Positions 1-64,000 of a stretch of DNA of 64,000 nt are shown here, piece after piece. Under the pieces are notes generated by a model, which saw only the letters and a program-made list of their open reading frames with translations, was not told the origin of the DNA and ran no database searches. Both the position numbers and the translations under genes were made by a program. The stretch comes from Rhizomicrobium sp. (lineage in GTDB: Bacteria > Pseudomonadota > Alphaproteobacteria > Micropepsales > Micropepsaceae), in NCBI GenBank assembly GCA_035605955.1, contig DATNGI010000066.1, positions 14,495 to 78,494 of the forward strand. Reading direction: 5' to 3'. The stretch's first letter is position 1. Every line of letters starts with the position of its first letter.

Positions 1-2
1 AA

Positions 3-110
3 TGCGAATTCAGCGAAATCGGCCGCGATCCGCGCTTTCCTGCCGGCTGGTACATTATGCCGGGCGTGCTCTTGGGCCTGTTCCTGATTGTGGCGGTGAT
101 GCTGCTCTAG
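3..110 (+). CDS. 3' end of small membrane protein (partial, runs off window start)
   Basis: Frame 3 reads ...EFSEIGRDPRFPAGWYIMPGVLLGLFLIVAVMLL*, a hydrophobic C-terminal helix; TAG at 108-110. Confidence 0.5.
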   Translation, partial: CEFSEIGRDPRFPAGWYIMPGVLLGLFLIVAVMLL

Positions 111-143
111 GCGGACTATTTCGCCGCTGTTTCGCAGATTCGG

Positions 144-243
144 TTTATTGGTGCGCTTCGCACGCTTGTTTCATTGGTGTGCTTCGCACGCTTGTTTCAT
201 TGGTGTGCTTCGCACACTCATTTCATTGGTGTGCTTCGCACAC
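144..243. repeat. 26-bp tandem repeat x4 (TTTCATTGGTGTGCTTCGCACRCTYR), each copy with a GTGYGC-TTC-GCAC hairpin
   Basis: ATTGG recurs at 147, 173, 199 and 225 (period 26); no spacers; last copy encodes the C-terminus and stop of 223..738. Confidence 0.95.
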
Positions 244-738
244 GGGCCCAAAGCCATGGCCTGTCCAGGGCGCAAGGCGGGTACGCTTCTTTCCCTCCGC
301 CTCTCGCGTGCTGAATAACACCGGCGTTCCGCCGATGGTGGCGACACGCGCCTCGAAATAATCGTCAGCCTCGGGATTGAGGTTGGGCAGCGCCACCGAA
401 ATTAGCTTTCCTTTCTCCCGGTCGCCCAGCCGGTCGAAGGCCACGAAATATTCCGTCGGCAGTGTGCCTTCATAATGCAACGCCAGGCCCGCGCCGTCCT
501 TGCCCAGGGGATAAAGCTCGATCACTTGGTCCTGGAAGGTGGGATCTGTCTTGATCACAAACGGTTTCACATCGTCGGGAAAACTCGCCTGCGGCGTGAT
601 CGCTACGTCACCGCCGGACTTTGCCGCCTCCAGATGCCGAAGATCGCCGTCGCTGGAGACGATTTGGCAGATATCGGCCGCGCGCGCAGGCCACGCGATG
701 GCAAGGAACGCGACGGCGGCAAAAAATATTCTTGTCAT
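223..738 (-). CDS. Secreted hypothetical protein
   Basis: Signal peptide MTRIFFAAVAFLAIAWPARA; starts 4 bp after the stop of the spdH-like gene (same operon). Confidence 0.75.
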   Translation of the reverse strand: MTRIFFAAVAFLAIAWPARAADICQIVSSDGDLRHLEAAKSGGDVAITPQASFPDDVKPFVIKTDPTFQDQVIELYPLGKDGAGLALHYEGTLPTEYFVAFDRLGDREKGKLISVALPNLNPEADDYFEARVATIGGTPVLFSTREAEGKKRTRLAPWTGHGFGPVCEAHQ

Positions 739-742
739 GACG

Positions 743-2674
743 CTATCCCGCCAGCAACTCGCTCACCGCCCGATGCGCCTGGTCGATGGCGATATCGGTA
801 TAGGCCGCCATGCCGGAATCGGAATTGGCGATGGCAATGCGGCCGAATTGCTTGCGCGCGGCGAGATTGGGCGTGGTGGCATTGGTGCCGCCATCGGAGA
901 GGGCGTTATATTCCGGCGCATAGCCATGCGGCCAGCGATTGACGGCGATGCCCGCGATGTCGCGGTCGGGATCGAAGCCGCCAGGCCCCAACGCGCGGCC
1001 CAGCTGGTTGCGGATTTCCGTCTCGAATTTCTCGAACGGCGTGGAGAGGAGTTCGGCGCGGCCCGCCTTGTGCTGCTCGCGCTCCGGCAAGCCGGGCTGG
1101 GCCGGTGTGCGCACCATGCGGACCAGGATGGGGCCGTTGGGATCGCGGGCGGATTTGTAATCCCCGATATCCACCGGATTGTTGAGCGAGAAAGAGGTGT
1201 GATAGCCGCCCGGCGCTTCCACCGCGCGAATGCCCAGCTTGTGGAAGGCGCGCCAGTTGGTCAGCGCCACGCTGGTATAGACCAGCGGCGTCTTGATCAG
1301 CTTGTGCAGCGCGGCTTTCTGGTCGGCGGGAAGTTCCGGCACCAGATAGGGGATCATCATGTTCCAGCTTGCCAGCACACAGTCTTTTGCTCGCGCCCGC
1401 ATCACGGGCTTGCCGCCGCGTGCTTCGGTGTAGGCGACTTCGACGCCTTTGCCGGCGTTTCGCGCCCGCACCGCGATTTGATTCAAGCGAATTCGAATGG
1501 GCGCGCCGGGCGTATCGAGCTTGGAATAATCCGCCTGGGCCGTGACGATGTCGTGCGCGTCATGGCCGGAGATCGCGCCCGGGATCAAGGCGCGCACCAA
1601 CAGCCGCGCGATGGAAGCGTTGCCGTCGGGAAAATGAAAGCGGTAAGAGCCGCCGGTCTCCGAATAGCCCGCCGGGGTATAGCCCATGCGCGCGGTCGAG
1701 CCCTTTTTCAGTTTCAAGGCGTCAAAGCCCGGCAGGCCCACGCCCCAGCAATCCAGCGCCGTGATCGCATCGATGCCGCAGCCCCAGAGATCGTCGGTGC
1801 GGTGCTGATAAAGCGGCATGGCGCTGCGATCGGTGCCCAGCATCGCTACCAGGTAATAGTGGTAGGAGATACGGGAGAGTCGCTCGCGCTTCTCGTCGTT
1901 GGAAAGGCCGGGCAGGGCGTCGATGGCGCCGGTTTCGATGCGCAGTACCGACTCGCGCGCCTTTTCATTGAGCGGCGTCTTGGCCAGGAAGGCGCGCCAT
2001 TCTCTTTCGTTCCCGGGCTCGCCCACCACCAGCGCGTCTCTGCCGAACGTTTCCTTGTCGAAGAAGGTGGCGCGCTGAAGACCTTTATAGATCTCAGGTT
2101 TGCTGCAGGTCTTCTCCAGCGCTTCGGGCTCGACGCCCAGCGCTTTCATCAACCCATCGGCGACCTTGGAATAGGGATAGGGGCTGTCGATTTCGAGCGT
2201 GCCGCCGTTCAGCAGATAAGTGTGGCCGGCGACGTGGAACTCGTTGCGCTTGGCATGGCCGCCGAAATCGTCGTGATTGTCCAGGATCAGGATTTTCGCG
2301 TTGGACCTGGCCTGGCGATAGAAATAAGCGGCGGAAAGGCCCGAGATGCCGCCGCCCACCACGATCAAGTCGAAGTCTTCGCCGGTGTCATGCAGCGCCG
2401 TGGCGCCCTGCCAGAAATCGCCGTCGCGCAGCTCATGCGCCGCCTCGAAGCTGCCGGGATGGCTGCCGCGCAGGCCCAGGCGGGTGGGGGGGTAATAGTT
2501 CGGGTTATTTTGACCTACCGTTTCGCTACTTGAGGCCTGCTGCGAAAGCTTTTCAGCTTCAGCGGCGGCGGCGAGTTCAGGCGCAAGTCCCGCAGCCAAA
2601 GTGGTAATTGCCGCGCCCTGCAGAAAATCGCGCCGGGCAATGGGGCGGGAGGAGTTTTTATCGTTACCAGCCAT
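743..2674 (-). CDS. spdH: Tat-exported FAD-dependent oxidoreductase, spermidine dehydrogenase (SpdH)-like
   Basis: RRDFL twin-arginine signal; YYPP..GLRGSHPG.FE.AH; GGGISG FAD motif; HDDFGGHAKRNEF, FPDGNAS.AR and VNRW.HGY as recalled from Pseudomonas SpdH. Confidence 0.8.
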   Translation of the reverse strand: MAGNDKNSSRPIARRDFLQGAAITTLAAGLAPELAAAAEAEKLSQQASSSETVGQNNPNYYPPTRLGLRGSHPGSFEAAHELRDGDFWQGATALHDTGEDFDLIVVGGGISGLSAAYFYRQARSNAKILILDNHDDFGGHAKRNEFHVAGHTYLLNGGTLEIDSPYPYSKVADGLMKALGVEPEALEKTCSKPEIYKGLQRATFFDKETFGRDALVVGEPGNEREWRAFLAKTPLNEKARESVLRIETGAIDALPGLSNDEKRERLSRISYHYYLVAMLGTDRSAMPLYQHRTDDLWGCGIDAITALDCWGVGLPGFDALKLKKGSTARMGYTPAGYSETGGSYRFHFPDGNASIARLLVRALIPGAISGHDAHDIVTAQADYSKLDTPGAPIRIRLNQIAVRARNAGKGVEVAYTEARGGKPVMRARAKDCVLASWNMMIPYLVPELPADQKAALHKLIKTPLVYTSVALTNWRAFHKLGIRAVEAPGGYHTSFSLNNPVDIGDYKSARDPNGPILVRMVRTPAQPGLPEREQHKAGRAELLSTPFEKFETEIRNQLGRALGPGGFDPDRDIAGIAVNRWPHGYAPEYNALSDGGTNATTPNLAARKQFGRIAIANSDSGMAAYTDIAIDQAHRAVSELLAG

Positions 2675-2707
2675 CTGTGACGCGACTCTGTTGCCGTAAT
2701 TCTACTA

Positions 2708-2808
2708 TGTCATGGCCCGCAAATGCGGGCCATCCAGGTGACCCGGCCTCTCTTGCCAGGATCGTGCGCGGTTCAACTGGATGGCCCACACTCCGGTGGG
2801 CCATGACA
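2708..2808. repeat. Inverted REP doublet (REPIN-like) with GTCATGGCCC...GGGCCATCCA arms
   Basis: Left arm TGTCATGGCCCGCAAATGCGGGCCATCCAG (2708-2737); right arm CTGGATGGCCCACACTCCGGTGGGCCATGACA (2777-2808). Confidence 0.85.
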
Positions 2809-2898
2809 AATAAGGAGCGGGATTCGCGCCGGGCGATGGGGCGGGAGGAGCCGAGGCCAGTATCTTTTCCCGACATGGAACCTCTCACCGAAGAAAGC

Positions 2899-3231
2899 CT
2901 AGCTCGGCATGAAGCGTGTACCGTCCCAGAACCGAAACTCGACTTGTTCATCTCCATCTATTTGGCGCACGTCCCGTGCCGGATCATCGGTAATCCAAGC
3001 GTCTTTGATGTCGTGTTGGCTCTTAAGGACAGCAATGACCGCGTGGTTATTTAGCAGAGCATCAACAAATTCCTTGGCGCGCACCTCGGTGCTGGACCCG
3101 ACGCCCCCCACAAGAATGTCGGCATGCGTATGCCAGGGATAACCGTCAAAGCCCATCGTTATGTCGCCATCTCGTGATCGGACGATAAAGCGCAATATTC
3201 CATCGGGACTGATGTATTCGCTGTCGATCAC
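2899..3231 (-). CDS. Hypothetical protein
   Basis: 110-aa ORF with globular composition, 3 bp downstream of the symporter stop; lower GC than its neighbours. Confidence 0.65.
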   Translation of the reverse strand: MIDSEYISPDGILRFIVRSRDGDITMGFDGYPWHTHADILVGGVGSSTEVRAKEFVDALLNNHAVIAVLKSQHDIKDAWITDDPARDVRQIDGDEQVEFRFWDGTRFMPS

Positions 3232-3234
3232 CGT

Positions 3235-4488
3235 TCACACAATCGCTTCGGGCCGGGCGGCGATGGGCATCGGCCGGGCATTTTCCCATTTCGCCACCAC
3301 GGCGGAAGCCAAACCATTGCCGATCACATTGGTGGCGCTGCGTCCCATGTCCATCAGATGGTCCACCGCCAGAATGAGAAAGAGGCCCTGCTCCGGCAGG
3401 TTGAAATAAGGCAGTGTCGCCGCCACCACCACCAGCGAGGCGCGCGGCACGCCCGCGATGCCCTTGGACGTCACCATCAGCATCAACAGCATCAGGATCT
3501 GCTGCGAAATCGGCACATGGATGTTGTAGGCCTGGGCGATGAACATGGCAGCGAAGGTGCAGTACATGGTCGAGCCCACCAGATTGAACGAATAGCCCAG
3601 CGGCAGCACGAAGCTCACGATCTTGGAGGAGAAGCCCATCGCTTCCAGCGATTCCAGCAGCAGCGGGAAGGCGGCTTCGGAGGTCGAGGTGGAGAAGGCG
3701 ATCAGTGCAGGCGAGCGGATGGCTTTCAGCAAGGGCCGCATCTGCGCCCCCACCACCAGCCAGGCCACGAAGATCATCAGTGCGATCAGGAGCGAGATCG
3801 AGATATAGAAGTCGCCCACCAGTTTGGCATAGGTGACCAGAATGCCCACGCCTTGGGTCGAAATGGCGCTGGCGATGGCGGCGAAGATGGCGATGGGCGC
3901 GAACATCATCACATAGGTGGTGACCTTCAGGATCACGGTCGCCGCCTGCTCGATGACATGCAGCAGGGCCTTGGCCTTCTCGCCTACCGCCGAAATCGCG
4001 ATGCCGGCGAACAGCGAGAACACCACCACTTGCAGGATTTCGTTCCGCGCCATGGCGTCGATGATGGAGGAGGGGATCAAATGTTCCAGAAAGCCGCCCA
4101 CGCCTTGGGCCGGGCCGACGCCGGCTTCCGCCACGCTGCCCGCAGCCTGCGCCACGCCGGCGCCCAGGCCGGGCTGCAGGATGTTGACCATGACGAGCCC
4201 GATCAGCAACGCCACGAAGGACGCGGTCAAGAACCAGATCATGGCCTTGGTGCCGATGCGTCCCACCGTGGCGGCGCTTTCGATATGGCCGATGCCGGAC
4301 GTCAGCGTGGTGAGCACGAGCGGCGCGATGATCATCTTGATCAGGCGCAAGAAGATGTTGGTGACCTGGGAGAAGCCGTCTGCGGCCTGCTTGGCGCCGG
4401 CGGGCGAGGTTGCGCCATGCACGATCATGCCGGTGATGAAGCCAAGCACCATGGCCGCGATCACGAACATCACAAAGGAACGCTTCAT
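3235..4488 (-). CDS. Dicarboxylate/amino acid:cation symporter (DAACS, GltP/DctA family)
   Basis: FLRLIKMIIAPLV, AFSTSTSEAAFP, LPLGYSFNL.GS, SKGIAGVPRAS and DMGRSATNVIGN motifs; start trimmed to MKRSFVMF. Confidence 0.95.
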   Translation of the reverse strand: MKRSFVMFVIAAMVLGFITGMIVHGATSPAGAKQAADGFSQVTNIFLRLIKMIIAPLVLTTLTSGIGHIESAATVGRIGTKAMIWFLTASFVALLIGLVMVNILQPGLGAGVAQAAGSVAEAGVGPAQGVGGFLEHLIPSSIIDAMARNEILQVVVFSLFAGIAISAVGEKAKALLHVIEQAATVILKVTTYVMMFAPIAIFAAIASAISTQGVGILVTYAKLVGDFYISISLLIALMIFVAWLVVGAQMRPLLKAIRSPALIAFSTSTSEAAFPLLLESLEAMGFSSKIVSFVLPLGYSFNLVGSTMYCTFAAMFIAQAYNIHVPISQQILMLLMLMVTSKGIAGVPRASLVVVAATLPYFNLPEQGLFLILAVDHLMDMGRSATNVIGNGLASAVVAKWENARPMPIAARPEAIV

Positions 4489-4594
4489 CCCCTTAACCCT
4501 CTCGACATTTGGGCTTTTTCGCCCCGCTTTTGCGGCATGGTGCGGGTTTCGGGGAGGGCAGTCAAATAGTGCCGGCAGGCCGGACTTTGCCCTT

Positions 4595-4731
4595 CCTGTC
4601 ATCCCCGGCGAGCATCGGCTGCTGTGCAGACGATGCGAGGGAAGGGGATCCAGTCGTCAAAAACCTGAGCCCGTTGATAGACCTGGGTCCCCTTCCCTCG
4701 GCGCTGGTCGCGCCTCGCCGGGGATGACAGG
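4595..4731. repeat. Palindromic REP-doublet/MITE-like element
   Basis: Perfect 18-bp inverted ends CCTGTCATCCCCGGCGAG (4595-4612) and 4714-4731; inner 18-bp inverted repeat at 4636-4653 and 4683-4700 with one mismatch. Confidence 0.9.
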
Positions 4732-4800
4732 GGAGCTATGCAGCGCGTCCATTTCGACACTGCGCGAAGGACACCGTAAAAGGAACGCTTCGGGAGCGGC

Positions 4801-5685
4801 ATGTCACAAACACAGACAAAAAGCGGGACATGGCTGGCGGTGGCGGCGCTGTTGGTGTCGATCTTCTGCTTCCAGATCGGCGCCTCCATCGCCAAGGAGC
4901 TTTTCCCCAAGGTGGGCGCGCAAGGCACCGTGGCACTGCGCGTGGGCCTGTCGGCGGTGATGATGCTCTTGATCGGCCGGCCCTGGCGCGCGCCCTGGCG
5001 GGGCGCCAATTGGAAGGCGCTTCTGGTTTACGGCGGCGCACTGGGGTTGATGAATTTCCTCTTCTATATGGCGCTACGCACCATCCCGCTGGGAATCGCG
5101 GTGGCGCTGGAATTTTCAGGACCGCTTTCGGTCGCCTTGATCCATTCGCGCCGGGCGGTGGATTTTCTTTGGGTGGCGCTGGCAGTGGTCGGCCTTGCGA
5201 TCCTGTTGCCGATCCATCCGGGCGCGGCGCATCTGGATTGGACCGGCGTCGCTTTCGCGCTTGGCGCGGCGGTGTGTTGGGCGCTTTACATCGTTTTCGG
5301 CCAGAAGGCGGGCGCGAGTCTCGGCCAATATGCGACCGGGCTTGGCGTCGCCGTGGCGGCTTGCCTGATCTTTCCCATCGGCTATGCCCATGCGGGCCTG
5401 CGCCTGTTCGCGCCCGACGTGCTGCCGCTGGGTATCGCGGTGGCGATCCTCTCCAGCGCCTTTCCCTATTCGCTGGAGATGTTCGCGCTGACGCGGCTTC
5501 CCACCCAGGCCTTCGGCACCTTGATGAGCCTTGAGCCCGCGGCCGGCGCGCTGATCGGATTATTGCTCCTGGGCGAGCAGCTCAGTTTTTTGCAATGGAC
5601 CGCGATCCTGATCGTGATCCTGGCGTCGATGGGCACCGCGCTGACCGTGGAAAGCGGTGAGGCCCATCCGCGATTGCCGGACTAA
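4801..5685 (+). CDS. EamA/DMT family transporter, RhtA-like threonine/homoserine exporter
   Basis: QIGASIAKELF, RTIPLGIAVALEFSGPL, SSAFPYSLEM and FGTLMSLEPA; about 10 TM segments. Confidence 0.9.
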   Translation: MSQTQTKSGTWLAVAALLVSIFCFQIGASIAKELFPKVGAQGTVALRVGLSAVMMLLIGRPWRAPWRGANWKALLVYGGALGLMNFLFYMALRTIPLGIAVALEFSGPLSVALIHSRRAVDFLWVALAVVGLAILLPIHPGAAHLDWTGVAFALGAAVCWALYIVFGQKAGASLGQYATGLGVAVAACLIFPIGYAHAGLRLFAPDVLPLGIAVAILSSAFPYSLEMFALTRLPTQAFGTLMSLEPAAGALIGLLLLGEQLSFLQWTAILIVILASMGTALTVESGEAHPRLPD

Positions 5686-5993
5686 TGCGCGCGCTGACAT
5701 TCATTCTGCTTCTGCTGCCGGCGATGGCGCAGGCCGCGCCGGAAGATGATCTGGCGGCCATGGAGAAGAACTTGCCGTACGATGTCCGCGCCTTCCTCGC
5801 CCGCAAAGCCGAATGCAATCATTGGGCGGGCGAAGACGCCTATGACGCAGAGCGGGGTACGCAAATCGCCCAGGCCGTCGCACGGCTCAAATGCGAGCGG
5901 CTGGATACGGAAGAACAGGCCTTGCGCCGCCATCATGCCAAAGACGCAAGCATTCAGAAGGCCTTGACGATGGCCGCTGCGATCTATCAGTAG
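5685..5993 (+). CDS. Small secreted protein with a Cys pair
   Basis: Signal peptide; CNHWAGE..YD and LKCE motifs; start overlaps the upstream stop. Confidence 0.7.
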   Translation: MRALTFILLLLPAMAQAAPEDDLAAMEKNLPYDVRAFLARKAECNHWAGEDAYDAERGTQIAQAVARLKCERLDTEEQALRRHHAKDASIQKALTMAAAIYQ

Positions 5994-6018
5994 CGCTTTC
6001 GACTATCGCGCTTGCCGG

Positions 6019-6984
6019 TTACGGCGTCTTCGCCACCGCCTGGGGGGCGGCGGGCATTGCCACCGCCGCCTGATGCCGTTCCAGCCAGCGCACGATCAAG
6101 GATTCCAGCGCGATGCGGCGGTCGGAATAGGAATGATCCGTCGCCATATGTTCCTGCGTCACATCATTGTCGCCCGCTTTCTTGAGCGCGGCGGCCAGGC
6201 GCAGATTGTCGGGCGTCAAGCCGTCGTCGGCGGTGATGATGAGCGCGGGGCGGGATTTGAGTTCGCCAGTATAATCCACGAAATCCCATTTCGCGGCGTT
6301 GGCCACCACCTCATCCATCAAGGCGTCGGGCGTGGTGTTGAGCGGGATCACCTCGTCGGCGAAACCCGTCTCCAATTGTTTCTTGCGGAATTCCGGATCG
6401 GCGAAGCGCGGGCCTTGCGCCCCGATGTCCCAGGCCGAGATCATCACCAGCCCCGCCACGCGCGGGTCATGCGCGGTGGCGGACGCCGCCATCATGCCGC
6501 CCATGCTATGGCCGGCCACGAAGATGCGGCGGGGATCGAGATTGAATTTGGTGACATTGGCGGGATCGCGCAGGAAGGCGAGCGCGGCGTCGGAATCCTC
6601 CAGCGCGTTGGCGAACGAGAATTTGCCGGGGCTGCCCCAACTGCCGCGATAATGCAGCGTGAGCACGGTGAAGCCCGCGCGCCGCGCAGCCTGCGCCAAA
6701 TCCAGATTCTGCTCATTGCCGGGAAAGCCGTGGAACAGCAGCAGCACGGGATGGGGTGGGGCGCCCGACGCCGTATAGAGGATGGCGTTCATGTTGGCGC
6801 CATGGCTTGGGATGCGCACATCCACCATGCCGGCGGGATGCGCCTTGTCGGGATGGGGATCGAAGATCACCGCGTTGGGCGTCTGCGCCTCACGCATGGG
6901 CAGCGGCGGCTTGGGCGTCTCCGCGGCCTGGGCGGTGGCGGCGATGAGGCCAAGCAAGGCGGCTGTCCTTAGGATGGCGCGCAT
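6019..6984 (-). CDS. Secreted alpha/beta-fold serine hydrolase
   Basis: Signal peptide MRAILRTAALLG; HGFPG oxyanion motif; GHSMGG nucleophile; DHSY catalytic His. Confidence 0.9.
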   Translation of the reverse strand: MRAILRTAALLGLIAATAQAAETPKPPLPMREAQTPNAVIFDPHPDKAHPAGMVDVRIPSHGANMNAILYTASGAPPHPVLLLFHGFPGNEQNLDLAQAARRAGFTVLTLHYRGSWGSPGKFSFANALEDSDAALAFLRDPANVTKFNLDPRRIFVAGHSMGGMMAASATAHDPRVAGLVMISAWDIGAQGPRFADPEFRKKQLETGFADEVIPLNTTPDALMDEVVANAAKWDFVDYTGELKSRPALIITADDGLTPDNLRLAAALKKAGDNDVTQEHMATDHSYSDRRIALESLIVRWLERHQAAVAMPAAPQAVAKTP

Positions 6985-7240
6985 GGGGGAATCCTTTCGA
7001 AGGGTTCCTGAGCTTAGCCAAGGCTCTTGGAACCGCCAAGTGCGTGTCCAGCCTTGCTTTTCACGCATAAGCCGTCCCAGCGGAAACCCCATGTTAACAC
7101 CGTAAGGTGCTTCAAGCCGGGGCATGGAAATGTTTTAATCTGGCACAGTTCATATGCCGGCCGGGGGTCTTGGCCGGCATCTTCTTTTTATTTGCGCATT
7201 TTTGCCGGCTTGCCGGCGCCCGAGGATTTCAGGGGATTTC

Positions 7241-7312
7241 ATGAGCGAGAAGCGGTCCTTCACGCTGGACGCCATGCGGGGCATCGCCGTGAGCAGACGT
7301 CGAGCGATCTGA
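7241..7312 (+). pseudogene. 5' remnant of an acyltransferase-3 (OafA/YrhL-like) gene
   Basis: RBS AGGGGA then MSEKRSFTLDAMRGIAV, matching the family's R...LD.LRGIA N-terminal motif; stops after 23 codons. Confidence 0.6.
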
Positions 7313-7324
7313 AAAGCGCTCTCC

Positions 7325-8974
7325 ATGATGCATGCCCCCGCGCGTGACTTGAGACGTCAATCCGGCGAAGCGACGTTTGTTCGCGTGCCGCCGGTCTTGA
7401 CTGCCTTTGCCGCGCTTCTGGGCCGGCGGCCTTATCTTGGCGCGGCGGGATTGTTTTTGGTGGCGTTGGTGCCGCTTCTGGCGACGCCGGTTCTGCCCTT
7501 GATCGATCACTATAATCACGTGGCGCGCTTTTATGTGCTGTCGCACCTGACCAGCGATCCGCTGTTGGCGGCGAATTTCAAGGCGCATTGGGCGCTTCTG
7601 CCCGACATCGGGCTTGATGTGGTCGCCACGCCGCTCTTGGCGGTGCTGCCACCTTTGCCTGCGGCGCATCTGCTCGCCGTCCTGGTGATGGCGGTGCTTT
7701 TTAGCGGCGTGCTTTATTTCAACCGTGCGCTGACGGGGCGGCCCCAGCCCTTGGTGGCGCTGCTGATGGTGCCGCTGCTCTATAGTTATGTCTTCAATTG
7801 GGGCTTCTCCAATTACATCCTGGCTGAGGGCGCGGCGTTCTGGGCGGCGGGCTGGTGGGTCGCCAATCGCGCCCATCCCATCAAGGCCACGCCGGTCGCG
7901 ATCATTTTCGCGTTTCTGATCTTCCTCTGCCACGCCATGGCGTTCGCGCTTTACGGCATCATGCTGGGGTTGCTGGAGATCGGCTTCTTCCTGCGGGCCA
8001 GGCCGCGTCAGGCGCGCGATCTTCTGATGCGGTTGTCGCTGCTGTTGCTTCAGGCCGTGGTGCCGGTTCTCTTGTTCGTGGCCTGGGAGCAGAGCCGCTC
8101 CGGCGAGGCGGCGATCGTGCATCATTCCGGCTTTGGGGCCGCCAGCTATCTCCACAATTTGACGCCGCGCCCGGGTCATATCGGCCTTCGGCGGCTTCAG
8201 ACCATTTTGCGGGTGGAGGAGGGGCCGGCCTATTGGTTCGACATCCTGACATTCCTGTTGCAGCTCGCGGCGATCGGGTTCCTGTTCTGGCGGCGCAGAG
8301 CGGCGCTGACGCGGACCGCATGGCTGCTTGTGGCGGCGGGGCTGCTGATGATCGTCTTCGTGCCCACCATGATGTTCGGGGTGAATTACATCGCCGACCG
8401 CATGCCGCTATTCGCCGCGCTGTTGCTTTTGGGCGCGCTGCAAGTCTCGCAAGAAGTCTGGTCTGGCCGGGAGCGTCTGGCTTGCACGCTTCTGGCCGCT
8501 GTCATGCTGGCGCGTATCGGCGCGACAGCGGTGCAATGGCGTGGCTATGGTGAGGATTACCGCCAGTTCCAAAGCGTGGCGGCGCACCTTCCGCCCGGCG
8601 CTTTCACGCTCAACTTGGCGTTGGGCGCGGGCCGCCATGAAACCGAGATTCCCCGCTGCGAGATGTATGGCGGGCTTCTGATCGCCCAATATCGCCAGAT
8701 CGGCCCGCTTTTCGCTTTCAAAGGCCAGCATCCCGTGCTGCTCGCGGGACAGCTGCAGCAGAATGTCGCGCGCCTGGAGCAGGATGCGGCTGCGGCCGAG
8801 GAACGGATCGGCGATGGCAGGGCTTATATGATGGCGGCCCGGTCCGCCGGGTTCGATTATCTTTTGCTCTGCAATGCCCAGCTTCTGGCGGGTCCGCCGC
8901 CGGCCGGGTTTTCAGTGCTCGCGCGCACACAGCGCTTCCTGCTGATGCGCATGAAGGCGGGCGTCACAAATTGA
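7325..8974 (+). CDS. Polytopic membrane protein, GT-C-like (paralog of 10460..12028)
   Basis: LPLID.YNH.ARF, HWALLPD.G.D, YSYV.NWGF.N and RHET..PRCEMYG shared with 10460..12028; many TM segments. Confidence 0.75.
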   Translation: MMHAPARDLRRQSGEATFVRVPPVLTAFAALLGRRPYLGAAGLFLVALVPLLATPVLPLIDHYNHVARFYVLSHLTSDPLLAANFKAHWALLPDIGLDVVATPLLAVLPPLPAAHLLAVLVMAVLFSGVLYFNRALTGRPQPLVALLMVPLLYSYVFNWGFSNYILAEGAAFWAAGWWVANRAHPIKATPVAIIFAFLIFLCHAMAFALYGIMLGLLEIGFFLRARPRQARDLLMRLSLLLLQAVVPVLLFVAWEQSRSGEAAIVHHSGFGAASYLHNLTPRPGHIGLRRLQTILRVEEGPAYWFDILTFLLQLAAIGFLFWRRRAALTRTAWLLVAAGLLMIVFVPTMMFGVNYIADRMPLFAALLLLGALQVSQEVWSGRERLACTLLAAVMLARIGATAVQWRGYGEDYRQFQSVAAHLPPGAFTLNLALGAGRHETEIPRCEMYGGLLIAQYRQIGPLFAFKGQHPVLLAGQLQQNVARLEQDAAAAEERIGDGRAYMMAARSAGFDYLLLCNAQLLAGPPPAGFSVLARTQRFLLMRMKAGVTN

Positions 8975-9048
8975 TCATGTTCCGGCAAGACGTCCGCTGC
9001 GGCCGACGCGCCGGAGGTGAAGTTCGGCGCGATTGAGGACGAAGTTGA

Positions 9049-10380
9049 ATGGCGTCTTGGCGAACCAAACCGTCTTCCGGTGAGACCAGGATCGTGATCG
9101 CGTATCTGATCGCGGGATTTGTCGCGCGGCTGGCCTGGACATTCCTGGGCGAAGGGCTGAAGCCGATCAATGGCGAAAGCCACAATATCGCTTTGTCGCT
9201 GGTGCGCTTCGGCCGTTTCGCCGATCCCAACGCCGATGGCAGCGGGCCGAGCGCGCATGTGGGCATGCTGACGCCTTTGCCCTCGGCGCTCGCCTATCGT
9301 CTTTTCGGCATCGACACGCGGATCGCCGAATTCATGCTGTCCATGTGGGCGGCGGGGTTGGTGATGCTGTCGCTATGGCTGTGCTGGCGCTTGAGCGTGG
9401 CGCTCGGCGCCCCGCCCCTGGCGCGGGTGGGCGCGGTTCTTTTCGCCGCGCTGGTGCCGCTGCAATTCGGATTGGAAGTGCGCGATGGCAGGAGCTGGGA
9501 AGTCAATCTGGCGACGGTGTTGCTGGTGTGGCTGTTGCTGCGCCTGGTCCGGGCGGATGGCGACGACAAGCCGGCGCCGCGATCCCTGATTGTCACCGGC
9601 ACGCTGGCGGGATTTCTTTTCATCGTGAGCCCGCCCGCGGGCCTGGCCGGCGCAATCGCCATCGGCGTGTTTTCGTTTCTGTGCCTGCCGTTCCGGCAAT
9701 GGTGGCGCGCGCCGCTGGCCTTTGTGCTTGTGGCGGGTCTCTTGAGCGGCTTTTGGGCCCAGCGCAATCTCAGCGCGTTGGGTGAGCCGGTCCTGCTGCG
9801 CGACAATTTCGGATTGGAGTTGGCCCTCTCCAACTATTCCGGCGCGCTCGATCCCGCCGATCCGGCCGCCGCCTACAGGGCGCGACAGGCCGCGATCCAT
9901 CCGCACGCTTTGGGCGAGGGCGCTGAGCGGATGCAGCAATCGGGCGGCGAGCTTTCCTATTATCATGACCTTGGCCGAGAAGCCCAAAGATGGATCGCGC
10001 AGCATCCGGGAGACTTTCTGCGCTTGAGCAGCCGCCATCTGGTGGAATTCTTCCTGCCGCCCGGATGGTTCTGGACCACCTTCACTATGGAGGCGCACCT
10101 CCCGGAATTGCGCCAGCTTCTGGTCTGGCTCATCACTTTGGCGGGCCTGGCCAGCCTGGCCGCGATGGCATGGAAGAAGCGCGCTTATGCTTACGTTCTG
10201 ATCGTCACATTGACGGCGTCGCTGCCCTATATCGTGGTGCAGCCCACCTTGCGCTATCGCTATCTGGTTTCTTCGCTGCTGATCTTCGCGGCTTGCGATG
10301 GAACCGTAAGACTGAGCAATTATCTTCAAGACCGGGTGCGATCCAGGCGTGACATTCTGATACAAGAATCTGATGTTTGA
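9049..10380 (+). CDS. Polytopic membrane protein, ArnT/PMT GT-C-like glycosyltransferase candidate
   Basis: N-terminal loop E...IA.SL...GRF.DP; W..RN....G...L.RDNFG.EL; C-terminal RYRY motif; start position uncertain. Confidence 0.65.
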   Translation: MASWRTKPSSGETRIVIAYLIAGFVARLAWTFLGEGLKPINGESHNIALSLVRFGRFADPNADGSGPSAHVGMLTPLPSALAYRLFGIDTRIAEFMLSMWAAGLVMLSLWLCWRLSVALGAPPLARVGAVLFAALVPLQFGLEVRDGRSWEVNLATVLLVWLLLRLVRADGDDKPAPRSLIVTGTLAGFLFIVSPPAGLAGAIAIGVFSFLCLPFRQWWRAPLAFVLVAGLLSGFWAQRNLSALGEPVLLRDNFGLELALSNYSGALDPADPAAAYRARQAAIHPHALGEGAERMQQSGGELSYYHDLGREAQRWIAQHPGDFLRLSSRHLVEFFLPPGWFWTTFTMEAHLPELRQLLVWLITLAGLASLAAMAWKKRAYAYVLIVTLTASLPYIVVQPTLRYRYLVSSLLIFAACDGTVRLSNYLQDRVRSRRDILIQESDV

Positions 10381-10459
10381 TCGCGTGCTTGATCGGCGCT
10401 TGATTGGACCCTGCGGCTCACGCTAAAGCGGACCAACGGGAACCCGAACCGGGCAGAGA

Positions 10460-12028
10460 ATGGCTGAAGCGCGCGCCGCAACCCCTGCCGATGCTGAGCG
10501 CCTAATCGATCCGCCGCTCTTGATGGCGGGAATGTTCGCGATCGCCATGTTGCCGCTCTTGGCGGCGCCGGTTCTGCCGCTGATCGACTTCTACAATCAC
10601 CTGGCGCGCTTCTTCGTGTTGGCGCATCTCTCCGAAAGCGCCACGCTGCAATCCCATTATGTGGCGCATTGGGCGCTTCTGCCCGATGTGGGCGTGGATG
10701 TGGTGGGAACGCCGCTGCTGGTATTTCTGCCGCCCTTGGCCGCGGGCCATGTCATCGCCGTGCTGCTGCTCGCCAATCTTTATGCCGGCGCGCTTTATTT
10801 TCACCGCCGGCTCACGGGCCGTTCTTCGCTGCTGGTGGCTGTGCTGCTGCTGCCCTTGCTTTATTCCTATGTCTTGAATTGGGGCTTCGCCAATTTCCTG
10901 CTGGGCCTTGGCCTGGCCTTCTGGGCGGCGGGCTGGTGGCTCAAGCATCGCGCCGATGTGACGCGAGTGGTGATCGGCTCTTCTGTCTGGTCGCTGCTGA
11001 TCTTCTTCTGCCACGGCATCGCCTTCATGCTCTATGGCGTGCTGGTGGCGCTGCTGGAGGTGGGTTTTTTCCTGGAAAGCGGTCAGCGTTCGCCGCGGCT
11101 GTTGATGCGCCGGCTATTGCTGGTGTCGGCGCAGGCGGTGTTGCCAGTGATCTATTTCCTGTTTTGGAAATTCGGCCTGGCGGCAGGCGGCGAAGTCTCC
11201 GCCTTGGCCGACAACACGCCGCCGCCTTTTTTCGAGCGGCTGTCGCGCGCACTGACTTATCATCTGAAGACGGTGCTGCGGGTGGAAGAGAGCCCGTATC
11301 GTCTCCTGGATTTTGTCACGCTGGCTGTGCAGGCCGGCGCGGTCGGGTTTCTTCTTTTCACGCGGCGGCTCAAGCTGGCCGCGCCCGCCTGGCGGCTGGT
11401 GGCGGTGGTGCTGGTGCTGGCGCTTCTGCCGCTGCCGACCTTGTTCGGCGTGGGTTATATTGCCGACCGCGTGCCGCTCTTCGCCGCACTCTGTTTTCTG
11501 GCCGCGCTGACCCCGGGGGAAAAGAGCTGGAATGGGATCGGCCGCGGTCTGGCGCTGCTCCTGATCGCAATCGTGGGGTTACGTCTTTGCGCTATCGCTG
11601 TCGGCTGGCTTCCCTATGCCCAGACGTATCAGGAATTCCGCGCCATCGCGGCCGAACTGCCGCAAGGCAGCCTCACCCAGACCGTGATGGTGGGCAATGG
11701 CCGCCATGAAACCAATGTGCCCCGCTGCGAAATGTATGGCCCGCTGTTGGTGGCGCTTTATGGCCAGGCCGCGCCGTTGTTCGCCGACGAGAAACAACAG
11801 CCCTTGGCCATGACCGGCCGGCTGCGCCAGGCGGTGGGCGAGGGGCGGGTGCAGCCGGTATTAGATCCCAGGACGCAGGATTATGACGGCATGATCCGCC
11901 GCGCTTTCGCACGCGGCTTCGATCATGTGCTGGTGTGCAATGCCGGTTTGTTGGGCGGGCCTTACCCGAGAGGCGTGGAAGTGGTGGCGCGCACGCCGCA
12001 ATTCGCGCTTTTGCGCGCGGCGCGCTAG
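10460..12028 (+). CDS. Polytopic membrane protein, GT-C-like (paralog of 7325..8974)
   Basis: Same motif set as 7325..8974; RBS present. Confidence 0.75.
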   Translation: MAEARAATPADAERLIDPPLLMAGMFAIAMLPLLAAPVLPLIDFYNHLARFFVLAHLSESATLQSHYVAHWALLPDVGVDVVGTPLLVFLPPLAAGHVIAVLLLANLYAGALYFHRRLTGRSSLLVAVLLLPLLYSYVLNWGFANFLLGLGLAFWAAGWWLKHRADVTRVVIGSSVWSLLIFFCHGIAFMLYGVLVALLEVGFFLESGQRSPRLLMRRLLLVSAQAVLPVIYFLFWKFGLAAGGEVSALADNTPPPFFERLSRALTYHLKTVLRVEESPYRLLDFVTLAVQAGAVGFLLFTRRLKLAAPAWRLVAVVLVLALLPLPTLFGVGYIADRVPLFAALCFLAALTPGEKSWNGIGRGLALLLIAIVGLRLCAIAVGWLPYAQTYQEFRAIAAELPQGSLTQTVMVGNGRHETNVPRCEMYGPLLVALYGQAAPLFADEKQQPLAMTGRLRQAVGEGRVQPVLDPRTQDYDGMIRRAFARGFDHVLVCNAGLLGGPYPRGVEVVARTPQFALLRAAR

Positions 12029-12117
12029 GATCGGATTATTTGATTATCGCGGTTCCATATGGGGTTGCTTAGCGGCAGCGTCGTGGCAACCGCTTCAAAC
12101 TTTTCCTGGAACCGCTC

Positions 12118-12339
12118 ATGTCGCAAACGCGTCTGTTCTTCACCGTGGCCCTGGTCGCGCTGGTGGGCCTTTATGCCGCCTACACCTCGCCCGGCTCGAT
12201 GCTGAACGCTTGGCTCACCGGGCAATGTTTCGCCACAGACGCACCCAATGTCTGTCGCTGGCATGAGAAAGGCCATCGTTTGCCGAATGAACGGCCGCCG
12301 GTTCAGGCGGGACGGCCCGCCCGCGTGATCGTGCGGTAG
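12118..12339 (+). CDS. Small hypothetical membrane protein
   Basis: N-terminal hydrophobic helix; Cys pair; 4 bp before the next gene. Confidence 0.5.
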   Translation: MSQTRLFFTVALVALVGLYAAYTSPGSMLNAWLTGQCFATDAPNVCRWHEKGHRLPNERPPVQAGRPARVIVR

Positions 12340-12343
12340 CGCC

Positions 12344-12835
12344 ATGCTCGCGCGCCTGATCCTACTGGCTGCTCTCTCGGGACAAACGCACGCGCCTGAG
12401 ACGGTCACGTCACCGGACGCGTTGGCCTTCGGGCTGGAGAAACTGCAATGGGGGATGAACGCGCGCGAGGCGGTCCAGCGCTATCCGGCGCTGGAAGGCA
12501 CGCCGCCGGAGCAGGGCGAGCCCTGGAACAGCCTGTCGCTTGCCAATTTTCCTCTGGCGGGCTGCATCTTTACCGCGCGCTTGAATTTCGAGCGCGGCGC
12601 GTTGAGCGAAGTCGAGCTCGACAGTGTGGGCACGGTTCGGCTCGAGCGCTGCGGGGTGCGCATCAAATCCGTGCTTGGCCGGCAATATGGCGGCGAGCCC
12701 GGCGGCTTCAGCACCGGTCCTTCGCATGGCTATTCCGAATATGGCGCCTGGCGCGGCCCGGTGACGGAAGTGACTTATGCGCGGCTTGAAGGCGGTTTCA
12801 TCGCCGTGCATTTCTCGCGCACGCCCAAGCCATGA
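12344..12835 (+). CDS. Secreted hypothetical protein
   Basis: Hydrophobic N-terminus; F.GL.WGM motif typical of small beta-rich exported proteins. Confidence 0.6.
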   Translation: MLARLILLAALSGQTHAPETVTSPDALAFGLEKLQWGMNAREAVQRYPALEGTPPEQGEPWNSLSLANFPLAGCIFTARLNFERGALSEVELDSVGTVRLERCGVRIKSVLGRQYGGEPGGFSTGPSHGYSEYGAWRGPVTEVTYARLEGGFIAVHFSRTPKP

Positions 12836-12851
12836 TCGAGACCCCGCGCCT

Positions 12852-13142
12852 TTAGAGCGAGCGGGCCTGTGGGCCTACCAGAGGGCCGAAACCCTCTTCA
12901 TATTTGCGCCGCGCCACCCTTTCGCGCATGGGTGTTTGCGGGCGCTGGTCGACATATTGGGCGTAATGGCCGGCTTCGGTCAGCGCCTCGGCGATCGCGG
13001 ACGCCGCGCTGAGCGGCAAGCCCGAGGCGACGATGGTGCGCGGGCCGCTGCCGGTTTCGACGCGCAGAAACAACGTCACATCCGTATCAGGATGGGAGCT
13101 GCGCTCCAAAGTTCCCTCTTCATCCTCAAGATGCTGTCCCAT
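12852..13142 (-). CDS. Hypothetical protein
   Basis: ORF from MGQHLEDEE with RBS-like AGGG; protein-like composition. Confidence 0.5.
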   Translation of the reverse strand: MGQHLEDEEGTLERSSHPDTDVTLFLRVETGSGPRTIVASGLPLSAASAIAEALTEAGHYAQYVDQRPQTPMRERVARRKYEEGFGPLVGPQARSL

Positions 13143-13418
13143 GACGGCATGCCCTGTGTTGCTTTCACGTATGGTGCATCGCCCGTGCCAAGTGCGTTTT
13201 GGCACGTCCCGTAACAGGACGGCGCGGGTTTGGAGCCGATTTGCGGTTAATCCGCGTGGCCAGGAAAAGTGTTCTTGCGGTTGCCACGACGCTGCCGCTA
13301 GGCAACTCCGTCCGGCCGCGCGGCAAACAATAAGCCGCCGCCAGCAAAAGTGCGAAGCGGGACGTGCCCTTCGCTTCGCTCGGACCTAGGCAACTGCGCC
13401 CGGGCGGCCAACGAAACT

Positions 13419-13790
13419 TCAGTTGGTCCAGCGGTGCAGATCGGCGATGCGGTTATAATAGGCCCGCGCCAGGCAAGCCGCGCTGGCACAGGCATTGCGC
13501 TCACTCAGCCACATATCCTGTTCGGCATTGACCGCATCGCGCTGCTCGGCGCGGGACACGGCGCGGCGCAGCAGCGCATCTTCCTGAAGGTCCAGTTTCG
13601 CCAGCGCGTCGTCACCGCACACGATCAGAAGCGCTCTCGCCTTCGCCTTGCTGCAGTCGAAGCTGGGCTTGGTGATGGGCGGCGCGGGCGGCGATGCAGC
13701 TTGCGGCGGCGGCTTCGGCTGGGCATTCGCCGCAAGCGGCAGCGCGGAGAGAAGAAGCGAAAGCGACAATGTTAAAGCGTGGCGCATCAT
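13419..13790 (-). CDS. LprI (DUF1311) lysozyme-inhibitor-like secreted protein
   Basis: Signal peptide; PSFDC.KA......C.D..LA.LD and Q..WL..RN.C....CL...Y..RI..L motifs. Confidence 0.85.
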   Translation of the reverse strand: MMRHALTLSLSLLLSALPLAANAQPKPPPQAASPPAPPITKPSFDCSKAKARALLIVCGDDALAKLDLQEDALLRRAVSRAEQRDAVNAEQDMWLSERNACASAACLARAYYNRIADLHRWTN

Positions 13791-14011
13791 GAGGCTCCCC
13801 CGGCCTTCGGGACCAGCATGCGCCACCCGGACCCGCCGCTCAAGCGCGGCCCCTGCCTGGTGGGTCGGCGGGCGAAGCCGTTGTTTTCCTGGGGAATTCC
13901 GGATTTTTTGGGCTTTGACCGTCTCTCAACCTTTATGCCGTCCAATGGCTCGCCAAGGAGTGACGTGTGAGACTGATCCGGGGTTATCGCTTCCGTCGCG
14001 AGGCCATCAAG

Positions 14012-14260
14012 ATGATGAAGATGTTCTTCGTCGTCTGGATGGGCGGCTTTCTGCTTTTGGCCGGCATCAACTGGCTGGCGGGCAAGAACCCAACGCCATA
14101 TCTGATCGGCCTGGGTCTGACGGGTTGGATGCTGCCGGCTCTGGCGGGCGTGCTCTATGCCGTATGGGCCGCCATTCGCGCGATCGAGAAGAAGCAAGGC
14201 CGCACCTGGACCGACGAAGCCTGGTCGCCGGAAGCGCGCTCCAAAAATCTCGATAGGTAA
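14012..14260 (+). CDS. Small two-TM membrane protein
   Basis: Two hydrophobic segments; ATG at 14012. Confidence 0.55.
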   Translation: MMKMFFVVWMGGFLLLAGINWLAGKNPTPYLIGLGLTGWMLPALAGVLYAVWAAIRAIEKKQGRTWTDEAWSPEARSKNLDR

Positions 14261-14293
14261 GCCCCGGCCGCCAAAGGCGCTCGAAGAGGGGCA

Positions 14294-14331
14294 AGCTTTT
14301 CTAGGCTCGCTTTCGCTCGCCAAGAAAAGCT
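14294..14331 (-). repeat. Isolated tandem-GA hairpin related to repeat family A
   Basis: Minus strand reads AGCTTTTCT-t-GGC-GA-GC-GAAA-GC-GA-GCC-t-AGAAAAGCT. Confidence 0.6.
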
Positions 14332-14362
14332 AAGCCAACGCCGCGAGTGCAAGGCAGGCACC

Positions 14363-14402
14363 AAAAAAGAAAGGGCTGGATAGGGTGTTTCAATCCAGCC
14401 CT
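14363..14402 (-). terminator. Intrinsic terminator
   Basis: 10-bp stem AGGGCTGGAT/ATCCAGCCCT followed on the minus strand by TTCTTTTTT. Confidence 0.7.
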
Positions 14403-14555
14403 CTGCCGAAACCAGATAGAGTCACGAGAGCTAGGCTCCGGCGCGGCGAGTATCGAGGGCCCGCTTTACCGGCCCGTAAAGCCCGCCATTACAATTGCGA
14501 CCGCAATTGATGGAATTTGCGCGAGAGTGATGCGCGTCCTATTTTGGCTCGGCGC

Positions 14556-14822
14556 TCAATTCTTCTTGAACAGGCCACCCGCGAAATTCGTGGCAGCCCC
14601 CATCAAGGCGTCGTTGCCGCCACAATGATCGATCAAGGCCTGCACCTGATCGAGCGGCAGGCCATGCTCGCGCGCCGTGGCTTCCAGGGCCTCCATATGT
14701 CCCGCGCCGTCACCCATCTTGGATTGGAGCGTGGCCGAAAGCGCGCGCACCTGCTCGGCCGGTATGCCATAGCGGCCCGCCATTTCCTCGCATTTGCTTT
14801 CCATCATGTCGAACAGGCTCAT
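14556..14822 (-). CDS. Small hypothetical protein
   Basis: RBS AGGAG before MSLFDMME; helical composition. Confidence 0.65.
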   Translation of the reverse strand: MSLFDMMESKCEEMAGRYGIPAEQVRALSATLQSKMGDGAGHMEALEATAREHGLPLDQVQALIDHCGGNDALMGAATNFAGGLFKKN

Positions 14823-14981
14823 GGCGCCACTCCTTTGCAAAAGCCTCGCAAAGCAAAGTTTAGCAGGCGCGCATGACGGATTGGAGTCTGCTTCAAATGG
14901 GTCATTTTCGCCCTCAGATTCCATTTGTCAGCGGCGCCGGCCGGGAGCAGCATTGGGGCGCAATCCAGTCTGGAGACCATC

Positions 14982-15377
14982 ATGCGTAGCTTGATTGCTG
15001 CCACCATCGCTCTTTCTGTTCTTGCGGTTCCCGCATTCGCCGCCAAAAACGCGGGCAATGACGCCATGAAGTCCTGCGCCGCGGCCTGGCAAGCCATGTC
15101 CGCCGCCGACAAGGCCAAGACCACCTACAAAGCCTATTCCAGCGATTGCATGAAAGCTGGCGGGCCAAAGACCGCCGCCGCCGCACCCGCCACCGCCGCG
15201 CCCGCCGCCATGACGGCCAAGCCAGCTGCCACGGCATCGTCCGCATCCATGAAAGGGCCCGCAATGGCCGCCAAGCCGGCCGGCGCGACCGGCGTCTGCA
15301 AGGACGGCACCTACACTTCGGCCAAAAACCACACGGGCGCCTGTTCGGGTCACAAAGGCGTCGATCACTGGCTCTAG
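14982..15377 (+). CDS. Secreted protein with PsiF-like repeat and C-terminal DUF3761-like domain
   Basis: Signal peptide; MKSC...W..........Y..Y.SDC; Ala/Pro linker; [10 protein letters not shown]......GACSGHKGV. Confidence 0.75.
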
Positions 15378-15558
15378 GTCGGACTTTGGCTTGAGGGATG
15401 GCACGGCCATGGCGAATGGCCGGCCCTTGTTCAATTGCTCGTCAAAACCCTGCTTTACCGCGAAAAACAGGGTTAAGTTGTGGTGAATCAGTCTCCGGCA
15501 GGCCTCCTTAAACATTGGCGTGCCAGGTTCGGGCCGGACCAGTCTTTCGGGGGGCGCC

Positions 15559-15999
15559 ATGGCGACCTATGTCGATGCCAGTCTTGGTGCGGATGAACGC
15601 GTCGTTTATCGCGGCGGCGTCAGCTGGGTGGTCTATCTCGCGCCGGTGATGATGATGGGTTTCGGCGCCGCCTGGGCGTTGTCTGGCGGCGGCGTGCCGG
15701 GTTTGATCCTGGTCTTGGCGGGCGTCTTGGCCGGCGCGGGCGCCTTCATCCGCCAGGCGACCAGCGAATTCGCCGTCACCAGCGCGCGCGTGGTCGCCAA
15801 GACCGGGCTTATCACCCGCAGCAGTATCGAAATCGCGTTGTCGAAAGTGGAATCCGTGGAAGTAAAGCAGGATATTCTGGGCCGGCTTTTGAATTACGGC
15901 AGCATCACCGTGTCGGGCACGGGCGGCACGCATGAGCCTTTCACCATGATCGACGATCCCATCGCCTTCCGCCGCGCGGTGCAGCAAGCGCAAAATTAA
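15559..15999 (+). CDS. Bacterial PH (bPH_2) domain membrane protein
   Basis: Two TM segments, then E..VT..RV..KTG...R...EI.L.KVESV.V.Q..LGR.L.YG. Confidence 0.85.
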   Translation: MATYVDASLGADERVVYRGGVSWVVYLAPVMMMGFGAAWALSGGGVPGLILVLAGVLAGAGAFIRQATSEFAVTSARVVAKTGLITRSSIEIALSKVESVEVKQDILGRLLNYGSITVSGTGGTHEPFTMIDDPIAFRRAVQQAQN

Positions 16000-16005
16000 G
16001 CGCGC

Positions 16006-16635
16006 TTACCCTGTCTTGCCGAGGTCGTAGTCGCCGCCACGCCTGGCCCGTATCTCGCCGGGCGAGATGCCGGAAAGGGTGGGATCGTTCGCGACCAAAG
16101 GATCCACGACGCGCTGCTCGGCATCGACGGCGGACGTGTCCATGATGACCGAATAGATCTCGACTTCATTCTTTTTCACCCGCGCCGTCACCAGCGCGCC
16201 GCCGCGCCGCAGCGCTTCGGTGTAGAGCGTTGCGTTCTCCCGGCTGACGCGGCTTTCGACCAAGGCGCCGATAAGCCCGCCCAGCGTGCCCAAGAGCACC
16301 GCGCCGATAAAGATGGGCGCGTACCAGGCCGCGGCGATCACTCTGTCCACGCCGGGCATGGCGATGACGCCGAAGCCCAGCGCCAATCCCAATGCCGCGC
16401 CTCCCACCACGCCGATGGTGCCGCCGGTGAGCGCGCCCTGGGCACGGTCGTCGCGGCCGTCGCGGTCTCTGTCATGGCGGGGATCGACATTGGCGCCGCC
16501 GGGCTCGTGCCAGCCTTGGCTGTCGCTGGCCAGGATGCTGATGGCCGAGCCCGGAAGGCCTGCGGCGCGCAGATTGCGGATCGCCTGATCGGCGGATGCA
16601 TAATGGCTATAGATGCGGGTGATCATCTGGCGCAT
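16006..16635 (-). CDS. General stress protein (YflT/17M-like, Gly-rich TM hairpin)
   Basis: Y..Y..A..AI..L..AG.....ISI; GA..GG..G..GG...GL; G...E.A..Y.E.LRRGG.LVT.R; RBS AGGAGG. Confidence 0.75.
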   Translation of the reverse strand: MRQMITRIYSHYASADQAIRNLRAAGLPGSAISILASDSQGWHEPGGANVDPRHDRDRDGRDDRAQGALTGGTIGVVGGAALGLALGFGVIAMPGVDRVIAAAWYAPIFIGAVLLGTLGGLIGALVESRVSRENATLYTEALRRGGALVTARVKKNEVEIYSVIMDTSAVDAEQRVVDPLVANDPTLSGISPGEIRARRGGDYDLGKTG

Positions 16636-16686
16636 CACGTCCTCCTAATTGGGGCGCTTCGCCTGGCAGCGGGTCATAAAGGCACT

Positions 16687-16711
16687 AACTCGCCAGTTCG
16701 CCGCTCGTTCC
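16687..16711 (-). promoter_or_regulatory. Putative EcfG/SigT general-stress promoter
   Basis: Minus strand GGAAC-N17-GTT about 50 bp upstream of the general stress protein. Confidence 0.55.
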
Positions 16712-16716
16712 AGGAA

Positions 16717-17121
16717 CTAATCCAGGAGGCGCACCGCGTTCAGGAAGCGCAGCCGGCCCAGATCCTGGGGCGAGACATAGTCGCGCGTGCGGAAACGGAT
16801 GATCTCGCCCTGTTTGCGGTGGAGCGCGCATTTGGCGATGGCGATCACGAATTCGATGCTGGGGACCTCCGCCTGCCAGGCAAGTCCGCTTCTGGCATGT
16901 TGCTCCACATGGAAAGGGCCGTCCGCACCGATGGGCCGCCAATCCTGTGCCAGCGCGCGGCGGCTGATGGCGAAGCGCTCGCTCGACGGCACCTCGACCA
17001 GTTCGCCATAGCGGCCTTCGTCGTCCAGAAGATTGATCACGATAGCGGCGCGGCGCGCTTCGCCGTCGCCGCTTTCGAACATTTCGCCCAGCATGAAACG
17101 ATCCGCCATATGGGCGTTCAT
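16717..17121 (-). CDS. Hypothetical protein
   Basis: 134-aa ORF with protein-like composition, no recognisable motif. Confidence 0.55.
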   Translation of the reverse strand: MNAHMADRFMLGEMFESGDGEARRAAIVINLLDDEGRYGELVEVPSSERFAISRRALAQDWRPIGADGPFHVEQHARSGLAWQAEVPSIEFVIAIAKCALHRKQGEIIRFRTRDYVSPQDLGRLRFLNAVRLLD

Positions 17122-17233
17122 GGGCGCGGCATTCTTTTGTTCATCGCCGGATTCTAGAGGTGATTCTCGGCGCCTGCCAAATCGGCCGGCCGTCCATGCT
17201 ATAGAAAGCAGTGCATCAAGTTAGGAGCTATCA

Positions 17234-17348
17234 ACCCCCTCCGCCCTTCGCAGCTTACTTTTGCGCGCTGGCTTGCGCCGTCGCGCAATAAGCGTGGCTC
17301 ACGGGCACCTCCCCCGCCAGCATGCTTCGCATGCGCAGGGGAGGCGGG
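17234..17348 (-). repeat. Intergenic repeat family B, copy 1
   Basis: Reverse complement aligns with 56769-56883 over ~115 bp (CCCGCCTCCCC..GCGCATGC-NNN-GCATGC..GGGGGAGGTGCCCGT..GCTTATTGCGC..GCGCAAAAGTAAGCTGCGAAGGGCGGAGGGGG). Confidence 0.9.
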
Positions 17349-17377
17349 TCATGGCCAAGACAGAAACGGGAGCGGAA

Positions 17378-17755
17378 ATGCGGATATGGGCTTTGATGGG
17401 CGTGGCGGCGACACTGGTCCTGATGGCGCGGCCGGTGGCGGCGGATCAGGCGGAAAATGATGTGCGCTGCCTGGTGGTGGCGTTGCAGATGGCGGGCGCG
17501 GATGCTCCGGCCGTCCGCGCCGCCGGCCTGACGGCGAGCTTCTACTGGATGGGCCGGGTGGACGCGTCGATCCCGCCCGACATGCTGGAGGATCGCATGA
17601 TCGCGGAGGTGGCGGCTTTGCGCGGTGCCACGCTCGCGGCGGAAGCACAGCGTTGCAGCGGCGAGCTTGTGACGCGGGGCCAGGCCATGACCGACATCGG
17701 CAAGGACATGCAGCGGCGTGGGCAAGAGATGGAATTAGAAGAAAAGAGTCGATAG
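17378..17755 (+). CDS. Secreted hypothetical protein
   Basis: Signal peptide MRIWALMGVAATLVLMARPVAA; Cys pair; alternative start at 17351. Confidence 0.7.
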   Translation: MRIWALMGVAATLVLMARPVAADQAENDVRCLVVALQMAGADAPAVRAAGLTASFYWMGRVDASIPPDMLEDRMIAEVAALRGATLAAEAQRCSGELVTRGQAMTDIGKDMQRRGQEMELEEKSR

Positions 17756-17928
17756 CGGCTTTTTGCCCCCATCTGTCTGCCACGGCCGCAAGCGGCCTAG
17801 CAGACATCTTCCCCCGCTAATGGCTTTGCGTTCCGCCGGCGAAAGCTCCCCCGGAGCTTTCGCTTATCGGCCTTACGGGAAGAAAGTCTCGACCAACACG
17901 CGCCATTGCGCGTCGCGTTTTCGTCAGA

Positions 17929-18600
17929 CTAGGCGAGAAGTGCGGGTCTGCGCGTACGGCCGAGGCGCAGCAAGCTCCCCGTCAAGCCGAAGCCCAGTAT
18001 CAGCATCATCCAGGTGGCCGGTTCGGGCACACTCGAAATCGAGATGCCGCCGATCACCGCGCCGAAGGAATTGTCCAGCGCGTCCTGGCTGAGGAAGGTC
18101 AGGATGTCACCGCCGCCCGTGCTGGTGAAGATCAGCGTCTCCAGCACGTAATCCATGTTGGAGTGGCTGTTTGCGCCGGTCACGTCATAGGTGAAGAGCT
18201 GGCTGGAGACATTGCCCACGCTGACCGCCACCGATTTGGTGGAGGGTCCGCCATCCGGATTGCCGGAGAGATAGAAGGAGAGCTTGTATTCTCCCGCAGC
18301 GGTGGTGAAAGCCTGGCTGAGGCCGCCGGCCATTTCACCATCCAAATCGACGCTGCCGCCGCCGGCAACAGGCGCGCTCCAGTAATTGCCCACCACGTCC
18401 ACGCTGTGGCCGAGCACCTGCCAGACATTGTTGGTCACGCCGCCGAAGGTGGCGCCGCCAAATTGGGTGAGGAATGGATTGACGGCAGGCGGAACGTCGA
18501 AATTGCCGTCCTGGATGATCGTGGCGGCGGACGCTGGAATGGCGGCGCCAAGCGTGGCCGCAAATGCGAGGCCAGCGAGGAGTTTTGTTGAGCGCGACAT
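17929..18600 (-). CDS. PEP-CTERM (PEPxxWA-type) surface protein with DUF642/choice-of-anchor C-like domain
   Basis: Signal peptide; SVDLDG...G.LSQ and LSFYLSGNPDGG; C-terminal VPEPATWMMLILGFG + TM + basic tail; RBS AGGAGG. Confidence 0.92.
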   Translation of the reverse strand: MSRSTKLLAGLAFAATLGAAIPASAATIIQDGNFDVPPAVNPFLTQFGGATFGGVTNNVWQVLGHSVDVVGNYWSAPVAGGGSVDLDGEMAGGLSQAFTTAAGEYKLSFYLSGNPDGGPSTKSVAVSVGNVSSQLFTYDVTGANSHSNMDYVLETLIFTSTGGGDILTFLSQDALDNSFGAVIGGISISSVPEPATWMMLILGFGLTGSLLRLGRTRRPALLA

Positions 18601-18976
18601 AGTCCCTCCTTCTTGTGCGAAATGCGATTTCAGAAACGGCGGAAGCAATTCGGAATCGGACCGTAGGACTCGGAAACACACGCCGCCACCGGAGAGATCG
18701 CCTGCGAGAAAGTATTTTTGTTTTGTATCAGCGCGCGGCAGCGATTTCTGGCGGATTTGTGGCGCACCGATCCCGCTTTGCGACACGCCAATTCATTGCG
18801 GCAGGAATGGGGCGCGATGTGCGCTGCGGCATGCAAAAGAGTCCCACAGAGGGACGCTGGGAACTTCTCTTTCCCCGCATTTCGCAGACGCCCGACTGCC
18901 GATCGTCGAGAATCCGTTTGCGATGCCCGTCAAACCGCGTCACACCGCGGGCAGTCTCGAACCGTGGGAGGGCCTC

Positions 18977-19384
18977 ATGTTCTTTGCCATTATGGCGCTG
19001 GCAAGCGCCGCACTTCAGACCGGATCCTTGGAGGAAGCGTCCAAGAGCTTCGACGACGCGCAGCTGCATCACGACCGCGCCGCCATCGAAGCCTTTCTGG
19101 CGCCCGACTTCCAATATGTCACCCGCAAGGGAAAACTTTTGGGGCGGAAGGAATTCATCGAAGCCACCACCACACAAGGCGAGACGCTCGATCCCTTCGT
19201 GATCGCCGATCATCGCGTCATGCATCTGGGTGCTGGCGGCGGGATCGCCAGCGGCGATGCGCGCGTCAAAGGCACCCAGGATGGCAAGGCGCTCTCGGAC
19301 CGATTCCGTTACGCCGACATTTTCGAGCATCGCAACGGACGCTGGATAGTGGTCTATACCCAGGTGACTACGCCCGTCGACTAA
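18977..19384 (+). CDS. NTF2-like/DUF4440 protein
   Basis: D...L...LAPDF.YV...G....R.EFI and R..D.F..R.GRW.VV..Q.T motifs. Confidence 0.85.
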   Translation: MFFAIMALASAALQTGSLEEASKSFDDAQLHHDRAAIEAFLAPDFQYVTRKGKLLGRKEFIEATTTQGETLDPFVIADHRVMHLGAGGGIASGDARVKGTQDGKALSDRFRYADIFEHRNGRWIVVYTQVTTPVD

Positions 19385-19388
19385 GGAC

Positions 19389-19418
19389 GACCGGGCGGCG
19401 ATGGGCCGCCGCCCGGTC
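19389..19418. terminator. Hairpin between convergent genes
   Basis: 12-bp perfect stem GACCGGGCGGCG/CGCCGCCCGGTC. Confidence 0.6.
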
Positions 19419-19425
19419 TTGACGA

Positions 19426-19752
19426 CTAGAAGTCGAACCAGACGCTGCCGCCCGATCCGTAACGCCGGTCATAATAATAGGGCCGGTCGTAATAGCGGTG
19501 GCGCCAGGCCTCGCGCCGCTCCCAGTCGCGGCGGTCACGCCAATCGTGACGCCAGTCGCGGTCATAACGGCCGTAAATGCCGCCATAATAGTTCGGCACA
19601 TAGTGGCAATCGGTGCCGCGCCAGTCGCATACGGTGCGTGCTGCGGCCGGTGCGCTTGTCGTGCCGAGCCCGACAAGCGAAATTCCGGCAAGCATGATCG
19701 CTGTTCCGGCAAGTTTCTTGAGGGTACCAAGTTTCTTGAGAGTGATGGTCAT
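19426..19752 (-). CDS. Secreted protein with RDW/RHDW charge repeats
   Basis: Signal/TM segment; CDWRGTDC; RDWRHDWRDRRDWERR; YGSGGSVWFDF end. Confidence 0.7.
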   Translation of the reverse strand: MTITLKKLGTLKKLAGTAIMLAGISLVGLGTTSAPAAARTVCDWRGTDCHYVPNYYGGIYGRYDRDWRHDWRDRRDWERREAWRHRYYDRPYYYDRRYGSGGSVWFDF

Positions 19753-19981
19753 GTGGCGCTCCATTTTCGGCTCATACGCGGGCAACCCTGATGGTCGCAG
19801 CCTGAACGGGATGTGAAGCGATGCGGGCCGAATTGTGTCGGTGGAACCTCGCCCCGTTTCCCGGGCCGGTTTTTCATGCTCCTTCCCTGTTCCAGGAAGG
19901 GGAACATCTGATAGAATTGCTTCGTGCGCGGCACGCTACGCCGCCAACGCCGTTTTCTTTCCATCCAGGCAAGGAGGACCT

Positions 19982-20320
19982 ATGCGAAAACTCGCCCTTT
20001 TCACGCTTCCCTTTGTGCTCGCATCCGGCGCAGCCGTCGCGCAAATGAATCCAGGCTTCGACAATCAGACCGGCCATGCCCAGAACGCCGCGCGCATGAG
20101 CGGATTGCACGATCCCGCCAATGGCGTGCATCAGATGGATACGGCGGGGGCCAATCCTTACACCGCGCCGGGCAGTGGCCCGCTCACCACCGCCACATCG
20201 CCCGAGGCCAATTCTGCCGCCACCGCGCCTTCGACGGCGGGCGGCGCCTTGCCGCTGGCGGGCAGCGCCAATAGCGGCTCGCAATCGGGCTCCATGCCTG
20301 GCGGCCAGCAACCCCAATAG
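19982..20320 (+). CDS. Secreted low-complexity protein
   Basis: RBS AGGAGG; signal peptide MRKLALFTLPFVLASGAAVA. Confidence 0.75.
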   Translation: MRKLALFTLPFVLASGAAVAQMNPGFDNQTGHAQNAARMSGLHDPANGVHQMDTAGANPYTAPGSGPLTTATSPEANSAATAPSTAGGALPLAGSANSGSQSGSMPGGQQPQ

Positions 20321-20553
20321 GTGAGATGACGGCGCGCCCGCGACACGATTCTTTATGGCATCGCGTCGGGGGCCGTTCGCGTTCGGCCTCATGGGTGGCG
20401 GCGGGTTTCCTGGCGCTGCTGTTTCTCGCCCTGCTTTGGACGGCAACGCATATCGGTTGACTTAACAAAAGTTGAAGCGCGGAAATGTTTCGCGGCGGGC
20501 ACATTCGCCGCCGCGAGCCGTTCTCTTTCCAACAGGGAAGGAAATTTCGGCAG

Positions 20554-20952
20554 ATGCGCATACTGGCAATCATCCTCATTCCGCTCTTGTTCGGCGCGAG
20601 CGTGGCCTTGGCGCAGCAGAGCGGCGGCGTATCGGGAGGCGCCACCGGCAGTACCGGCGCAACGCCTGGAACCGCGAGCGGCGCGATAGGCGTGAATGGC
20701 GCGGCAGGCAGCAACACGCCGACGACGACCGGCACCATCACCGGAACAGCCAATGGCACGGTTCCAACCACGCCCGGCGCCGATGCCGGGGGAGCGGCCA
20801 CTGGAGCAGCTACTGGCGCGGCCATGCAGACGGAGCGTCCCCACCGGCTGGGCGGCCCCGTGCCGCGCCGTCCCGGCGTCAATGGCGCGCAGCCATCTTC
20901 CGGCGGCACGGCGCCGACTATGACGCCCAACAGCAGCACACCGCAGCCATGA
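20554..20952 (+). CDS. Secreted Gly/Thr/Ala-rich protein
   Basis: Signal peptide MRILAIILIPLLFGASVALA; ATGA overlap with the next gene. Confidence 0.7.
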   Translation: MRILAIILIPLLFGASVALAQQSGGVSGGATGSTGATPGTASGAIGVNGAAGSNTPTTTGTITGTANGTVPTTPGADAGGAATGAATGAAMQTERPHRLGGPVPRRPGVNGAQPSSGGTAPTMTPNSSTPQP

Positions 20953-21314
20953 CGCGCGACAAGACGAAAAGCAAGGCACCCGCCGCGCCGAGGCATACCG
21001 GGCCTTGGAACGAGTATGCCGACGCCACCGGCATCGATTCAAAATATGCTGAGGAACAAGCCGAAGCCGAGCGTCAGCTCAAACAGGCGACAGCGGGTCC
21101 CGAGGCCGTCAATCCGCGTGGCGCGGGCGTCGCCATAGGTGACACGGAGATGAAGAACCCGCATGGCGCTTTCGCTTCGCCGGCGCCGCATGCAGGCCCG
21201 CACCGTCAGACCGATCCCGGCGCCGACGGCCAGAGCAACCGCAAGCCCGGCGGTTCTGTCGATCCCGAAGGCCGGCAGGGTGGGGCCATCCCCGGCGAAA
21301 AGCATCGCACTTAA
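20949..21314 (+). CDS. Hydrophilic hypothetical protein
   Basis: ATGA coupling at 20949-20952; MTRDKTKSK... to TAA. Confidence 0.6.
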   Translation: MTRDKTKSKAPAAPRHTGPWNEYADATGIDSKYAEEQAEAERQLKQATAGPEAVNPRGAGVAIGDTEMKNPHGAFASPAPHAGPHRQTDPGADGQSNRKPGGSVDPEGRQGGAIPGEKHRT

Positions 21315-21376
21315 GCGTGAAGTTCACGGCGGCGTGAAGCTCGCCGTTTCTCGAATGGGTTCGCCGCTACCATGCC

Positions 21377-21862
21377 CTAGTTCGAATGCGCGCTCTCGAC
21401 GCCGACATGCAGCATGGTCTCGAACAGCATGCTGACATAGCGCACACCGACGGCGATGGGCCCGGTGGCGCCGATCCAAAGCCCCGCCAGCGCGAAGATG
21501 CCCTGGAGCAGATAAAGCGCGCCCAGCATCACTTCCTTGAGGAGCCAGCCGATCGCCGAGCTGGCGATGATGGCTAAGGTAGCGAAGACGACGCCGCCCA
21601 GAAACGGATGGAAGCCGATGCTGGTTTGCGCCATCAAAACGCCCGCCACCATGAAGCCCGTCACGAACACAGCGATGGAGAAAAATGGAGGCTAGCCAAG
21701 ATTGCTGCACCACCAGATGCCAGACCGTGTCGAACAAAGCGGCGATGAACAGCGAGAACGCACTCTGGCCATTACCCCGATGATGGCTGCGGCGCGCAGA
21801 GATAGCGGCTGGCGATCTGGTCGGGATTGATCGCGCCGGCGCGTCTCGCCGGCTTTCGCCAT
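21377..21862 (-). pseudogene. Membrane protein gene with two compensating 1-nt frameshifts (pseudogene or assembly error)
   Basis: RBS AGGGA + ATG at 21862; adding one base at GG 21767-68 and removing one A from the A5 run at 21681-85 gives a continuous four-TM protein. Confidence 0.55.
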
Positions 21863-22068
21863 TGTCCCTGCGCGTGGGCGCAAGGTCCGCGAGTTGAATT
21901 GCTCTCCCCAAGCCCAGGGAATGACAGGTTCGGGTGGCATTATGAGGATTTCACAAACGGGCGGTTAACTGTAAGTCGGCGCCCAAGACTGCGACGGGAC
22001 GCCATTAAGGTCTTGGTGCCCAATGCATCGCATCATGCGCGGGGCAAGGTGGGCGAAAGGGATCGGCC

Positions 22069-22344
22069 ATGGACTTGTTGGGCAGCTTCAGTGGCAAGGG
22101 ACAGTTGGTTCAGGGCGGCAGCGATTTGGGCGCGGTCGGCTACGAATATAATGTCTATGACGCCGAGGGCGGTGCGGTCGGCACCGGCTTTCTGGCGGGC
22201 GAGCCGGGATTGTTCGTGAAGGCGGCGGCGCTATCCGATCTGTCGCTGCGCCTGGCCGATGGCCAGGAGATGCCCATCGAGATCACCAAAACGGTGGGCA
22301 ACGATGCGGAGTTCGACACGCCGGGACCGATCCCTGGCTACTGA
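22069..22344 (+). CDS. Small beta-rich hypothetical protein
   Basis: RBS AGGGA; G.G.L......G.V.YE pattern; 91 aa. Confidence 0.7.
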   Translation: MDLLGSFSGKGQLVQGGSDLGAVGYEYNVYDAEGGAVGTGFLAGEPGLFVKAAALSDLSLRLADGQEMPIEITKTVGNDAEFDTPGPIPGY

Positions 22345-22419
22345 GCGGTGCGGCGGTCCGTAGCGCCAGCGTGCGGCGGGTGGGGAAGATTACACGCGCG
22401 ACGAACGACGCAAGCTCCC

Positions 22420-22659
22420 TCAAATCAGCAAATTCACCCATTTGGGCGCGGCGGCTTCGCCCATGCATTCCGCTTCGCTGGAATCCAGCCCATCACCCGG
22501 CGCGTTGGCGATCTCGGTGGCGCGGATTTCCACGGCTTCGGCGGTGCGGATGAAGAGGCCGACGTAAAAAACGTCCTCGGTTCCGTCGGCGGAACGGCGA
22601 AGCTGTTGCGCGATCCTCAGCAATTGGCGCAGATGATGCGCTTTGGGGCTTTCTCCCAT
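22420..22659 (-). CDS. Small hypothetical protein
   Basis: 79-aa amphipathic helical ORF; RBS GGAG. Confidence 0.6.
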   Translation of the reverse strand: MGESPKAHHLRQLLRIAQQLRRSADGTEDVFYVGLFIRTAEAVEIRATEIANAPGDGLDSSEAECMGEAAAPKWVNLLI

Positions 22660-22725
22660 GGGCTGAAAACCCGGCTGCGCCGATATGGTTGCGCGGCGAC
22701 GCCAAGCTCCCGCATCTTTCGCGGT

Positions 22726-22938
22726 TCACCCGCTGAACATCGCCGCCATCCATGCAATGCCCGTTCCCAACACAATCCAGCACGCGCCGGCCATGGCGAA
22801 GAGCCAGATCGGCCGGATCGGCTTGATGCGATCTTCCCATTCCAGATGCTCGATGCCGGCGTCGCGCTGTGTTCGCGAATAGCGGAAATCGCGCGGATCG
22901 TGATCGGCCAGAGAGCCGGGACGCGTCGTGCGCCGCAT
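22726..22938 (-). CDS. Small protein with C-terminal TM helix
   Basis: DPR..R..RT.R.AG motif followed by a hydrophobic helix. Confidence 0.6.
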   Translation of the reverse strand: MRRTTRPGSLADHDPRDFRYSRTQRDAGIEHLEWEDRIKPIRPIWLFAMAGACWIVLGTGIAWMAAMFSG

Positions 22939-22957
22939 GCGGTCGAGATGTTCGATA

Positions 22958-23245
22958 TTACTCACCGTGAATGGCCTCCGTGATGGCATGGGTCCAGCGG
23001 GCGCGGTCGGGCGTGCCATCCGCGAGCGCCGCCAGAAGATCGGTCAGCGCATCGGCGCGCAGCGCGGTCAGGGGATGGGCCTCTTTCACCGCACCTTCAA
23101 AGCGGGCGAGCGCGGCATAGAAAATCTCCTGCGCCCGATATTCGCGGTCGCGATCGTCGTCGGAGACGCCGGGGGCGCGCTTGCCCGCCAGCCGTGCGAA
23201 GGTGGAAAGCAAATTCCGTTCATAGGCCGCGCGGGTAAAATCCAT
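22958..23245 (-). CDS. Small helical hypothetical protein
   Basis: RBS AGGAGA; 95 aa. Confidence 0.65.
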   Translation of the reverse strand: MDFTRAAYERNLLSTFARLAGKRAPGVSDDDRDREYRAQEIFYAALARFEGAVKEAHPLTALRADALTDLLAALADGTPDRARWTHAITEAIHGE

Positions 23246-23481
23246 GCCGTCGTCTCTCCTTCATCCGGCTAACGCCTGCCGCGAGAGCCTGGCGGGTTGG
23301 GGGGACAGACCCGGCCCTCAAGCGGCAGGCGGCACCAGAGGTGCGGGAACGACCCTACAACAGGGATTATTGTATTCAACAACAATAGTTGTTGCGCGTG
23401 CTAAAACATCACAACCGCGTGCATCGTCATGGCGCCTGCGGCGGCGTATAAAGACCTCAAGGGGCGGGCTGGGGTTGCAGC

Positions 23482-24315
23482 ATGACACGCAAGATTGCGG
23501 GATCGCTTTTCGTGCCGCTGTTGGTGCTGTTGGCCGCGCCGGTTTTGGCCCAGCCTGCGCCGCCGCCAGCACCGCCCGCCGCCGCTTCCAGGCCGCCGCT
23601 GCCCTGGGACCAGGATGTGAAAATGTTCCTGGCGGCGCAGCCCGATCTGCAGAAAGCGTCGATCCGCGCGCTCGCCAGTCATGCGACGGATTTCGAAGCG
23701 GCGCTGGCGCGGGGCGCACAATATTTCCCCGATGGCGTGGTGGTGGATGGGCGGCGCTATGTCATGGCCGACGGGCCTACCGAAACACTGGCCGTGACGC
23801 TGAAGGGCGCTATCGGCGATCCCAAGGACCCGGCGCATATGCCGGTCATGGTGCAGCCCAATGTCTACACCATGATCGCGCTGGAGCTGGGCACTTATTA
23901 CAACGAGATGGACCGCCAGGATGACGGCATCCGCGCGCTGGACCAGGGCCTGAGGCTGTCGCCCTATCCCAAGGAAGGGATGGGCGCGCATGCCGCCGAG
24001 ATCCTGGGCGAGAAAGGCTTCGCGCTGGGAAGCGAAAAGAAATTCGACCAGGCGCTGGCCACCTATCAGGGCGGGCTCAATCTCAAGGGCATTCAACCGC
24101 GCGACCGCGCCCGGCTGGAACGGGGCGAGGGCTTTGTCCTGACCGAGATGGACAGGCTGGACGATGCCGAAGCGGCCTATAAGGCCTCGCTCAATGACGA
24201 GCCCAACAATCCACGCGCCCTGAACGAGCTCGCCTATATCGCCAAGCTGCGTGCGGGCGGGCCCAAGGCGCCCACCGAAAGCGTGCTGGTTCCACACGAC
24301 GCACCAGCCAAATAG
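23482..24315 (+). CDS. Secreted tetratricopeptide-repeat protein
   Basis: Signal peptide; TPR-like helices (ELGTYYNEM...DGIRAL.QGL; EKGFAL....F.QAL..YQ; DAEAAYKASL..EPNN.RA..EL). Confidence 0.85.
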   Translation: MTRKIAGSLFVPLLVLLAAPVLAQPAPPPAPPAAASRPPLPWDQDVKMFLAAQPDLQKASIRALASHATDFEAALARGAQYFPDGVVVDGRRYVMADGPTETLAVTLKGAIGDPKDPAHMPVMVQPNVYTMIALELGTYYNEMDRQDDGIRALDQGLRLSPYPKEGMGAHAAEILGEKGFALGSEKKFDQALATYQGGLNLKGIQPRDRARLERGEGFVLTEMDRLDDAEAAYKASLNDEPNNPRALNELAYIAKLRAGGPKAPTESVLVPHDAPAK

Positions 24316-24503
24316 CCGGTTTTAAGCAAATGTAATGCGCCCGCCCGTGCCTCGCGCGGCCGCCATGCGTTACGCCGGATTGCAGCAACCCGGTTTACCC
24401 GGCATGAACCCGCCATGGCGGACAAGCGCCAAGAGGCCATGGATCGGCCAGGCCGCCTTGGTTATACGTCGCTGATCGTTTGAAACATCGCTCGGGGGCT
24501 TTG

Positions 24504-25637
24504 TTGAAACAGAGGATTGCGATCGCGTTGATGGGCGTTTGCGCGCTTTGCGCATGCGGGCGGGGCGAAACCCGCGCTCCCGCGGCGCCCTTGCCGCAAG
24601 TCGAATTCATCGCCGTGGCCGAAAGCCATCTGCCGCTGGGCGAGACACTGGCGGGCAAAACCGAAGCCTTTGCCGTGGCCGATGTGCGTCCGCAGGTGAG
24701 CGGGCAATTGACCGAGCGTCTGTTCGCGGAAGGAAGCGAGGTCGCGGCCGGCCAACCGCTGTTCCAGATCGACCGCGCGCCCTATCAGGCGGCTTATGAC
24801 GGAGCGAGCGCGATTTTGCAGAACGCTGAGGACGCGCTGGCGCTGGCCGAAGCCAAGGCCAAACGTTATGCCGAACTCTATAAGCAGTTCGCCATCTCCA
24901 AGCAGGACAATGACAGCGTCCAGGCGGCTTACAAGCAAGCCGCCACCATCGTGGCGCAACAGAAGGCGGTGTTGGAAAACGCCGAACTCAATCTCAACAA
25001 CACGCTGATCCGCGCGCCGATCTCCGGCTATGTCGGCCGTTCGCAGATCAGCCAGGGCGCGCTGGTCACCGCCTATCAGCAAAGCCCGCTGGCGGTGGTG
25101 GAGGCGATCAATCCCATCTATGTCGATGTGGGCGTGCTGCCGGGCCTGCTGGCCACCTTGAAGGACCGACTGGCGGGAGCTGCGCGCAAAGGCGCGGGCC
25201 AACCCGCCACGCATGTGAAGCTGAAATTCGAAGACGGCGCGCTTTATCCGCTGGAAGGCAAGCTGTCCTTCGCCAATGTCGCTTTCGACAAAATCGAGGG
25301 CAAGGTCGTGCTGCGCGCCACCTTTCCCAATCCCAAACTGGCACTGGGGCCGGGCATGAAAGTGAGCCTGGTCTATTCCGACGGCAGCGAGGACGTTGCG
25401 ATCCTTGTGCCCAAGGCGGCGCTGCATGACGGCGCGGATGGGCATGCGCAGGCGCTGGTGCTGGACCGCCGCGACATGGTGCGCGAGCGCGCCGTGACGG
25501 TGGGTGCGGTTACGGGCGACCAGGAGCGGGTGACGGCCGGGCTGGAGCCGGGCGACCGGCTGGTGGTCAATGCCCCCGCGCGCGTGCATGCCGGTATGCG
25601 CGTTCGCGCCGTGGCGCATCAGGTGCCGTCGTCGTAA
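24504..25637 (+). CDS. RND efflux periplasmic adaptor (MFP, AcrA-like lipoprotein)
   Basis: LCAC lipobox; VRPQVSG, G..V.AGQPLFQID..PY and IRAPISG.VGRS....GALV motifs. Confidence 0.92.
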   Translation: MKQRIAIALMGVCALCACGRGETRAPAAPLPQVEFIAVAESHLPLGETLAGKTEAFAVADVRPQVSGQLTERLFAEGSEVAAGQPLFQIDRAPYQAAYDGASAILQNAEDALALAEAKAKRYAELYKQFAISKQDNDSVQAAYKQAATIVAQQKAVLENAELNLNNTLIRAPISGYVGRSQISQGALVTAYQQSPLAVVEAINPIYVDVGVLPGLLATLKDRLAGAARKGAGQPATHVKLKFEDGALYPLEGKLSFANVAFDKIEGKVVLRATFPNPKLALGPGMKVSLVYSDGSEDVAILVPKAALHDGADGHAQALVLDRRDMVRERAVTVGAVTGDQERVTAGLEPGDRLVVNAPARVHAGMRVRAVAHQVPSS

Positions 25638-25667
25638 GACCTTCGTATCATCGCGAAGGAGTGGCCT

Positions 25668-26369
25668 GTGCCCGTCAACAAATTCGGACAGAAGATCGGC
25701 GAGCCGGTGGCGGGATGGACCGCGCGGCCCGCGCCGCCGCGCACCGCGATGGAAGGCCGCTTCTGCAAGGTTGTGCCGCTCGATGCCGCCCGCCATGCGG
25801 GCGAACTCTATGAGGCGTTCGCCGGCGCGCCGGAAGCGAGCTGGACTTATCTGCCCGACTATATGGGCCCGCATGCGACAGCGAAGGCGCTCAGCCAATG
25901 GCTGGAGACGGCCGAGGCGAGCAAGGATCCTCTGTGGCACACCATCATCGACGCCAAGACGGGGCGCGCGGTGGGCATCGCCTGTTATCTGCGCATGGAT
26001 GTCAATTCCGGCGCCATCGAGGTGGGCGGCTTGTTGTATGCGCCTGAGCTTCAGCGCACGCCCGCCGCGACCGAGGCGATGTATCTGATGATGCGGCGCG
26101 CTTTCGACGAGCTGGGCTATCGTCGCTATGAATGGAAATGCGATCAGTTGAACGCGCCGTCGCGGGCGGCGGCGCTGCGCCTGGGTTTCACCTTCGAAGG
26201 CACCTTCCGCCAGCATATGGTCTATCGCGGTCGCGCGCGGGATACGGACTGGTTTTCGGTGCTCCATGGCGAATGGCCGGCCTTGCGCGGAGCTTTCGAG
26301 CGCTGGCTGGCGCTGGATAATTTCAACGGCGAGGGGCGGCAGAAGAAGGGGCTTGCCGCATTTCGCTAA
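25668..26369 (+). CDS. GNAT acetyltransferase, RimJ/RimL family
   Basis: LQRTPAATEAMYL and LGYRRYEWKC..LN..SR.AALRLGF.FEG.FRQH motifs. Confidence 0.92.
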   Translation: MPVNKFGQKIGEPVAGWTARPAPPRTAMEGRFCKVVPLDAARHAGELYEAFAGAPEASWTYLPDYMGPHATAKALSQWLETAEASKDPLWHTIIDAKTGRAVGIACYLRMDVNSGAIEVGGLLYAPELQRTPAATEAMYLMMRRAFDELGYRRYEWKCDQLNAPSRAAALRLGFTFEGTFRQHMVYRGRARDTDWFSVLHGEWPALRGAFERWLALDNFNGEGRQKKGLAAFR

Positions 26370-26381
26370 TCCAGAGCAGCG

Positions 26382-27254
26382 TCAGCTTGGCGCCATCTGG
26401 CCCAAATAGCCCACGATTGCGATTACAGCCACGCCCAGAAGAATTTCGGCGGCGACATTTAAGGCAAGTTGCTGCGTGAGATGGCCATTCCGGATGCCCA
26501 AGGCCGGAACCAGTTGCAGCCGGTTCGCCACCGCCAGCCCGATCATGAAAAGCGCCAGCGCAATCTTGGCCGCCAGGACCTCGGCATAGGCATTATGCGG
26601 GGTAATCGTCTTGAGCGGCAGAATGGATGCGGCATTGACGATACCGCTCGCGATCAACATTGCCACCGCCGTCGTTCCCCACCGCGAGAACAGCCGGAAT
26701 GGCGCGATCAGATTCTGCGGCGTGTGACGGTCCTGTCCCAACAGACCCGCCAGCACCATCAGCCCGCCCACCCAGAAGCCGGCGCACAACAGATGCAGGG
26801 CGTCGTTGCCGGCGCGCAGCAGCGGAAATTCTCCGGCTGCCGCGGCGGCATGGCTGGTCAATCCCAGGCTCGCCAGAAGCAACCCCGCCAGGGCGGCCAG
26901 CCATTTCATACGCTCAGGCCGCGGCGACAGGCACAGGATGAAGAACAGGGCGAGACCCGCGACGCGCCACACCGCGATCCGTCCGAATTCCGTGTCCGAC
27001 GCCACCAGCTTGAGGGTCGTGGGATCGAACGCCTTGCCGGCATCGCCCACCATGTTTCCCGCCACCAGCGCGAACCAGAAAAGCGCCGTGACGAAAGCCA
27101 AGGCGGCGGCCGCCGGAAACAGCACGCGGATCATGCGTTCCGGCGGTCCCCCCAAACTGTGGGCGCTCAGCAAGGTTAGAAACGCCGCCGCGCCGAACCC
27201 TGCCATGAGACTGAGGAAGTGCAGGGCGCGGACGGCGGCGAACAGCAGGGTCAC
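26382..27254 (-). CDS. copD: Copper resistance/uptake inner-membrane protein CopD
   Basis: LTSHA, ALHLL.A..W.GGL, FS.....AV..L..SG..N and KI.L..M..LA..NR motifs; GTG start overlaps the copC stop. Confidence 0.88.
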   Translation of the reverse strand: MTLLFAAVRALHFLSLMAGFGAAAFLTLLSAHSLGGPPERMIRVLFPAAAALAFVTALFWFALVAGNMVGDAGKAFDPTTLKLVASDTEFGRIAVWRVAGLALFFILCLSPRPERMKWLAALAGLLLASLGLTSHAAAAAGEFPLLRAGNDALHLLCAGFWVGGLMVLAGLLGQDRHTPQNLIAPFRLFSRWGTTAVAMLIASGIVNAASILPLKTITPHNAYAEVLAAKIALALFMIGLAVANRLQLVPALGIRNGHLTQQLALNVAAEILLGVAVIAIVGYLGQMAPS

Positions 27255-27598
27255 GGTGTGACGGTGAAGGTGTAGCCGCCTTCCGTGCGGTGAGAATCGA
27301 CGGAAACCGCATGCCACGTCACGTGGTAAAGACCAGGCTTGAGGGGCGGCAGCGCGACGGTGATCATCGAATCCTTCACCGTAGCGGACAGACCGCTTAC
27401 CTCATGGCCGGCCGCATCCATCACGCTGGCGCCGCTAAGGCTGGGCTCCAGCTTTTCGGAGAGGGTAAGCGAAATCTCCTTGGGCGCGGCGAGTGTTTGA
27501 CCTGCACCGGGAACGGCATGCTGCAGGAAGGCATGCGCGAAAGCCGGCGTGGCGAGGGTAGCGGCGAAAAACAGACTCAGTGCGATACGGGTTTTCAT
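27251..27598 (-). CDS. copC: Periplasmic copper-binding protein CopC
   Basis: Signal AFA|HAFL (His1); P.G.Y.V.WHAVS.DSH..EG...F motif. Confidence 0.92.
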   Translation of the reverse strand: MKTRIALSLFFAATLATPAFAHAFLQHAVPGAGQTLAAPKEISLTLSEKLEPSLSGASVMDAAGHEVSGLSATVKDSMITVALPPLKPGLYHVTWHAVSVDSHRTEGGYTFTVTP

Positions 27599-28470
27599 GT
27601 GCGGGCTCCAAAGAAGGGTCTGCCAAGCGAGGCGGGAAACATGTCGTCGATGTAGAAATGCAGCTGTGCGATGACGCCGACATTGCCGCCGCTGGCTTTG
27701 TTGATGGGGATCATGGCTTCGATGGCGAATTGCTCCACCTGTCCCGACCAGATGATGCCGGGATTGATGGTGCCAGTGGTGCCGCCGCCGCCCGCTTGTA
27801 CCGGCGAGGAAAAGGCATATTCCACCACCGGCGTCAGATGCGCGATGAAGTTGGAGAAACCTTGATCGCGCACATTGTTCTGAAGGTAGAGAAAGCTGTA
27901 TTCGACCGCGCCGCTCCATTCGATGGATTTGGAGTCGGCGCTATCCGGCACGGCGTAGCCGATGGTGCCGGTGATCGCCAGCGGCCTCAAAAACGCCATC
28001 GAATCCGGCAGATCGCCGAAGCCCTTGCCGTATTTGAAAGTGGGCGTGTAGGTGGAGCGGCTGTCAGCCACCGCCTTGCTGCCGGTGCCGCCCGCTTCCC
28101 AATCCACGCCCAGCGCGAAGATCGTCTCGCTTTTGGGATCGCGATAGATTTCCAGCGTGGGTGAAATGTCGATATTGCCGAAGCCTGTCGCGGGCGTATC
28201 GCCCGGCGGCTTGGCATCGACATAGCCGGTGCCGATGCCGATGGCGAAGCCGGGAAAGATCGATTTCGACCAGTCGAACTCGTAATCGGTTTCATGATTG
28301 AAATGGGTGATGGTGGGAAAGGCCAATTCGTCCGCCGCGAAGGGATCGTCGGAGGAGATGGTGGCGGGGAAGAAGCGGTCGCCCAGAACGCCATGGGCGT
28401 GAGCGGTGGGGGAAAGGACGATCCCCCCAAGCAACAGGGCTGCGCCAAAGCGCAAATTTCGAACGGTCAT
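27595..28470 (-). CDS. Putative outer-membrane beta-barrel of the copCD operon
   Basis: Signal AHA|HG (N-terminal His); RFFPAT...DDPF..DEL; alternating beta-strand pattern; ATGA coupling to copC. Confidence 0.65.
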   Translation of the reverse strand: MTVRNLRFGAALLLGGIVLSPTAHAHGVLGDRFFPATISSDDPFAADELAFPTITHFNHETDYEFDWSKSIFPGFAIGIGTGYVDAKPPGDTPATGFGNIDISPTLEIYRDPKSETIFALGVDWEAGGTGSKAVADSRSTYTPTFKYGKGFGDLPDSMAFLRPLAITGTIGYAVPDSADSKSIEWSGAVEYSFLYLQNNVRDQGFSNFIAHLTPVVEYAFSSPVQAGGGGTTGTINPGIIWSGQVEQFAIEAMIPINKASGGNVGVIAQLHFYIDDMFPASLGRPFFGART

Positions 28471-28543
28471 GAATTTTCTCGCTATGGAAGTTACGGGAGC
28501 ATGCGCGCGCGATTGACGCGACGCAGTCTCGGCTCGTGATGCT

Positions 28544-28972
28544 TCAGGCGAGTTCGGGCGGGGCGCGGGGAGATTGCGGCTGATAGCGCGCGAAGCGAGC
28601 GATGCTGCGCTCGGCTAGGGGCCGGTGTGCGTGTTCGACGGCAAGTTCGGGCAGGGCGATGGCGGCAGGGGTGGAGGCCGCGCCGCCATGAGTGACGCCG
28701 GCGAAGGGGCATTCTTCGTGACTGCGGCTGCTGTCCGGCGCCTTCTTGTCATGGGCGCCAGACTTCTCCGTGGACGACATGTCCATACCGGGCATGGCCG
28801 CCATCATCTTGGCCATGTCGGCGGCGGACATGGGGCCGTCCATGTCGCACAGGATCAGGGCGCTTTCGCTGAAGCCTTGGGGATTGGGCATCCAGCCGAC
28901 CGGCAACAGCCCTTTCAGGACTATCGCCACGATAGCCAGAGCCAATGCAGCCTTTTGCGAAACCCTCGACAT
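28544..28972 (-). CDS. DUF2946 family protein
   Basis: L.P.GWMP; Met-rich segment; H..CPFA; terminal RAPP motif. Confidence 0.8.
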   Translation of the reverse strand: MSRVSQKAALALAIVAIVLKGLLPVGWMPNPQGFSESALILCDMDGPMSAADMAKMMAAMPGMDMSSTEKSGAHDKKAPDSSRSHEECPFAGVTHGGAASTPAAIALPELAVEHAHRPLAERSIARFARYQPQSPRAPPELA

Positions 28973-29052
28973 GGGCGTGAGCGTCCTCCGGGCGTAGGTT
29001 CCGGTCAAGCCGGATTTCGGAGCATATACCCCCGGAAGGCGCGGTTTATTCC

Positions 29053-29135
29053 GTGAGGAGCGGTGGCGTGTAGCGCTACGAGCAGGTCCGGGGGACCTGC
29101 GAGATCGACGAACGCCCCGAGCACAAGCGAGGGGC
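29053..29135 (+). repeat. Structured repeat family A, copy 1
   Basis: GTGAGGAGCGG-hairpin1-GAGCAGGTCCGGGGGACCTGCGA-GAACGCCCC-GA-GC-ACAA-GC-GA-GGGGC. Confidence 0.9.
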
Positions 29136-29162
29136 AGGCGATGCACAGAAGCCGGAAACCGT

Positions 29163-29819
29163 TCAGAAGCCGGGGTACCAGCCGTGTCCCAGGGGCGAAC
29201 CACGGGGTGTGACAAAGCGCATCAAGGTTAAGCGCACGATTTCTCCGATGGCCGCATAATGTTTGGAGCAACCGCCGTTGCCGATGCCGGAGGTAACGCG
29301 CGCTCCACGAATGCGCTCGAACCCGATCATGGTACCGTCCAGACACCCCATACTGTCGTCACCCCCAAAGTGGTCCGCCAGATGGTCCATCTCCGTGACG
29401 AGGGCGTGGTAGTCATTGCGGGGCATGGTGAAATTCTGTTCGGTGGTAGTTGTTTTTTTCTCGTCGCGGGATCGTTCGGTGGTGATCAGCACACCCTCGA
29501 CCGTTGCGCCTTTCGCGGAAAGCGAGACGACGTAAGTGTAATAGGAGAGTTCTGGCACGGCGACGAAGCGAAAAGCATTGTCGCCCAGCGTGCTGCGCGG
29601 CGGAAGTCTCGCCAGAAGACGATTAGCGTGGCCGCGGACCGCGCCGTTGCCCTCGAGCGAACCTTCATGGGTGCGCGAATCTTCGCGCAGACGCATTTCG
29701 TCGAGCAAAGATAAACCGAAGCCCACTGCGGCCAGGACCAGTAGAATCGCAACCAGACCGCCCAAGGTAAAGCCGGTGAGGCGCAGCCATTTTCGCAACG
29801 GCCGGGGATGATCAGGCAT
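29163..29819 (-). CDS. Hypothetical single-TM protein
   Basis: N-terminal TM anchor; CLDG....E motif; start overlaps the CPBP stop region. Confidence 0.65.
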   Translation of the reverse strand: MPDHPRPLRKWLRLTGFTLGGLVAILLVLAAVGFGLSLLDEMRLREDSRTHEGSLEGNGAVRGHANRLLARLPPRSTLGDNAFRFVAVPELSYYTYVVSLSAKGATVEGVLITTERSRDEKKTTTTEQNFTMPRNDYHALVTEMDHLADHFGGDDSMGCLDGTMIGFERIRGARVTSGIGNGGCSKHYAAIGEIVRLTLMRFVTPRGSPLGHGWYPGF

Positions 29820-30678
29820 GCACTTCGCCACGCCTAGTCCAGAAATAGATTGCAATGAGAATCGCCAGCAGGGGCGTGGCGAACCCAAATTCATCAATCG
29901 CGTAAGCCGTGATGGCGCCCTTGGGCGCGGTCAAAGGCGTGAAGAAGGCCTGGATGAAGGCATTGTGGCTGGCATGCAGGATGGCGCAGGGCCATACGCT
30001 GTTCGATTTCAAACGCAGCCAGGTCAGCATCACGGCGCTGGCGATCACGAAGCACGCGAAACAAGTAAAGCCGTACCAGAAAGGCGTGCCCGCATTGTAA
30101 TTGCCGAACACCATGATGGGGATGTGCCAGCTGGCCCAGATCGCGCCCGACAGGATCGCGCCCCAGGTGAAGCCCAGCCGCGACACCATGCGGGGCGCGA
30201 GAAACCCGCGCCAGCCGATCTCTTCGCCCAAGGCGCGCGCGATGGCGCCGACCATGAAAGTGGTGGCGACCAAAAGAAAATAGGGCGGAATGAATTGGCC
30301 CGGCGCGGTGACATGCCAGCCCACGCGTGCCGCCAGTTCGGCGATGCCCTTGGCGCTGGGAAAGCCGCCCAGGCCGAAGCTCCACACCCCGATATAGGCG
30401 ACAGCGGCATAGGCGAGCGGAAGCAGGTAACCGATGAGCGCATAGCTTGGCGCAAAGCGCGCCAGCCCCAGGCTGGCGATGTCGCCGCGTGTGATCAAAA
30501 GCGTGAGGAAGGCGGCCGTCGCCGGGCACCACATCAAGGCCTCGACATAATGGCCGCCGCCGCCGCCGGAAAACGGCGTGGGCGCGAAGAACAGCGTGTA
30601 GATCGAACCACTAAGAAGGACGACCAGGATCAGGAAGGTGACGATGCCTCTGGTCTGCTGTTCCGCGCTTTCGCTCAT
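29812..30678 (-). CDS. CPBP (CAAX/Abi) intramembrane metalloprotease
   Basis: GEEIGWRGFL, W..WH.P and H...N motifs. Confidence 0.95.
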   Translation of the reverse strand: MSESAEQQTRGIVTFLILVVLLSGSIYTLFFAPTPFSGGGGGHYVEALMWCPATAAFLTLLITRGDIASLGLARFAPSYALIGYLLPLAYAAVAYIGVWSFGLGGFPSAKGIAELAARVGWHVTAPGQFIPPYFLLVATTFMVGAIARALGEEIGWRGFLAPRMVSRLGFTWGAILSGAIWASWHIPIMVFGNYNAGTPFWYGFTCFACFVIASAVMLTWLRLKSNSVWPCAILHASHNAFIQAFFTPLTAPKGAITAYAIDEFGFATPLLAILIAIYFWTRRGEVHA

Positions 30679-30818
30679 GGGAATCCCTCAGGCGAGAGCA
30701 GGAGCCTGCCACAGAGTGGGCGTGGAGGCGAGAGCGCGTCCAGGCCATGCGCGCCGCTTGACAGCCTATACCTTTCAGCTCAAGGTATCGATGCCTCTCG
30801 CCGGGATGTATGAGGAAC

Positions 30819-31166
30819 ATGGCCACCAACCCCAGCTTCATGAACGGCGTGCCGGAGCTTTTGATCCTGCGCACCCTCGAAGCGCGCGAGATGTATGGCT
30901 ATGAGCTGGTGCAGGCGATCCAGACCCGCACCAACCAGGCGATCAAGATTGGCGAAGGCGTGGTTTATCCCGCACTGCATGCGCTGGAAGCCGGCGGCAT
31001 GCTGAAGTCGCGCCGCAAGCTGGTGAACGGGCGCACCCGCGTCTATTACGCGCTGACGCGCAAGGGTGAAAAACATCTGGCCGGCCTTGTTAGGCACTGG
31101 CAGCACATCACCGAAGCGATCGGTCTTGCGATAGGAGGAACCGCCCATGCCGCAGCCATGCTTTGA
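30819..31166 (+). CDS. PadR family transcriptional regulator
   Basis: G..ELLIL..L....MYGYEL, G.VYP.LH.LE..G and R.YY.LT.KG motifs; RBS GAGGA. Confidence 0.95.
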   Translation: MATNPSFMNGVPELLILRTLEAREMYGYELVQAIQTRTNQAIKIGEGVVYPALHALEAGGMLKSRRKLVNGRTRVYYALTRKGEKHLAGLVRHWQHITEAIGLAIGGTAHAAAML

Positions 31167-31902
31167 CCGCCAAAATCAGCGTCTCTCCGAACGCCTGCTC
31201 ACGGCCGGTATCGCGCCGCGCCATGTCCGCCGCTATGTGCGCGAACTCTCCGATCATTTCGACGATCTGGTGCGAGAGGAGAGCGCGGCCGGCGCGGGCC
31301 GCACCTTGGCCGAGACGCGGGCGCTGTCGCGCCTGGGCAACGATGACGATCTGGCGGACGCCATGCTGTCGCGGCCCGAATTGCGCTCTTTCATGTCGCG
31401 CTTTCCTTGGGCGGTGTTTGGCCTGGGGCCCATTGCGCTCCTGGTCTTGAGCATCTTCGGAGGGCTTTATTTCGAAGTTTGGCTTATCGATCACACAGGC
31501 TTTGTGTGGGCATGGTTTCATATGCAGCCATCACCCGCGAGCGCGCGGATCGCCACCAAGGTTTACACGGCTTACAACACACTGATTGTCTTCGGTGCGC
31601 CGCTGCTGTTCGCTTGGCTATTTTATCGCATCGGTTCGCGGCAACGCATGCGGCCGGCCTGGATCATCGCCGGTGTGGCGCTGGTCTGCATCCTGGGCGG
31701 CTTTCAGAATCTGATCTTCTACGACACAGGCTGCAAGGGCTGCGGCCAACTCTTGGTGCAGTCGGCTTTTATTCCACCCTTTCCGCATTTCGCAGAGGGC
31801 GTGGTCCGCGCCGCCGTCAATCTTGCTATCGCCGGCGGCATCTGGCTCGCGGCGCGGAGGAAAGTCTCAACCGCTATCGCGCTTCGTACCGCGCGGACAT
31901 AG
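31147..31902 (+). CDS. PadR-partner membrane protein with N-terminal HAAS/permease-prefix-like domain
   Basis: RY..EL.DH..DL.........A...AL.RLG....LA, then several TM segments; overlaps padR. Confidence 0.75.
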   Translation: MPQPCFDRQNQRLSERLLTAGIAPRHVRRYVRELSDHFDDLVREESAAGAGRTLAETRALSRLGNDDDLADAMLSRPELRSFMSRFPWAVFGLGPIALLVLSIFGGLYFEVWLIDHTGFVWAWFHMQPSPASARIATKVYTAYNTLIVFGAPLLFAWLFYRIGSRQRMRPAWIIAGVALVCILGGFQNLIFYDTGCKGCGQLLVQSAFIPPFPHFAEGVVRAAVNLAIAGGIWLAARRKVSTAIALRTART

Positions 31903-31931
31903 GCCCACGAAATCTGCAGGAAGGTATCGTC

Positions 31932-33068
31932 ATGTCGCTTCGCGCTTTGGGTCTTGCGGTCTTCCTTGCAGCGTTCGCCACTGTCCCCGCGTCGTCGCAA
32001 TCCGATGACGGCGCGTTCGTCACTGTCGAAGGCGGGCGCGTCTGGTACCAGACCTGCGGCACGGGTCCCAGGTCCATGGCGCTCATCCATGACGGAACGC
32101 TGCATTCCGCCACCTGGGACGATGTCTGGCCAATCTTCTGCAAGGATTTTCATGTGGTGCGCTATGACCGGCGCGGTTATGGCCGCTCGCCCGCGGCCAC
32201 AGAGCCTTATGCGCGCACCGACGATGTGCTGGCGGTGATGCGCGCGGCGGGCATGGCGCATGCCGTGGTGGTGGGCGCGTCGGCTGGCGGCGGCATTGCG
32301 GTGGATTTCACTCTGGCGCATCCCGACGCGGTCGACCGGCTTGTTCTGGTCGGGCCCTCCATTTCGGGCCTGCGCTATTCGCAATATTTCAACCGGCGGG
32401 TGATGGAGAATGTGCGCCAGTTCCAGCAAGGCGATCTCGAGGGCGCGATGCGCAGCGGCTGGGCCTTCGCGCCGGGACATGAAGCGGCGGTCGTACGCGC
32501 GGCCGCGCTGGTCAAGGCCAATCCGCAGAATCTGATGCATGGCGACATGGCGCGGCTTGCGCCCACCGCCAAGCCGCTCCTCTCCAAGATTCAGGCGCAG
32601 ACACTGGTCCTGGTCGGCGATCATGACGTTGCCGACAATGAGGGCGAGGCGGCCACCGCCGAAGCGCTGATCCCACGCGCCTATCGCATCGTCGTGCCCG
32701 ACACCAGCCATCTGATGTATATGGAACACCCGGATGTGTTCGCGCAGCTGGTCGAACAATTCGTCGATGCCAAGCCCCATCCCGACCGTGAAGCGTCGGT
32801 CCGGCGCTATGTCGAGTCGCTGGAAAAGGGCGCGCCCAATTATGGCGAGATGGTCGAAGCCGAGGCGGCCGATGTCCGCCAGGAGCTGCCACAGCTTCTG
32901 CAGTTGGTGAGGGCGATGGGCGCGCTGAAATCCGTCACCTATGAACACGGCACCGACGACGGCGCGGATGTCTATCTGGTAAGTTTCGAACATGGCCAGG
33001 CGGAATGGACCATCGGGCCGCTCACCGCCGACGGCAAGGTGCAGACACGCAGGGTAAGCCTGCTCTAG
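31932..33068 (+). CDS. Secreted alpha/beta hydrolase with extra C-terminal domain
   Basis: Signal peptide; YDRRGYGRS; GASAGG nucleophile; GD.D and SH catalytic residues; ~90-aa C-terminal extension. Confidence 0.88.
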   Translation: MSLRALGLAVFLAAFATVPASSQSDDGAFVTVEGGRVWYQTCGTGPRSMALIHDGTLHSATWDDVWPIFCKDFHVVRYDRRGYGRSPAATEPYARTDDVLAVMRAAGMAHAVVVGASAGGGIAVDFTLAHPDAVDRLVLVGPSISGLRYSQYFNRRVMENVRQFQQGDLEGAMRSGWAFAPGHEAAVVRAAALVKANPQNLMHGDMARLAPTAKPLLSKIQAQTLVLVGDHDVADNEGEAATAEALIPRAYRIVVPDTSHLMYMEHPDVFAQLVEQFVDAKPHPDREASVRRYVESLEKGAPNYGEMVEAEAADVRQELPQLLQLVRAMGALKSVTYEHGTDDGADVYLVSFEHGQAEWTIGPLTADGKVQTRRVSLL

Positions 33069-33084
33069 CGCAATCGGGTGCGCG

Positions 33085-34101
33085 ATGATGAAGCGGAGTA
33101 TTCTCGCATATGTGGTTCTTGCCTGCTGCCTGGCCTCGCGCGCCAAGGCGGAGGAATGCGCCGCGCCGCGGCTGGAAAACACGGTGCCGATGGAAGCGGC
33201 GGGCCAATCCGGCGAGGTGGTCGTGCCGATCACTTTGAACGGGGTGGAAAAGAAATTCCTGTTCGATACCGGCGGCGGCGCAATGAACTATATCAAGCCT
33301 GCCGTAGCCCTGAGCCTGGGTCTTTTCAAGACCGACAATTTCCCGGCGCTGGATCTGGCGGGGAACAAATCCTACAAAATCGCCGGTGCGCGCAGCGTGA
33401 AATTTGGCGCGATCGCGAGCCGGGACGTCGTCCTTTTCCAGATGGTGCCGGAACTGGCTTTCGACGGTATCCTGTCGGCCGGGACGATGACCGGCAACGA
33501 CCTCGACATCGAGTTCGGCGCCATGCGGCTCAACTTCTTTTCCGCCGATCATTGTGCGGGCGACGTGGTCTATTGGCCGCATCAGGCGCTGGCCGTGGTC
33601 CCAGTCACACTGGCGGGCGGCCATTTCGAAATCGGCGTGACGCTGGATGGCCATGCGCTGACGGCGGTGATCGATACCGGCTCACCCTGGACGATTTTGG
33701 ATGCCGGGTGGGCGAAGGAAAATCTGGGCTTTTCGCCGGACGCTCCGCCCTCCGGCATTCCGAAGGACAGGCCCGGCGAGCAGATTTATTTCCGCCGCTA
33801 TTCCGCGCTCGCTTTTCCCGGCATCACCGTTGCCAATCCGCTGGTGGTGGTGCGGTCAGTCCAGTTTGGCGACGGCGGCGGCCGGGCCGGCCCGGCGCCC
33901 GACATGATCATCGGAATGGAAGTGCTCCGGCATCTTCATCTCTATTACGCGGCGGGCGAACAGAAATTCTACATCACGCCCGCCACGGCCGGCGCCTCCG
34001 TATTGCCCAAACCCATCGCGGCGGCATCGCACGGTCATGCCTGGCCGCAGGATGAAGAGGCCTATTCAAAAGTGTGGGACCCGATCCACCGCATGCATTA
34101 G
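33085..34101 (+). CDS. Secreted two-lobed retropepsin-like aspartyl protease, both DTG motifs intact
   Basis: FLFDTGG and AVIDTGS; FDGIL; IIGM.VL; signal peptide. Confidence 0.88.
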   Translation: MMKRSILAYVVLACCLASRAKAEECAAPRLENTVPMEAAGQSGEVVVPITLNGVEKKFLFDTGGGAMNYIKPAVALSLGLFKTDNFPALDLAGNKSYKIAGARSVKFGAIASRDVVLFQMVPELAFDGILSAGTMTGNDLDIEFGAMRLNFFSADHCAGDVVYWPHQALAVVPVTLAGGHFEIGVTLDGHALTAVIDTGSPWTILDAGWAKENLGFSPDAPPSGIPKDRPGEQIYFRRYSALAFPGITVANPLVVVRSVQFGDGGGRAGPAPDMIIGMEVLRHLHLYYAAGEQKFYITPATAGASVLPKPIAAASHGHAWPQDEEAYSKVWDPIHRMH

Positions 34102-34124
34102 GACCGGAGCCTTCGGATAGAGTC

Positions 34125-35669
34125 TCAGTCGTCAAAATCAGGATGCTTGCCTGTGTCCTCCGACCGCTGGAAATCGGACAAGGGATGCTTGTTCACTTCG
34201 TCGATGATCTTGGCGAAGGCGCGGGTCGAGGTTTCAAGTCCGGTCCATGGCACCGCTTCCGGCGTCTCCCATTCGGTGTGGAAATAGGAATGATATTCCG
34301 ACGCGTCGATCGCGGGCGTGAAGCGGTAGAAATAGCTCGCGTCACTGGCCGGCGGCGTGGGGCTGGGATCGAATTCCAGCGGCTGGCCGAATTTCTTGAA
34401 CGCGTCCCACACGATCTTCTGCAGCACGGGCCGTTCCTTGCCGCCGCCATACCATTGCAGTGGCATGAAGGTGTTGGCCCAGGCCAGTTCGTCGCCGGGA
34501 TAATAGCGCGGCCGCGATTGGGTGAAGATGGTCGAGGGATGCTCGTCATTGAGCAAAAGTGCCGTCTTGGCGAACAAACTCGCCTTGTTCGCCGTCAGGT
34601 ATTTCACGCCCAGCGCGCCGTCCGAACCATTGTGATGGCCGTCCAGTCCGATAAAGACCATGGTGCGCTTGCGCTTGGCCTTCGGAATCTTGGCGAAATA
34701 TTCCGCCAGCCCCAGCATGGAGGCGACGCCGGCGGCATTGTCGCTGGCGCCTTCGAACCAGCCATCCTTGTGGGCGGTGATGTAGATGGTTTCGTCGGTC
34801 GCGCCTTGAAGTGTGCCCCACACCAAGGCGGTCTTGAGATTGGGCACCTTCTGCACATCCAGCGACACGCGGACTTTGGCCGACATGCCGCCGCCCGCCG
34901 TTTCGATCAAGGTCCGCGCCGCTGTGCCATCGTCATTGCCGAGCGTGAAGGCGGGCGCTTTGGTGCCGGACGGATAGGCCTGATAGCGCATATTGCCCGG
35001 CAGCATGGAGACTTCGAAGATCGCCGCCGCGCCCTTGTCGTCGGCGCGCTTGACCGCCCGCGCATTGGTCACGCCCAGCATGGAGGCGATGAAGACCGCC
35101 TTGCCCTTCACGTCACGGCCCATGAAATCGGCTTCGGTGCCGAGCCCCACATACACCGCGTCGAGATCGGTCGGGGGCAAGGGACCGGCTTCATAGTCCG
35201 GCTGGGCGGAGTTCAAATGTATCGTCTTGCCGTTCGCTGTCACCGCCACGTCCCAGGTCATTGGCGTCCATTGCGGCGGCAGATCAAGCGGCTGGATGCG
35301 CACATCGGAAAGACCCAGCGCACGGAATTTTCCCGCCAGCCACTCATTGGTCTCGCGCTCGCTTTCGGTACCGATCAACCGGCCCCAATATTTGGGATGG
35401 CCCGTGTCGCGATAGCGTTTGGAGATGGCCGCCAGCTCTTCCACATATTTGTGCATCTTCCTGCCGTCGATGCTGCGATAGGCTTCCTCGCCCTTGGGCA
35501 GGGGGAATTCGATCAGCGCATTCTCCACCCGCGACAGGGAAAGCGCCGGCGGGGTGAGCGACTGGGCGATGGTGGAACGGGCGCCTTGCGCCTGCCCCGA
35601 TTGCGCCCAGGCCATGACGGCCAGCGGCACCGCGATGAATGCACTCGCGCGCAGAAAAATCCGTCTCAC
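34125..35669 (-). CDS. Secreted M28 family Zn peptidase with PA domain
   Basis: AHKDG...GASDNAAG, G.H and PA insert (Y.GLG...DF...DVKGK); GTG start after GGAGG. Confidence 0.88.
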   Translation of the reverse strand: MRRIFLRASAFIAVPLAVMAWAQSGQAQGARSTIAQSLTPPALSLSRVENALIEFPLPKGEEAYRSIDGRKMHKYVEELAAISKRYRDTGHPKYWGRLIGTESERETNEWLAGKFRALGLSDVRIQPLDLPPQWTPMTWDVAVTANGKTIHLNSAQPDYEAGPLPPTDLDAVYVGLGTEADFMGRDVKGKAVFIASMLGVTNARAVKRADDKGAAAIFEVSMLPGNMRYQAYPSGTKAPAFTLGNDDGTAARTLIETAGGGMSAKVRVSLDVQKVPNLKTALVWGTLQGATDETIYITAHKDGWFEGASDNAAGVASMLGLAEYFAKIPKAKRKRTMVFIGLDGHHNGSDGALGVKYLTANKASLFAKTALLLNDEHPSTIFTQSRPRYYPGDELAWANTFMPLQWYGGGKERPVLQKIVWDAFKKFGQPLEFDPSPTPPASDASYFYRFTPAIDASEYHSYFHTEWETPEAVPWTGLETSTRAFAKIIDEVNKHPLSDFQRSEDTGKHPDFDD

Positions 35670-35879
35670 GCTGCCCTCCCTTGAAGCCCGCTTCCCGCGC
35701 GGTTTTGCGCATCTTGACGGGTGTGGAGGCGCACGCAAAGCGCCGCCGCCTGTGCGCATCTGCACATCGGTGGCGCATCTTTGCGCATTGAGGAAGCGTG
35801 GCCGCCATGCGTCCGCCTTCCGCGCCGGTGTGGTCGGCGCGAAAAATGCGCTTTGCCTTGGCTCCGGCCTTGTGGTAGA

Positions 35880-35900
35880 TGCTACTACAACGTAGGAGAT
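35880..35900. promoter_or_regulatory. Putative BlaI operator overlapping the RBS
   Basis: TGCTACTACAACGTAGGAGAT aligns with 43437-43457 (CTAyTACAnyGTAGnAGAT); both are followed by TCGAyGG. Confidence 0.7.
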
Positions 35901-35908
35901 TCGACGGC

Positions 35909-36295
35909 GTGGCGCTCCCCAGGCTCAGCAATCTGGAAATGCAGATTTTGGAGCTGCTGTGGGCGCACGGACCCTTGTCGGTGCGCGAGATCATGGAGCG
36001 GCTTCCGGCCAAGCGCCTCCCGGCCTACACCACGGTCCAGACCATGGCGGCGCGGCTGGAGGCGAAGAAGGCGCTAAGGCGTGCCCGCAAAGTGGCGACG
36101 GCGCATATCTACGAAGCCGCCATTCCGCGCGAGGCGGCGCGCAGGCGTCTGATAGACGATTTCCTGTCCGTGTTCGGTGGCGAGCATCGCCCGATCATGA
36201 TGCATCTGGTGAAGGCGGGAAGACTCACGCTCCAGGATATCGAAGAAGCGGAAGCTCATATCCGCGAACTGCAAAAGAAGAGCGGCAAGCCGTAG
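35909..36295 (+). CDS. BlaI/MecI/CopY family repressor (#1)
   Basis: LS.LE.QI...LW..G, PAYTTV.T...RLE.K, Y.A.I.R and L.D.F..VFGG motifs; 128 aa. Confidence 0.95.
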   Translation: MALPRLSNLEMQILELLWAHGPLSVREIMERLPAKRLPAYTTVQTMAARLEAKKALRRARKVATAHIYEAAIPREAARRRLIDDFLSVFGGEHRPIMMHLVKAGRLTLQDIEEAEAHIRELQKKSGKP

Positions 36296-36336
36296 CTGCC
36301 CAACCGAACGAGACGTTGAAAACAGGGGAACTTCAC

Positions 36337-37437
36337 ATGTCCGGGAAAATCGCGTGCGTCTTGACCCTATGGCTGGCGTCAAGCGCCGCCGCAATGGCGC
36401 AGACCGCGGGAGCGCCGCCACAGACGTCAGCGCCAGCGGGCTGTGAGCTTCCCGCCGTGGCGGATTCCGTCGAACTCAATCAGGTGCCCGGCAGCGATCT
36501 CGTAACGGTGCCGGTGGAGATCGAAGGCAAGCCGAAACATCTGGTGCTGGCCGTCGGCACCGGCGTCTCCGAAATCACGGAAGCGGCCGTGAAGGAATTG
36601 AAACTGGTCGACGGCATCAAGCGCACCGAGACGTTTCAGAGTGGCCCCGCCACTTGGTCAGCGGATACCAGTATGCGAAACGAGCTAACGGGCTCGACGA
36701 TCCAGTCCACTTTCGTGGATGTGAAAGGCGTGCATGCCGAGGAAGACAACCGACCGCATGTCGTCCTTTCCTCCTTCAAACTGGGAGGCGCGATCGGCCG
36801 CAATCTGAGTTTCGCCGTGGCCACCGACAAGGATATCTCGTCCTCGGCGCCCTATGACGGGCGGATGACCGGCTCCTTCTTCAAGCAATATGACGTGGAG
36901 CTGGATTTCGTCGCCATGAAGCTTCGCTATCTCACGCCCAACACATGCACCGATCCGCATCAAGTCGTGTTTTGGCCGCACAAGGACGTGGCGATCATTC
37001 CCATGAACATTGTGGACGGCAAGATCGAGGTGCAGGTCGATATCGGCGACCACAAGATCAATGCCATCCTCGACACGGCGTCGCCGCGCACCATCATGCG
37101 CCGCGACATCGCGGAAAACACGGTGGGCCTCAAGGCGGGTTCGCCGCAAATGGTGGCGGTGGAGGGGATGAAGGATGGCAGCGACATGCAGATCTATACC
37201 GCCACCTTTCCGCAGATCACTTTTGCCGGCGGCGTCACCGCCTTGAACGTCCCCGCCCTGATCCAGGTCAACGGCATGACGCACAATCTGCACAAGGAAG
37301 CGGTCCTGGGCAGCCGCGCCCAGTTCAAAGCCGATCCCCGCATTCCCGCGCTGACTTTGGGCATGGATGTGCTGCGCCAGCTACATCTCTATGTCGTCTA
37401 TGGGCAGCAGAATATCTACATGACGGCGGCTGAGTGA
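36337..37437 (+). CDS. Secreted retropepsin-like protein, N-lobe Asp absent
   Basis: Signal peptide; N-lobe LVLAVGT; C-lobe ILDTAS; YDG; LGMDVL. Confidence 0.85.
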   Translation: MSGKIACVLTLWLASSAAAMAQTAGAPPQTSAPAGCELPAVADSVELNQVPGSDLVTVPVEIEGKPKHLVLAVGTGVSEITEAAVKELKLVDGIKRTETFQSGPATWSADTSMRNELTGSTIQSTFVDVKGVHAEEDNRPHVVLSSFKLGGAIGRNLSFAVATDKDISSSAPYDGRMTGSFFKQYDVELDFVAMKLRYLTPNTCTDPHQVVFWPHKDVAIIPMNIVDGKIEVQVDIGDHKINAILDTASPRTIMRRDIAENTVGLKAGSPQMVAVEGMKDGSDMQIYTATFPQITFAGGVTALNVPALIQVNGMTHNLHKEAVLGSRAQFKADPRIPALTLGMDVLRQLHLYVVYGQQNIYMTAAE

Positions 37438-38105
37438 GCCGCGACCGCGAAGCCGGGCTGGTCAAGGCCATCGAAGATTTGATACGCGATGTCGGCACCC
37501 ATTATTCGTGGGCGATTCCCGATATCTGCCCTATCTCCTATGAGAAAACCGGAAACACCCTTACCGACACCCTGAATCTGCGCGCGGCCTGTCACCTGTT
37601 ATGGCTGACGGAGCCTGAGAGGCGTCAGGAGATATGCGGCTGGTATGTGAGACGGTGGGGCAAGATCGCAAAGACAAGCGATGACCGGATCGCGCATTAT
37701 GTCGAGACGTTGGCGCGCGGCGCGCTGCCCGACCGCCTGATGGGCGTGGCGTCCTGGTCCAAAGTCGCGTCGATATGCGATCCGAACAAATATCCCATCT
37801 ATGACGCCCGCGTGGCGTTCGCACTGAACGCGTTGCTCATTCGCGACAATATCGCGCTCGCGCCCTTTCGCATGCCTGGAAGCCAAAGCACCACCATCAA
37901 CGCGGCGCTGAAGCGTCTGAAGGCGCATGGGATCAAGGAATCGAACGTCAACACGCCGGTGGACGATTATCGCCGTTACATGGCGTTGATGCACCGTTTC
38001 GGCACGCGCATCAGCCTGGCGGAAATGGCCTTGTTCGGTTCCGCGCCGATGCTGGCGGCGGGCTTGCCCGCACCAAGCGCGGCGCCACGGCTGGCGCGCT
38101 CCTGA
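37434..38105 (+). CDS. Putative HhH/OGG-like DNA glycosylase-fold protein
   Basis: G.ASWSKVAS..DP..YPIYDARVA.AL resembles HhH-GPD Lys/Asp motifs; ..AEMALF end; GTGA coupling to the upstream gene. Confidence 0.5.
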   Translation: MSRDREAGLVKAIEDLIRDVGTHYSWAIPDICPISYEKTGNTLTDTLNLRAACHLLWLTEPERRQEICGWYVRRWGKIAKTSDDRIAHYVETLARGALPDRLMGVASWSKVASICDPNKYPIYDARVAFALNALLIRDNIALAPFRMPGSQSTTINAALKRLKAHGIKESNVNTPVDDYRRYMALMHRFGTRISLAEMALFGSAPMLAAGLPAPSAAPRLARS

Positions 38106-38211
38106 CAGCGAGCCGGATCGATCGAAGGCGCTTTTGCCCGCAAGCGCCTTCATGATACAACCGCAGACATTGGACGCGCATTCTCCTTTTTGACGGAAAC
38201 AGGAGGGCATC

Positions 38212-39264
38212 TTGTTCAAGCAGGCATTTGCCACATTCCTCCTTCTCGCATGTTTAGGATTGGCCGGGACGGCGGCCGCGCAGGCACAAAGCTGCGGCGC
38301 GCCATCGCTTGCGGACAGAGTGGAATTGAAGCCGGTCGCCGCAAGCCATCTGATGACGGTGCCGGTCATGATCGAGGGTGCGTCCAAGCAGTTCCTGCTG
38401 GCGGTCGGCACCAATCCCGACGAGATCTCCCAGGCCGCCGCGACCGAATTGCATCTGGCCCAGCCCGAACAGCACACCGCCTATAACAGCCTGTCCGAGT
38501 TGAACGAGACCCTGCAATACCGCGCGCCCGTCATCGATGTGAGGAGCGCCGGCGCGGCCGCGGCCAAGGTCTATCAGCCGCGCGTGCGCGCCACCGCCTT
38601 CACCATCGGCACGGCCACTTTGCCCGGCCTGCAATTCCTGGTCTCCAACGACCGCGACTTGGGCGTTTCCAAGCCTTATGACGGGCTTCTGACCGCTGCG
38701 GGCTTTCGCCAATACGACATGGACATGGATTTCGGGGGAAAGCAGCTGACCTTCCTTGCAGCCCGAACCGGCTGCGCCGACCCCAACCAAATTGTGCGCT
38801 GGCCGCACGGTGTCATCGCCGTCATCGCCATGCGCATGAACAATGGCAAGATGAGCATTCCGGTTACGGTCATGGGCCATGAGATCGAAGCCGTCATCGA
38901 CACCGGTTCGGAGCGCTCGGTGATGCGCCGCGCGATTGCCGAGCGCTTGCTCGGCCTCAAACCCGATAGCGACATGGCGTCGGCCGGCGATCTACGCGAC
39001 GGGACGGGGCAGCGCGTCTATCAGCACATTTTCCCGGAAATCCGCTTCGAAGGCGTGGTGGCGAGCAATGTTCCGGCGCTGATTCAAGAATACAGCCTGG
39101 TCCGGCCGGCCCGCCGCGCCGTGGTCACAGGCAGCCGGCTGCAGGCCGCCGACACGCCGGGCGAGGTCGTTCCCGATCTCACCTTGGGCATGGATGTGCT
39201 CAGCCAGCTTCATATCTTCGCCGCTTTCCAGGACAACAAGCTCTACGTCACCGCCAATTCCTGA
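38212..39264 (+). CDS. Secreted retropepsin-like protein, N-lobe Asp absent
   Basis: RBS AGGAGG; signal peptide; FLLAVGT; VIDTGS; YDGLL; LGMDVL. Confidence 0.85.
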   Translation: MFKQAFATFLLLACLGLAGTAAAQAQSCGAPSLADRVELKPVAASHLMTVPVMIEGASKQFLLAVGTNPDEISQAAATELHLAQPEQHTAYNSLSELNETLQYRAPVIDVRSAGAAAAKVYQPRVRATAFTIGTATLPGLQFLVSNDRDLGVSKPYDGLLTAAGFRQYDMDMDFGGKQLTFLAARTGCADPNQIVRWPHGVIAVIAMRMNNGKMSIPVTVMGHEIEAVIDTGSERSVMRRAIAERLLGLKPDSDMASAGDLRDGTGQRVYQHIFPEIRFEGVVASNVPALIQEYSLVRPARRAVVTGSRLQAADTPGEVVPDLTLGMDVLSQLHIFAAFQDNKLYVTANS

Positions 39265-39305
39265 GTGTTTCGGCGATGCAGCAAAATTGAAAATCGCGCC
39301 TCGAA

Positions 39306-39350
39306 CTACGAAGAGTTTCGTTGACTCTACGAATCTCTTCGTAGTAAGGT
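39306..39350 (+). promoter_or_regulatory. Tandem BlaI-type operators overlapping a sigma70 promoter
   Basis: CTACGAA-GAGT-TTCGTTG (39306-23) and perfect CTACGAA-TCTC-TTCGTAG (39327-44); TTGACT-N18-TAAGGT. Confidence 0.8.
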
Positions 39351-39357
39351 CGGAACC

Positions 39358-39756
39358 ATGAAACAGCATCCGCCCAAGCCGACCCAGTCCGAACTGGAAA
39401 TCCTGCGCGTTCTTTGGGGCAGGGGACCATCGACCGTCCGCGAAGTGCTGGAATCGCTGAACGAGACCAAAAGCCTGGGCTATACCGGGGTCCTCAAGCT
39501 TCTGCAGATCATGACCGCCAAGGGCAGCGTGCGCCGCGATGAAAGCAATCGCGCCCATGTCTATGAAGCGCGCCGCCCCGAAGACCAGACCAAGCGGCAG
39601 CTTGCCAGCGACATGCTGCAGCGTGTGTTCGAAGGTTCGGCCAGCCAATTGATGATGCATGCGCTGGCCGGGCGCAGCACCTCACCCGAAGAGATCGAAG
39701 AACTCCGCCGCATCCTGGATGCGCATGAGGGAGACGATGATGGCAAGGCTGAATAG
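39358..39756 (+). CDS. BlaI/MecI/CopY family repressor (#2)
   Basis: PT.SELEIL.VLW..GPSTVREV, GYT.VLK.LQIM..KG.V.RDE..RAH.Y and F.GSAS.L motifs. Confidence 0.96.
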   Translation: MKQHPPKPTQSELEILRVLWGRGPSTVREVLESLNETKSLGYTGVLKLLQIMTAKGSVRRDESNRAHVYEARRPEDQTKRQLASDMLQRVFEGSASQLMMHALAGRSTSPEEIEELRRILDAHEGDDDGKAE

Positions 39757-42193
39757 CTGGCTTTCGCCCGATGTAATGCATGCCCTGGGTTGGGCCCTGA
39801 TCCATTCGCTGTGGCAATGCGTGGCGTTGGCCGCGCTGGCGGCGGCATTGATGGCTTTCAGCCGCCGGCCCTCCGTCCGCTACCTTGTCGCTACGGGCGC
39901 ACTGGCCGCGATGCTGGTGGCGCTCGTGGCGACCTTTTTCATTCTGGTGAAGCCTACCCAGCCGGCGCATGTGCCGTCGCCGGCCGGTCAGGGCTTGCCG
40001 TCCTTCGCCGTGCCGGCCGCCATGTCTCCCTCAGTTGTTGCGGGGAATGCCTCCACCGCCGCGCCTGTGGCCATGGCGGCCGGCGCGGTGATCTCGCCAC
40101 TGGATTCGTACCGAATACGTCCAGCGCGGCCCGCACCGGATTTCCTGCCGTCCAGTCTCCTGCCGTGGCTGGTGGCGGCATGGCTTTCCGGCGTGGCGCT
40201 GTTCAGCCTGCGCTTCGCCGGCGGCTTCCTGCTTCTGGAATATCGGCGCCGCACTCTTTGCGAGCCGCCCAATGCCCATATTCTCAGTCTGTGTCACGAT
40301 TTGCAGCGCAAGCTCGGCCTCGACCGCGCCGTGCTCTATTTGGAATGCGCTTGGATCCAGGCACCCGCCGTGATCGGCTGGCTCGGTCCCATCGTGCTTC
40401 TGCCGATCGCGGCTTTAAGCGGGTTGTCGGAAGCGCAATTGCGCGCGGTGATCGCGCATGAGTTGGCGCATATCCGCCGGCATGATTTCTTCATCAATCT
40501 TCTGCAGGTCCTGGTCGAAACGCTTCTCTTCTATCATCCCGCGATCTGGTGGCTGAACGCGCGCATCCGCGCCGAGCGCGAACTCTGCTGCGACGAGATC
40601 GCGGTGTCCTTGACCGGCGACCGGCTGGAATATGCCAGGGTTCTGACCTTGATGGCGGAATGGGAGCAGGCGCCCGCGCTCGCCATGGCCGCCAATCGCG
40701 GACCCTTGACCGCGCGCATCTTCCACATTCTGGGCCGCAAATCGTCGGGCTTGGGCCAGCGCATGCTGGGATTGACGGGCGCAATTCTGTTCCTGGCCGC
40801 CGCTTTGGGCGCGGCCAATGCGCTGTTCGGAATCGCTTATCCGATCGCCAAGGCCGAAGCCAAAGCGGTCGCCAAGATTGTTCCAACCATCAGCCGGGCC
40901 GCCATCGATCAGGTCGCGTCCCTGGCATCTCAAGCAGCGGCGCCTGTGGTGAAAGCGCCGGACCAGAACGGCGGCCGTACCCTCAGTCGCCCGGACCTAG
41001 TCCAGGCCGAAACGCCCGTGGCGTCGCTGCCCGATGTGCCGCAGCCGTCAGCAGATGTTTTCCCGCCACCCGCCAAAGCCTCGGCCGCGCCGGAAGAGAC
41101 GGCATCGAATGATCCCGCGCCTGCACCAACGCCTGCGCCGGCTCCGGCGAATGCGCCTTCTGCCGCCCAGGTGGCGCTGAACGATCCGCCGGCTGCGACC
41201 GGGCGCAGCTGCGCGCTTCCCGCCATCGCCGACACGGTCGGGCTCACGCCGGTGCGCGGCAGCAATCTGATGACGGTGCCGGTTCAGATCAACGGCCAGT
41301 CCAAGCAATTCCTGCTCGATCTTGGCACCAATCCCACCACCGTCTCGCGCGCGGCGGTGGCCGAGCTGGGCTTGCCGGAAAACACCCGCATGACCAGCGT
41401 CATTCAGTTCGGCGGCAATGGCAGCACATCCGACATGGGCGTGCAGCAGGGCCTGCAGATGCAAGCGCCCGTCTATGACGTGCGGGGCAATCAGAAGACC
41501 TATGGCTTGCGCTCGCGGGTTCGCGTCGGCCAATTCACCATCGGCACCGCCACGGCGCCCAATCTGATGTTCATGGTCGCCAATAGCGGCGAGATCGCCA
41601 AGGCGGCGCCTTATGACGGGATCCTGACCAACGACATCTTCCGCCAATATGACGCCGAGCTGGATTTCGCGGGCAAGCAGATCACTTTCCTCACCCCCGC
41701 CAAATGCACCGATCCGGATCAAGTCGTGTTCTGGGCGCATGACGCAGTGGGCGTGATTCCCATGACCCTGGTGGACGGCCGGATCCAAGTGCCGGTGACC
41801 ATCGAAGGCCATCCCGTCGATGCGGTCATCGACACCAGCTCGCCGCGCAGCGTCATGCGCCGCGACATCGCCGAACGCATGCTGGGCTATAAGGCCGGGA
41901 CGCCCGAGATGATGGCCGATGGCGATACGAAAGACGGCATGGGCCAGCCGGTCTTTGTGCATAATTTCTCGCGGATTTCCTTCGCGGGCGGCGTCACGGC
42001 GGTGAATGTTCCGGCCCTGATCCAGACCAACAGCATGCTGCACGACAATGACAGCGAGCCGGTCATAGGCAGCAGGGCGAGCTCGGTGGATCCGCGCATT
42101 CCCGATCTGACGCTGGGCATGGATGTGCTCAGCCAGCTCCATGTCTATGCCGTGTTCGGGCAGAAAAAGCTTTACGTCACGGCCAACAAGTAG
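39737..42193 (+). CDS. BlaR1/M56 metallopeptidase fused to C-terminal two-lobed retropepsin-like module
   Basis: L.WAL.HSLWQ N-terminus; HELAH..R.D and E.CCD; TM; Pro/Ala linker; LLDLGT and VIDTSS lobes. Confidence 0.92.
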   Translation: MMARLNSWLSPDVMHALGWALIHSLWQCVALAALAAALMAFSRRPSVRYLVATGALAAMLVALVATFFILVKPTQPAHVPSPAGQGLPSFAVPAAMSPSVVAGNASTAAPVAMAAGAVISPLDSYRIRPARPAPDFLPSSLLPWLVAAWLSGVALFSLRFAGGFLLLEYRRRTLCEPPNAHILSLCHDLQRKLGLDRAVLYLECAWIQAPAVIGWLGPIVLLPIAALSGLSEAQLRAVIAHELAHIRRHDFFINLLQVLVETLLFYHPAIWWLNARIRAERELCCDEIAVSLTGDRLEYARVLTLMAEWEQAPALAMAANRGPLTARIFHILGRKSSGLGQRMLGLTGAILFLAAALGAANALFGIAYPIAKAEAKAVAKIVPTISRAAIDQVASLASQAAAPVVKAPDQNGGRTLSRPDLVQAETPVASLPDVPQPSADVFPPPAKASAAPEETASNDPAPAPTPAPAPANAPSAAQVALNDPPAATGRSCALPAIADTVGLTPVRGSNLMTVPVQINGQSKQFLLDLGTNPTTVSRAAVAELGLPENTRMTSVIQFGGNGSTSDMGVQQGLQMQAPVYDVRGNQKTYGLRSRVRVGQFTIGTATAPNLMFMVANSGEIAKAAPYDGILTNDIFRQYDAELDFAGKQITFLTPAKCTDPDQVVFWAHDAVGVIPMTLVDGRIQVPVTIEGHPVDAVIDTSSPRSVMRRDIAERMLGYKAGTPEMMADGDTKDGMGQPVFVHNFSRISFAGGVTAVNVPALIQTNSMLHDNDSEPVIGSRASSVDPRIPDLTLGMDVLSQLHVYAVFGQKKLYVTANK

Positions 42194-42202
42194 GAGCGAG
42201 CG

Positions 42203-43255
42203 ATGAACAAGCAATGGACGGGTGCCTGCGTTCTTCTCCTGGCATTGAACGGGGCCGCGGCAGCTCAGACCTGCGCCTTGCCGCAGATCGCCGACCAGGC
42301 CGCGTTGCAGCCGGTCGCGGCCAGCAATCTGGTGACGGTGCCGGTCGCCATCAATGGCAAGCCCAAACAGTTCCTCCTGGATCTCGGCGCCGGCCCGATC
42401 AGCATCTCTGAGGCGGCGGTGGCCGATTTGGGTTTGCCCCAGACCATGAAGATGTCCAGCACCATCCAATCCGCCGGCGTCGGTTTCACAGGCAATTCCC
42501 AACCCTCGGCGCTTGGGACGTTCCAGGCGCCCGTCTATGACGTGAAAGGCAACCAGGCCGCGAATGCCCAGCGCGCCCGCGTGCGTGTCGCCGCCTTTAC
42601 GCTCGGCGGCGCGACCGCCAACAATCTGCAATTCATGGTCGCCAGCGACGGAGAGATCGCCAGAGGCGCGCCCTATGATGGGATGCTGACCACCGACATC
42701 CTCAAGCAATATGACGTCGAAGTGGATTTCGCGGGCAAGCAGATCAACTTCCTCACCCCCGCCAAATGCAGCGATGTGGACCAGATCGTGTTCTGGTCCC
42801 ATGGCGCAGTCGGCGAAGTTCCCATGGAAGTGGTGAATGGCCGGATCGTGGTGCCGGTGACCATCGAAGGCCATGCCATCAACGCCGTCATCGACACCAC
42901 ATCGACGCGATCAGTCATGCGCCGCGACATCGCCGAACTGGCCCTGGGCTTGAAGCCCGGCACGGCGGGTACCATACCGGACGGCGAGACCAAGGACGGC
43001 ATGGGCCTGCCCGTCTATGTCCACACCTTTCCGCAGATCGTCTTTGCCGGTGGCGTCACGGCGGTGAATGTGCCCGCTTTGATCCAGACCAACGGCATGC
43101 TGCGCGACGCGGACGGGGCCCCGATGCGGGGTAGCAGGGCGGTTGTGGGCGATGCACGCATCGCCGATTTCACCTTGGGCATGGATGTGCTGCACCAGCT
43201 TCATCTCTATGCCGTGTTCGGGCACAAGAAGCTCTACGTCACCGCTGCCCGGTGA
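42203..43255 (+). CDS. Secreted retropepsin-like protein with variant motifs
   Basis: RBS AGGAG; signal peptide; LLDLGA and VIDTTS; YDGML; LGMDVL. Confidence 0.85.
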   Translation: MNKQWTGACVLLLALNGAAAAQTCALPQIADQAALQPVAASNLVTVPVAINGKPKQFLLDLGAGPISISEAAVADLGLPQTMKMSSTIQSAGVGFTGNSQPSALGTFQAPVYDVKGNQAANAQRARVRVAAFTLGGATANNLQFMVASDGEIARGAPYDGMLTTDILKQYDVEVDFAGKQINFLTPAKCSDVDQIVFWSHGAVGEVPMEVVNGRIVVPVTIEGHAINAVIDTTSTRSVMRRDIAELALGLKPGTAGTIPDGETKDGMGLPVYVHTFPQIVFAGGVTAVNVPALIQTNGMLRDADGAPMRGSRAVVGDARIADFTLGMDVLHQLHLYAVFGHKKLYVTAAR

Positions 43256-43257
43256 GG

Positions 43258-43339
43258 GTGAGCGGCGGTTCGCGTCAGCGAACGAGTTGGTTCAGTGAAC
43301 CAATTCGAGCCGCGAACGCCCCGAGCACGAGCGAGGGGC
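43258..43339 (+). repeat. Structured repeat family A, copy 2
   Basis: GTGAGCGG-GTTCGC.GTCA.GCGAAC-GAGTTGGTTC.AGT.GAACCAATTCG-GAACGCCCC-GA-GC-ACGA-GC-GA-GGGGC. Confidence 0.9.
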
Positions 43340-43428
43340 CGCGCGCCCTAAAAAGCCTTTTGATCCGACCCACTTAAGCGCGGGCTGATGCCGCCGGCCG
43401 GATGTGGCCGGCGGTCGCGCAATATGGC

Positions 43429-43458
43429 TTGCGCCGATCTATTACATTGTAGTAGATT
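43429..43458 (+). promoter_or_regulatory. Putative BlaI operator overlapping a promoter
   Basis: Near-perfect palindrome ATCTATTACATTGTAGTAGAT (43437-57) inside TTGCGC-N18-TAGATT. Confidence 0.75.
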
Positions 43459-43484
43459 CGATGGTAGCGTAATTGAGGATGACC

Positions 43485-43871
43485 ATGGCGCTGCCCAGGC
43501 TGAGCAATCTGGAAATGCAGATCATGGAGGCGCTGTGGGCGGGCGGCGAACTTTCCATCCGCGATATCCTGGAATCGTTTCCGGCAAAGAAGCGGCCCGC
43601 TTATTCGACGGTGCTGACCATGGTGCGCCGGCTGGAAGCCAAGAAGGCGCTCCGCCATGTCAGGAAGATCGGCACCGCTTTCATCTATCAGGCGGCCATT
43701 CCCCGCGATGCCGCCCGCCGCCGGCTGATCGATGATTTCCTGGCGGTGTTCGGCGGCGAGACCCAGCCGATCATGATGCACATGATCGAGGCGGGAAAAT
43801 TCACCTTGGAGGATGTGCGCGCGGCCGAAAAATATGTGCGCGAAATCGCCAAGAAGGGCGGCAAGCCATGA
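43485..43871 (+). CDS. BlaI/MecI/CopY family repressor (#3), paralog of #1
   Basis: 128 aa; 88/128 identical to 35909..36295 by manual alignment; ATGA coupling to the M56 gene. Confidence 0.95.
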   Translation: MALPRLSNLEMQIMEALWAGGELSIRDILESFPAKKRPAYSTVLTMVRRLEAKKALRHVRKIGTAFIYQAAIPRDAARRRLIDDFLAVFGGETQPIMMHMIEAGKFTLEDVRAAEKYVREIAKKGGKP

Positions 43872-46480
43872 TCGCGGCGCTGCTGAATCATCTGTGGCAA
43901 TCCACGCTCTTTGTGGGCGTGGCCGGCCTGATGGCGCTGGCGCTGACCCGCAACAGCGCCACGGTGCGCTTCTGGGTTTGGTTCGCGGCGTCCTTCAAAT
44001 TCCTGGTGCCGTTTGCCGCTTTGACCGCGCTCAGTGCTTACGCCTTGGCGCCCATGGTGCCGCCGGTGGCGATTCCCAGCGTCACGCTGGCCGAACCGCT
44101 GGCCAAGCCTTTCTCCGCGCCGGCAATGGCCCGGATCGCCACGCGATGGAGCGCGCCCTCAGCGCCGGTCGCGCATCCGCCATTGCCGGCGCTTGCTGTC
44201 GTGCTTGCAGTGCCCGCCCATGTTGCGCCGGCTGCGCCCGAACACGCCGGCCGGCGGGCCTTATCCGCTTTCCATCTTAATCTGGAATCCGCCTTGCTGG
44301 CACTTTGGGCCGCGGGCGTGGCGATGCTGGCGCTCCGCTGGCTGATGCGTTGGCGAAGGTTGCGCGCTTTGTTGCGCGATGCGGTGGAGGCCGGGATCGA
44401 TGCGCCCATCGCCGTGAAATTCTCCGCGTCACGATTGGAGCCAGGCCTGGTCGGCATTCTCGATCCCGTCATCCTCTTGCCGCGCGGCATCGACCGGCAG
44501 CTTTCGCAGGCCGAACTCAAGGCCGTCTTGACGCATGAGCTGGGTCATTGGCGGCGGCATGACAATCTTCTGGCCGCCATCCACATGCTGGTGGAGGCGC
44601 TGTTCTGGTTCTTTCCCCTGGTGTGGTGGGTTGGCGCGCGTCTCAATGCCGAACGCGAGCATGCCTGCGACGAAGGCGTGCTGGCGGCCGGCAACGATCC
44701 GGAGACTTATGCCGAAGCCATTCTGAAGATCTGCCGCGTCTATCTGCAGTCGCCGCTGGCCTGCGTCGCGGGCGTTTCCGGCGCCAATCTGGGACAGCGC
44801 ATCCGGGCGATCATGGAAAACGGGCTGGTGTTGCGCTTGAACGCGGTGCGCAAATGCCTGTTGAGCGCCACCGCCGCCACCGCGCTCGCCTTGCCGGTGG
44901 CGCTGGGGCTGTTGACCGCGCCGGTGGTGCAGATGCAAGCGAAGGCGGCGCAGATTCTGGCGTCGATCAAGACAGGCCCAACGAACGCCGCGGATGACCG
45001 GAGCGACGAGGCGCTTCAGACATCAGGCGCGCCGGACGGCGAGGCCGTGCCGAAACATCATCCGTTCCGCCTAACCATCAGAAATCTGGCGGTCCCGGCG
45101 CCCGACTGGTCGCATCTTTTGTCGCCTGTACCCGCCGATCTGTTTGCGTCGAACGATCCGCCATCGGCATCGGCCCAGCTGGCCCAATTTGCATCGGACA
45201 GCTCTTCCGCCGCCGCACCGGTGAATGCCGCGCAACCCGCTGCGGCGGCTACGGCCGATCAGGCGCTGGCGCCTGGCGCCTGCCAAACGCCCAAACTCAT
45301 GGCGTCGGCCTCGCTGGAAGCGGTGCCTGGCAGCGATCTTCTGACGGTGCCGGTTGCGATCAATGGCTCGCCCCAAAAATTTCTGCTCGATCTCGATCTC
45401 AGGGCGGCAATGGTCTCTCCGGAATTGGTGTCAAAGGTGAGTCTCCCCAATGCCCTGCCGAATGCCGTGAGCATGAACGGGGTCGCGGCCCAAAACGCTG
45501 CCATCGCGATCCGTTCCCTGGACATTGGCGGCGTCGCTACCGGACGCGCGTCGCTGGCGGTCACGGGCGATGGCCAAATCCCACAATCGGCAGCCTATGA
45601 CGGAATTTTGAGCGGAAGTTTCTTCCAGCAATATGATGCCGAGATAAATTTTGCCGAAAAGAAAATCGCCTGGTTCACGCCCACGCGCTGCGCCGACCCC
45701 AACCAGATCGCGTCCTGGGCCCATGGAGACTTGTCCATCATCCCGGTGACCTTAGCCGCCGACGGCCGCTTGAAATTGCAGGCGACGATACGCGGCCATG
45801 TCGTCAACGCCGAGATCGACACCAGCTCGCCCCGCACCATTTTGCGCCGCACCGTCGCGGAGCAGACCATCGGATTGAAGGAAAATTCTGCGGACATGGT
45901 GCCTGTGAGCGGCCTTGAGGATGGCCGGCATATGCAGGTCTATGCCTCCACCTTCACACAGATCGCGTTCGCCGAGGGTGGCATCATGGTGGGAAATGTG
46001 CCGGTGCTGATTCAGGATTTCGGCATGGCCCATTCCATCACCCGGACGACCGACGAGCGCATCCCCGACCTCACCATCGGCATGGATGTGCTGCGCCATC
46101 TCCATATGTATGTCGCGCTTGGCCAAGGCAGGATCTATGTGACGGCGGCTGAGCCACTGTCGGGTGCGGCTTCCGCCGCGCCCCGCCTGGGACAGGCGGC
46201 GCTGACGTCGGCGGACATGCTGAAATTGCAGCAAGCCACCGAAGCAAGAGAATTTTGCATGAAAAGAGACCAGGGTCCTGACAACGATCAATACGGGAAA
46301 TGCGTGAACACGTATCTGCAACTGCACTATGACTGGGAGGTGATCCGCCTTCCCGGTGGAAGGCTCGTCGCCAGTACCCGTAGGCCGCAATTCAGTAACA
46401 GTCCTGCCGGAAGCATCGGCGGGTCGGGCATCAACACCTCAAACAACACCGCTTTTTACAATCCCCAAGCTTTGCATTGA
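43868..46480 (+). CDS. BlaR1/M56 metallopeptidase fused to retropepsin-like module plus extra C-terminal domain
   Basis: LNHLWQSTLF; W..AS.KFL.PF; HELGH..R.D and E.ACD; LLDLDL and EIDTSS lobes; ~110-aa tail. Confidence 0.92.
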   Translation: MIAALLNHLWQSTLFVGVAGLMALALTRNSATVRFWVWFAASFKFLVPFAALTALSAYALAPMVPPVAIPSVTLAEPLAKPFSAPAMARIATRWSAPSAPVAHPPLPALAVVLAVPAHVAPAAPEHAGRRALSAFHLNLESALLALWAAGVAMLALRWLMRWRRLRALLRDAVEAGIDAPIAVKFSASRLEPGLVGILDPVILLPRGIDRQLSQAELKAVLTHELGHWRRHDNLLAAIHMLVEALFWFFPLVWWVGARLNAEREHACDEGVLAAGNDPETYAEAILKICRVYLQSPLACVAGVSGANLGQRIRAIMENGLVLRLNAVRKCLLSATAATALALPVALGLLTAPVVQMQAKAAQILASIKTGPTNAADDRSDEALQTSGAPDGEAVPKHHPFRLTIRNLAVPAPDWSHLLSPVPADLFASNDPPSASAQLAQFASDSSSAAAPVNAAQPAAAATADQALAPGACQTPKLMASASLEAVPGSDLLTVPVAINGSPQKFLLDLDLRAAMVSPELVSKVSLPNALPNAVSMNGVAAQNAAIAIRSLDIGGVATGRASLAVTGDGQIPQSAAYDGILSGSFFQQYDAEINFAEKKIAWFTPTRCADPNQIASWAHGDLSIIPVTLAADGRLKLQATIRGHVVNAEIDTSSPRTILRRTVAEQTIGLKENSADMVPVSGLEDGRHMQVYASTFTQIAFAEGGIMVGNVPVLIQDFGMAHSITRTTDERIPDLTIGMDVLRHLHMYVALGQGRIYVTAAEPLSGAASAAPRLGQAALTSADMLKLQQATEAREFCMKRDQGPDNDQYGKCVNTYLQLHYDWEVIRLPGGRLVASTRRPQFSNSPAGSIGGSGINTSNNTAFYNPQALH

Positions 46481-46506
46481 TCCCGCCGTCGAAACGGGGA
46501 AGCACG

Positions 46507-47637
46507 ATGTTCAAACAAGCATCTCTCGCGTTCGCCGCCTTGTTGGCTTTGAACGCCGCCGGAGCCGCGCAGACCGATGCGCCAGCGCCGCCCGTAACGT
46601 CCTCGTCTGCCGATCAAGCGCTCGCGGCGCGCACCTGTGAGTTGCCCAAGATCGCCGACACCGCGCCGCTACAACCGGTGACCAACAGCAATTTGATGAC
46701 CGTGCCGGTGGCGATAAATGGCACGGCCAAGCAATTCCTGCTAGACATCGGCCTCAAGCGGCCGACCCAGGTCTCGCCTGAGTTGATGGCGGAGTTGAGC
46801 TTGCCCGAGGACGTGAAGCGGACCGAACTTCTTCAGTTCGGACCAGGGTCCTTCAATGCGCCTTACCTGGGCCTTCAGGTCCCCATCTATGATGTGCGCA
46901 ATGGCGGCGGCGGGGACGGCGCGAACACCCGCGTCCGCGTCAGCTCCTTCGGCATCGGCAATGCCACGGATCATCATCTGGAGATGATTGTCACGAAGAA
47001 AGGTGAGATCGGGCGTTCCGCGCCGTATGACGGGTTTCTGTCCGGCGATTTCCTGCGCAAATATGATGTCGAGCTGGATTTCGCGGGAAAGCAGATGACC
47101 TGGCTCACGCCCACCAGCTGCACCGATCCCAACCAGGTGGTGTTTTGGGCGCACAGGGACGTGGCGATCCTGCCGGTCAGTCTGGCCAAGGATGGCAGGC
47201 TGCAGATGCAGGCCATGGTCCGGGGCCATGCCATCAATGCGGAGATTGACACAAGCTCCCCGCGCACGGTCATGCGCCGCGACATCGCCGAGCTGTATGT
47301 AGGGCTCCAATCCAAGGACATGATCCCCGAAGGCGATCTCCAGGACGGCATGCACCTGCCGATCTATGTTTCCGTCTTCCCGGAACTTGTTTTCGCGGGC
47401 GGCAGCGTTACGGCCGTCAATGTGCCGGTGCGGATTCAAACTTACAGCATGCGCACCGCCAACGACCGTGATCTGAATTCGCATATGCGTGGCGTCATCG
47501 GGAATAGCCTGGTGGACGCCGACCGCATTCCCGATCTTTCCATCGGCATGGACGTGCTCAAGCATCTGCATATGTATGTCGTGCCGGGCCAGGCCAAAGT
47601 CTATGTGACAGCGGCGGAGGCGCCACAGGGACCATGA
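46507..47637 (+). CDS. Secreted retropepsin-like protein with variant motifs
   Basis: Signal peptide; LLDIGL and EIDTSS; YDGFL; IGMDVL. Confidence 0.85.
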   Translation: MFKQASLAFAALLALNAAGAAQTDAPAPPVTSSSADQALAARTCELPKIADTAPLQPVTNSNLMTVPVAINGTAKQFLLDIGLKRPTQVSPELMAELSLPEDVKRTELLQFGPGSFNAPYLGLQVPIYDVRNGGGGDGANTRVRVSSFGIGNATDHHLEMIVTKKGEIGRSAPYDGFLSGDFLRKYDVELDFAGKQMTWLTPTSCTDPNQVVFWAHRDVAILPVSLAKDGRLQMQAMVRGHAINAEIDTSSPRTVMRRDIAELYVGLQSKDMIPEGDLQDGMHLPIYVSVFPELVFAGGSVTAVNVPVRIQTYSMRTANDRDLNSHMRGVIGNSLVDADRIPDLSIGMDVLKHLHMYVVPGQAKVYVTAAEAPQGP

Positions 47638-47990
47638 AAAAGCTCGCGCTTTCGATTCTCTTCACGGTGGTGCTTCCAGGTTGCACCGCATTGGTGGCAC
47701 AGCAGGAGCAGATGCTGGACGATGCCGGCTTCCGGGCGCTTCCGGTTGATACGCCCGAGCGCCAGGCGATGCTGACCCGCCTGCCGTCACGCCAGTTCGT
47801 GCGCCGCATGAACGGGTCTTTCTTTACCTACACTTATGCCGATCCCCTGGTCTGCAACTGCCTCTATGTCGGATCGGAATTCGCCTATGCGGCCTATCGC
47901 CGGCTGGCGAGAGCACACGGCAGCAGCGCGTTTCAGGGCGTTCCCGCTTATAATCCGCCGCCGAACCCCGCGCTGACGGCACCGCGCTAG
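47634..47990 (+). CDS. Small lipoprotein
   Basis: LPGC lipobox; ML..AGF...P..TP.R and Y.YADP..CNCLYVG; ATGA coupling. Confidence 0.75.
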   Translation: MKKLALSILFTVVLPGCTALVAQQEQMLDDAGFRALPVDTPERQAMLTRLPSRQFVRRMNGSFFTYTYADPLVCNCLYVGSEFAYAAYRRLARAHGSSAFQGVPAYNPPPNPALTAPR

Positions 47991-48016
47991 GCGGCACGAC
48001 GGAGCGAGCTGCGTCC

Positions 48017-48658
48017 TTAGTCCGCCTCCCGCAAGACCGTCTTCAAATCCTGTTTTTCCTTGTCCCAGCGCTCGCGCTCCATCCGGGCGCGGCGGTCGAG
48101 CGTGTCGCGTTCCTTCTCGATTGCGGCCATCGCCGCCTCATGCCGCGCTTCGGCGCGCTCCAGCGCGGCTCGCGCCTTTTCGGCCTCGCGTTCGCGCCTG
48201 GCTTGTTCCTTCTCCTGCCGCGCCTCTTCGCGCGCCGCTTCTTTCGCCCGCGCCCGTTCGCGCCGCGCTTTCTCCTTTTCGAAAGAGATGATCGCGGCCG
48301 GGGATTGTTTTCTGTCCGGCTTTGCCGGCTCGGGCCGGGCCTTGCGCCGGGACGCTTTTTTCTCTGGCGCCCGCGCCTTGGGCAACTCGCCGCTGGGAGG
48401 CGAGAGCGACCAGTCTTTGGGCAGCACGGCCTTTTCCTGGAAGGGTCCTTTGCTGCCCACCGGCCGCTTCAGCACCACCCCAGGTTTTTCCATCGTTGCC
48501 GCCACGATCTTGGGATCTTCGGTCTCGCGCGCGAAGCCCTGGTGGAAGGCATTGTGCCCCATGCCCCAGGCCTCCAGCGCCGCCTTCATCGACGGGGCGG
48601 CAAGCGCCAGTTCGAAGAAACCCAGATTGGTGATGTAGGTTCGAAGCTTGCGGGGCAT
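48017..48658 (-). CDS. Conserved hypothetical protein with charged coiled-coil C-terminus
   Basis: RKL.TY.T..GFFELA.AAPSMKAAL.AWG...N.FHQG.A, then an E/K/R/A-rich helix. Confidence 0.85.
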   Translation of the reverse strand: MPRKLRTYITNLGFFELALAAPSMKAALEAWGMGHNAFHQGFARETEDPKIVAATMEKPGVVLKRPVGSKGPFQEKAVLPKDWSLSPPSGELPKARAPEKKASRRKARPEPAKPDRKQSPAAIISFEKEKARRERARAKEAAREEARQEKEQARREREAEKARAALERAEARHEAAMAAIEKERDTLDRRARMERERWDKEKQDLKTVLREAD

Positions 48659-48776
48659 TTATCTCACCGGTCTTCTTTGCGCCTCGCTCTTGCTCGGCGC
48701 GTTCGTTGCTTTCGCAGGTCCCCCGGACCTGCTCATGGCGCTGCGCACCACCGCGCCTCACAGCTTGCGGGGCATT
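48645..48776 (-). repeat. Structured repeat family A copy (48679-48761) flanked by a 15-bp direct repeat
   Basis: AGCTTGCGGGGCATT at 48645-59 and 48762-76; the core shares 23 identical nt with copy 1; hairpin-3 stem is GCGCC/GGCGC. Confidence 0.9.
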
Positions 48777-48854
48777 CACACACCGAGAGTGTGCCTCTCT
48801 TTATATATAGAGAAGGCCGGACTAGGTTCCCGGAACCCTTGGTGGAGGATGCGG

Positions 48855-49895
48855 ATGATGGGACGGCTGGCCATGGCCGCGTTCGTTGGCCTGCTCCTGG
48901 CCTCGCCGGCACTTTGGGCTGCGCCGGCTCTGGCAGGCGAGCCGATCCATGAAGAATCTTTCGTCCGCATTGGCGGCATTGACCAATGGATCACCGTCAC
49001 GGGGCAGGACCGCGACAATCCCGTGCTGCTGCTGCTGCATGGCGGGCCCGGCGTCACCTTCACGCCCAATGCGGAGGCGATGTTCCAGGGCTGGGACAAG
49101 GATTTCACCCTGGTCGAGTGGGACCAGCGCGGCGCGGGGCGCACCTTCACCAGGAATGGCGGCGAGGCGATCGCGCCCACCATGAGCTTGGATCGCATGG
49201 TTCAGGACGGCATCGAGGTCGCGCGCTATGCGGCGGATCATCTCTCCAAGAAGAAAGTGATCCTGTTGGGCGCGTCCTGGGGCTCGATCCTGGGCGTGCA
49301 CATGATCCATCAACGGCCGGATCTGTTTTCCGCTTATGTCGGCCCGGACCAGATCGTCAATGCGCAGAAGAATGCGGCCTTGGTCTATGCCCGGGTGCTG
49401 GCGATGGCGAAGACCGCCAAGGATGACGCCTCCGTGGCGGCGCTGGAAAAGATCGGACCGCCAGTGGAATGGAAAAGCCTCGCCGACTTCCTGGCGTATA
49501 ACACTGTGGAACAGACCTATCAGCAGCAACTCGCGCCCCGCCCGGCCGATCCTCCCGTCAGTCCCGCCTATGCCGCGCCGGAAGAGCGCGGCGCGCGGGC
49601 CAAGGCGATCGGCTTCAGCACGCAGCTTTTCTTCGGCGATCATATGGAAGGCCCACTCGCCCACACCGACCTGCCGGCGCTGGGCATGACGGTTAAGGTG
49701 CCCGTCTTTGTGATCCAAGGCGAGCACGACATGACGGCGCTGCCAGAGTTGGCGCGCGCCTTCGTGGCGGATTTGAACGCGCCCAGGAAAGGCTTTTATC
49801 TTCTGCCCGGCGCGGGCCATGCGCCGGGGCCGGAACTTTGGGCCTTAACGCACAAAGTGCTGCTGGAAGAGGTGCGGCCCCTGGCGCGGGAATAG
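48855..49895 (+). CDS. Secreted alpha/beta hydrolase, proline iminopeptidase (S33)-like
   Basis: IGGI.QWI...G.D..NP.LL.LHGGPG; WDQRGAG.T; GASWGS; AGH. Confidence 0.9.
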   Translation: MMGRLAMAAFVGLLLASPALWAAPALAGEPIHEESFVRIGGIDQWITVTGQDRDNPVLLLLHGGPGVTFTPNAEAMFQGWDKDFTLVEWDQRGAGRTFTRNGGEAIAPTMSLDRMVQDGIEVARYAADHLSKKKVILLGASWGSILGVHMIHQRPDLFSAYVGPDQIVNAQKNAALVYARVLAMAKTAKDDASVAALEKIGPPVEWKSLADFLAYNTVEQTYQQQLAPRPADPPVSPAYAAPEERGARAKAIGFSTQLFFGDHMEGPLAHTDLPALGMTVKVPVFVIQGEHDMTALPELARAFVADLNAPRKGFYLLPGAGHAPGPELWALTHKVLLEEVRPLARE

Positions 49896-49961
49896 CCGCC
49901 CCATGTCTTTATATATAGCGCGCACGGACTTAAGATTCGCGCGTCTCCGGGGGAAGCGGAC

Positions 49962-50321
49962 ATGCGGAGGATGGCGTTGGGCGTGGCGGCGTTGATCTTG
50001 CCGCTTCTGATGGGTCGCGCCGTGGCACAGGATGCGGGTGCCTGGCGCACCGAATCCAGTGAGCAGTTCCGCCAGGGTTTCGTGGCGGGCATTGCCTCCT
50101 ATCTGCGCGATTACGGCGGCGGCTTCAGTGCACAGGCGATGCGCGCGGGCTATGCCGATTGCCTGGCGGGGGAGACCGACCGCTCGCTGCTGGATGTGGT
50201 GGACATCTGGCTCGACGCGCATCGGGAAGCGGCCGCCTACGCCCCCAGCGTCGCGGTGCAGATGGCGCTCAACGATTATTGCAACGGCTTCACGCCCAAT
50301 AGACCGCGGATGCCGCAGTAG
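49962..50321 (+). CDS. Secreted helical protein, possibly Rap1a/Tai/HdeA-like
   Basis: Signal peptide; F..GI...L, C......L...V..WL..H.E and AL..YC pattern. Confidence 0.5.
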   Translation: MRRMALGVAALILPLLMGRAVAQDAGAWRTESSEQFRQGFVAGIASYLRDYGGGFSAQAMRAGYADCLAGETDRSLLDVVDIWLDAHREAAAYAPSVAVQMALNDYCNGFTPNRPRMPQ

Positions 50322-50488
50322 TGAGCGCCGACCCGAAGGGGCGAAATGGTCCAGTGGACCATTTCGAGGCGCGAACGCCCCGAGCCCTAGCGAGGGGCAG
50401 CGGCAACAAGCGACAAACGCCGCGAGCACGAGCGAGCGGTTGCGCAGTGCTGACGAGTGGAAACGGTCACGCAGTGGCGACCGGAAAC
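50321..50488 (+). repeat. Structured repeat family A, copy 3 (extended)
   Basis: CGAAATGGTCC.AGT.GGACCATTTCG; GCCCC-GA-GC-CCTA-GC-GA-GGGGC; second tandem-GA hairpin at 50420-39; CGCAGTGGCGAC at 50470-81. Confidence 0.85.
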
Positions 50489-50490
50489 TT

Positions 50491-51846
50491 TTACTTCGGC
50501 GCTTCCAGCATCCCGATCAGCGGGCGATTGAGCAGTAGCGCCAAACTTCCGCCCGCCGCCGCGATGGCGGCATGCAGCGCCCAGAATTGCGCCGGCGTCA
50601 TGTGTTCGTAGAAAGAGCCCAGCCAGCCCAAACTGACATTGCCGAGGAAGAGAGACAGGAACGCGCACCCCATCAAGGTCGATTTCAAGCCCTGGGGTGC
50701 GGCGCGCGACACCAGCGCCAGCAAGGTCGGCCAATAATAGAGAAAGGCCACGCCCAGGAGAATGTCGTAGGCCAGCGGCACCCAGGCCGGCACCGGATTC
50801 AGTCCCCAGATGCCCGCCACCAGGATGAGGTTCGCGGCGCACGCGATGAAGGCGCCGGTCGCGATCTTGACGATCTCATTGGGCTCGCCGTCATGACTGT
50901 CCTGCCAGCGCCACAGCGCGAACAGGGGCGCCACCGCCAGGATGCTGACAAAAGGATCGATCGATGCGAACCAGGCGGTGGGAATGTGAAAGCCCAGCAG
51001 GTCCAAATTCACATAGCGATCGATCCAGACCAGATTGATATTGGTGTTCTGGTAATAGGCGATGGAGTGCGGCACGGTCAGCATCATCACCACGACCAGG
51101 GCGGCGATGGCGCGCCACTCGAGCGCCGTCATCGGCGTGGTGCGGTGGGCGGAGCGCGGCGTCTCCTGCGTCAAGAGCTTGTAGCCCGCGAGATAGGTCA
51201 CCAGACCCAGGATCATCAGCAATCCGGCAAGGCCGAAGCCTGCATGCCAGCCAAAATATTGCGCTACGATCCCGCAGCCCAGGGGCCCGGTCACCGCGCC
51301 GACATTGATGCCCATGGAATAGATCGAGAAGCCGCGCGTGCGTCCCGGGCCGTCGGCTTCGGCATAAAGCTCGCCCACCTGGGCTGAGATATTGCCCTTC
51401 AAAAGGCCGCATCCGATGATCAAGAGCGCCAGCGCGGCGAGGAATGAAACGTCGAACGCCATGGCGATGTGGCCGGTGCTCATCAAGCCCGCGCCCAGCA
51501 CCACGGCGTTGCGACGCCCGATCCAGCGGTCGGCGACCACCCCGCCCAAGGCCGGCGTGAAATAAACCAGGCCGGTGTAAAGACCCAATACCTGAGAAGC
51601 CAGAGCCAAATTGCTCATGGGGCCGAAGACCCGCTCCAGCACGGCGCGAAAGGCGGCGAAGCCCGCGACATGCTCGACATGGCCGGGCAACAGAAGCTGC
51701 TGGCTTATGTAAAGCACCAGCAGCGCCGTCATGCCGTAATAAGAGAAACGCTCCCAGGCTTCGGTGAAGGAGAGATAGCCCAGCGCGGCCGGTTCGCCCA
51801 GGAAGGTGCGCTGGCTCGCGACCGGCGGCCTCGAATGTTCGTCCAT
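50491..51846 (-). CDS. POT/PTR family proton-dependent oligopeptide transporter
   Basis: FTEAWERFSYYGM, G..VADR.IG.R, G.GLLK.NIS and F.IYSMGINVG motifs. Confidence 0.95.
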   Translation of the reverse strand: MDEHSRPPVASQRTFLGEPAALGYLSFTEAWERFSYYGMTALLVLYISQQLLLPGHVEHVAGFAAFRAVLERVFGPMSNLALASQVLGLYTGLVYFTPALGGVVADRWIGRRNAVVLGAGLMSTGHIAMAFDVSFLAALALLIIGCGLLKGNISAQVGELYAEADGPGRTRGFSIYSMGINVGAVTGPLGCGIVAQYFGWHAGFGLAGLLMILGLVTYLAGYKLLTQETPRSAHRTTPMTALEWRAIAALVVVMMLTVPHSIAYYQNTNINLVWIDRYVNLDLLGFHIPTAWFASIDPFVSILAVAPLFALWRWQDSHDGEPNEIVKIATGAFIACAANLILVAGIWGLNPVPAWVPLAYDILLGVAFLYYWPTLLALVSRAAPQGLKSTLMGCAFLSLFLGNVSLGWLGSFYEHMTPAQFWALHAAIAAAGGSLALLLNRPLIGMLEAPK

Positions 51847-51934
51847 CGTGGCGGTCAATGCGTCTCCCTGGGCGGACAGATAAGACGCTTATAAGACGCC
51901 AAATCCGCGCTGGGGTCTATCGGCGAAGCCTTCA

Positions 51935-52019
51935 GTCGCCACTGCGCCGAGGCAATCCCTTGCTTGCGCACCCGCACGCTGCCGCTACGGACGTTTCGCT
52001 AGCGCGAAACGCTGCTCAC
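51935..52019 (-). repeat. Divergent/partial family A element
   Basis: Minus strand GTGAGCAGCG-TTTCGC.GCTA.GCGAAA-CG start and CGCAGTGGCGAC shared with copy 3. Confidence 0.6.
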
Positions 52020-53950
52020 ATATCCACGATCAGCCGCACCGCGACATGGCGACCGCTGTCGCCCCAGATGTCATAGGTGCCGCCGTCGCTGACATCCCAG
52101 CTGCGCTCGTCGAGAATATTCTGCAGCCACAGGCGCAGCGAAGCGGGATAGCCGCCCAAGGTCATCTGATAACGCAGATCGGCGTTCAAGAGCGTGCGAT
52201 CGGGAATCACGGTGTCGCCCAACAGCACCGAGGCGATGTTGCTTTCATGGGCGACTTCCATGCCCAAGGTGATGTCGTGCAGGCCCGGCGGCGTCCAGTT
52301 GGCGTTGACGTCATAGCGTTGCGACGGAATGCCGACCGGCCGGTGCCCGACCAGGCCTTGCACCACGCCTTGGCCGCCGACTTTGGGTTCGGACCACAGC
52401 GCGCCCGCCACGATGTCCAATCCTTCGGTCAGGCTGCCATTGACCGACAGCTCCAGGCCCTGATTGTCGATCTGGCCTAGCTGGGTGAAGAGAGCGGTGG
52501 AGTCCAGATTGAAGTAGGGCTTCTGAATGTCGAAATAGCCCGCCACCATGCTGACATCCGCTCCCAGTTGCAGGCGCAGGCCGCCCTCTTTCTGGTCGGT
52601 GGCGATGGCGGGAAGCGCCTGGTTGCGGTTGGTGGCGTTCTGGGGCGCAAGGCCATTGTCCTCCAACCCTTGCGTGTAATCGGCGAAGGCGACCACGCCG
52701 TCCCACACATTGGCGGTGGCCGAGGCGCTGAGCAGCAAGGGATCGCTCTTGATCACGGTGGGCGCTTCGCCCGGCACCAGAGTGCGCTTGCGGTAGGCGG
52801 GCTTCTGGACGCCAAAACCCAAAGTGCCCACGTCCTTCCAGGCCATCTGATAAGAAAAGCCTGGGCGTGTCTCGCCGATATGATCGCGGGTCTGTTCGGT
52901 GAAGGCGAAAGCAGGCTCGGGCGTGGTGACGCGTTGGCCGATGCCGATGAGGCCCAGATCCTCGGTGTCCGAGCCGCCGTAAAGCGCGTTGTAGTCGCGG
53001 ATGCGCAAGGACAATGTGGCGCGATGGGCGATGGGGCCGGTGACCATCGTGTGTTCCAGCCGCGCTTCGCCCGAAGCCGAGGCCCAGACCGACGGCGGGT
53101 CGGAGGTGGCGTTGAGATCGCCCACGCCCAACGGCGTCAAATCGTCCAGCTCCAGATAGATATTGTGCGGCTTCCTGGCGAGCGAGCGGAAGGCGCCTAG
53201 CTTGAACGCCCAGTCTTTCGCGAAATCGTAATGCAGCAGGATGCCGTAATTGCTGTCGAACTCCCGGTTGAGCGCCCAGTCGGGACCGAAGAAATGCCGG
53301 CCTGGATTGCGCGGCGGCAAGAAATCGCCAGCAGGCGCGTAATTCTCTTGGGTATGGGCGTCGTATTGATCCGACCGCGACCAGAAAGGGATGACGGCAA
53401 GGCCGGGGATCGGCGTCCAGCGCGCCAAGGCGCCTGTGCTCGCCGTGTAGTTGGAATAGCCGCTGGCATCGACCGGCCTAAACAGGCCCGCGCCCAAACC
53501 CAAGGCCAGCGTGTCGGTGACGGCCACGGCGCCGTCCAACTCCAGCGAGCCCATGCCGCGGGTGTCGATCTCCGCCAGGCTGGAAAGATGGTTGGCGCCG
53601 TCGGGCATGCGCAGCACATAATCGACCACGCCGGTTGGGGCGGGGAAGGCATAGCCTTGGGCCGCGATGCCCACCCGGATGGCGGAGGATTCCCGAAGCC
53701 GCGAATTCAGCCGCGACACTTGGTCGAAATAAAGCCCGTCGATGCGGGCATTGCCGGCCAAGATGGGCGAGAAGCCGCGCACGTCGAAATTGGAATAAAG
53801 CCCGATATGCTCATTGCCCACGCTGACGCCGAACGCGTCGCTGGCGGCGCTGACCGCGTTCTCGCTGGCGCGCTGGGCAAACGCGCGGCCGGCCGCGAGC
53901 GGCACAAGGGCCGCCGCCAGCAAAAGCGTGGTGATTGCGCGCGAATTCAT
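52016..53950 (-). CDS. TonB-dependent receptor (compact)
   Basis: Signal peptide; plug with VRGFS...GNARIDGLYF; G.V.Y..R; barrel strands; KPYFN and N..D motifs. Confidence 0.88.
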   Translation of the reverse strand: MNSRAITTLLLAAALVPLAAGRAFAQRASENAVSAASDAFGVSVGNEHIGLYSNFDVRGFSPILAGNARIDGLYFDQVSRLNSRLRESSAIRVGIAAQGYAFPAPTGVVDYVLRMPDGANHLSSLAEIDTRGMGSLELDGAVAVTDTLALGLGAGLFRPVDASGYSNYTASTGALARWTPIPGLAVIPFWSRSDQYDAHTQENYAPAGDFLPPRNPGRHFFGPDWALNREFDSNYGILLHYDFAKDWAFKLGAFRSLARKPHNIYLELDDLTPLGVGDLNATSDPPSVWASASGEARLEHTMVTGPIAHRATLSLRIRDYNALYGGSDTEDLGLIGIGQRVTTPEPAFAFTEQTRDHIGETRPGFSYQMAWKDVGTLGFGVQKPAYRKRTLVPGEAPTVIKSDPLLLSASATANVWDGVVAFADYTQGLEDNGLAPQNATNRNQALPAIATDQKEGGLRLQLGADVSMVAGYFDIQKPYFNLDSTALFTQLGQIDNQGLELSVNGSLTEGLDIVAGALWSEPKVGGQGVVQGLVGHRPVGIPSQRYDVNANWTPPGLHDITLGMEVAHESNIASVLLGDTVIPDRTLLNADLRYQMTLGGYPASLRLWLQNILDERSWDVSDGGTYDIWGDSGRHVAVRLIVDM

Positions 53951-54068
53951 CAGCTTCCCCTGTCCGGTCACGGTTATCCCCGTGTTGGAAACACCGGTAA
54001 CATAAATTCAAGACGGAATCGACAAAGGCGCCGGGCGGATCGACCGGCAACAGCGCCGCGCGACGCGC

Positions 54069-54116
54069 AAAGAAAAGGCGGCGGCCCCGAAGCCGAACTT
54101 CGGGCAGCCGCCGCCT
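54069..54116 (-). terminator. Intrinsic terminator of 54130..54732
   Basis: GGCGGCGG/CCGCCGCC outer stem, CCCGAAG/CTTCGGG inner stem, minus-strand TTTTCTTT tail. Confidence 0.7.
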
Positions 54117-54129
54117 CATTCAAGATGCT

Positions 54130-54732
54130 TTAGCGATGGTGGTCGCGATCACCACGGTCGCCGCGATCACCACGATCGTCATGGTGTTCGTCGCGGAAGC
54201 CACGGCGGTCCTCGCGGAAGTCGCGGCGGTCTTCACGGAAGTCGCGGCGATCCTCGCGGAAATCGCGACGGTCTTCACGGATCTCGCGACCGCGCCAATG
54301 GGCGTTGCCCCAGCCGCGATCCCAATGACCACCGCGCCAGCCAAAGCCTTCGCCATGGTCCCAATCGAAGCGCGTGCGGTCCCAGCCGTTCCAGGCCTGC
54401 CAGCCGCCGCGATACCAGAACATCGGCCTGCCATTGTACCAGCGATAATAATGCGGGCCGCCGATCGAGATGCCGCCCAGCACGATCGGGCCGTCATAGA
54501 CCGAATAGCCGCAATCGCCATTGTAATAGTAGTTGTAGCCGTCGCAGGGGCCGGGCGGGTAATAGCCGGGGCCGTAATAATAAGCGGGCGCGGGCCCGCC
54601 GATGCCCACACCCGCATGCACATCCGGCCCGCCGATGCCGACGCCGATATGCACTTGGGCATTGGCCGGGGCCGAGGCCATCAAGCCGGCCGCCATCAAC
54701 GCGGGGGCGGCGATCTTCATCCATCTTTTCAT
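54130..54732 (-). CDS. Secreted protein with Gly/Tyr-rich domain and (EDRRDFR)n tail
   Basis: Signal MKRWMKIAAPALMAAGLMASAPANA; YDGP....G.W..GP.YYRW; charged repeats. Confidence 0.8.
   Translation of the reverse strand: MKRWMKIAAPALMAAGLMASAPANAQVHIGVGIGGPDVHAGVGIGGPAPAYYYGPGYYPPGPCDGYNYYYNGDCGYSVYDGPIVLGGISIGGPHYYRWYNGRPMFWYRGGWQAWNGWDRTRFDWDHGEGFGWRGGHWDRGWGNAHWRGREIREDRRDFREDRRDFREDRRDFREDRRGFRDEHHDDRGDRGDRGDRDHHR
54191..54288. repeat. 21-bp coding tandem repeat, ~4.6 copies
   Basis: Encodes (R-E-D-R-R-D-F)n on the minus strand. Confidence 0.9.
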
Positions 54733-54893
54733 CTGTTTATCCCTTCTTGAATGTCCGCCGATGCGGCGGGGAGGCACGATCGTCAGTCTAAGCGCCAATC
54801 ATGAACGGCTTCCTGACCGGCCGTTCATCGCACGTTCATGAGAATAGGCCGGGAAATATGGCCCTTGTCGGGCGCTTGTCCTAGAATCTGACA

Positions 54894-55451
54894 ATGAGCA
54901 GCGCCCCGCCCGATCCCGCCGTCTGGATTCCTCAAGTCTTGCACTTTTGGTTCGAGCAGCTTTCTCCCGAGGACTGGTTCGCGGGCAAGCCGGAGCTGGA
55001 CGATATTATCTGGGATCGGTTCGGCGATCTGAGACAGGATCTGAAAGCCAACCCGCCCGATCCCGCCGATCTGGATGGGCGTGGCCATGTCGCCGCGGTG
55101 ATCGTGTTCGATCAATTCTCCCGCAACATGTTCCGCCGTTCGCCCGAAGCTTTCGCCACCGATGCTTTGGCGCTGGCGCTGGCCGAGGATGCAATCGCGC
55201 GCAATCTGGATCTGGCGCTGCATCCGCGCGAGCAGCACATGCTCTATATGCCCTTCATGCATGCGGAGGACCGCGGCTTGCAAGAAAAGTCGGTCGCGCT
55301 GTTCGCGCGGCTGGGCGTTCCGGGCCTGTTGCCCTTTGCCGAACAGCACAGGGCGGTGATCGACCGCTTCGGCCGCTTTCCTCATCGCAACAAGGCGCTG
55401 AAGCGCGAGTCGACGCCTGAGGAGATTGCGTTCTTGAACGCGAAGCCGTGA
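54894..55451 (+). CDS. DUF924 family protein
   Basis: VL.FWF, W......D..I..RF, VI..DQFSRN..R, F.YMP.MH.E and RFGRFPHRN motifs. Confidence 0.95.
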   Translation: MSSAPPDPAVWIPQVLHFWFEQLSPEDWFAGKPELDDIIWDRFGDLRQDLKANPPDPADLDGRGHVAAVIVFDQFSRNMFRRSPEAFATDALALALAEDAIARNLDLALHPREQHMLYMPFMHAEDRGLQEKSVALFARLGVPGLLPFAEQHRAVIDRFGRFPHRNKALKRESTPEEIAFLNAKP

Positions 55452-55598
55452 TGCGCGCCGCGCGAGTTCCCTGACAGTTGACCACGCTGTTGCCTGTTTC
55501 GGTGTTCTCGCGACACAGTGTGAGTATCAGGCCACGACGGGAACTCACAGAAAATTATCCGCGTGCGCGCGCGGAGCGAGGTTGCTAGCGTGCCGCGC

Positions 55599-55832
55599 AT
55601 GACAGACACAAATTGGTATGCCGAAGCCTCGCTCTCCTGTGAAACTCATGTTTTCGCCGCCGGCTCGCTGGCGCAATGTGTGCGAAGATGGATCCGGCTC
55701 GACGATAATTATCGTGCGCGGACACGAATCCGGATGGGCGGCCGCACCGGCCATTTTGTGTACGGCCTTCCCATCCTGAGCCCGGCCGAGATCACGGAGC
55801 TGGCGAGCAGTCCTGATCTCGACAAGGTCTGA
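55599..55832 (+). CDS. Small hypothetical protein
   Basis: 77-aa ORF with protein-like composition. Confidence 0.5.
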   Translation: MTDTNWYAEASLSCETHVFAAGSLAQCVRRWIRLDDNYRARTRIRMGGRTGHFVYGLPILSPAEITELASSPDLDKV

Positions 55833-55841
55833 TGCGGCGTC

Positions 55842-56564
55842 TCAAGCGGCCAAGTCGGCGAAATAGCGCTCCAAATTTTTGGGATTGCTGCTCCAAAGGT
55901 CGGACAGCTGTTTCGAGGTCGGATCGGGATAGATGTCTTCCTGGCCCGCGATGATACCTTTGACGATTTCCTCGGCGGCATGATCGGGCGTGGCTTTGTC
56001 GAGGGTGAGATTCTTCGCTAGATCGGTGTCGATGGGGCCGGGGAAAATGCCCACGACGCGGATGTTCTTCGGCTTCAGTGCCGTGCGCGCCGCCTGGGTG
56101 GCGGAGAACAGCGCCGCCTTGGACGCGCAATAGCCGGCGATCGCGGGCACCGAGGCCAGGCTCACCACGCTGGCGACATTGGCGATCAGTCCGCCGCCCC
56201 GCTTTTCCAGCACGGGCGCGAATTCCTGCATCATGCGCACCGCGCCGTAGAAATTCACATCCATATCGACCGCCAGATCGGCAGGCGACACGGTGAAGAG
56301 GTCCGCGGAATGCATCACCCCGGCATTGTTGATCAGGGCATCGATATCGCCGGCCTTTTGCGCGGCAGCTGACACCTGCACCGGCTTGGTGACGTCAAGC
56401 GCAAGCGGAGTGACCCGCGTGTCGGCGAAATCGGGCAGCGCGGCAGGATTGCGGGCGCCCGTATAGATCTTGGCCGCGCCGGCTTTCAGAAGGGCGCGCA
56501 CCAGAGCCGCGCCGATGCCGCGATTGGCGCCCGTGATCAGAACTGTCTTGTTGCGGATGTCCAT
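55842..56564 (-). CDS. SDR family oxidoreductase
   Basis: TGANRGIG, NNAG and YCASK motifs; RBS AAGGGA. Confidence 0.95.
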   Translation of the reverse strand: MDIRNKTVLITGANRGIGAALVRALLKAGAAKIYTGARNPAALPDFADTRVTPLALDVTKPVQVSAAAQKAGDIDALINNAGVMHSADLFTVSPADLAVDMDVNFYGAVRMMQEFAPVLEKRGGGLIANVASVVSLASVPAIAGYCASKAALFSATQAARTALKPKNIRVVGIFPGPIDTDLAKNLTLDKATPDHAAEEIVKGIIAGQEDIYPDPTSKQLSDLWSSNPKNLERYFADLAA

Positions 56565-56768
56565 GCTGTTTCCCTTTTCGAATGTCTCTGTGCGCCTTGC
56601 GGCCCGTGACGATGTAGGAAGCCTTGGCCGGAACGAAAAGAGTATATGCTCCGATTTAATCATGAGACGGGCATGGTTGTCGTAAATGACATTAAATATG
56701 TCGTTTGCGCCAATGGCGGTCGCGCGCCGGCGCGCCTAAGTTCGCAATTGGGCGGTGCGTCCTGACTG

Positions 56769-56883
56769 AGGCCCGCCTCCCCGCGCATGCGAGGCATGCT
56801 GGTGGGGGAGGTGCCCGTAGCAGCGCTTATTGCGCAGCAGCGAGAGCCGGTGCGCAAAAGTAAGCTGCGAAGGGCGGAGGGGG
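56769..56883 (+). repeat. Intergenic repeat family B, copy 2
   Basis: Aligns with the reverse complement of 17234-17348. Confidence 0.9.
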
Positions 56884-56965
56884 TAACAAAAAGTTTTCCG
56901 CTTGCAAAGCACGGAAAGAGCATATACTCCTAAATAAGGGGATATGCCCGTAAGCCGGGCTCCCA

Positions 56966-57427
56966 TTGCGGAGTGTGTGTTTGACGGAGGAATTCGCTTG
57001 GAACGGGGGAGGCGAGGATCATTGCGCGGCTTTGAGGAGCGCCGCGCGACGCATCACGGAATTTTATGACCGTTTCCTGAAGCCCAGCGGCCTGACGGCG
57101 ACGCAGTTTTTTGTGCTGGTGGCGGTGGATGCGGGCGAAGACGTGTCGATCAAAGAGATCGCGGCGCGGTTTGTGATGAACCGGACGACCGCCACGCGAT
57201 GTCTGCAAGGTTTGGAGGCTGCGGGACTGGTGCGCATGGAAGGCTCGACCAGCGACAAGCGCGCCCTGACATTGGCCGTGACCGCCAAGGGCGAACGCGC
57301 GCTGAAAAGGGCGGTGCCGCTGTGGAGACACGCGCAAGCCGCCATCGACAAGAGCAACGGGCCGGAATTCGCGAAAGCGCTTAGGGCGGCGCTCAACGGC
57401 ATCAAGCTCGAAGACCCGCCCAACTGA
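56966..57427 (+). CDS. MarR family regulator
   Basis: C....LR.AAR.IT..YD..L.P.GL..TQF..L; ..DKRA..L..T.KG; start uncertain; divergent from the SDR gene. Confidence 0.92.
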   Translation: MRSVCLTEEFAWNGGGEDHCAALRSAARRITEFYDRFLKPSGLTATQFFVLVAVDAGEDVSIKEIAARFVMNRTTATRCLQGLEAAGLVRMEGSTSDKRALTLAVTAKGERALKRAVPLWRHAQAAIDKSNGPEFAKALRAALNGIKLEDPPN

Positions 57428-57455
57428 AAACAGTAGGACGGAAGATTTGAAAGGG

Positions 57456-59063
57456 ATGAAACAGGTGCACGAGATAGACAATCTGAATGTGTCGCGGCGC
57501 TCGCTGCTCAAAGCCATCGGGCTCACCGCCGGCGTCGGCGCCATGTACCAGACCATGGTGGAGATGGGCTATGCCGCGAATTCCGATTTCACCGGCCCGG
57601 TCACACTGTCACCCGCGCCCGCAGGCGCGACGGTTCTGATCCTGGGCGCGGGCATCGCGGGCATGGTGGCGGCCTATGAGATGCGCAAGGCCGGCTATCG
57701 GGTGCAGATCCTGGAATATAACGACCGGCCCGGCGGGCGAAACTGGTCGCTCCAGGCCGGCGACAGCTATACCGAACTGGGCGGGCGCACCCAGAAAGTC
57801 GATTTCGCGCCGGGGCAATATTTCAATCCCGGCCCGTGGCGGCTGCCTTATCACCATCAGGGCATCCTGCATTACACCAAGATGCTGAATGTGCCGCTGG
57901 AAAGCTTCGTCCAGTACAACAACGCCACTTATGTGCATTCGACCAAGGCGTTCGGCGGCAAGCCCATGCGCTTCCGCGAAGTGCAAGCCGATTATGACGG
58001 CTATACCGCCGAGCTGCTCGCCAAGGCCACCAACAAGAACGCCCTGGACGACACGCTGGGCAAGGACGAGAAAGACGCGCTCTTGCGCATGCTGAAAAGT
58101 TGGGGCGCGCTGGATGCCAATTACGAATATAAAAAGGGTGAAGCCTCCAGCGATTTTCGCGGTTATGACGTGCCGCCGGGCGGCGGCGTGCGCGAGCCGG
58201 AATTCTCCGATCCCATGCCGCGCAAGGAGCTGCATGAGTCGAACCTCTGGGTCGGGCGCTATTTTCCCAAGCAGTGGGATTTCCAGGGCCAGATGTTTCA
58301 GCCGGTTGGCGGTATGGGCCAGATCGGCAAGGCCTTCGGCAAGCTCTTGGATGGCGTGATCAAATATGACTGCAAGGTCACCAACATCCACCAGGACGAC
58401 AAGGGCGTCGCTGTCACTTATGTGAACACCAAGACGGGCGGGACGCCGCAGACGGCCAAGGCCGACTGGTGTGTCTGCACCATTCCCGCCTCGATCTTAA
58501 GCCAGATTCCCATGAATGTGGGGGCGCCGATGCGCACCGCCATCGACTCGCTGCCTTACATTCCCGCCGCGAAAGTGGGGCTGCAATTCAAGCGCCGCTT
58601 CTGGGAAGAAGACGACAATATCTATGGCGGCAATTCCTATACCGACCAGTCGATCTTCAACATCAGCTATCCCAGCCACGGCTTCTTCGAGAAGGGACCG
58701 GCAGTGCTTTTGGGCGCTTACGTCTATCGCACCGGCGCGTCGGTCTATAATTTCGAGGCGATGCAGGCGCCGGAAATGATCGAGGCGGCGCTGGAGCAGG
58801 GCTCCAAGATCCATCCGCAATATCGCCAGGAATTCATGAGCGGCGTGGCGGTGGCCTGGCATCGCGTGCCCTGGACGCTTGGCTGTTCCGGCGGCTGGTC
58901 GCAGGAGAACCGGCAGAAGAATTACGCCGCCATGTGTTCGCTGGATAATCGCATCGTGCTGGCGGGCGAACATTGCTCGCGCTTGATGGCGTGGCAGGAG
59001 GGTTCGGTGCTCTCCGCGCTGGACGCGATCCAGCGCCTGCACAAGCGCGCCGTGACGGCTTAA
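57456..59063 (+). CDS. Flavin monoamine oxidase / L-amino acid oxidase family, Tat-type leader
   Basis: SRRSLLK leader; GAGIAG; R.GGR; N.GPWR.P.HH; QP.GGM..I; LAGEH; QEG. Confidence 0.92.
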   Translation: MKQVHEIDNLNVSRRSLLKAIGLTAGVGAMYQTMVEMGYAANSDFTGPVTLSPAPAGATVLILGAGIAGMVAAYEMRKAGYRVQILEYNDRPGGRNWSLQAGDSYTELGGRTQKVDFAPGQYFNPGPWRLPYHHQGILHYTKMLNVPLESFVQYNNATYVHSTKAFGGKPMRFREVQADYDGYTAELLAKATNKNALDDTLGKDEKDALLRMLKSWGALDANYEYKKGEASSDFRGYDVPPGGGVREPEFSDPMPRKELHESNLWVGRYFPKQWDFQGQMFQPVGGMGQIGKAFGKLLDGVIKYDCKVTNIHQDDKGVAVTYVNTKTGGTPQTAKADWCVCTIPASILSQIPMNVGAPMRTAIDSLPYIPAAKVGLQFKRRFWEEDDNIYGGNSYTDQSIFNISYPSHGFFEKGPAVLLGAYVYRTGASVYNFEAMQAPEMIEAALEQGSKIHPQYRQEFMSGVAVAWHRVPWTLGCSGGWSQENRQKNYAAMCSLDNRIVLAGEHCSRLMAWQEGSVLSALDAIQRLHKRAVTA

Positions 59064-59077
59064 GGCGGGAGGACACT

Positions 59078-59473
59078 ATGACAACCAACAAGGCATTTTC
59101 CGTTTTGCTGTTCGCGGCGACGTCGTTGGTGGCGACGCCGGCAGTGACGCCAGCTTGGGCGCAGCTGGGACCGCAGACCCTCACGCAACGCGGCGGCGAA
59201 GCGATCTACAAAGGCGTCTGCCAGGACTGTCACATGCCGGACGGCAAGGGCGCTGTCGGCGCGGCAGCCTATCCGGCGCTGACGAGCAACAAGAAGCTGG
59301 CGGAAGCGGGTTATCCGCTGTCGGTGGTGTTGGGCGGCCTGCACTCCATGCCGGCTTTCGCCAAATCCTTCGACGATCAGCAGATCGCCGACATCGTCAA
59401 TTACATCCGCACGAATTTCGGCAACCACTATAAGGACAAGGTCACGCCGGAGCAGGTGAAGAGCGCACGCTGA
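59078..59473 (+). CDS. Periplasmic cytochrome c
   Basis: Signal peptide; CQDCH heme motif; YP.L and MP.F...DDQQIA..VNYIRTNFGN. Confidence 0.95.
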   Translation: MTTNKAFSVLLFAATSLVATPAVTPAWAQLGPQTLTQRGGEAIYKGVCQDCHMPDGKGAVGAAAYPALTSNKKLAEAGYPLSVVLGGLHSMPAFAKSFDDQQIADIVNYIRTNFGNHYKDKVTPEQVKSAR

Positions 59474-59491
59474 CATTGAGATTTGTCGCTC

Positions 59492-59500
59492 TGTTACTCT
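59492..59500 (+). promoter_or_regulatory. Possible extended -10 promoter
   Basis: TG-T-TACTCT (TGnTAnnnT) directly upstream of the candidate sRNA. Confidence 0.35.
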
Positions 59501-59506
59501 GTTCCG

Positions 59507-59619
59507 GGCAGAGCGGCGGATAAGGCTTCTGTTCGCCCACCCCCCTTTCCAAGGCGAGCGGATGCCCTCAAGGGACGCCGTCCGGAGACCCTCCCCAGAG
59601 TGCCGGACGGCGTCTTTTT
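59507..59619 (+). ncRNA. Candidate small RNA with two C-rich (anti-SD-like) loops and a terminator
   Basis: Stem 59529-37/59553-61 with loop CACCCCCCTTTCCAA; 12-bp stem 59574-85/59603-14 with loop containing CCCTCCCC; T5 tail. Confidence 0.45.
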
Positions 59620-59634
59620 ATTTTCCCTTTTTAC

Positions 59635-59692
59635 GCCCTACCGCTTCGCTATTTGAGGGCTTTTTTGCTCTACCGCTTCGCTACATGAGGGC
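59635..59692. repeat. Two tandem GCGAAGC-containing hairpin units (period 32)
   Basis: CTACCGCTTCGCTA(TT/CA)TGAGGGC at 59638 and 59670. Confidence 0.75.
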
Positions 59693-59775
59693 GGGTACCG
59701 ATTTGAGCGCAAGCGCCGGAGTGAAGCGGCGGCGCGCAGAGGTCATGGTCAGTGTCCAACATTTGGAGACCTGTC

Positions 59776-60318
59776 ATGACATCAACGTCCGAAATTATCC
59801 GATACGGCTTTGGCAACAGCGATCTTGGCGCGGTGCTGGTGGCCGAAAGCGGCAAAGGTGTCGTCGCACTTTTTCTTGGCGATGATCCGGCAAGACTTCT
59901 CGGCGATCTCAGGCAGGCTTTCCCGAAAGCCAAGCTGGTCCTCGATCCGGCGGCCCTAGCTGAAAGCATCGCCAAGGCGGTGGCGCTGGCGAACGCGCCG
60001 CATCTGGAAAGCGATCTCACACTCGATCTGCGCGGCTCGCCCTTGGAACGCGCGGTGTGGAAAGCCTTGCAGACGATTCCGGCGGGTGAGACGCGTAGCT
60101 ATGGCCAGCTGGTGCGCGAGCTTAAACTTCCCGCCACTGCCCAGGATGTGGGCGCGGCTTGCGCCGCCAATCGCATCGCCATCGCCATCCCCTGTCATCG
60201 GGTGGTCAAAGCCGATGGTTCCCTGGCCGGCTATCGCTGGGGCGTCTGGCGCAAGCGCCGACTCATAAACCGGGAAGGCGTGGCGCGGCCCGCTTTCGCC
60301 GGCATGGGGATGCTCTAA
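59776..60318 (+). CDS. ogt: Methylated-DNA--protein-cysteine methyltransferase (Ogt/Ada C-terminal type)
   Basis: LDLRGS.....VW.AL..IP.GET.SY; V..ACAAN.IAI.IPCHRVV..DG.L.GYRWG. Confidence 0.92.
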   Translation: MTSTSEIIRYGFGNSDLGAVLVAESGKGVVALFLGDDPARLLGDLRQAFPKAKLVLDPAALAESIAKAVALANAPHLESDLTLDLRGSPLERAVWKALQTIPAGETRSYGQLVRELKLPATAQDVGAACAANRIAIAIPCHRVVKADGSLAGYRWGVWRKRRLINREGVARPAFAGMGML

Positions 60319-60527
60319 GCCTCAAATAAATGTGCGCGGCCCCGAAAAACCACTGTAAACGTGCCGAAATGACCCCGGCGGGCGGCCCCTCGCGCTTGCC
60401 ACCCGCCCGGGGCAGGCATAGCCTTCCGCACGGTCAATATGCCTGCCTCTCGCGTGGGCCATGATTTGCCCCGCCCTGGCATCGCTCGTGTTTGCCTTGA
60501 ATCCGGAACCTTTGGGGAGACTGCCGA

Positions 60528-61688
60528 ATGACACATCTTATCCGTCCAGAAATACAAGACGATCTCTTGAGCCGGGGTTATTCCCGCCGCCAGATGTTTC
60601 GCACCGCGATGATGCTTGCGGGCGGGGCGGCAGCGCTCAGTCTCAATAGCGAAATGGCGTTCGCCGCGGATGACGACGACGCCAGAATGATCCGCATCGG
60701 CTCCAACGAATGCTGGACCGGCCCCATGGCGCCCGGCCTGGCGGCGGGCAATGCCGCTTTCGTCAACGCCAACCGCTATTCGCCCAATGGCGAGCATGAG
60801 AAGCTGATCAAGGCGATCTCCACGGTCGAGAACGTCCCGGTCGATCATATCGGCATCTATCCCGGCTCGGGCGAAACCCTGACGCGCACACTTGTCGCCT
60901 TCTGCTCGCCCACCAAGGGGCTGGTGCAGGCCTCGCCGACCTATGACAACCCGACCCCGGTCGCCAAATATCTCAATGTGCCGATCGCCAACGTGGCGCT
61001 GACCTCGGACTATCGCCATGACGTCAAGGCGATGGCGGCGGCCAATCCCAATGCCGGCGTGTTTTATGTCGTCAACCCCAACAACCCCACCGGCACCATG
61101 ACGCCGATGTCGGAGATCGAATGGTTGGTGGACAACAAGCCCGCCGGCGCGGTGGTCCTGATCGACGAAGCCTATATCCACTGGACTCCGGAATATCCCA
61201 AAAACTCCGCCGCCCATCTGGTGCGGGCGGGCAAGGACGTCATCATCACGCGCACCTTCTCCAAAGTGTTCGGCATGGCCGGCGCGCGGGTGGGCTATGT
61301 GATGGCGCGGCCGGACCTTGTGAAGAAGGTGGAAGTGTATGACCGCGGCAACGGGCCTTCCATCCCGACCGCGGCTTGCGCCACTGCCAGCATCACCCAG
61401 ACCGCGCTGATCGCTGCGCGGCGCAACGAAATGATCCAGAACCGCGCCATGACGGTGGATTTCCTCACCAAGCGCGGCATGAAAGTGATCGGCCCCAGCT
61501 TCGCCAACATGATCATGGTGGATTGGAAGACCAAATCCGCCAAGGACATGAACGCGATGTACAAGGCCCAGGGCATCCAGATCGCGGGCAACCGCTGGCC
61601 GGTCTGGCCGACCGTGGGGCGTGTCTCCATCGGCAGCAAGGCCGATATGGAAGCCTTCATCAATGCGTCAGGGAAGATTCTGACTTGA
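60528..61688 (+). CDS. Class I/II PLP aminotransferase (HisC-like) with twin-arginine leader
   Basis: SRRQMF leader; NPNNPTG; DEAY; RTFSK.FG.AG.R.GY. Confidence 0.9.
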   Translation: MTHLIRPEIQDDLLSRGYSRRQMFRTAMMLAGGAAALSLNSEMAFAADDDDARMIRIGSNECWTGPMAPGLAAGNAAFVNANRYSPNGEHEKLIKAISTVENVPVDHIGIYPGSGETLTRTLVAFCSPTKGLVQASPTYDNPTPVAKYLNVPIANVALTSDYRHDVKAMAAANPNAGVFYVVNPNNPTGTMTPMSEIEWLVDNKPAGAVVLIDEAYIHWTPEYPKNSAAHLVRAGKDVIITRTFSKVFGMAGARVGYVMARPDLVKKVEVYDRGNGPSIPTAACATASITQTALIAARRNEMIQNRAMTVDFLTKRGMKVIGPSFANMIMVDWKTKSAKDMNAMYKAQGIQIAGNRWPVWPTVGRVSIGSKADMEAFINASGKILT

Positions 61689-61701
61689 TTTGACCCATCC
61701 C

Positions 61702-61786
61702 AGGCCCGCCGCCCCCGCGCATGCAAAGCATGCTATCGGGGGAGGTGGCCGTAGCAATCTCTCGAGGTTGCGTAGGCCGGAGGGGG
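61702..61786 (+). repeat. Intergenic repeat family B, copy 3 (short form)
   Basis: AGGCCCGCC..CCCCGCGCATGC-AAA-GCATGC..GGGGGAGGTG.CCGTAGCA..TGCG.AGG.CGGAGGGGG; central hairpin replaced. Confidence 0.8.
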
Positions 61787-61797
61787 CAAAAAACATC

Positions 61798-61828
61798 AAG
61801 CGCTCCCTCTCCCGAGGGGGCGCTTTTT
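61798..61828 (+). terminator. Intrinsic terminator
   Basis: AAGCGCTCCCTC-TCCC-GAGGGGGCGCTT followed by a T run. Confidence 0.65.
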
Positions 61829-61857
61829 GTTTGGGCTGCCCAACGAAGGAAGAAAGT

Positions 61858-63318
61858 ATGGCGGAGCCAACAGGAGATACTGCCTCGCCTCGCCTGCACC
61901 GGCGGCTCTCGCCATTCGGGGTCTGGCTGTTGGCGCTCTCCTGCCTGTCGCCGGTTTTTTCCATCTATGGCGTGGGCGGCGATGTGCTGGCGCATGCCGG
62001 CACCGGGACCGCCTTGCTTTTCCTGGGGGGATTGGGCGCGGCGCTGCTCTGGGGCTTTGTCTATGCCGAACTGGGTTCGGCCTTTCCCTATGCCGGCGGC
62101 GATTATGTCGGGGTCGGCCGCACCTTGGGCGGATGGGCCGGCGCCGCCACCCTGGCGCTTTGGGTCGCCACCACCGGGCCATCCATTGCGTTCCAATGCC
62201 AAATCGCGGCCACCTATGCCGGCGAGCTGTTGCACGGTGTGCCAGTCTCGCTTCTGACATTCGTCCTCTTGGCGGCGGCCACGGCGGTGGCGCTTTTGGG
62301 CGTGCGCACCAGCACCGCGGTGACCGGCGTCTTCCTCGCGCTCGAGATGATCGCCGTGGTCACGTTGATCGCCTGCGGCTTCTGGCATCCCGTGCGGGGA
62401 CCGGAGATTTTGCTTCAGCCGCCGCGCGCGCTGGCGGGCGGTGTGATGGCGCCGCTGGCTTTCGGCGCCCTGATGTCGGCCCTGGTCAATGCCGCCTTTG
62501 GCACGGTCGGCGGCAACCAGGCGATCTATTTCGGGGAAGAATTGCGCGACCCGCACCGGAATATGGGACGGGTGATCATCGCGGCCGCGATGACCGGCGG
62601 CTTCGCCATCGCCTTGCCGGTGATCGCGGTGACGATCGGCGCGCGCGATCTGCCTGCCGTGCTGGCCAGTCCCGCGCCATTCGCGACCTTTGTTTCGGAA
62701 CTGCTCGGCCCCTGGGCGGCGCAAGCGCTCAGCGCTGCCGTGGTGGTGGCGATCTTCAACGCCGTCATCGCCACCATCATGATGGGGGCGCGGCTTCTGT
62801 TCAGCATCGCGCGCGACGGCTTGATGCCCGGCGCGGTCAACCAATTGCTGTCGGCGGTGGGATCACGCACCGGTGTGCCGCGCGCCGCGACCTTGGCAAT
62901 GGTGGCGTTTTCCGCGTTCTGCTGCCTTCTGGCGTCGCATCTGTTGCTGGCCGTCATGAGCGGTTTGGTCGTCTATGGCTGGGGCATGGTCTGTCTGGCG
63001 GTGCTGATCGGCCATCGCAAGGGCCTGACCGGAACCGCGCATCTGTGGCGCGCGCCGCTTTATCCCCTGGCGCCGCTTCTGGGTCTCTTGATGGCGGCGG
63101 GATTTGCCGCGGCCAATCTGGCCGATGCCGAAGCCGGCCGTCCCAGCCTGATCCTGCTGGGCCTGGTCATGGGCGCGGCTATTGTCTGGTATCATCTGGT
63201 TCTGAAGAAACGCGGCTGGCAACCCAGCATTTCCGATATCGGACAGGCGCATGGTCCGGTCAGCCAGGATCCGTTGCCCGTGACGGGCACGGCTGTTCCC
63301 GGAACGCGCGGGGCCTAG
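61858..63318 (+). CDS. APC family amino acid permease
   Basis: YAELGSAFP.AGG.Y, EE..DP.RN and ARL.FS.ARDG..P motifs; ~12 TM segments. Confidence 0.92.
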   Translation: MAEPTGDTASPRLHRRLSPFGVWLLALSCLSPVFSIYGVGGDVLAHAGTGTALLFLGGLGAALLWGFVYAELGSAFPYAGGDYVGVGRTLGGWAGAATLALWVATTGPSIAFQCQIAATYAGELLHGVPVSLLTFVLLAAATAVALLGVRTSTAVTGVFLALEMIAVVTLIACGFWHPVRGPEILLQPPRALAGGVMAPLAFGALMSALVNAAFGTVGGNQAIYFGEELRDPHRNMGRVIIAAAMTGGFAIALPVIAVTIGARDLPAVLASPAPFATFVSELLGPWAAQALSAAVVVAIFNAVIATIMMGARLLFSIARDGLMPGAVNQLLSAVGSRTGVPRAATLAMVAFSAFCCLLASHLLLAVMSGLVVYGWGMVCLAVLIGHRKGLTGTAHLWRAPLYPLAPLLGLLMAAGFAAANLADAEAGRPSLILLGLVMGAAIVWYHLVLKKRGWQPSISDIGQAHGPVSQDPLPVTGTAVPGTRGA

Positions 63319-63368
63319 GTGCATTCCTCTCTTGCGGGGCACCGACTTCAGAAGCGAAAGGACAAGCC

Positions 63369-63848
63369 ATGACAATCGCCAAGAACACGATTTGCCTATG
63401 GTACGACAAGGATGCCGAGGCCGCGGCCCGCTTCTATGCCGAGACTTTTCCCGACAGCGCGGTGACGGCTGTCCACCGCGCGCCAACCGATTATCCGTCC
63501 GGCAAGGCGGGCGATGTGTTGACCGTGGATTTCAAGGTCGTCGGCATTCCCTGCCTGGGCCTCAATGGCGGACCCGCCTTCAAGCACAATGAAGCCTTCT
63601 CGTTTCAGATCGCCACGGAAAATCAGGAAGAGACCGACCGCTATTGGAACGCCATTGTCGGCAATGGCGGCCAGGAAAGCGCTTGCGGCTGGTGCAAGGA
63701 TCGCTGGGGACTCTCCTGGCAGATCACGCCCAGGGTGTTGAGCGAAGCATTGGCGGCGGGCGGCGAGGAAGCCAAACGCGCCTTTACCGCCATGATGGAG
63801 ATGAAAAAAATCGACGTCGCCAAGATCAAGGCGGCGCGGAAGGGGTGA
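63369..63848 (+). CDS. VOC family protein (PhnB / 3-demethylubiquinone methyltransferase-like)
   Basis: CLWYD..AE.AA.FY, LNGGP.F.H.EAFSF and CGWCKDRWG.SWQI.P motifs. Confidence 0.95.
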   Translation: MTIAKNTICLWYDKDAEAAARFYAETFPDSAVTAVHRAPTDYPSGKAGDVLTVDFKVVGIPCLGLNGGPAFKHNEAFSFQIATENQEETDRYWNAIVGNGGQESACGWCKDRWGLSWQITPRVLSEALAAGGEEAKRAFTAMMEMKKIDVAKIKAARKG

Positions 63849-63928
63849 GGAGCGGTTCGCGGCACGCGAACGAATTGATCCGGACGGATCAATTCGAGCG
63901 ACGAACGCCCCGAGCTTGGGCGAGGGGC
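63845..63928 (+). repeat. Structured repeat family A, copy 4
   Basis: GTGAGGAGCGG-TTCGCG.GCA.CGCGAA-CGAATTGATCC.GGAC.GGATCAATTCG-GAACGCCCC-GA-GC-TTGG-GC-GA-GGGGC; its TGA is the VOC stop. Confidence 0.9.
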
Positions 63929-64000
63929 AGGATGAGAGAGAACGCAACAGACGCTCGAAATAGGTATTAAAAAGCAAGGCAAAGGTGCCCGGGGACATGC

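What the first reader, a model, noticed from the sequence alone, without database searches (positions are those of the whole stretch)
29053..63928. Repeat family A: dispersed three-hairpin element with covarying stems and an invariant tandem-GA hairpin
Seen: five full copies (29053+, 43258+, 48679-, 50321+, 63845+), one partial copy (51935-) and isolated motifs (13367-13383-, 14294-14331-, 50420-39+). The order is GTGAG..CG, hairpin 1, hairpin 2, GAAC, then stem-GA-GC-N4-GC-GA-stem. Hairpin 1 and 2 sequences differ between copies but stay paired. The loop N4 is free (ACAA, ACGA, AAGA, CCTA, TTGG) and the outer stem covaries (GCCCC/GGGGC, GCGCC/GGCGC, CCGC/GCGG, GGC/GCC). Known: tandem G-A mismatches form sheared pairs. 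Inference: selection acts on single-stranded structure, so this is either a non-autonomous mobile element or a structured RNA motif.
Basis: partly seen in the sequence, partly recalled or inferred. Interest (0 to 1): 0.68.

Follow-up and report, generated by a model that had tools for sequence, protein, structure and literature searches.

The report
Stop-codon-anchored tandem-GA hairpin repeat
An ~83-base repeat, present about 50 times in this soil alphaproteobacterium, folds on one strand into a three-hairpin structure rich in G·A mismatches and usually sits in the sense direction at a gene's stop codon, often supplying it; it is a REP-like element with no matching transposase.

Summary
The core motif occurs 5 times against 0.02 expected.

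A covariance model finds 55 copies in this 3.1-Mb Micropepsaceae (Rhizomicrobium-like) genome. Copy number runs from 0 to 55 in 25 genomes of the genus, and hits are almost absent in a sample of the rest of the class.

The 5' GTGAG pairs with the 3' CGAAC through a tandem G·A step. This closes a three-way junction (P1, H1, H2), and the tandem-GA hairpin H3 follows directly. Covariation is strong: 20 of 24 pairs change on both sides. G·A/A·G steps swap as units with two Watson-Crick pairs. Only one strand folds well.

Copies are polar. Between co-directional genes they run 47 sense to 7 antisense, and in about a third the element's own TGA is the upstream gene's stop (rpoZ, atpH and others). 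Sites with and without the element exist among close relatives. There is no regular target duplication.

Most carrier genomes have no RAYT/IS200 transposase and no reverse transcriptase.

Best reading: a REP/BIME-like repeat selected as a folded 3'-UTR RNA. How it spreads is unknown. It is a new variant of a known kind.

The parts
29053..29135 (+). Full copy. It lies antisense to both flanking genes (DUF2946 operon at 28547-28930(-) and ORF 29166-29819(-)). H3 loop is ACAA.
   Evidence: (77.4 bits).
43258..43339 (+). Full copy in the sense direction. It begins 2 nt after the TGA stop (43253-43255) of the retropepsin-like gene 42203-43255 and lies upstream of the blaI-like gene 43479-43871.
   Evidence: (94.7 bits).
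48679..48761 (-). Full copy in the divergent gap. It lies upstream of, and in the sense direction to, gene 48017-48658(-). H3 outer stem is GCGCC/GGCGC.
   Evidence: 73 bits.
48645..48659 (.). Downstream copy (in element orientation) of the flanking direct repeat AGCTTGCGGGGCATT. It holds the working start codon and first five codons of gene 48017-48658(-). The imperfect repeat extends to about 25 nt.
   Evidence: score 16 against a control 99th percentile of 9.
48762..48776 (.). Upstream copy of the same direct repeat, abutting the element's GTGAG end. Read on the minus strand it gives ATG CCC CGC AAG CTG TGA, a 5-codon remnant closed by the element's TGA.
50321..50398 (+). Full copy in the sense direction. 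Its first G is the last base of the TAG stop (50319-50321) of gene 49971-50321. H3 loop is CCTA.
   Evidence: 89.2 bits.
50419..50440 (+). Stand-alone H3 module (AAAC-GCCGC-GAGC-ACGA-GCGA-GCGGT), 20 nt after the full copy.
51935..52019 (-). Partial copy: GTGAG, first strand of P1 and H1, then a TAGCGGCAGCG-type module in place of H2 and H3. Its TGA (52016-52018) is the stop codon of gene 52016-53971(-).
63845..63928 (+). Full copy in the sense direction. Its TGA (63846-63848) is the stop codon of the PhnB-like gene 63369-63848. H3 loop is TTGG.
   Evidence: (81.9 bits).
14294..14331 (-). Tip of a different, longer hairpin module (AGCTTTTCT..GGC-GAGC-GAAA-GCGA-GCC..AGAAAAGCT) with the same tandem-GA core. 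Elsewhere in the genome this module is joined directly to H3.

Best explanation
Family A is a REP/BIME-like, non-coding, modular repeat of Micropepsaceae (Rhizomicrobium-like Alphaproteobacteria). Its selected form is the folded sense strand, most likely the RNA in the 3' untranslated part of the upstream gene's transcript.

Anatomy (shown). The 5' G-U-G-A-G pairs with the 3' C-G-A-A-C as G-C, U-A, G·A, A·G, G-C, and 4-5 covarying pairs extend it into helix P1. P1 encloses two hairpins. H1 is free in sequence and usually ends in a C-GNA-G triloop. H2 has a conserved UCC-RGY-GGA tip. Hairpin H3 follows at once: 5 bp, a tandem G·A step, 2 bp, then a free 4-nt loop.

Placement (shown). The element lies in the sense direction at gene ends. 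In 27-35% of copies the UGA inside GUGAG is the gene's stop codon. It lies between the stop and the intrinsic terminator (rpoZ) or between cistrons of an operon (atpH-atpA).

Function (inferred). It works like REP elements. It is a compact, stable fold that starts at the stop codon, blocks 3'-to-5' exonucleases, and so protects a complete reading frame. Because it lies within the ribosome's footprint at termination, it may also modulate termination or recycling, or coupling to the next cistron.

Spread (inferred; mechanism unknown). Copies are gained, lost or exchanged between close relatives, without a regular target duplication. Most carrier genomes hold no RAYT/IS200 or reverse-transcriptase gene.
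For: Fold:
- De novo RNAalifold recovers H2 and H3.
- P1, H2 and H3 pair in 94% of cells on the unfitted alignment, against 29-42% when partners are slid, and in 92% on 106 copies, with 20 of 24 pairs changed on both sides.
- Single-sequence minimum-energy folds give the junction plus H3 in many copies.
- The G·A/A·G step alternates as a unit with two Watson-Crick pairs at two independent places: 34 of 106 copies in P1 and 39 of 106 at the base of H2.
- H1 has 100 distinct sequences among 106 copies, and about 92% of them form a hairpin.

One strand only:
- GA/AG 164 against TC/CT 6, and GU 28 against AC 12. The sense strand is more stable in 100 of 106 copies.

Polarity and stop codon:
- In other genomes, 47 sense against 7 antisense between co-directional genes.
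- In 35 of 101 copies the upstream ORF ends on the element's TGA, and no copy is read through in another frame.
- In this genome, 14 sense against 7 antisense, and 13 of 48 copies hold the stop codon.

Transcribed context:
- The element lies between the rpoZ stop and its terminator.
- It lies inside the atp operon, where a new ribosome-binding site for atpA has arisen downstream of it.

Constraint at orthologous loci:
- rpoZ copies are 92-94% alike, and the differences fall mostly in loops or keep a G·U pair.
- atpH copies are 95-97% alike although AtpH itself is only 70-84% identical.

No partner enzyme:
- No Y1_Tnp and no RVT_1.

Precedent:
- E. coli REPs stabilise upstream mRNA and stall ribosomes when they lie within 15 nt of a stop codon, as cited in PMC5082802 and PMC12306157.
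Against: - There is no transcript evidence.
- In this genome the polarity is weaker (14 to 7), and 8 of 48 copies lie in divergent gaps where no upstream gene reads into them.
- C-GNA-G triloops and tandem sheared G·A steps are at least as characteristic of stable DNA hairpins as of RNA (my own knowledge). The fold could therefore be selected as single-stranded DNA.
- Half of the genus lacks the family entirely, so it is not essential.
- The alignment of 106 copies was fitted to the model, and its loci were found through an exact H3 pattern, so H3 conservation in that set is circular.
Confidence: 0.55

Rival explanations
1. The element is a non-autonomous single-stranded-DNA transposon of the IS200/IS605 or REP type. 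On this view the fold is selected because a strand-specific HUH-type enzyme recognises hairpins with mismatches. H1 and H3 would be the left-end and right-end hairpins. Insertion would occur 3' of a short purine-rich target (RAGG) without target duplication, and excision would be precise. The enzyme would act in trans and be absent from most present-day carriers. Polarity and stop-codon position would be what purifying selection leaves behind.
For: - There is no regular target duplication.
- Flanks are conserved as RAGG|GTGAG ... GCGGC|CGG.
- At filled and empty orthologous sites the 5' junction follows GAG, CAG, AGG or AAGG.
- An empty rpoZ site (L137) is nested inside a clade of orthologous filled sites.
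- C-GNA-G triloops and tandem G·A steps form very stable DNA hairpins (my own knowledge).
- In two genus genomes a Y1 transposase gene lies 1-2 kb from a copy.
- Copy numbers of 0 to 55 within one genus look like bursts.
Against: - There is no PF01797 hit in this 99%-complete genome, nor in 9 of the 12 carrier genomes. Y1-rich genomes carry no copies.
- The two nearby Y1 genes have their own, unrelated GGGGTCAGAGTAGA inverted repeats.
- Orientation follows local gene direction (47 to 7) more than replichore (about 70%). Known members of this kind are oriented by the replication fork.
- Some sites carry long (23-60 nt) imperfect flanking duplications, which this mechanism does not make.
- Empty sites can also arise by homologous replacement with an empty allele.
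Confidence: 0.17
2. The element is a dedicated host 'gene-end tag'. On this view the tandem-GA hairpin, and the GA steps in P1 and H2, form the binding site of an as yet unidentified RNA-binding or single-strand-binding protein. That protein would act at stop codons, for example in termination or ribosome recycling, mRNA 3' processing, or insulation between cistrons. The element would be maintained for that function and would spread mainly by recombination between relatives rather than by transposition.
For: - The G·A steps and the H2 tip (UCC-RGY-GGA) are invariant while everything else covaries.
- H3 is re-used as a free-standing module joined to at least three other upstream modules.
- Copies sit exactly on stop codons of housekeeping genes (rpoZ, atpH, ilvD, phbB, rsmD).
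- The atpH copy is better conserved than AtpH itself.
- Earlier notes of this scan describe other polar, stop-codon-anchored hairpin families in other Alphaproteobacteria. These notes are unchecked.
Against: - Thirteen of 25 genomes of the same genus have no copy at all, and close relatives lack the copy at the same genes. The genes therefore do not need it.
- No candidate protein was identified.
- Seven of 48 copies are antisense to both neighbours and 8 lie in divergent gaps.
Confidence: 0.15
3. The element spreads without any dedicated enzyme, by replication template switching (microhomology-mediated copy choice). On this view a stalled nascent strand jumps to another copy through a GG microhomology, copies the stable hairpin block, and returns to the original template. 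It sometimes returns upstream of where it left, which leaves a flanking duplication of variable length. This concerns how the element spreads, not what it does.
For: - Most carriers have neither a transposase nor an RT.
- GG or CGG appears at both junctions.
- Flanking duplications are rare, long and variable in length, and imperfect: 25 nt at window 48645/48762, 23 nt at C146, and tRNA-Gly bases 1-18 plus about 40 nt upstream at C16.
- Neighbouring copies always form direct tandem arrays.
Against: - This is purely inferential, and no such mechanism is established for a bacterial repeat family.
- It does not by itself explain the precise 5' junction at stop codons.
- The duplications are seen only where a plain insertion would have destroyed a gene, so they may be survivors selected from some other process.
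Confidence: 0.08
4. H3 is a double-stranded DNA binding site: a direct repeat of GCGAGC with a 10-bp period, on one face of the helix. It would bind a nucleoid-associated or regulatory protein, and the apparent hairpin would be incidental.
For: H3 can be read as GCC-GCGAGC-N4-GCGAGC-GGC. The spacing of 10 bp equals one helical turn.
Against: - Variants such as GCCCT-GAGC-N4-GCGA-AGGGC break the direct repeat but keep complementarity.
- The same G·A step occurs in the long-range helix P1 and at the base of H2, where no direct-repeat reading is possible.
- The strong strand polarity relative to genes is unexplained.
Confidence: 0.03

Closest known systems
REP / BIME elements of Enterobacteria and Pseudomonas (REPINs, mobilised by RAYT)
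   Same: - Short, GC-rich, imperfect extragenic palindromes present in tens to hundreds of copies.
- Modular 'mosaic' combinations of units.
- Enriched at gene 3' ends and between convergent genes, and often within 15 nt of the stop codon.
- Stems covary between copies.
- Thought to act in the mRNA as exonuclease barriers and as ribosome-stalling structures.
   Different: - No GTAG or CGTC tag: GAAC precedes H3 and GTGAG opens the element.
- No RAYT gene in this genome or in most carriers.
- Copies are single and polar or in direct tandem, never in inverted REPIN-type pairs in this genome.
- The unit is a closed three-way junction plus a hairpin, with obligatory tandem G·A steps.
- The element itself supplies the stop codon in about a third of copies.
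IS200/IS605-derived miniature elements (palindrome-associated transposable elements)
   Same: - Strand-specific.
- Hairpins near both ends.
- No terminal inverted repeats and no regular target duplication.
- Insertion next to a short conserved target.
- Clean empty sites in relatives.
   Different: - No TnpA (Y1) partner.
- Orientation follows genes rather than the replication fork.
- Occasional long flanking duplications.
- The two ends pair with each other (P1) rather than acting as separate left and right ends.
RIME1/RIME2 (Rhizobium-specific intergenic mosaic elements, Osteras et al. 1995) and Br-REP1/Br-REP2 of Bradyrhizobium (PMC5082802)
   Same: Alphaproteobacterial intergenic mosaic repeats built from several palindromes, found in 3' UTRs and between operon genes. 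Br-REP1 is also the middle of three stem-loops, and small RNAs from it were detected.
   Different: - The Br-REP consensus sequences (CCGGAATCTCGAGATTCCGG, and CGAGATTCCGGGTTCGGCTCTT-CGAGCCGCCCCGGAATGA) are unrelated to family A.
- RIMEs are described as 108-109 bp with two large palindromes and limited to Rhizobiaceae (my recollection of the abstract). The paper is not held, so the sequences could not be compared.
- A BLAST search of rhizobial and other plasmids found nothing.
CIR (Caulobacter/Brucella intergenic repeat, Chen and Shapiro 2003)
   Same: A long intergenic repeat of Alphaproteobacteria with a conserved inverted repeat.
   Different: CIR is defined by GANTC methylation sites in its conserved arms (my own knowledge). 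None of 48 copies of family A holds a GANTC. The paper is not held.
Other polar, stop-codon-anchored hairpin repeats noted earlier in this scan in gut Alphaproteobacteria (e1-1261191, e1-2862976, e1-1211037, e1-1266285)
   Same: - About 100-nt hairpin repeats flush with stop codons of housekeeping genes.
- One orientation, and covarying stems.
- Gained, lost or swapped between close relatives.
- No identified partner protein.
- Some have a conserved 'GA box'.
   Different: They come from different lineages, differ in GC content, and are single long palindromes rather than a junction plus a hairpin. No sequence relation was found. These notes are unchecked AI notes.

Membership tests
REP/REPIN-RAYT system | Short imperfect palindromes, extragenic, in many copies per genome | tested here: met
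   55 covariance-model hits in 3.1 Mb. All lie outside called genes except for overlap with the stop codon.
REP/REPIN-RAYT system | Conserved GTAG (or CGTC) tetranucleotide at the 5' foot of the hairpin | tested here: not met
   GAAC precedes H3 in 105 of 106 copies, although the search pattern for that set required GAAC. GTAG occurs next to H3 in 1 of 48 copies of this genome.
REP/REPIN-RAYT system | A cognate RAYT (Y1 HUH transposase, PF01797) in the genome, usually flanked by the repeats | tested here: not met
   No hit in the six-frame search of this genome (98.9% complete), while the control genomes gave hits. Nine of 12 carrier genomes in the genus have none. The Y1 genes near copies in two genomes carry other repeats.
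REP/REPIN-RAYT system | Inverted doublets (REPINs/BIMEs) as the mobile unit | tested here: not met
   All six neighbouring pairs in this genome are direct. A few inverted pairs in another genome lie in convergent gaps, one per gene end.
IS200/IS605-type miniature elements | No target-site duplication and no terminal inverted repeats | tested here: inconclusive
   Most copies have no flanking repeat above control. However, 3-4 sites have long imperfect duplications, and the two ends pair with each other as P1.
IS200/IS605-type miniature elements | Insertion 3' of a fixed tetra- or pentanucleotide target | tested here: inconclusive
   The 5' flank is enriched for RAGG (G at -2 in 69% and at -1 in 61%) but is not fixed. 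Empty sites show GAG^, CAG^, AGG^ and AAGG^.
IS200/IS605-type miniature elements | TnpA (Y1) supplied by a full-length relative | tested here: not met
Retroelement-dependent repeats (RT-mobilised) | A reverse transcriptase in carrier genomes | tested here: not met
   PF00078 is absent from this genome and from 11 of the 12 carrier genomes sampled. It is present in G022, and mostly in non-carriers.
CIR | GANTC sites in the conserved inverted repeat | tested here: not met
   0 of 48 copies contain GANTC.
RIME1/RIME2 | Sequence identity to the 108/109-bp Rhizobiaceae elements with two large palindromes | not testable with these tools
   The paper is not held. There is no match in rhizobial plasmids. 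Length and number of palindromes differ, by my recollection of the abstract.
Any Rfam family | Score at or above a family's gathering threshold | tested here: not met
   No hits on the whole window. Only chance-level miRNA hits at E above 0.3 on one copy.
Structured single-strand element (generic) | Compensatory changes that keep the helices, more than shuffled or slid controls | tested here: met
   0 of 500 shuffles reach the observed values, and slid partners pair in 25-43% of cells against 92-94%.

The most novel reading that the evidence does not exclude
Family A, together with the other stop-codon-anchored polar hairpin repeats seen in Alphaproteobacteria, would be a distinct class of element. 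It would be a folded 'gene-end module' built from tandem sheared G·A helices, read by a still unknown protein or by the terminating ribosome. It would supply the stop codon itself. It would propagate without RAYT, a DDE transposase or RT, either through an unrecognised enzyme or through replication template switching that can leave long, variable target duplications.
Probability: 0.2. Interest if true: 0.8.

Novelty: new variant of a known kind. Interest (0 to 1): 0.58.

Why it matters
REP-like repeats are among the commonest non-coding features of bacterial genomes, yet both their function and the way families without a RAYT spread remain open questions.

This family offers an unusually clean case:
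- a well-defined fold on one strand, with an exchangeable motif (a tandem G·A step in place of two Watson-Crick pairs);
- strong polarity relative to genes;
- a 5' end that doubles as the stop codon of housekeeping genes such as rpoZ and atpH;
- orthologous sites with and without the element among close relatives;
- no known mobilising enzyme.

These features make two questions directly testable. First, does a structure that begins at the stop codon change mRNA stability or translation termination? Second, what moves such elements?

There is also a practical consequence for annotation. The element shifts stop codons and alters C-termini by one to three residues. It can also leave behind decoy gene starts and fragments of a tRNA gene.

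Tried and rejected
- Rfam: at gathering thresholds and at E up to 10, nothing real.
- Strain polymorphism: contigs carrying the exact neighbouring protein were 100% identical to the window, so they gave no information.
- Synteny of the window itself: window 42000-61999 does not align colinearly with the four closest genomes (only paralog-level matches at 65-85%). The window copies therefore could not be compared with empty sites. I used copies elsewhere in the genome instead.
- RAYT/IS200 partner: sought and rejected. The two Y1 genes close to copies were inspected and have their own unrelated terminal repeats.
- RT partner: rejected.
- Regular target-site duplication: rejected.
- Replication-fork polarity: tested on three long assemblies and found weak.
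- Literature: the RIME and CIR papers are not held. Searching for the motif's letters or its translated peptides found nothing relevant. Br-REP1/2 are different sequences.
- BLAST against plasmids: no match.
- SECIS-like recoding: considered and dropped, because the frame after the TGA meets another stop within about 10 codons.
- attC/integron cassette: considered and dropped, because copies are dispersed rather than in arrays and lack R-box cores.
- Intrinsic terminator: considered and dropped, because no U-tract follows H3.

Full report
**1. The observation**

The five full copies are at the stated places. Each matches the whole length of a covariance model built from 16 copies of this genome, at 73-95 bits. 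The core GAAC-GCSCC-GAGC-N4-GCGA-GGSGC occurs five times in the window against 0.02 expected.

The H3-only unit at 50419-50440 and the partial copy ending at 52019(-) are real. So is the GGC/GCC hairpin at 14294-14331(-), though it belongs to another module. The motif at 13367-13383 is weak.

The window lies on contig C66 of a 3.12-Mb, 61.9% G+C draft genome. nhmmer finds 42 copies and the covariance model 55. Orthologues of RpoZ and AtpH place the organism among MAGs labelled Rhizomicrobium or Micropepsaceae.

**2. Anatomy**

The element is more tightly organised than 'three hairpins in a row'.

- **P1.** The conserved 5' GTGAG pairs with the conserved CGAAC just before H3, as G-C, T-A, G·A, A·G, G-C. 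The helix continues for 4-5 more pairs that covary freely (CCAC/GTGG, CAGC/GCTG, CGGC/GCCG, up to 10 bp in some copies). P1 therefore closes a three-way junction that holds H1 and H2, and H3 follows without a spacer.
- **Support from single-sequence folding.** Single-sequence minimum-energy folds return this topology for many copies.
- **Support from alignments.** RNAalifold recovers H2 and H3 de novo. On the MAFFT alignment, which was not fitted to any structure, 94% of cells pair and 11 pairs show changes on both sides. No shuffle out of 500 does as well, and slid partners pair in only 29-42% of cells. On 106 copies from the window and about 70 other genomes the figures are 92% and 20 of 24 pairs.
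- **Caveat.** That larger alignment is model-fitted, and its loci were found with an exact H3 pattern. Only the P1, H1 and H2 results in it are independent.

**3. The G·A motif is a building block, not a peculiarity of H3**

At the inner step of P1, 34 of 106 copies have G·A followed by A·G where the others have two Watson-Crick pairs. At the base of H2, 39 of 106 do the same. Mixed states are rare. The outer step of P1 and the step in H3 are almost invariant G·A/A·G.

Over all helices, GA/AG mismatches number 164 against 6 TC/CT, and G·U 28 against A·C 12. The sense strand is predicted to be the more stable in 100 of 106 copies. The fold therefore belongs to one strand only. A cruciform or a duplex binding site does not explain it.

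H1 is nearly free in sequence: 100 different sequences among 106 copies, about 92% of them hairpins. Its loops are mostly C-GNA-G triloops. H2 keeps a TCC-RGY-GGA tip. The H3 loop is free, with TTGG the commonest.

GNA triloops and tandem sheared G·A steps are known for making very stable DNA hairpins as well as RNA motifs (my own knowledge). The chemistry alone therefore does not tell RNA from DNA.

**4. Distribution**

Within the GTDB genus, 12 of 25 genomes carry the family, with 1 to 55 copies, and 13 have none. In an even sample of 250 genomes of the class only one other genome had a hit, a single copy. That run scored only 18 candidates per genome, so it is less sensitive.

The exact-pattern scan also found full-length copies in MAGs labelled Hyphomicrobiales, Aestuariivirga, Neorhizobium, Mesorhizobium and Rhodobacterales. 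Several MAGs labelled 'Rhizobium' group with this organism in the rpoZ tree, so such labels are not all reliable.

**5. Position relative to genes**

I used a codon-usage gene caller trained on this genome (3102 genes, 88% coding). The 101 copies from other genomes show:

- 47 sense against 7 antisense between co-directional genes;
- 26 copies in convergent gaps and 7 in divergent gaps;
- in 35 copies the upstream ORF ends exactly on the TGA of GTGAG, and in 46 the stop lies within a few bases of the 5' end;
- no copy is read through in either of the two open frames of the element.

In this genome the figures are 14 to 7, with 18 convergent and 8 divergent. Thirteen of 48 copies hold the stop codon. 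The genes concerned include rpoZ, atpH, ilvD, phbB, rsmD and a PQQ dehydrogenase.

In the window:

- 63845 supplies the stop of a PhnB-like gene.
- 51935(-) supplies the stop of gene 52016-53971.
- 50321 shares its first G with a TAG stop.
- 43258 starts 2 nt after a TGA stop.
- 29053 is antisense to both neighbours.
- 48679(-) lies in a divergent gap.

Orientation follows local gene direction more than chromosome half. On a complete 3.4-Mb chromosome about 14 of 19 copies agree with a two-replichore pattern, and on a 2.25-Mb contig runs of + and - alternate.

**6. Filled and empty orthologous sites**

- **rpoZ.** Nine genomes including this one have the element, and the gene ends GAG-TGA. Relatives without it end GAG-TAG. 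In three filled genomes the intrinsic terminator follows the element, so the element lies inside the transcript. A tree of the flanking 1.9 kb needs at least 4-5 gains or losses. The copies of this genome, L138 and L139 are 92-94% alike, against 82% or less for the best paralog, so they are orthologous. The empty L137, which is sister to L138, has therefore either lost its copy cleanly or received an empty allele by recombination.
- **atpH-atpA.** The usual junction is AGAGGAAACTGAAATGG. In four genomes the element follows AGAGG, cutting off the last codon. The old AAC-TGA survives about 125 nt downstream, and a new ribosome-binding site precedes atpA. These copies are 95-97% alike although AtpH is only 70-84% identical.
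- **Other sites compared with the four closest genomes.** Insertion lies just before the stop at C42 and C102. At rsmD it lies three codons before the stop, and there a TAG inside the element ends the gene. At C101 it follows GGAAGG upstream of a gene.
- **Flanks.** Taken together the flanks read RAGG|GTGAG ... GCGGC|CGG.

**7. Target duplications**

Most copies have no flanking repeat above control. A few have long, imperfect ones, and each of these lies where a plain insertion would have destroyed something:

- about 25 nt at window 48645/48762, which duplicates the ribosome-binding site, start codon and first five codons of gene 48017-48658(-);
- 23 nt at C146, which duplicates the end of a convergent gene that overlaps its neighbour in the empty relatives;
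- three direct units upstream of tRNA-Gly(CCC), each made of an element, about 40 nt of spacer and tRNA bases 1-18.

These are either rare products of the insertion process kept by selection, or signs of a copy-choice process.

**8. Search for a partner enzyme**

- Y1_Tnp (RAYT/IS200): none in this genome, and none in 9 of 12 carrier genomes. The Y1-rich genomes are non-carriers. Two Y1 genes lie 1-2 kb from a copy, but they have their own GGGGTCAGAGTAGA inverted repeats.
- RVT_1: none in this genome or in 11 of 12 carriers.

**9. Interpretation**

*Shown:*
- a fold specific to one strand, maintained by compensatory change;
- a strong sense polarity;
- a 5' end that coincides with stop codons;
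- location inside transcription units;
- constraint at orthologous loci;
- presence and absence among close relatives;
- no RAYT or RT.

*Inferred:*
- The selected molecule is the mRNA 3' region.
- It acts like a REP element, as a compact barrier to 3' exonucleases that begins at the stop codon.
- Because the terminating ribosome must unwind P1, it may also influence termination or coupling to the next cistron.

The precedent is the E. coli REP literature as cited in PMC5082802 and PMC12306157.

I put this reading at 0.55. The rivals are:
- a single-stranded-DNA transposon whose enzyme is absent today (0.17);
- a dedicated protein-binding gene-end tag (0.15);
- enzyme-free spread by template switching (0.08);
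- a duplex binding site (0.03).

The first three rivals are not exclusive of an RNA-level role.

**10. Comparison with known families, and novelty**

The family works like REP/BIME elements but fails their membership tests: no GTAG tag, no RAYT and no inverted doublets. It is not CIR (no GANTC), not Br-REP1/2 (different sequences) and not in Rfam. RIME could not be compared directly.

Earlier unchecked notes of this scan describe other polar, stop-codon-anchored hairpin families in gut Alphaproteobacteria. No sequence relation to them was found, but the phenomenon appears to recur.

I class family A as a new variant of a known kind.

Noticed in passing
window 14270-14345 (-); genome contigs C33:20063, C45:8200, C114:6537: A second module (gcttcgctcgaagaggggcaaggttttctaggct...ccaagaaaacctaagccaac) forms a long hairpin with its own tandem-GA tip. 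In several places it is joined directly to an H3 unit, so H3 behaves as a free-standing module in a mosaic.
   Followed up: partly
own genome C33:38232, C25:40474, C96:12382, C135:487; also loci L017, L055, L082: The motif CCTGAGCTTGTCGAAGG lies directly upstream of GTGAG in several copies. It also folds as stem, G·A/A·G step, G-C pair and loop, so it is a further tandem-GA hairpin module.
   Followed up: no
window about 51950-51985 (-); own genome C15:23660, C102:2197, C8:9590, C96:12382, C101:15357, C144:29656: A small module, CGTCG-CTAGCGNCAGCGTAGCG-CGACG or CCGTAGCGACAGCGTACGG, is found inserted into the loop of H2 or of H3, lengthening those hairpins by about 20 nt.
   Followed up: no
own genome C16:32526-33021 (locus L317 326-822): Three direct units, each an element plus about 40 nt of spacer plus bases 1-18 of tRNA-Gly(CCC), precede the intact tRNA gene. 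The tRNA 5' part has been duplicated with each unit.
   Followed up: partly
window 56750-56893 and 61700-61796: Two other short stretches match dozens of places at 80-95% identity in each of the four closest genomes.
   Followed up: no
window 42000-61999: This 20-kb stretch (BlaI/BlaR1-retropepsin modules and neighbours) has no colinear counterpart in the four closest genomes, only paralog-level matches. It carries four full copies, one H3-only unit and one partial copy of the element, several times the genome average.
   Followed up: partly
L122 4130-4150 and 4896-4920 (genus genome G005): A 247-aa Y1 (IS200/RAYT-like) gene is bracketed by inverted GAATTGGGGTCAGAGTAGA repeats that contain GTAG. 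This looks like an ordinary RAYT/REP or IS pair unrelated to family A. GAATTC-GGGGAC-type repeats recur near the Y1 gene of G019 (locus L121).
   Followed up: partly
own genome C104:6932-7110; loci L217, L225, L229: Downstream of the atpH element lies a conserved hairpin of about 65 nt (CCTCACCAG..CTGGTGAGG) and a new GAAGGAA ribosome-binding site for atpA. This genome also has a second, degenerate element copy in between.
   Followed up: partly
orthologous rpoZ copies (own C114:9237, L138, L139): Between copies that are 92-94% identical, three or four of the few differences fall in the 4-nt H3 loop (TTGA, ACAA, ACGA). This suggests either loop hypermutability or exchange of H3 units between copies.
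   Followed up: no

What the first reader, a model, noticed from the sequence alone, without database searches (positions are those of the whole stretch)
33085..47637. Systematic degeneration of the catalytic DTG motifs in six of seven retropepsin-like modules
Seen, as N-lobe/C-lobe motifs: 33085 DTG/DTG; 36337 AVG/DTA; 38212 AVG/DTG; 39737 DLG/DTS; 42203 DLG/DTT; 43868 DLD/DTS; 46507 DIG/DTS. Known: two-lobed aspartyl proteases need one Asp from each lobe in D-[ST]-G. Inference: only the copy outside the BlaI operons is a canonical protease. The two Asp-to-Ala copies cannot form the intramolecular dyad, and the others are probably pseudoproteases or enzymes of altered specificity acting as receptors, decoys or inhibitors.
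Basis: partly seen in the sequence, partly recalled or inferred. Interest (0 to 1): 0.75.

Follow-up and report, generated by a model that had tools for sequence, protein, structure and literature searches.

The report
Pepsin-like pseudoprotease sensors and paralogues
Six of seven neighbouring two-lobed aspartic-protease-like genes carry altered catalytic motifs that are conserved under selection across a whole clade, and two of them form the outward-facing sensor domain of BlaR1-type signalling proteases, so they most likely bind a ligand rather than cleave it.

Summary
Seven + strand genes carry a module made of two retropepsin-like (PF13650) halves. At homologous columns the motifs are DTG/DTG, AVG/DTA, AVG/DTG, DLG/DTS, DLG/DTT, DLD/DTS and DIG/DTS.

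AlphaFold models of a variant and of the canonical copy are both bilobal and pepsin-like.

This is not recent decay. In a tree of 122 modules from this genome and related Micropepsales/Rhizomicrobium-type genomes, the six variants fall in one strongly supported clade of 51:
- All 51 lack the N-lobe Thr; the usual form is D-[ILV]-G.
- The N-lobe Asp was lost repeatedly.
- The C-lobe Asp-Thr is kept in about 98%.
- dN/dS is 0.08-0.41.
- New invariant residues appear (Arg-Arg, Glu, Asp-Gly).

All nine BlaR1/M56 fusions found lie in this clade, and seven of eight with sequence downstream are followed directly by a free paralogue.

Best reading (0.55): these are non-catalytic ligand-binding modules, acting as sensor plus co-induced soluble binder. 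The N-lobe motif is the same as in the plant pepsin-like inhibitor EDGP (D-L-G).

Main rival (0.25): single-Asp catalysis, as in the Plasmodium histo-aspartic protease. No activity or ligand was tested.

This is a new variant of known kinds.

The parts
33085..34101 (+). m1: free exported two-lobed module with canonical DTG (33265-33273) and DTG (33673-33681). It belongs to the canonical part of the family.
   Evidence: Pfam PF13650 46.6 bits. Alignment, motif coordinates. AF2 pLDDT 82.4, pTM 0.80. Foldseek hits are 9iy9 and then active pepsins.
35879..36295 (+). BlaI-type repressor #1. No M56 gene follows it.
   Evidence: PF03965 82.2 bits. The next gene is m2, 41 bp downstream.
36337..37437 (+). 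m2: free exported module with AVG (36550-36558) and DTA (37072-37080).
   Evidence: PF13650 37.5 bits.. Lies in the variant clade next to L025 and L023.
38212..39264 (+). m3: free exported module with AVG (38401-38409) and DTG (38899-38907).
   Evidence: PF13650 60.4 bits.. Sister to L010 (ALS/DTG).
39358..39756 (+). BlaI-type repressor #2.
   Evidence: PF03965 95.3 bits.
39737..42193 (+). BlaR1-type M56 protein (HELAH at residue 241) fused to module m4. The module spans about 41141-42193, with DLG at 41318-41326 and DTS at 41831-41839.
   Evidence: PF05569 104.8 bits plus PF13650 63.7 bits. Hydrophobic segments and HExxH. Fused-clade position.
42203..43255 (+). m5: free exported module with DLG (42380-42388) and DTT (42893-42901). 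It starts 9 bp after the BlaR-m4 stop and is 64% identical to m4.
   Evidence: PF13650 72.9 bits.. AF2 pLDDT 85.7, pTM 0.81. Foldseek.
43473..43871 (+). BlaI-type repressor #3. It overlaps the start of the next gene.
   Evidence: PF03965 84 bits.
43868..46480 (+). BlaR1-type M56 protein (HELGH at residue 223) fused to module m6. The module spans about 45212-46180, with DLD at 45389-45397 and DTS at 45818-45826. It lacks the N-lobe insertion and carries a roughly 100-aa tail with no family match.
   Evidence: PF05569 105.1 bits plus PF13650 43 bits.. Tail has no Pfam hit.
46507..47637 (+). m7: free exported module with DIG (46744-46752) and DTS (47248-47256). It directly follows BlaR-m6 and is 50% identical to m6.
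   Evidence: PF13650 38.2 bits.. Same subclade as m6.

Best explanation
**What they are.** The modules are single-chain, two-lobed, pepsin-like proteins built from two retropepsin-like halves. They are exported to the periplasm or beyond.

m1 is an ordinary member and probably an active acid protease. m2-m7 belong to an old paralogous clade that gave up the canonical active site:
- The N-lobe Thr of the 'fireman's grip' (the Thr hydrogen-bond network that ties the two catalytic loops together) was replaced by Ile/Leu/Val once, at the base of the clade.
- The N-lobe Asp then became dispensable and was lost many times.
- The C-lobe Gly is mostly Ser/Thr/Ala.
- The C-lobe Asp-Thr and a new set of invariant residues are kept.

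**Proposed function.** I infer that the cleft now binds a ligand without turning it over. The ligand is most likely an extended peptide or a protein.

**Proposed mechanism.**
1. Fused to the outside of a BlaR1-type M56 protease, the module is the sensor.
2. Ligand binding would activate the cytoplasmic zinc protease.
3. That protease cleaves the BlaI repressor and de-represses the operon.
4. The operon's only other product is a free paralogue of the sensor.
5. This soluble copy would bind the same ligand, acting as decoy, sequestering protein or inhibitor, and would also damp the signal.

The logic parallels BlaR1 with its beta-lactamase or PBP2a, where sensor and effector recognise the same molecule.

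**Shown:** motifs, fold class, clade structure, purifying selection, gene fusions and gene order.

**Inferred:** lack of catalysis, ligand binding, BlaI cleavage and co-induction.
For: - **Fold.** AF2 models of m5 (pLDDT 85.7, pTM 0.81) and m1 (82.4, 0.80) both match whole bilobal aspartic proteases. The top hit is 9iy9, a Bacteroides fragilis putative endopeptidase (E 1e-13). After it, m5 hits the inactive plant binders basic 7S globulin and conglutin gamma alongside plasmepsins. m1 hits active pepsins.
- **Clade.** Among 122 modules, a clade of 51 (support 100) holds all six window variants. Every member lacks the N-lobe Thr.
- **Parsimony counts**. The N-lobe Thr changes twice on the tree, against 9 changes for the N-lobe Asp, 3 for the C-lobe Asp and 13 for the C-lobe Gly.
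- **Independent sample.** The 28 best 50%-identity cluster representatives all lack the canonical motif pair. In ranks 29-150, 79 of 122 are DTG/DTG.
- **Selection.** dN/dS is 0.08-0.41 in variant pairs, and 0.08-0.43 in the six comparison pairs outside the clade.
- **New constraints in the variant clade** (m5 numbering). R240 and R241 are 100% conserved, E245 95%, D265 98%, G266 94% and P27 100%. Both catalytic loops have a tight consensus: D-[ILV]-G-T-x-P-T and D-T-[SGT]-S-x-R-T-V-M-R-R-D-I-A-E. A 25-30-aa insertion sits in the N-lobe.
- **Architecture.** PF05569 plus PF13650 occur in one protein, with the module after the last hydrophobic segment. All 9 fusions lie in the variant clade. Seven of the 8 fusions with sequence downstream are followed by a free variant module.
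- **Sensor and neighbour are related.** The sensor and the free gene next to it fall in the same subclade: m4 with m5, and m6 with m7.
- **Precedent.** The pepsin-like non-enzymes EDGP, basic 7S globulin and TAXI-I have N-lobe loops VDLGGR, VDLNGN and LDVAGP (PMC11313796). This is the same Thr-to-Leu/Val change.
Against: - No activity or binding data exist.
- I could not obtain model coordinates, so Asp-Asp geometry and cleft shape are untested.
- The C-lobe Asp-Thr is kept in about 98% of the clade. The N-lobe Asp is kept in all 9 sensors and in 76% of the clade overall. That fits a retained chemical role as well as it fits binding. The plant non-enzymes lost the C-lobe Asp instead.
- 29 of the 51 variant-clade members have no BlaI/BlaR neighbour and no recurrent neighbour of any kind. 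The sensor/decoy pairing therefore cannot be the whole function.
- The tighter conservation in the variant clade partly reflects its shallower divergence (about 50% identity within it, against about 30% in the rest).
- dS is near saturation for many pairs.
Confidence: 0.55

Rival explanations
1. The variants are still peptidases with an unusual active site. Catalysis would run mainly through the C-lobe Asp, as in the Plasmodium histo-aspartic protease. The N-lobe Asp would be auxiliary, and specificity or pH optimum would be altered. The BlaR-fused copy would then sense by processing or binding substrate, and the free copies would be inducible proteases.
For: - The C-lobe D-T is conserved at 97-98% in the variant clade.
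- The N-lobe Asp is present in 76% of the clade and in 9 of 9 sensors.
- HAP keeps activity with His in place of the N-lobe Asp. It is cited as evidence that the N-lobe Asp can be dispensable while the C-lobe Asp is required (PMC11313796). By my recollection HAP also has Ala in place of both motif glycines.
- The neighbourhood is rich in real peptidases: M28 and S33-type alpha/beta hydrolases.
- Relatives place canonical DTG/DTG copies behind BlaI-BlaR. This shows that BlaIR-controlled active proteases exist in this lineage.
Against: - The Thr of the N-lobe motif, half of the fireman's grip, is absent in all 51 members.
- The N-lobe Asp was lost at least 9 times on the tree without loss of constraint.
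- The C-lobe Gly is replaced by bulkier Ser or Thr in most members.
- The same D-L/V-x N-lobe loop characterises known non-enzymes.
- No characterised aspartic peptidase that I know of has D-[ILV]-G.
Confidence: 0.25
2. The free paralogues do not bind an external ligand. They bind the sensor module itself, or a canonical protease of the family. They would then act as anti-sensor or feedback partners, or as inhibitors or regulators of the active enzymes.
For: - Each sensor groups with its neighbouring free copy.
- Retropepsin-type folds are built for self-association. RloA retropepsins are homodimers (PMC12239564).
- In relatives, catalytically altered copies ([N/S]TG/DTG) sit between two canonical copies in tandem triplets.
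Against: - Each module is already a complete pseudo-dimer.
- No interaction was tested.
- Many variant copies stand alone in their genomes.
- The similarity between a sensor and its neighbour is equally explained by tandem duplication.
Confidence: 0.1
3. Recent decay: the variant copies are dying duplicates of an active protease.
For: There are many tandem copies in one genome. One canonical copy on contig C64 appears frameshifted.
Against: - All six are intact ORFs.
- The motifs are shared by orthologues in about 20 other genomes.
- dN/dS is 0.08-0.41.
- Clade-specific invariant residues exist.
Confidence: 0.02

Closest known systems
Plant pepsin-like non-enzymes: EDGP/XEGIP, TAXI-I xylanase inhibitor, basic 7S globulin, conglutin gamma
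   Same: Both are secreted, bilobal, pepsin-like proteins with altered catalytic loops that bind other proteins or peptides. The N-lobe loop is D-L-G, D-V-A or D-L-N in the plant proteins, against D-L/I/V-G here. Basic 7S globulin and conglutin gamma are among the best Foldseek hits of m5.
   Different: - The plant proteins belong to the pepsin family proper (A1) and lost the C-lobe Asp (S-T-x).
- The proteins here are built from two PF13650 halves, keep the C-lobe Asp and are bacterial.
- Some copies here are fused to a signalling protease.
- TM-scores are only 0.43-0.45 and identity is about 12%. The resemblance is one of kind, not of membership.
BlaR1/MecR1-BlaI signalling (M56 sensor-transducer plus repressor)
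   Same: A BlaI-family repressor gene lies directly upstream of an M56 protein with HExxH. An extracytoplasmic C-terminal domain follows the last membrane segment. An effector gene is co-located and is related in ligand recognition to the sensor.
   Different: - The sensor is a pepsin-like module, not a penicillin-binding or transpeptidase domain.
- NCBIfam blaR1_generic scores 74-81 bits against a cut-off of 400.
- The ligand is unknown.
- According to PMC13492132, only about 6% of BlaIR systems have the beta-lactam domain, so non-canonical sensors are the rule. This particular sensor did not turn up in my literature searches.
Bacterial secreted retropepsins (RloA/RimB of Pseudomonas, APRc of Rickettsia) and PDB 9iy9 (Bacteroides fragilis putative endopeptidase)
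   Same: All belong to clan AA with the retropepsin-type fold, are exported, and have a conserved Cys pair. 9iy9 is the best sequence hit (E 3e-9) and the best structural hit (E 1e-13).
   Different: - RloA and APRc are single-domain homodimers with DTG.
- The proteins here are covalent two-lobe proteins, most without DTG.
- 9iy9 has no paper in the library searched. Its N-lobe reads DTG in the HMMER alignment.
Histo-aspartic protease (HAP) of Plasmodium; inactive aspartic-protease homologues such as cockroach Bla g 2
   Same: These are pepsin-fold proteins with non-canonical motifs. HAP lacks the N-lobe Asp and is still active. Bla g 2 is described as an inactive aspartic protease (PMC9541408).
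   Different: They are eukaryotic A1-family members with no signalling fusion. The substitutions differ. By my recollection, not checked here, Bla g 2 has DST/DTS.

Membership tests
Clan AA retropepsin-like domain (Pfam PF13650 Asp_protease_2) | Profile match above the gathering score | tested here: met
   All seven score 37.5-72.9 bits against a cut-off of 24.3. In m2, m3 and m7 only one lobe, or neither, passes as a separate stretch.
Catalytically competent two-Asp aspartic peptidase | D-[TS]-G in both lobes (catalytic dyad plus fireman's grip) | tested here: not met
   Met by m1 only. m2-m7 have AVG/DTA, AVG/DTG, DLG/DTS, DLG/DTT, DLD/DTS and DIG/DTS.
Catalytically competent two-Asp aspartic peptidase | Proteolytic activity that is sensitive to pepstatin | not testable with these tools
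   Needs purified protein.
Pepsin family A1 (Pfam PF00026) | Sequence-profile membership | tested here: not met
   No PF00026 hit at E <= 0.1. There is structural similarity only, with TM 0.43-0.57 to pepsins.
Bilobal pepsin-like fold | Two beta-barrel lobes in one chain that match whole pepsin-like structures | tested here: met
   AF2 pTM is 0.81 and 0.80. Foldseek probability is 1.00 over 340-420 aligned columns to 9iy9, plasmepsins, pepsins and basic 7S globulin.
TIGR02281 clan AA DTGA protease | NCBIfam score at or above 57.95 | tested here: not met
   Best score is 43.3 bits, for m5.
BlaR1/M56 sensor-transducer | Peptidase_M56 domain with the HExxH zinc motif | tested here: met
   PF05569 scores 104.8 and 105.1 bits against a cut-off of 31. 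HELAH and HELGH are present.
BlaR1/M56 sensor-transducer | Beta-lactam-binding (transpeptidase-type) sensor domain | tested here: not met
   There is no such domain; the C-terminal domain is PF13650. blaR1_generic scores 74-81 bits against 400.
BlaR1/M56 sensor-transducer | Adjacent BlaI-family repressor | tested here: met
   PF03965 scores 82-95 bits for three genes. Two of them overlap or abut the M56 genes.
BlaR1/M56 sensor-transducer | Signal-dependent cleavage of BlaI | not testable with these tools
   Needs a reporter or biochemical assay.
Plant XEGIP/TAXI-type pepsin-like inhibitors | Loss of the C-lobe catalytic Asp, and inhibition of a glycoside hydrolase | tested here: not met
   The C-lobe Asp is retained in all six. 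Inhibition was not tested. Only the N-lobe D-[LV]-x loop is shared.

The most novel reading that the evidence does not exclude
An inducible decoy or immunity system in bacteria. A BlaR1-type receptor would have a pepsin-like pseudoprotease as its sensor. That sensor would recognise a foreign protein or peptide, such as a competitor's lytic enzyme, a bacteriocin or a protease inhibitor. The receptor would then switch on a soluble paralogue of the sensor that neutralises the same molecule. This would be a bacterial counterpart of the plant TAXI/XEGIP inhibitors, with sensor and effector diversifying together by tandem duplication.
Probability: 0.15. Interest if true: 0.8.

Novelty: new variant of a known kind. 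Interest (0 to 1): 0.58.

Why it matters
- **Ligands of BlaIR systems.** Most BlaIR-family systems have unknown ligands. Here the sensor is a recognisable fold with a peptide-binding cleft and an obvious control, the canonical paralogue m1, so the signal should be easier to find.
- **Pseudoenzyme evolution.** The family shows one founding Thr substitution followed by repeated loss of one catalytic Asp under continued purifying selection. The founding substitution is the one seen independently in plant pepsin-like inhibitors.
- **Origin of pepsins.** The family is also a covalent two-retropepsin protein with a pepsin-like fold. That bears on the old idea that pepsins arose by duplication of a retropepsin-like gene.

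Tried and rejected
- **Recent decay or pseudogenes:** rejected.
- **Strict link between degenerate motifs and BlaI operons:** rejected. Canonical copies follow BlaI plus an unfused BlaR in eight relatives. In all, 29 of 51 variant-clade members have no BlaIR neighbour.
- **Recurrent neighbour for stand-alone variant genes:** none found. Only local synteny among close genomes appeared.
- **Promoter and terminator scan of 32.8-48.3 kb:** counts were at shuffle level and uninformative.
- **Literature on 9iy9, PF13650 in bacteria, or M56 fused to an aspartyl protease:** nothing relevant.
- **ORFs 37434-38105 and 47634-47990, and the m6 tail:** no significant family. They are not conserved next to modules in other loci.
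- **Asp-Asp distances:** could not be measured, because structure prediction returns no coordinates.
- **Sensors keeping the N-lobe Asp more often than free operon copies (9/9 against 7/13):** Fisher p = 0.046 without phylogenetic correction. I treat this as a hint only.


Full report
**1. Checking the observation**

The region holds seven + strand genes that carry a module of about 330-350 residues. All seven match Pfam PF13650 (Asp_protease_2) above its cut-off, several in both halves. None reaches the NCBIfam TIGR02281 cut-off.

A MAFFT alignment places the two 'hydrophobic-hydrophobic-D-T-G' loops in register.

| Module | N-lobe / C-lobe |
|---|---|
| m1 | DTG / DTG |
| m2 | AVG / DTA |
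| m3 | AVG / DTG |
| m4 | DLG / DTS |
| m5 | DLG / DTT |
| m6 | DLD / DTS |
| m7 | DIG / DTS |

Nucleotide coordinates are. m2-m7 are 34-64% identical to each other and about 30% identical to m1.

m4 and m6 are not separate genes. They are the C-terminal parts of two M56/BlaR1-type proteins (PF05569, 105 bits; HELAH and HELGH). In each, the module lies after the last hydrophobic segment and a long Pro/Ala-rich linker.

Three BlaI-family repressor genes (PF03965) precede m2, BlaR-m4 and BlaR-m6. The free copies m1, m2, m3, m5 and m7 start with Sec-type signal peptides. All modules share an invariant Cys pair. This fits an exported, disulfide-bonded protein.

**2. Fold**

The AlphaFold2 model of m5, built on a 91-sequence alignment, has pLDDT 85.7 and pTM 0.81. 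The model of m1 has pLDDT 82.4 and pTM 0.80.

Both match entire bilobal aspartic proteases in the PDB. The best hit for each is 9iy9, a 'putative endopeptidase from Bacteroides fragilis' (E about 1e-13). It is also the best sequence hit (E 3e-9).
- After 9iy9, m5 hits the inactive plant proteins basic 7S globulin and conglutin gamma together with plasmepsins.
- After 9iy9, m1 hits active fungal and animal pepsins.

The E-values are close, so I do not read much into that order. TM-scores are about 0.45-0.57.

The modules are therefore covalent two-retropepsin proteins with a pepsin-like architecture. In both models the motif positions sit at the start of the loop after a beta-strand, in blocks of pLDDT 91-98. 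I could not obtain coordinates, so Asp-Asp distances were not measured.

**3. Is it decay?**

No. The evidence comes from several directions.

*More copies in the same genome.* This 3.1-Mb genome has further copies elsewhere:
- C35 carries a fourth operon: BlaI, a BlaR fusion (DFD/DTA), a free AVG/DTS copy and a free DIG/DTS copy.
- C64 has two canonical DTG/DTG copies.
- C108 has a distant DTA/DMG protein.

*Relatives.* A scan of species-representative genomes found 78 loci. Nearly all are in Micropepsales/Rhizomicrobium-type alphaproteobacterial metagenome-assembled genomes. From these and the own genome I extracted 122 full modules. Of these, 56 are DTG/DTG.

*Tree.* In the tree all six window variants fall in one clade of 51 with support 100. 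Every member lacks the N-lobe Thr.
- Most are D-[ILV]-G, with C-lobe D-T-[S/T/A/G].
- Its sister group keeps the Thr but often has Asn or Ser in place of the N-lobe Asp.

*Parsimony counts*:

| Character | Changes on the tree |
|---|---|
| N-lobe Thr | 2 |
| N-lobe Asp | 9 |
| C-lobe Asp | 3 |
| C-lobe Gly | 13 |

*Independent sample.* A profile search of 1.84 billion cluster representatives gave 251 hits at E <= 1e-30. The 28 best all lack the canonical motif pair. Among ranks 29-150, 79 of 122 are DTG/DTG.

*Selection.* Nei-Gojobori dN/dS is 0.08-0.41 for 13 pairs within the variant clade. It is 0.08-0.43 for six pairs outside it. Many dS values are near 1, so the ratios are rough, but they show purifying selection.

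*New constraints.* The variant clade has its own invariant residues (m5 numbering):
- R240 and R241 (100%), E245 (95%), D265-G266 (98% and 94%) and P27.
- A tight consensus around both loops.
- A 25-30-residue insertion in the N-lobe, with low pLDDT at residues 80-120.

'Systematic degeneration' is better described as one ancient remodelling followed by repeated loss of one Asp.

**4. Link to BlaI/BlaR**

*What holds.*
- All nine M56 fusions found (three in this genome, six in relatives) lie in the variant clade.
- Seven of the eight fusions with sequence downstream are followed directly by a free variant module.
- Sensor and neighbouring free copy share a subclade: m4 with m5, and m6 with m7.

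*What does not hold.* The link is not exclusive.
- 29 of 51 variant-clade members have no BlaI/BlaR nearby, and most of these have about 6 kb of upstream sequence available. They share no recurrent neighbour.
- Eight relatives have canonical DTG/DTG copies immediately after BlaI plus an unfused BlaR.
- L035 and L041 have a BlaR with a different repeat sensor, followed by a variant module.
- In this genome two more BlaIR pairs (C40, C53) precede S33-type alpha/beta hydrolases.

BlaIR systems in this lineage therefore commonly control exported hydrolases. The fusion of a variant module as sensor is a derived state.

*Distribution.* Among 36 other genomes of the same genus-level group, 31 have the two-lobed family. 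Only two have the variant clade, and none of 24 genomes from other families has a hit. This genome, with nine variant copies, is strongly expanded.

**5. Interpretation**

*Known.*
- Aspartic peptidases use one Asp from each lobe.
- The motif Thr residues form the fireman's grip (PMC11313796).
- The pepsin-like non-enzymes EDGP, basic 7S globulin and TAXI-I have N-lobe loops VDLGGR, VDLNGN and LDVAGP. This is the same Thr-to-Leu/Val change as here. They lost the C-lobe Asp.
- HAP lacks the N-lobe Asp yet is active. That paper argues the C-lobe Asp is the essential one.

*Best reading.* The repeated, tolerated loss of the N-lobe Asp argues that the clade's function does not need the dyad. So do the universal loss of its Thr and the bulkier residue at the C-lobe Gly. 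The new invariant residues and the use of the module as a receptor ectodomain argue for binding.

I therefore favour non-catalytic ligand-binding modules (0.55). The fused copy would be the sensor. The co-transcribed free copy would be a soluble binder of the same ligand. This is analogous to BlaR1 with its beta-lactamase or PBP2a. The ligand is unknown. A peptide or protein is the natural guess for this fold. The surrounding peptidase genes make peptide sensing plausible: M28, two S33-type hydrolases and canonical m1.

*Main rival.* The near-invariant C-lobe Asp-Thr keeps a HAP-like catalytic rival alive (0.25). So does the N-lobe Asp in all nine sensors, against 7 of 13 free operon copies (Fisher p = 0.046, uncorrected for phylogeny).

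**6. Novelty**

- Pseudoproteases of the pepsin fold are known in plants and animals.
- Most BlaIR systems are known to lack a beta-lactam domain and to have unknown ligands (PMC13492132).
- Secreted bacterial retropepsins are known as homodimers (PMC12239564).
- I found no description of a bacterial two-lobed PF13650 family, of its variant clade, or of its fusion to M56. The only close structure, 9iy9, has no paper in the library.

I class this as a new variant of known kinds. My results agree with its architecture and add the phylogenetic and structural context.

**7. Limits**

- The tree is FastTree with local supports.
- Neighbour detection used small home-made HMMs for M56 and BlaI, so divergent regulators may have been missed.

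Noticed in passing
own genome C40:50234-53164 and C53:1-2105 (outside the window); window 48900-49895: There are two further BlaI plus unfused M56 BlaR pairs. Their C-terminal region is a helical 'AHI-x-EKV-x-AAL' repeat. Each pair is followed by an S33-type alpha/beta hydrolase that is 36-52% identical to the hydrolase at window 48900-49895.
   Followed up: partly
L031, L032, L034, L040 (about 3800-8100 in each locus): Conserved tandem triplets of two-lobed genes occur in these loci. The middle copy has NTG, STG or STS in the N-lobe, between two canonical DTG/DTG copies. This is a separate case of catalytic-site loss, and it is the sister group of the variant clade.
   Followed up: partly
L052:8648-9667, L063:5998-7002, L073:4920-5930, L075:5713-6744: A further independent clade has lost both catalytic Asp residues (NTA/NTG, NTA/NTS, ATA/NTA, STA/NTG). 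Its members lie in tandem with canonical copies.
   Followed up: no
L035:3852-5813, L041:3815-5875; window 31920-33068 (residues 283-380): ORFs of about 650-690 aa lie directly upstream of free variant modules, in loci where my M56/BlaI HMMs found a match nearby. They carry three repeats of a roughly 95-aa domain. The same domain forms the C-terminus of the window's alpha/beta hydrolase. I did not confirm that these ORFs are the M56 proteins; if they are, the repeat is a candidate alternative sensor domain.
   Followed up: no
window 29800-35800 and 48000-49900: The flanks are rich in peptidases. They hold PadR (30810-31166), a membrane ORF (31147-31902) and an S33-like hydrolase (31920-33068), followed by canonical m1. 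An M28 peptidase (34125-35765, - strand) lies divergent from BlaI #1.
   Followed up: partly
window 37434-38105: A 223-aa ORF without a signal peptide overlaps the m2 stop (GTGA), between m2 and m3. Its only hit is a sub-threshold OGG-like match (E 0.011, 15.9 bits against a cut-off of 27). It was not found next to modules in other loci.
   Followed up: partly
window 47634-47990: A 118-aa ORF with a lipobox (LPGC) overlaps the m7 stop. It has a weak, sub-threshold lactococcin-972 match (E 0.0026, 18 bits against a cut-off of 32.1). It is not conserved in the fetched loci.
   Followed up: partly
own genome C64:3006-4144: A canonical DTG/DTG copy is split over two frames (3006-3359 and 3323-4144). 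This is either a frameshift or an assembly error. It lies in tandem with an intact canonical copy at 4148-5221.
   Followed up: no
window 46148-46480 (C-terminal 110 aa of BlaR-m6): This extra Cys-containing tail after the m6 module has no Pfam match. It resembles a segment of the L017 BlaR (50% identity over 50 aa) and a small ORF on C138 of the own genome.
   Followed up: no

What the first reader, a model, noticed from the sequence alone, without database searches (positions are those of the whole stretch)
48645..48785. Family A copy flanked by a 15-bp direct repeat that duplicates a start codon (possible target-site duplication)
Seen: AGCTTGCGGGGCATT occurs at 48645-59 and 48762-76, extending imperfectly to about 25 bp (..CACCG). 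On the minus strand the element's GTGAG end abuts one copy exactly. The repeat contains the ATG and first codons of 48017..48658. Inference: an insertion footprint. The duplication is longer than most DDE TSDs and more like staggered-nick, target-primed or repair-mediated insertion.
Basis: partly seen in the sequence, partly recalled or inferred. Interest (0 to 1): 0.62.

Follow-up and report, generated by a model that had tools for sequence, protein, structure and literature searches.

The report
Repeat insertion that duplicated a start codon
A roughly 100-base folded repeat element landed 14 bases inside a gene of a soil Rhizomicrobium and copied about 15-25 bases of the target. The gene therefore kept its start codon, and the same long, variable footprint recurs at other copies of this undescribed element, which has no recognisable transposase.

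Summary
AGCTTGCGGGGCATT occurs exactly twice in the window, at 48645-59 and 48762-76. The two copies bracket one minus-strand copy of 'Family A', and the upstream copy abuts the element's GTGAG end.

Family A is an ~86-nt, four-helix, strongly covarying element. It has no Rfam match. Rhizomicrobium genomes carry either 0 or 10-72 copies, and this genome has 48.

The refutation test failed. In the own genome, 37 of 41 copies show no flanking repeat. Across 156 copies from many genomes, however, 22 (14%) have significant direct repeats of 20-80 nt in alignment. The left copy always ends at GTGAG. The right copy lies 0-51 nt beyond the 3' hairpin.

These repeats duplicate gene termini: four CDS starts, tRNA D-loop and T-loop sites, and a tyrS 3' end. 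The intact gene always lies on the element's 3' side. Orthologous empty sites with a single copy were found for two other insertions, but none for this locus.

The focal junction abuts GGTTCGA, a tRNA T-loop look-alike. RAYT/IS200, reverse transcriptase and IS91 genes are absent.

Verdict: a genuine insertion-associated target duplication. The duplicating mechanism is unresolved, and no enzyme was identified.

The parts
48762..48776 (-). Upstream (displaced) copy of the direct repeat. It holds the vestigial start codon (ATG 48775-48773) and still follows the native 5' region shared with the divergent hydrolase gene.
   Evidence: It abuts GTGAG with no spacer.
48758..48775 (-). Relic mini-ORF ATG CCC CGC AAG CTG TGA (MPRKL*). 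Its stop codon is the TGA inside the element's GTGAG.
   Evidence: Read directly. The in-frame stop is a 1-in-3 coincidence or an effect of selection; this was not tested.
48676..48761 (-). Family A element, 86 nt. S1 5' strand is at 48761-48753. Hairpin H2 is at 48751-48735 and hairpin H3 at 48734-48710. The S1 3' strand CGAAC is at 48705-48701. The tandem-G.A hairpin H4 is at 48700-48679.
   Evidence: nhmmer and CM matches. The structure is supported by covariation.
48660..48675 (-). Variable 3' tail or filler (GAAGACCGGTGAGATA) between hairpin H4 and the downstream repeat. It now supplies the sequence just upstream of the working start codon (GGTGAG, Shine-Dalgarno-like).
   Evidence: AGAAG(A)CCGG is shared with the tail of the 29053 copy. 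Tails of 0-51 nt occur in other repeat-flanked copies.
48645..48659 (-). Downstream copy of the direct repeat. It holds the functional ATG (48658-48656) and codons 2-5 of the gene.
   Evidence: Homologues start MPRKL/MARKL/MAKTL.
48638..48644 (+). GGTTCGA on the plus strand (TCGAACC on the element strand), directly abutting the insertion junction. It resembles a tRNA T-loop and is the candidate target motif.
   Evidence: The same motif occurs at T-loop insertions in tRNA-Gln and one other tRNA and at the ArsC site. Enrichment test.
48017..48658 (-). 213-aa gene of a conserved family with no Pfam domain. Sources annotate relatives as 'TolA-like' or 'colicin import membrane protein'. Its 5' end was hit and regenerated.
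48849..49895 (+). Divergent alpha/beta-hydrolase gene. The native intergenic region without the insert would be about 75 nt.
29053..29140 (+). Closest Family A relative in the genome (85% over 84 nt). It sits on a stop codon and has no flanking repeat.
43258..43342 (+). Family A copy directly after a gene end, with no flanking repeat.
50321..50445 (+). Family A copy directly after a stop codon, plus an extra isolated H4 module (50409-50445). No flanking repeat.
63845..63931 (+). Family A copy whose TGA is the native stop codon of the upstream gene. It is absent from eight orthologous loci and has no flanking repeat.

Best explanation
A Family A element entered the gene 48017..48658 between nucleotide 14 of the coding sequence and the T-loop-like motif TCGAACC. 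Family A is a small, non-coding, structured repeat that multiplies in part of the genus Rhizomicrobium.

During insertion a stretch of target DNA upstream of the entry point was copied. This stretch is 15 nt for certain and possibly about 25 nt. It now lies on both sides of the insert, in the order [native 5' region + ATG + 4 codons] - [GTGAG...element...16-nt tail] - [ATG + 4 codons + rest of gene].

The downstream copy restores an intact reading frame. The tail supplies a GGTGAG ribosome-binding-like sequence. The upstream copy is left as a five-codon relic closed by the element's own TGA.

Shown:
- the anatomy of the locus;
- recurrence of the same design in the family;
- single-copy empty sites for two other insertions;
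- in-situ origin of the duplication in one of them.

Inferred:
- that the focal repeat arose in the same way;
- that only insertions whose duplication reaches past the gene's end survive selection, which would explain why the repeats so often contain start codons, promoters or tRNA ends and why the intact gene is always on the element's 3' side.

Mechanism of duplication is unresolved. I favour a copy-in event in which a target 3' end at the junction is extended on an element template from its fixed first base, leaves that template at a variable point (the tail), and resumes on the target upstream of where it left. A transposase-like staggered cut of variable width is the alternative.
For: The exact 15-nt repeat abuts GTGAG.

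The family is real, structured and copy-number variable. 88.9% of cells are paired, 21 of 30 pairs show double changes, and no shuffle of 500 reaches this. There is no Rfam hit. Copy number across 61 genomes of the genus is 0 or 10-72.

22 of 156 copies have anchored flanking repeats above the 99th percentile of the null. Alignments are 20-80 nt and tails 0-51 nt. Unanchored exact matches also end at distance 0 from GTGAG in six cases.

The same design occurs at the starts of ArsC, GreA-like and DUF486 genes, at tRNA-Gly and tRNA-Glu D-loops, at the tRNA-Gln, tRNA-Lys and one other tRNA 3' part, and at the tyrS 3' end.

Empty sites were found. tRNA-Glu loci of several of the relatives read have one promoter copy and no element. 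The DUF486 gene is uninterrupted in more than 40 relatives, while the filled genome shows a 63-nt overlap of the two query halves. Both copies there share lineage-specific bases, and the non-functional copy carries the extra changes.

The target motif CGAAC lies within 9 nt of the junction at 4 of 13 independent sites, against a 0.6% background.
Against: No empty or orthologous site exists for this particular locus in any collection searched.

In this genome only four of 41 copies tested show any flanking repeat: the focal copy, C146:7158 and two tandem-array copies.

The many copies that sit on stop codons show no duplication. This includes one that is demonstrably species-specific. The duplication is therefore not an obligatory product of insertion.

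In several cases the repeat is perfect next to the junction and only 70-80% identical further away. Simple duplication followed by neutral decay does not predict this.

No enzyme was identified.
Confidence: 0.75

Rival explanations
1. Cassette import. The element did not duplicate local DNA. It arrived already joined to its tail and to a foreign or paralogous copy of the gene's 5' end. It was then fixed by homology-anchored recombination, with homologous crossover inside the gene and an illegitimate join at the element's 5' end. This is analogous to an att identity block carried by integrative elements at tRNA genes.
For: In several family cases the repeat is perfect only in the conserved gene part and diverges beyond the gene boundary, as orthologous flanks do: L136, L165, L114 and L142. 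tRNA T-loop sites are classical integrase targets. The same tRNA-Gln and tRNA-Gly sites are occupied in different genomes. In the focal copy the identity also stops about 1 nt upstream of the ATG.
Against: In the DUF486 case both copies share lineage-specific substitutions, which points to in-situ duplication. Both tRNA-Glu promoter copies share derived bases. The element is too small to encode a recombinase. The targets are too diverse for a single carried identity block. Every case would need an illegitimate join at exactly the first base of GTGAG.
Confidence: 0.13
2. Two independent events. Either a local tandem duplication of about 25 nt around the start codon existed first and the element later inserted between the copies, or the element inserted into the leader and a later compensatory duplication restored a start codon.
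For: Short tandem duplications are common, and the outcome would look the same.
Against: The same geometry recurs at 13 or more independent sites, with the left copy flush with GTGAG and the right copy beyond the tail. Repeated coincidence of two rare events is implausible. Empty orthologous sites show no pre-existing duplication.
Confidence: 0.06
3. Evolved regulatory leader. The mini-ORF MPRKL* followed by a structured RNA is a purpose-built leader-peptide or attenuator arrangement, not an insertion scar.
For: The mini-ORF is in frame with the element's TGA. Family A elements typically begin on the stop codon of a translated ORF, so a terminating ribosome would melt helix S1.
Against: The structured part is one copy of a 48-copy dispersed family. 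The 'leader peptide' is a verbatim copy of the gene's own first codons. Homologues of the gene in other genomes have unrelated short leaders. A regulatory side effect is possible, but it does not explain the origin.
Confidence: 0.04
4. Chance repeat.
For: None beyond the high G+C content.
Against: An exact 15-mer is present only twice in 64 kb and sits flush with the element end. The anchored score is 34 against a null 99th percentile of 19.
Confidence: 0.01

Closest known systems
REP / REPIN elements mobilised by RAYT (TnpA-REP, HUH Y1) transposases
   Same: Short, abundant, non-coding, hairpin-forming repeats with a conserved 5' tag (GTAG in REPs, GTGAG here). Stems are kept by compensatory change. 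Location is mostly at gene ends. Tandem clusters occur.
   Different: No Y1 transposase gene in this genome or in most element-rich relatives. The fold has four helices with tandem G.A pairs rather than a simple palindrome. From my own knowledge, REPs are not reported to make target duplications, whereas 14% of these copies carry 15-80-nt ones.
IS1549 / IS1634 (IS1634 family), which create long, variable-length direct repeats
   Same: Insertion-associated direct repeats that are long and differ from copy to copy. [quoted passage not shown]
   Different: Those are 1.5-2-kb elements with a DDE transposase and terminal inverted repeats. Family A is about 86 nt and non-coding, has no inverted termini, and has one fixed end and one variable end.
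Integrative elements at tRNA genes (tyrosine-integrase att sites; T-loop and anticodon-loop sublocations)
   Same: Insertion into tRNA T-loops, with a displaced tRNA fragment on one side and a reconstituted tRNA on the other. Identity is limited largely to the tRNA part.
   Different: The insert is only about 100-190 nt and has no integrase. tRNA 5' halves (D-loop) and protein-gene starts are also used, and the repeat is locus-specific.
MITEs such as Correia/NEMIS, ERIC and RUP, and Rickettsia palindromic elements
   Same: Small non-autonomous repeats that land in or next to genes and are co-transcribed. Some are tolerated within reading frames.
   Different: MITEs have terminal inverted repeats and a fixed short duplication (for example TA, or 2-10 bp). 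Family A has neither.
SINE/LINE-type target-primed reverse transcription
   Same: Variable-length target duplications, one precise end and one variable end, 3'-flank transduction-like tails, and tRNA-related sequence preference.
   Different: No reverse transcriptase gene (PF00078) in this genome. No A-tail. This mechanism is not known in bacteria.

Membership tests
Classical MITE (DDE-mobilised) | Terminal inverted repeats | tested here: not met
   The 5' end GTGAGSNNCG and the 3' end ...GCGAGCGGCCGG(+tail) are not inverted copies of each other. In the focal copy, GTGAG recurs in direct orientation, not inverted.
Classical MITE (DDE-mobilised) | Target-site duplication of fixed, short length | tested here: not met
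   Repeats of 15 to about 80 nt in 14% of copies and none detectable in the rest.
REP/REPIN-RAYT | RAYT (Y1_Tnp, PF01797) gene in genomes that carry the repeats | tested here: not met
   No match in G000 (48 copies). Matches in only 4 of 19 element-rich genomes and in 6 of 17 element-free genomes.
REP/REPIN-RAYT | Conserved 5' tetranucleotide followed by an imperfect palindrome | tested here: inconclusive
   GTGAG is more than 90% conserved, but it is one strand of an outer helix that closes a multi-branch fold.
IS200/IS605-derived PATE | Insertion 3' of a fixed tetra- or pentanucleotide without duplication; Y1 transposase supplied in trans | tested here: not met
   Duplications are present. 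Y1 is absent. The motif lies 3' of the junction on the element strand.
Retroelement (TPRT, SINE-like) | Reverse transcriptase available in the genome | tested here: not met
   PF00078 has no match in G000 or in most element-rich genomes.
IS91 / rolling-circle (HUH Y2) | Y2 transposase; insertion next to GTTC/CTTG without duplication | tested here: not met
   PF04986 is absent from all 19 element-rich genomes. The GTTCG-like motif at junctions is only a resemblance. The GTTC target of IS91 is recalled from memory, not tested.
IS1634/IS1549-type insertion | Long, variable direct repeats on insertion | tested here: met
   15 to about 80 nt, differing between copies. The precedent is described in PMC2266710.
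IS1634/IS1549-type insertion | DDE transposase and inverted ends | tested here: not met
   The element is 86 nt, non-coding and without inverted ends. The presence of an IS1634-family transposase elsewhere in the genome was not tested.
Integrase-mediated integration at tRNA genes | Direct repeats made of the tRNA segment from the crossover site to the gene end | tested here: met
   Seen at tRNA-Gln (L104, L114), tRNA-Lys (L136) and L165. It does not apply to the focal protein-gene site except through the T-loop-like GGTTCGA.
Integrase-mediated integration at tRNA genes | Integrase encoded by, or associated with, the integrated element | tested here: not met
   The DNA between the repeats is 100-190 nt with no ORF. 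A trans-acting recombinase was not tested.
Any Rfam RNA family | Match to a curated covariance model | tested here: not met
   No match at E<=1 in 36 kb holding five copies.

The most novel reading that the evidence does not exclude
Family A may be a new kind of bacterial mobile element. It would be a protein-less, RNA-like folded module that spreads without any known transposase, RAYT or reverse transcriptase.

It would choose targets that mimic one strand of its own closing helix. These are (G)TGA at stop codons, mimicking the 5' strand, and (T)CGAAC or tRNA T-loops, mimicking the 3' strand. It would be copied in from a fixed first base with a variable exit.

This process would create long, variable target duplications. 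Those duplications would let it colonise the first or last few codons of genes and tRNAs without killing them.
Probability: 0.25. Interest if true: 0.85.

Novelty: new variant of a known kind. Interest (0 to 1): 0.62.

Why it matters
Small structured repeats at gene ends are abundant in many bacteria, but how they move is mostly unknown outside the REP/RAYT and MITE paradigms. This family provides three things:

- datable insertion footprints, with filled and empty orthologous sites;
- a candidate target motif (TCGAAC / T-loop, and TGA);
- negative evidence for the three usual engines (Y1, Y2 and reverse transcriptase).

Together these make the mobility question experimentally tractable. The family also shows a way for an insertion inside an essential gene's first codons, or inside a tRNA, to be harmless: the duplication rebuilds the gene end. 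As a side effect it rewires the leader and promoter context of the gene.

For annotation, it explains spurious mini-ORFs, tRNA fragments, and tandem 'element + tRNA 5' piece' arrays.

Tried and rejected
**Empty site for the focal locus**
- Relatives in the genus share only about 74% identity in the gene and have different neighbours.
- Exact-protein look-ups returned only identical same-species contigs.
- The closest homologues, at 75% identity or less, lie in other contexts.
- A metagenome scan with the neighbouring hydrolase found nothing closer than 70%, and no synteny.

**Known RNA family.** None matched.

**Partner enzyme.** PF01797, PF00078 and PF04986 do not co-vary with element presence.

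**Donor copy.** No identical source of the focal insert exists in the assembly. The best match is 85%.

**Error-prone fill-in as the cause of the imperfect distal repeat.** The substitutions in the tRNA-Glu case show no base bias and look like ordinary divergence. I therefore rejected it.

**Right-hand junction of a stop-codon copy.** This could not be determined because downstream synteny is absent.

**Promoter scan of the focal intergenic region.** Nothing was found. The MFE fold of the leader is only marginally better than shuffles, z = -1.98.

**Literature searches for a described equivalent.** These returned only eukaryotic SINE papers and the IS1634 precedent.

Full report
**1. The observation**

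The 15-mer AGCTTGCGGGGCATT occurs at 48645-48659 and 48762-48776 and nowhere else in the window, even allowing two mismatches.

On the minus strand the region reads as follows. First comes the native 5' region shared with a divergent alpha/beta-hydrolase gene. Then A-ATG-CCC-CGC-AAG-CT, followed directly by GTGAGGCGCGG... (the element, 48761..48676). Then a 16-nt tail, GAAGACCGGTGAGATA (48675..48660). Then A-ATG-CCC-CGC-AAG-CT again, now continuing TCGAACCTAC... as the 213-aa gene 48017..48658.

The upstream copy is closed after five codons by the TGA inside GTGAG, giving the mini-ORF MPRKL* at 48775..48758. Homologues of the gene begin MPRKL, MARKL or MAKTL, so the downstream ATG is the true start.

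An imperfect extension to about 25 nt exists (22 of 25). Part of it may belong to the element's tail, because the nearest relative at 29053 carries AGAAGCCGG after its hairpin. Three same-species metagenome contigs are base-for-base identical across the region.

**2. What 'Family A' is**

nhmmer iterations found about 45-56 copies in the 3.1-Mb genome, and a covariance model found 48.

The consensus is GTGAG-SNNCG, a variable hairpin, CGAAA-GGTCCGGTGGACC-TTTCG, AG-NNSC-GAAC, then CGCCGC-GA-GC-N4-GC-GA-GCGGC. I read this as four helices:

- an outer helix S1 (GUGAGCNNCG with CGNNGCGAAC) containing tandem G.A pairs;
- two internal hairpins;
- a 3' hairpin, again with tandem G.A pairs.

On 48 sequences from many genomes, 88.9% of cells pair. 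21 of 30 pairs show changes on both sides. No shuffle of 500 and no slid register approaches this. G-U pairs occur on the GTGAG strand (15 at one pair), so that strand is the one that folds.

There is no Rfam match.

A pattern scan found the family in more than 117 stretches, mostly from Rhizomicrobium, Micropepsales and unclassified alphaproteobacterial MAGs. Within the genus its distribution is bimodal: zero copies in about 26 genomes and 10-72 copies in about 28.

In 15-16 of 41 copies in this genome, a long ORF on the same strand ends on the TGA of GTGAG or within 5 nt of it. For the copy at 63845, eight orthologous genes (79-83% identical) end at the same codon with TGA and lack the element. 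That copy is therefore species-specific, and its TGA coincides with the native stop.

**3.

In this genome, 37 of 41 copies tested have no flanking repeat above background. The exceptions are the focal copy, a decayed case at C146:7158 (20 of 25), and two tandem-array copies.

I then widened the sample to 156 non-redundant copies, taken from the own genome plus loci from the pattern scan and the genus scan. I aligned each left flank, anchored at GTGAG, to the right flank. 22 copies (14%) score above the 99th percentile of cross-paired flanks. Unanchored longest-common-substring analysis independently placed the left copy at distance 0 from GTGAG in six cases.

The repeat alignments are 20-80 nt long. 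The right copy begins 0-51 nt after the 3' hairpin.

Independent sites:

- **Protein-gene starts, element co-oriented:** the focal gene; an ArsC-family gene (22 nt beginning at the ATG); a GreA/GreB-like gene (58 nt, in a three-unit array); a DUF486/DMT_6 gene (63-80 nt).
- **tRNA 5' parts with their promoters:** tRNA-Gly(CCC), cut in the D-loop, as arrays in this genome (C16:32526-32947) and in G075; tRNA-Glu (63 nt).
- **tRNA 3' parts, element on the opposite strand:** tRNA-Gln T-loop in two genomes, another tRNA T-loop (L165), and tRNA-Lys.
- **The last 14 codons of tyrS, opposite strand**.
- **A few sites inside other repeats.**

At all ten sites where the gene could be named, the intact gene lies on the element's 3' side and the fragment lies on the GTGAG side.

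**4. Empty sites**

Two other insertions did yield them.

*tRNA-Glu.* Several of the orthologous loci read show the upstream gene's stop, one promoter copy and the intact tRNA, with no element.

*DUF486.* A joined-flank query aligns without interruption through the junction in more than 40 relatives. In the filled genome it splits into two places that overlap by 63 nt. Both copies there share bases that no relative has, and the non-functional left copy carries the extra, partly non-synonymous changes. That is the signature of a duplication made in place and then decaying.

**5. Target preference**

On the strand opposite to the element, the junction follows GGTTCGA at the focal site, GGTTCGAT in tRNA-Gln, GGTTCGAGT in L165, AGTTCGGGT at ArsC and CGTTCTA in tRNA-Gly.

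CGAAC lies within 9 nt to the right of the junction at 4 of 13 independent sites, against a 0.6% background (P about 1e-6). Among non-tRNA sites it is 2 of 8 (P about 1e-3). The motif was chosen post hoc.

CGAAC is also the element's own S1 3' strand, the partner of GTGAG. The focal site, AAGCT|TCGAACC, is thus a T-loop look-alike inside codons 5-7.

**6. What moves it**

Three candidate engines do not track the element:

- Y1 transposases (RAYT/IS200) are absent from this genome and are no more frequent in element-rich genomes than in element-free ones.
- Reverse transcriptase is absent from this genome and from most element-rich genomes.
- IS91-type Y2 transposase is absent from all element-rich genomes.

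The element has no inverted termini. The only precedent I found for long, variable insertion repeats is IS1549/IS1634, at 8-514 bp with no mechanistic model proposed (PMC2266710). These are large DDE elements.

**7. Interpretation**

The focal repeat is best read as an insertion-associated target duplication.

Selection explains its content. An element landing a few codons inside a gene, or inside a tRNA, survives only if the duplicated stretch reaches past the gene's end, so that one complete copy remains. That is why the surviving footprints contain start codons, ribosome-binding sites, promoters or tRNA termini. It is also why the intact copy always faces the element's tail.

The process has one fixed end (G1 of GTGAG) and one variable end (the tail). 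The duplication length varies roughly fivefold. At stop-codon sites the element's TGA merges with the native TGA.

These features fit a copy-in or template-switch process better than a ruler-like staggered cut. In such a process a target 3' end is extended on an element template and synthesis then resumes upstream on the target. This remains inference.

**8. Unexplained**

- Stop-codon copies show no duplication, even when they are young.
- In several tRNA cases, and possibly the focal one, identity is perfect next to the junction but only 70-80% further out. This fits a hybrid or imported origin, or local gene conversion.
- Arrays at tRNA-Gly and tRNA-Gln contain different element variants between nearly identical spacers.

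**9. Consequence for the gene**

The native promoter region is now 117 nt further from the start codon. A five-codon relic ORF ends inside helix S1, and the working start is preceded by GGTGAG from the tail. No sigma-70-like promoter was detected in the region. Expression effects were not tested.

**10. Verdict**

The element family appears undescribed, and its footprint is unusual for a bacterial small repeat. I class it as a new variant of a known kind (a small non-autonomous repeat). A new mobility mechanism remains a real possibility.

Noticed in passing
own genome C16:32526-32947 (outside the window): Three different Family A variants lie in tandem. Each is followed by a roughly 37-55-nt spacer plus the first 18 nt of tRNA-Gly(CCC), and the array ends in the intact tRNA. 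An array of four or more such units sits at the same tRNA-Gly position in G075 (L161).
   Followed up: partly
window 63845-63931 and orthologous loci L311, L313, L314, L317: The element's TGA coincides with the native stop codon. Orthologues end ...CGC GGC TGA and the window has ...AAG GGG TGA GG. This suggests the 5' junction forms on a (G)TGA microhomology at stop codons, and no flanking repeat is present there.
   Followed up: partly
own genome C102:2197, C15:23660, C96:12382, C8:9695: Four copies carry a nested palindromic insert of about 20-27 nt (CGTCGCTAGCGTCAGCGTAGCGCGACG-like) in the loop of hairpin H3. This may be a second, smaller repeat that targets that loop.
   Followed up: no
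window 50409-50445; also C66:64902, C11:45388 region, L117: Isolated or extra copies of the 'CGAAC + tandem-G.A hairpin' (H4) module occur without the rest of the element. Conversely, at C17:18083-18168 a GTGAG...CGAAC module sits directly in front of another variant's H4. The element therefore seems to be built from two separable modules.
   Followed up: no
own genome C25:40474, C33:38310, C96:12382; L217:1-75: A second dispersed repeat ending ...CCTGAGCTTGTCGAAGG lies directly against the GTGAG end of three Family A copies. It also lies upstream of a hydrolase homologue in a metagenome contig.
   Followed up: no
window 48796-48814: An AT-rich palindrome, CTCTTTATATATAGAGAAG, lies in the short native intergenic region between the hydrolase gene and the 213-aa gene. 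It could be an operator or shared promoter element, and it is now separated from the 213-aa gene by the insert.
   Followed up: no
L126:6090-6210 (G009:C17): In the ArsC case the relic ORF reads through the whole element and stops at TGA immediately before the restored ATG (GGGAGGGTTGAATG). The tail provides a strong Shine-Dalgarno sequence, giving an arrangement that looks translationally coupled.
   Followed up: no
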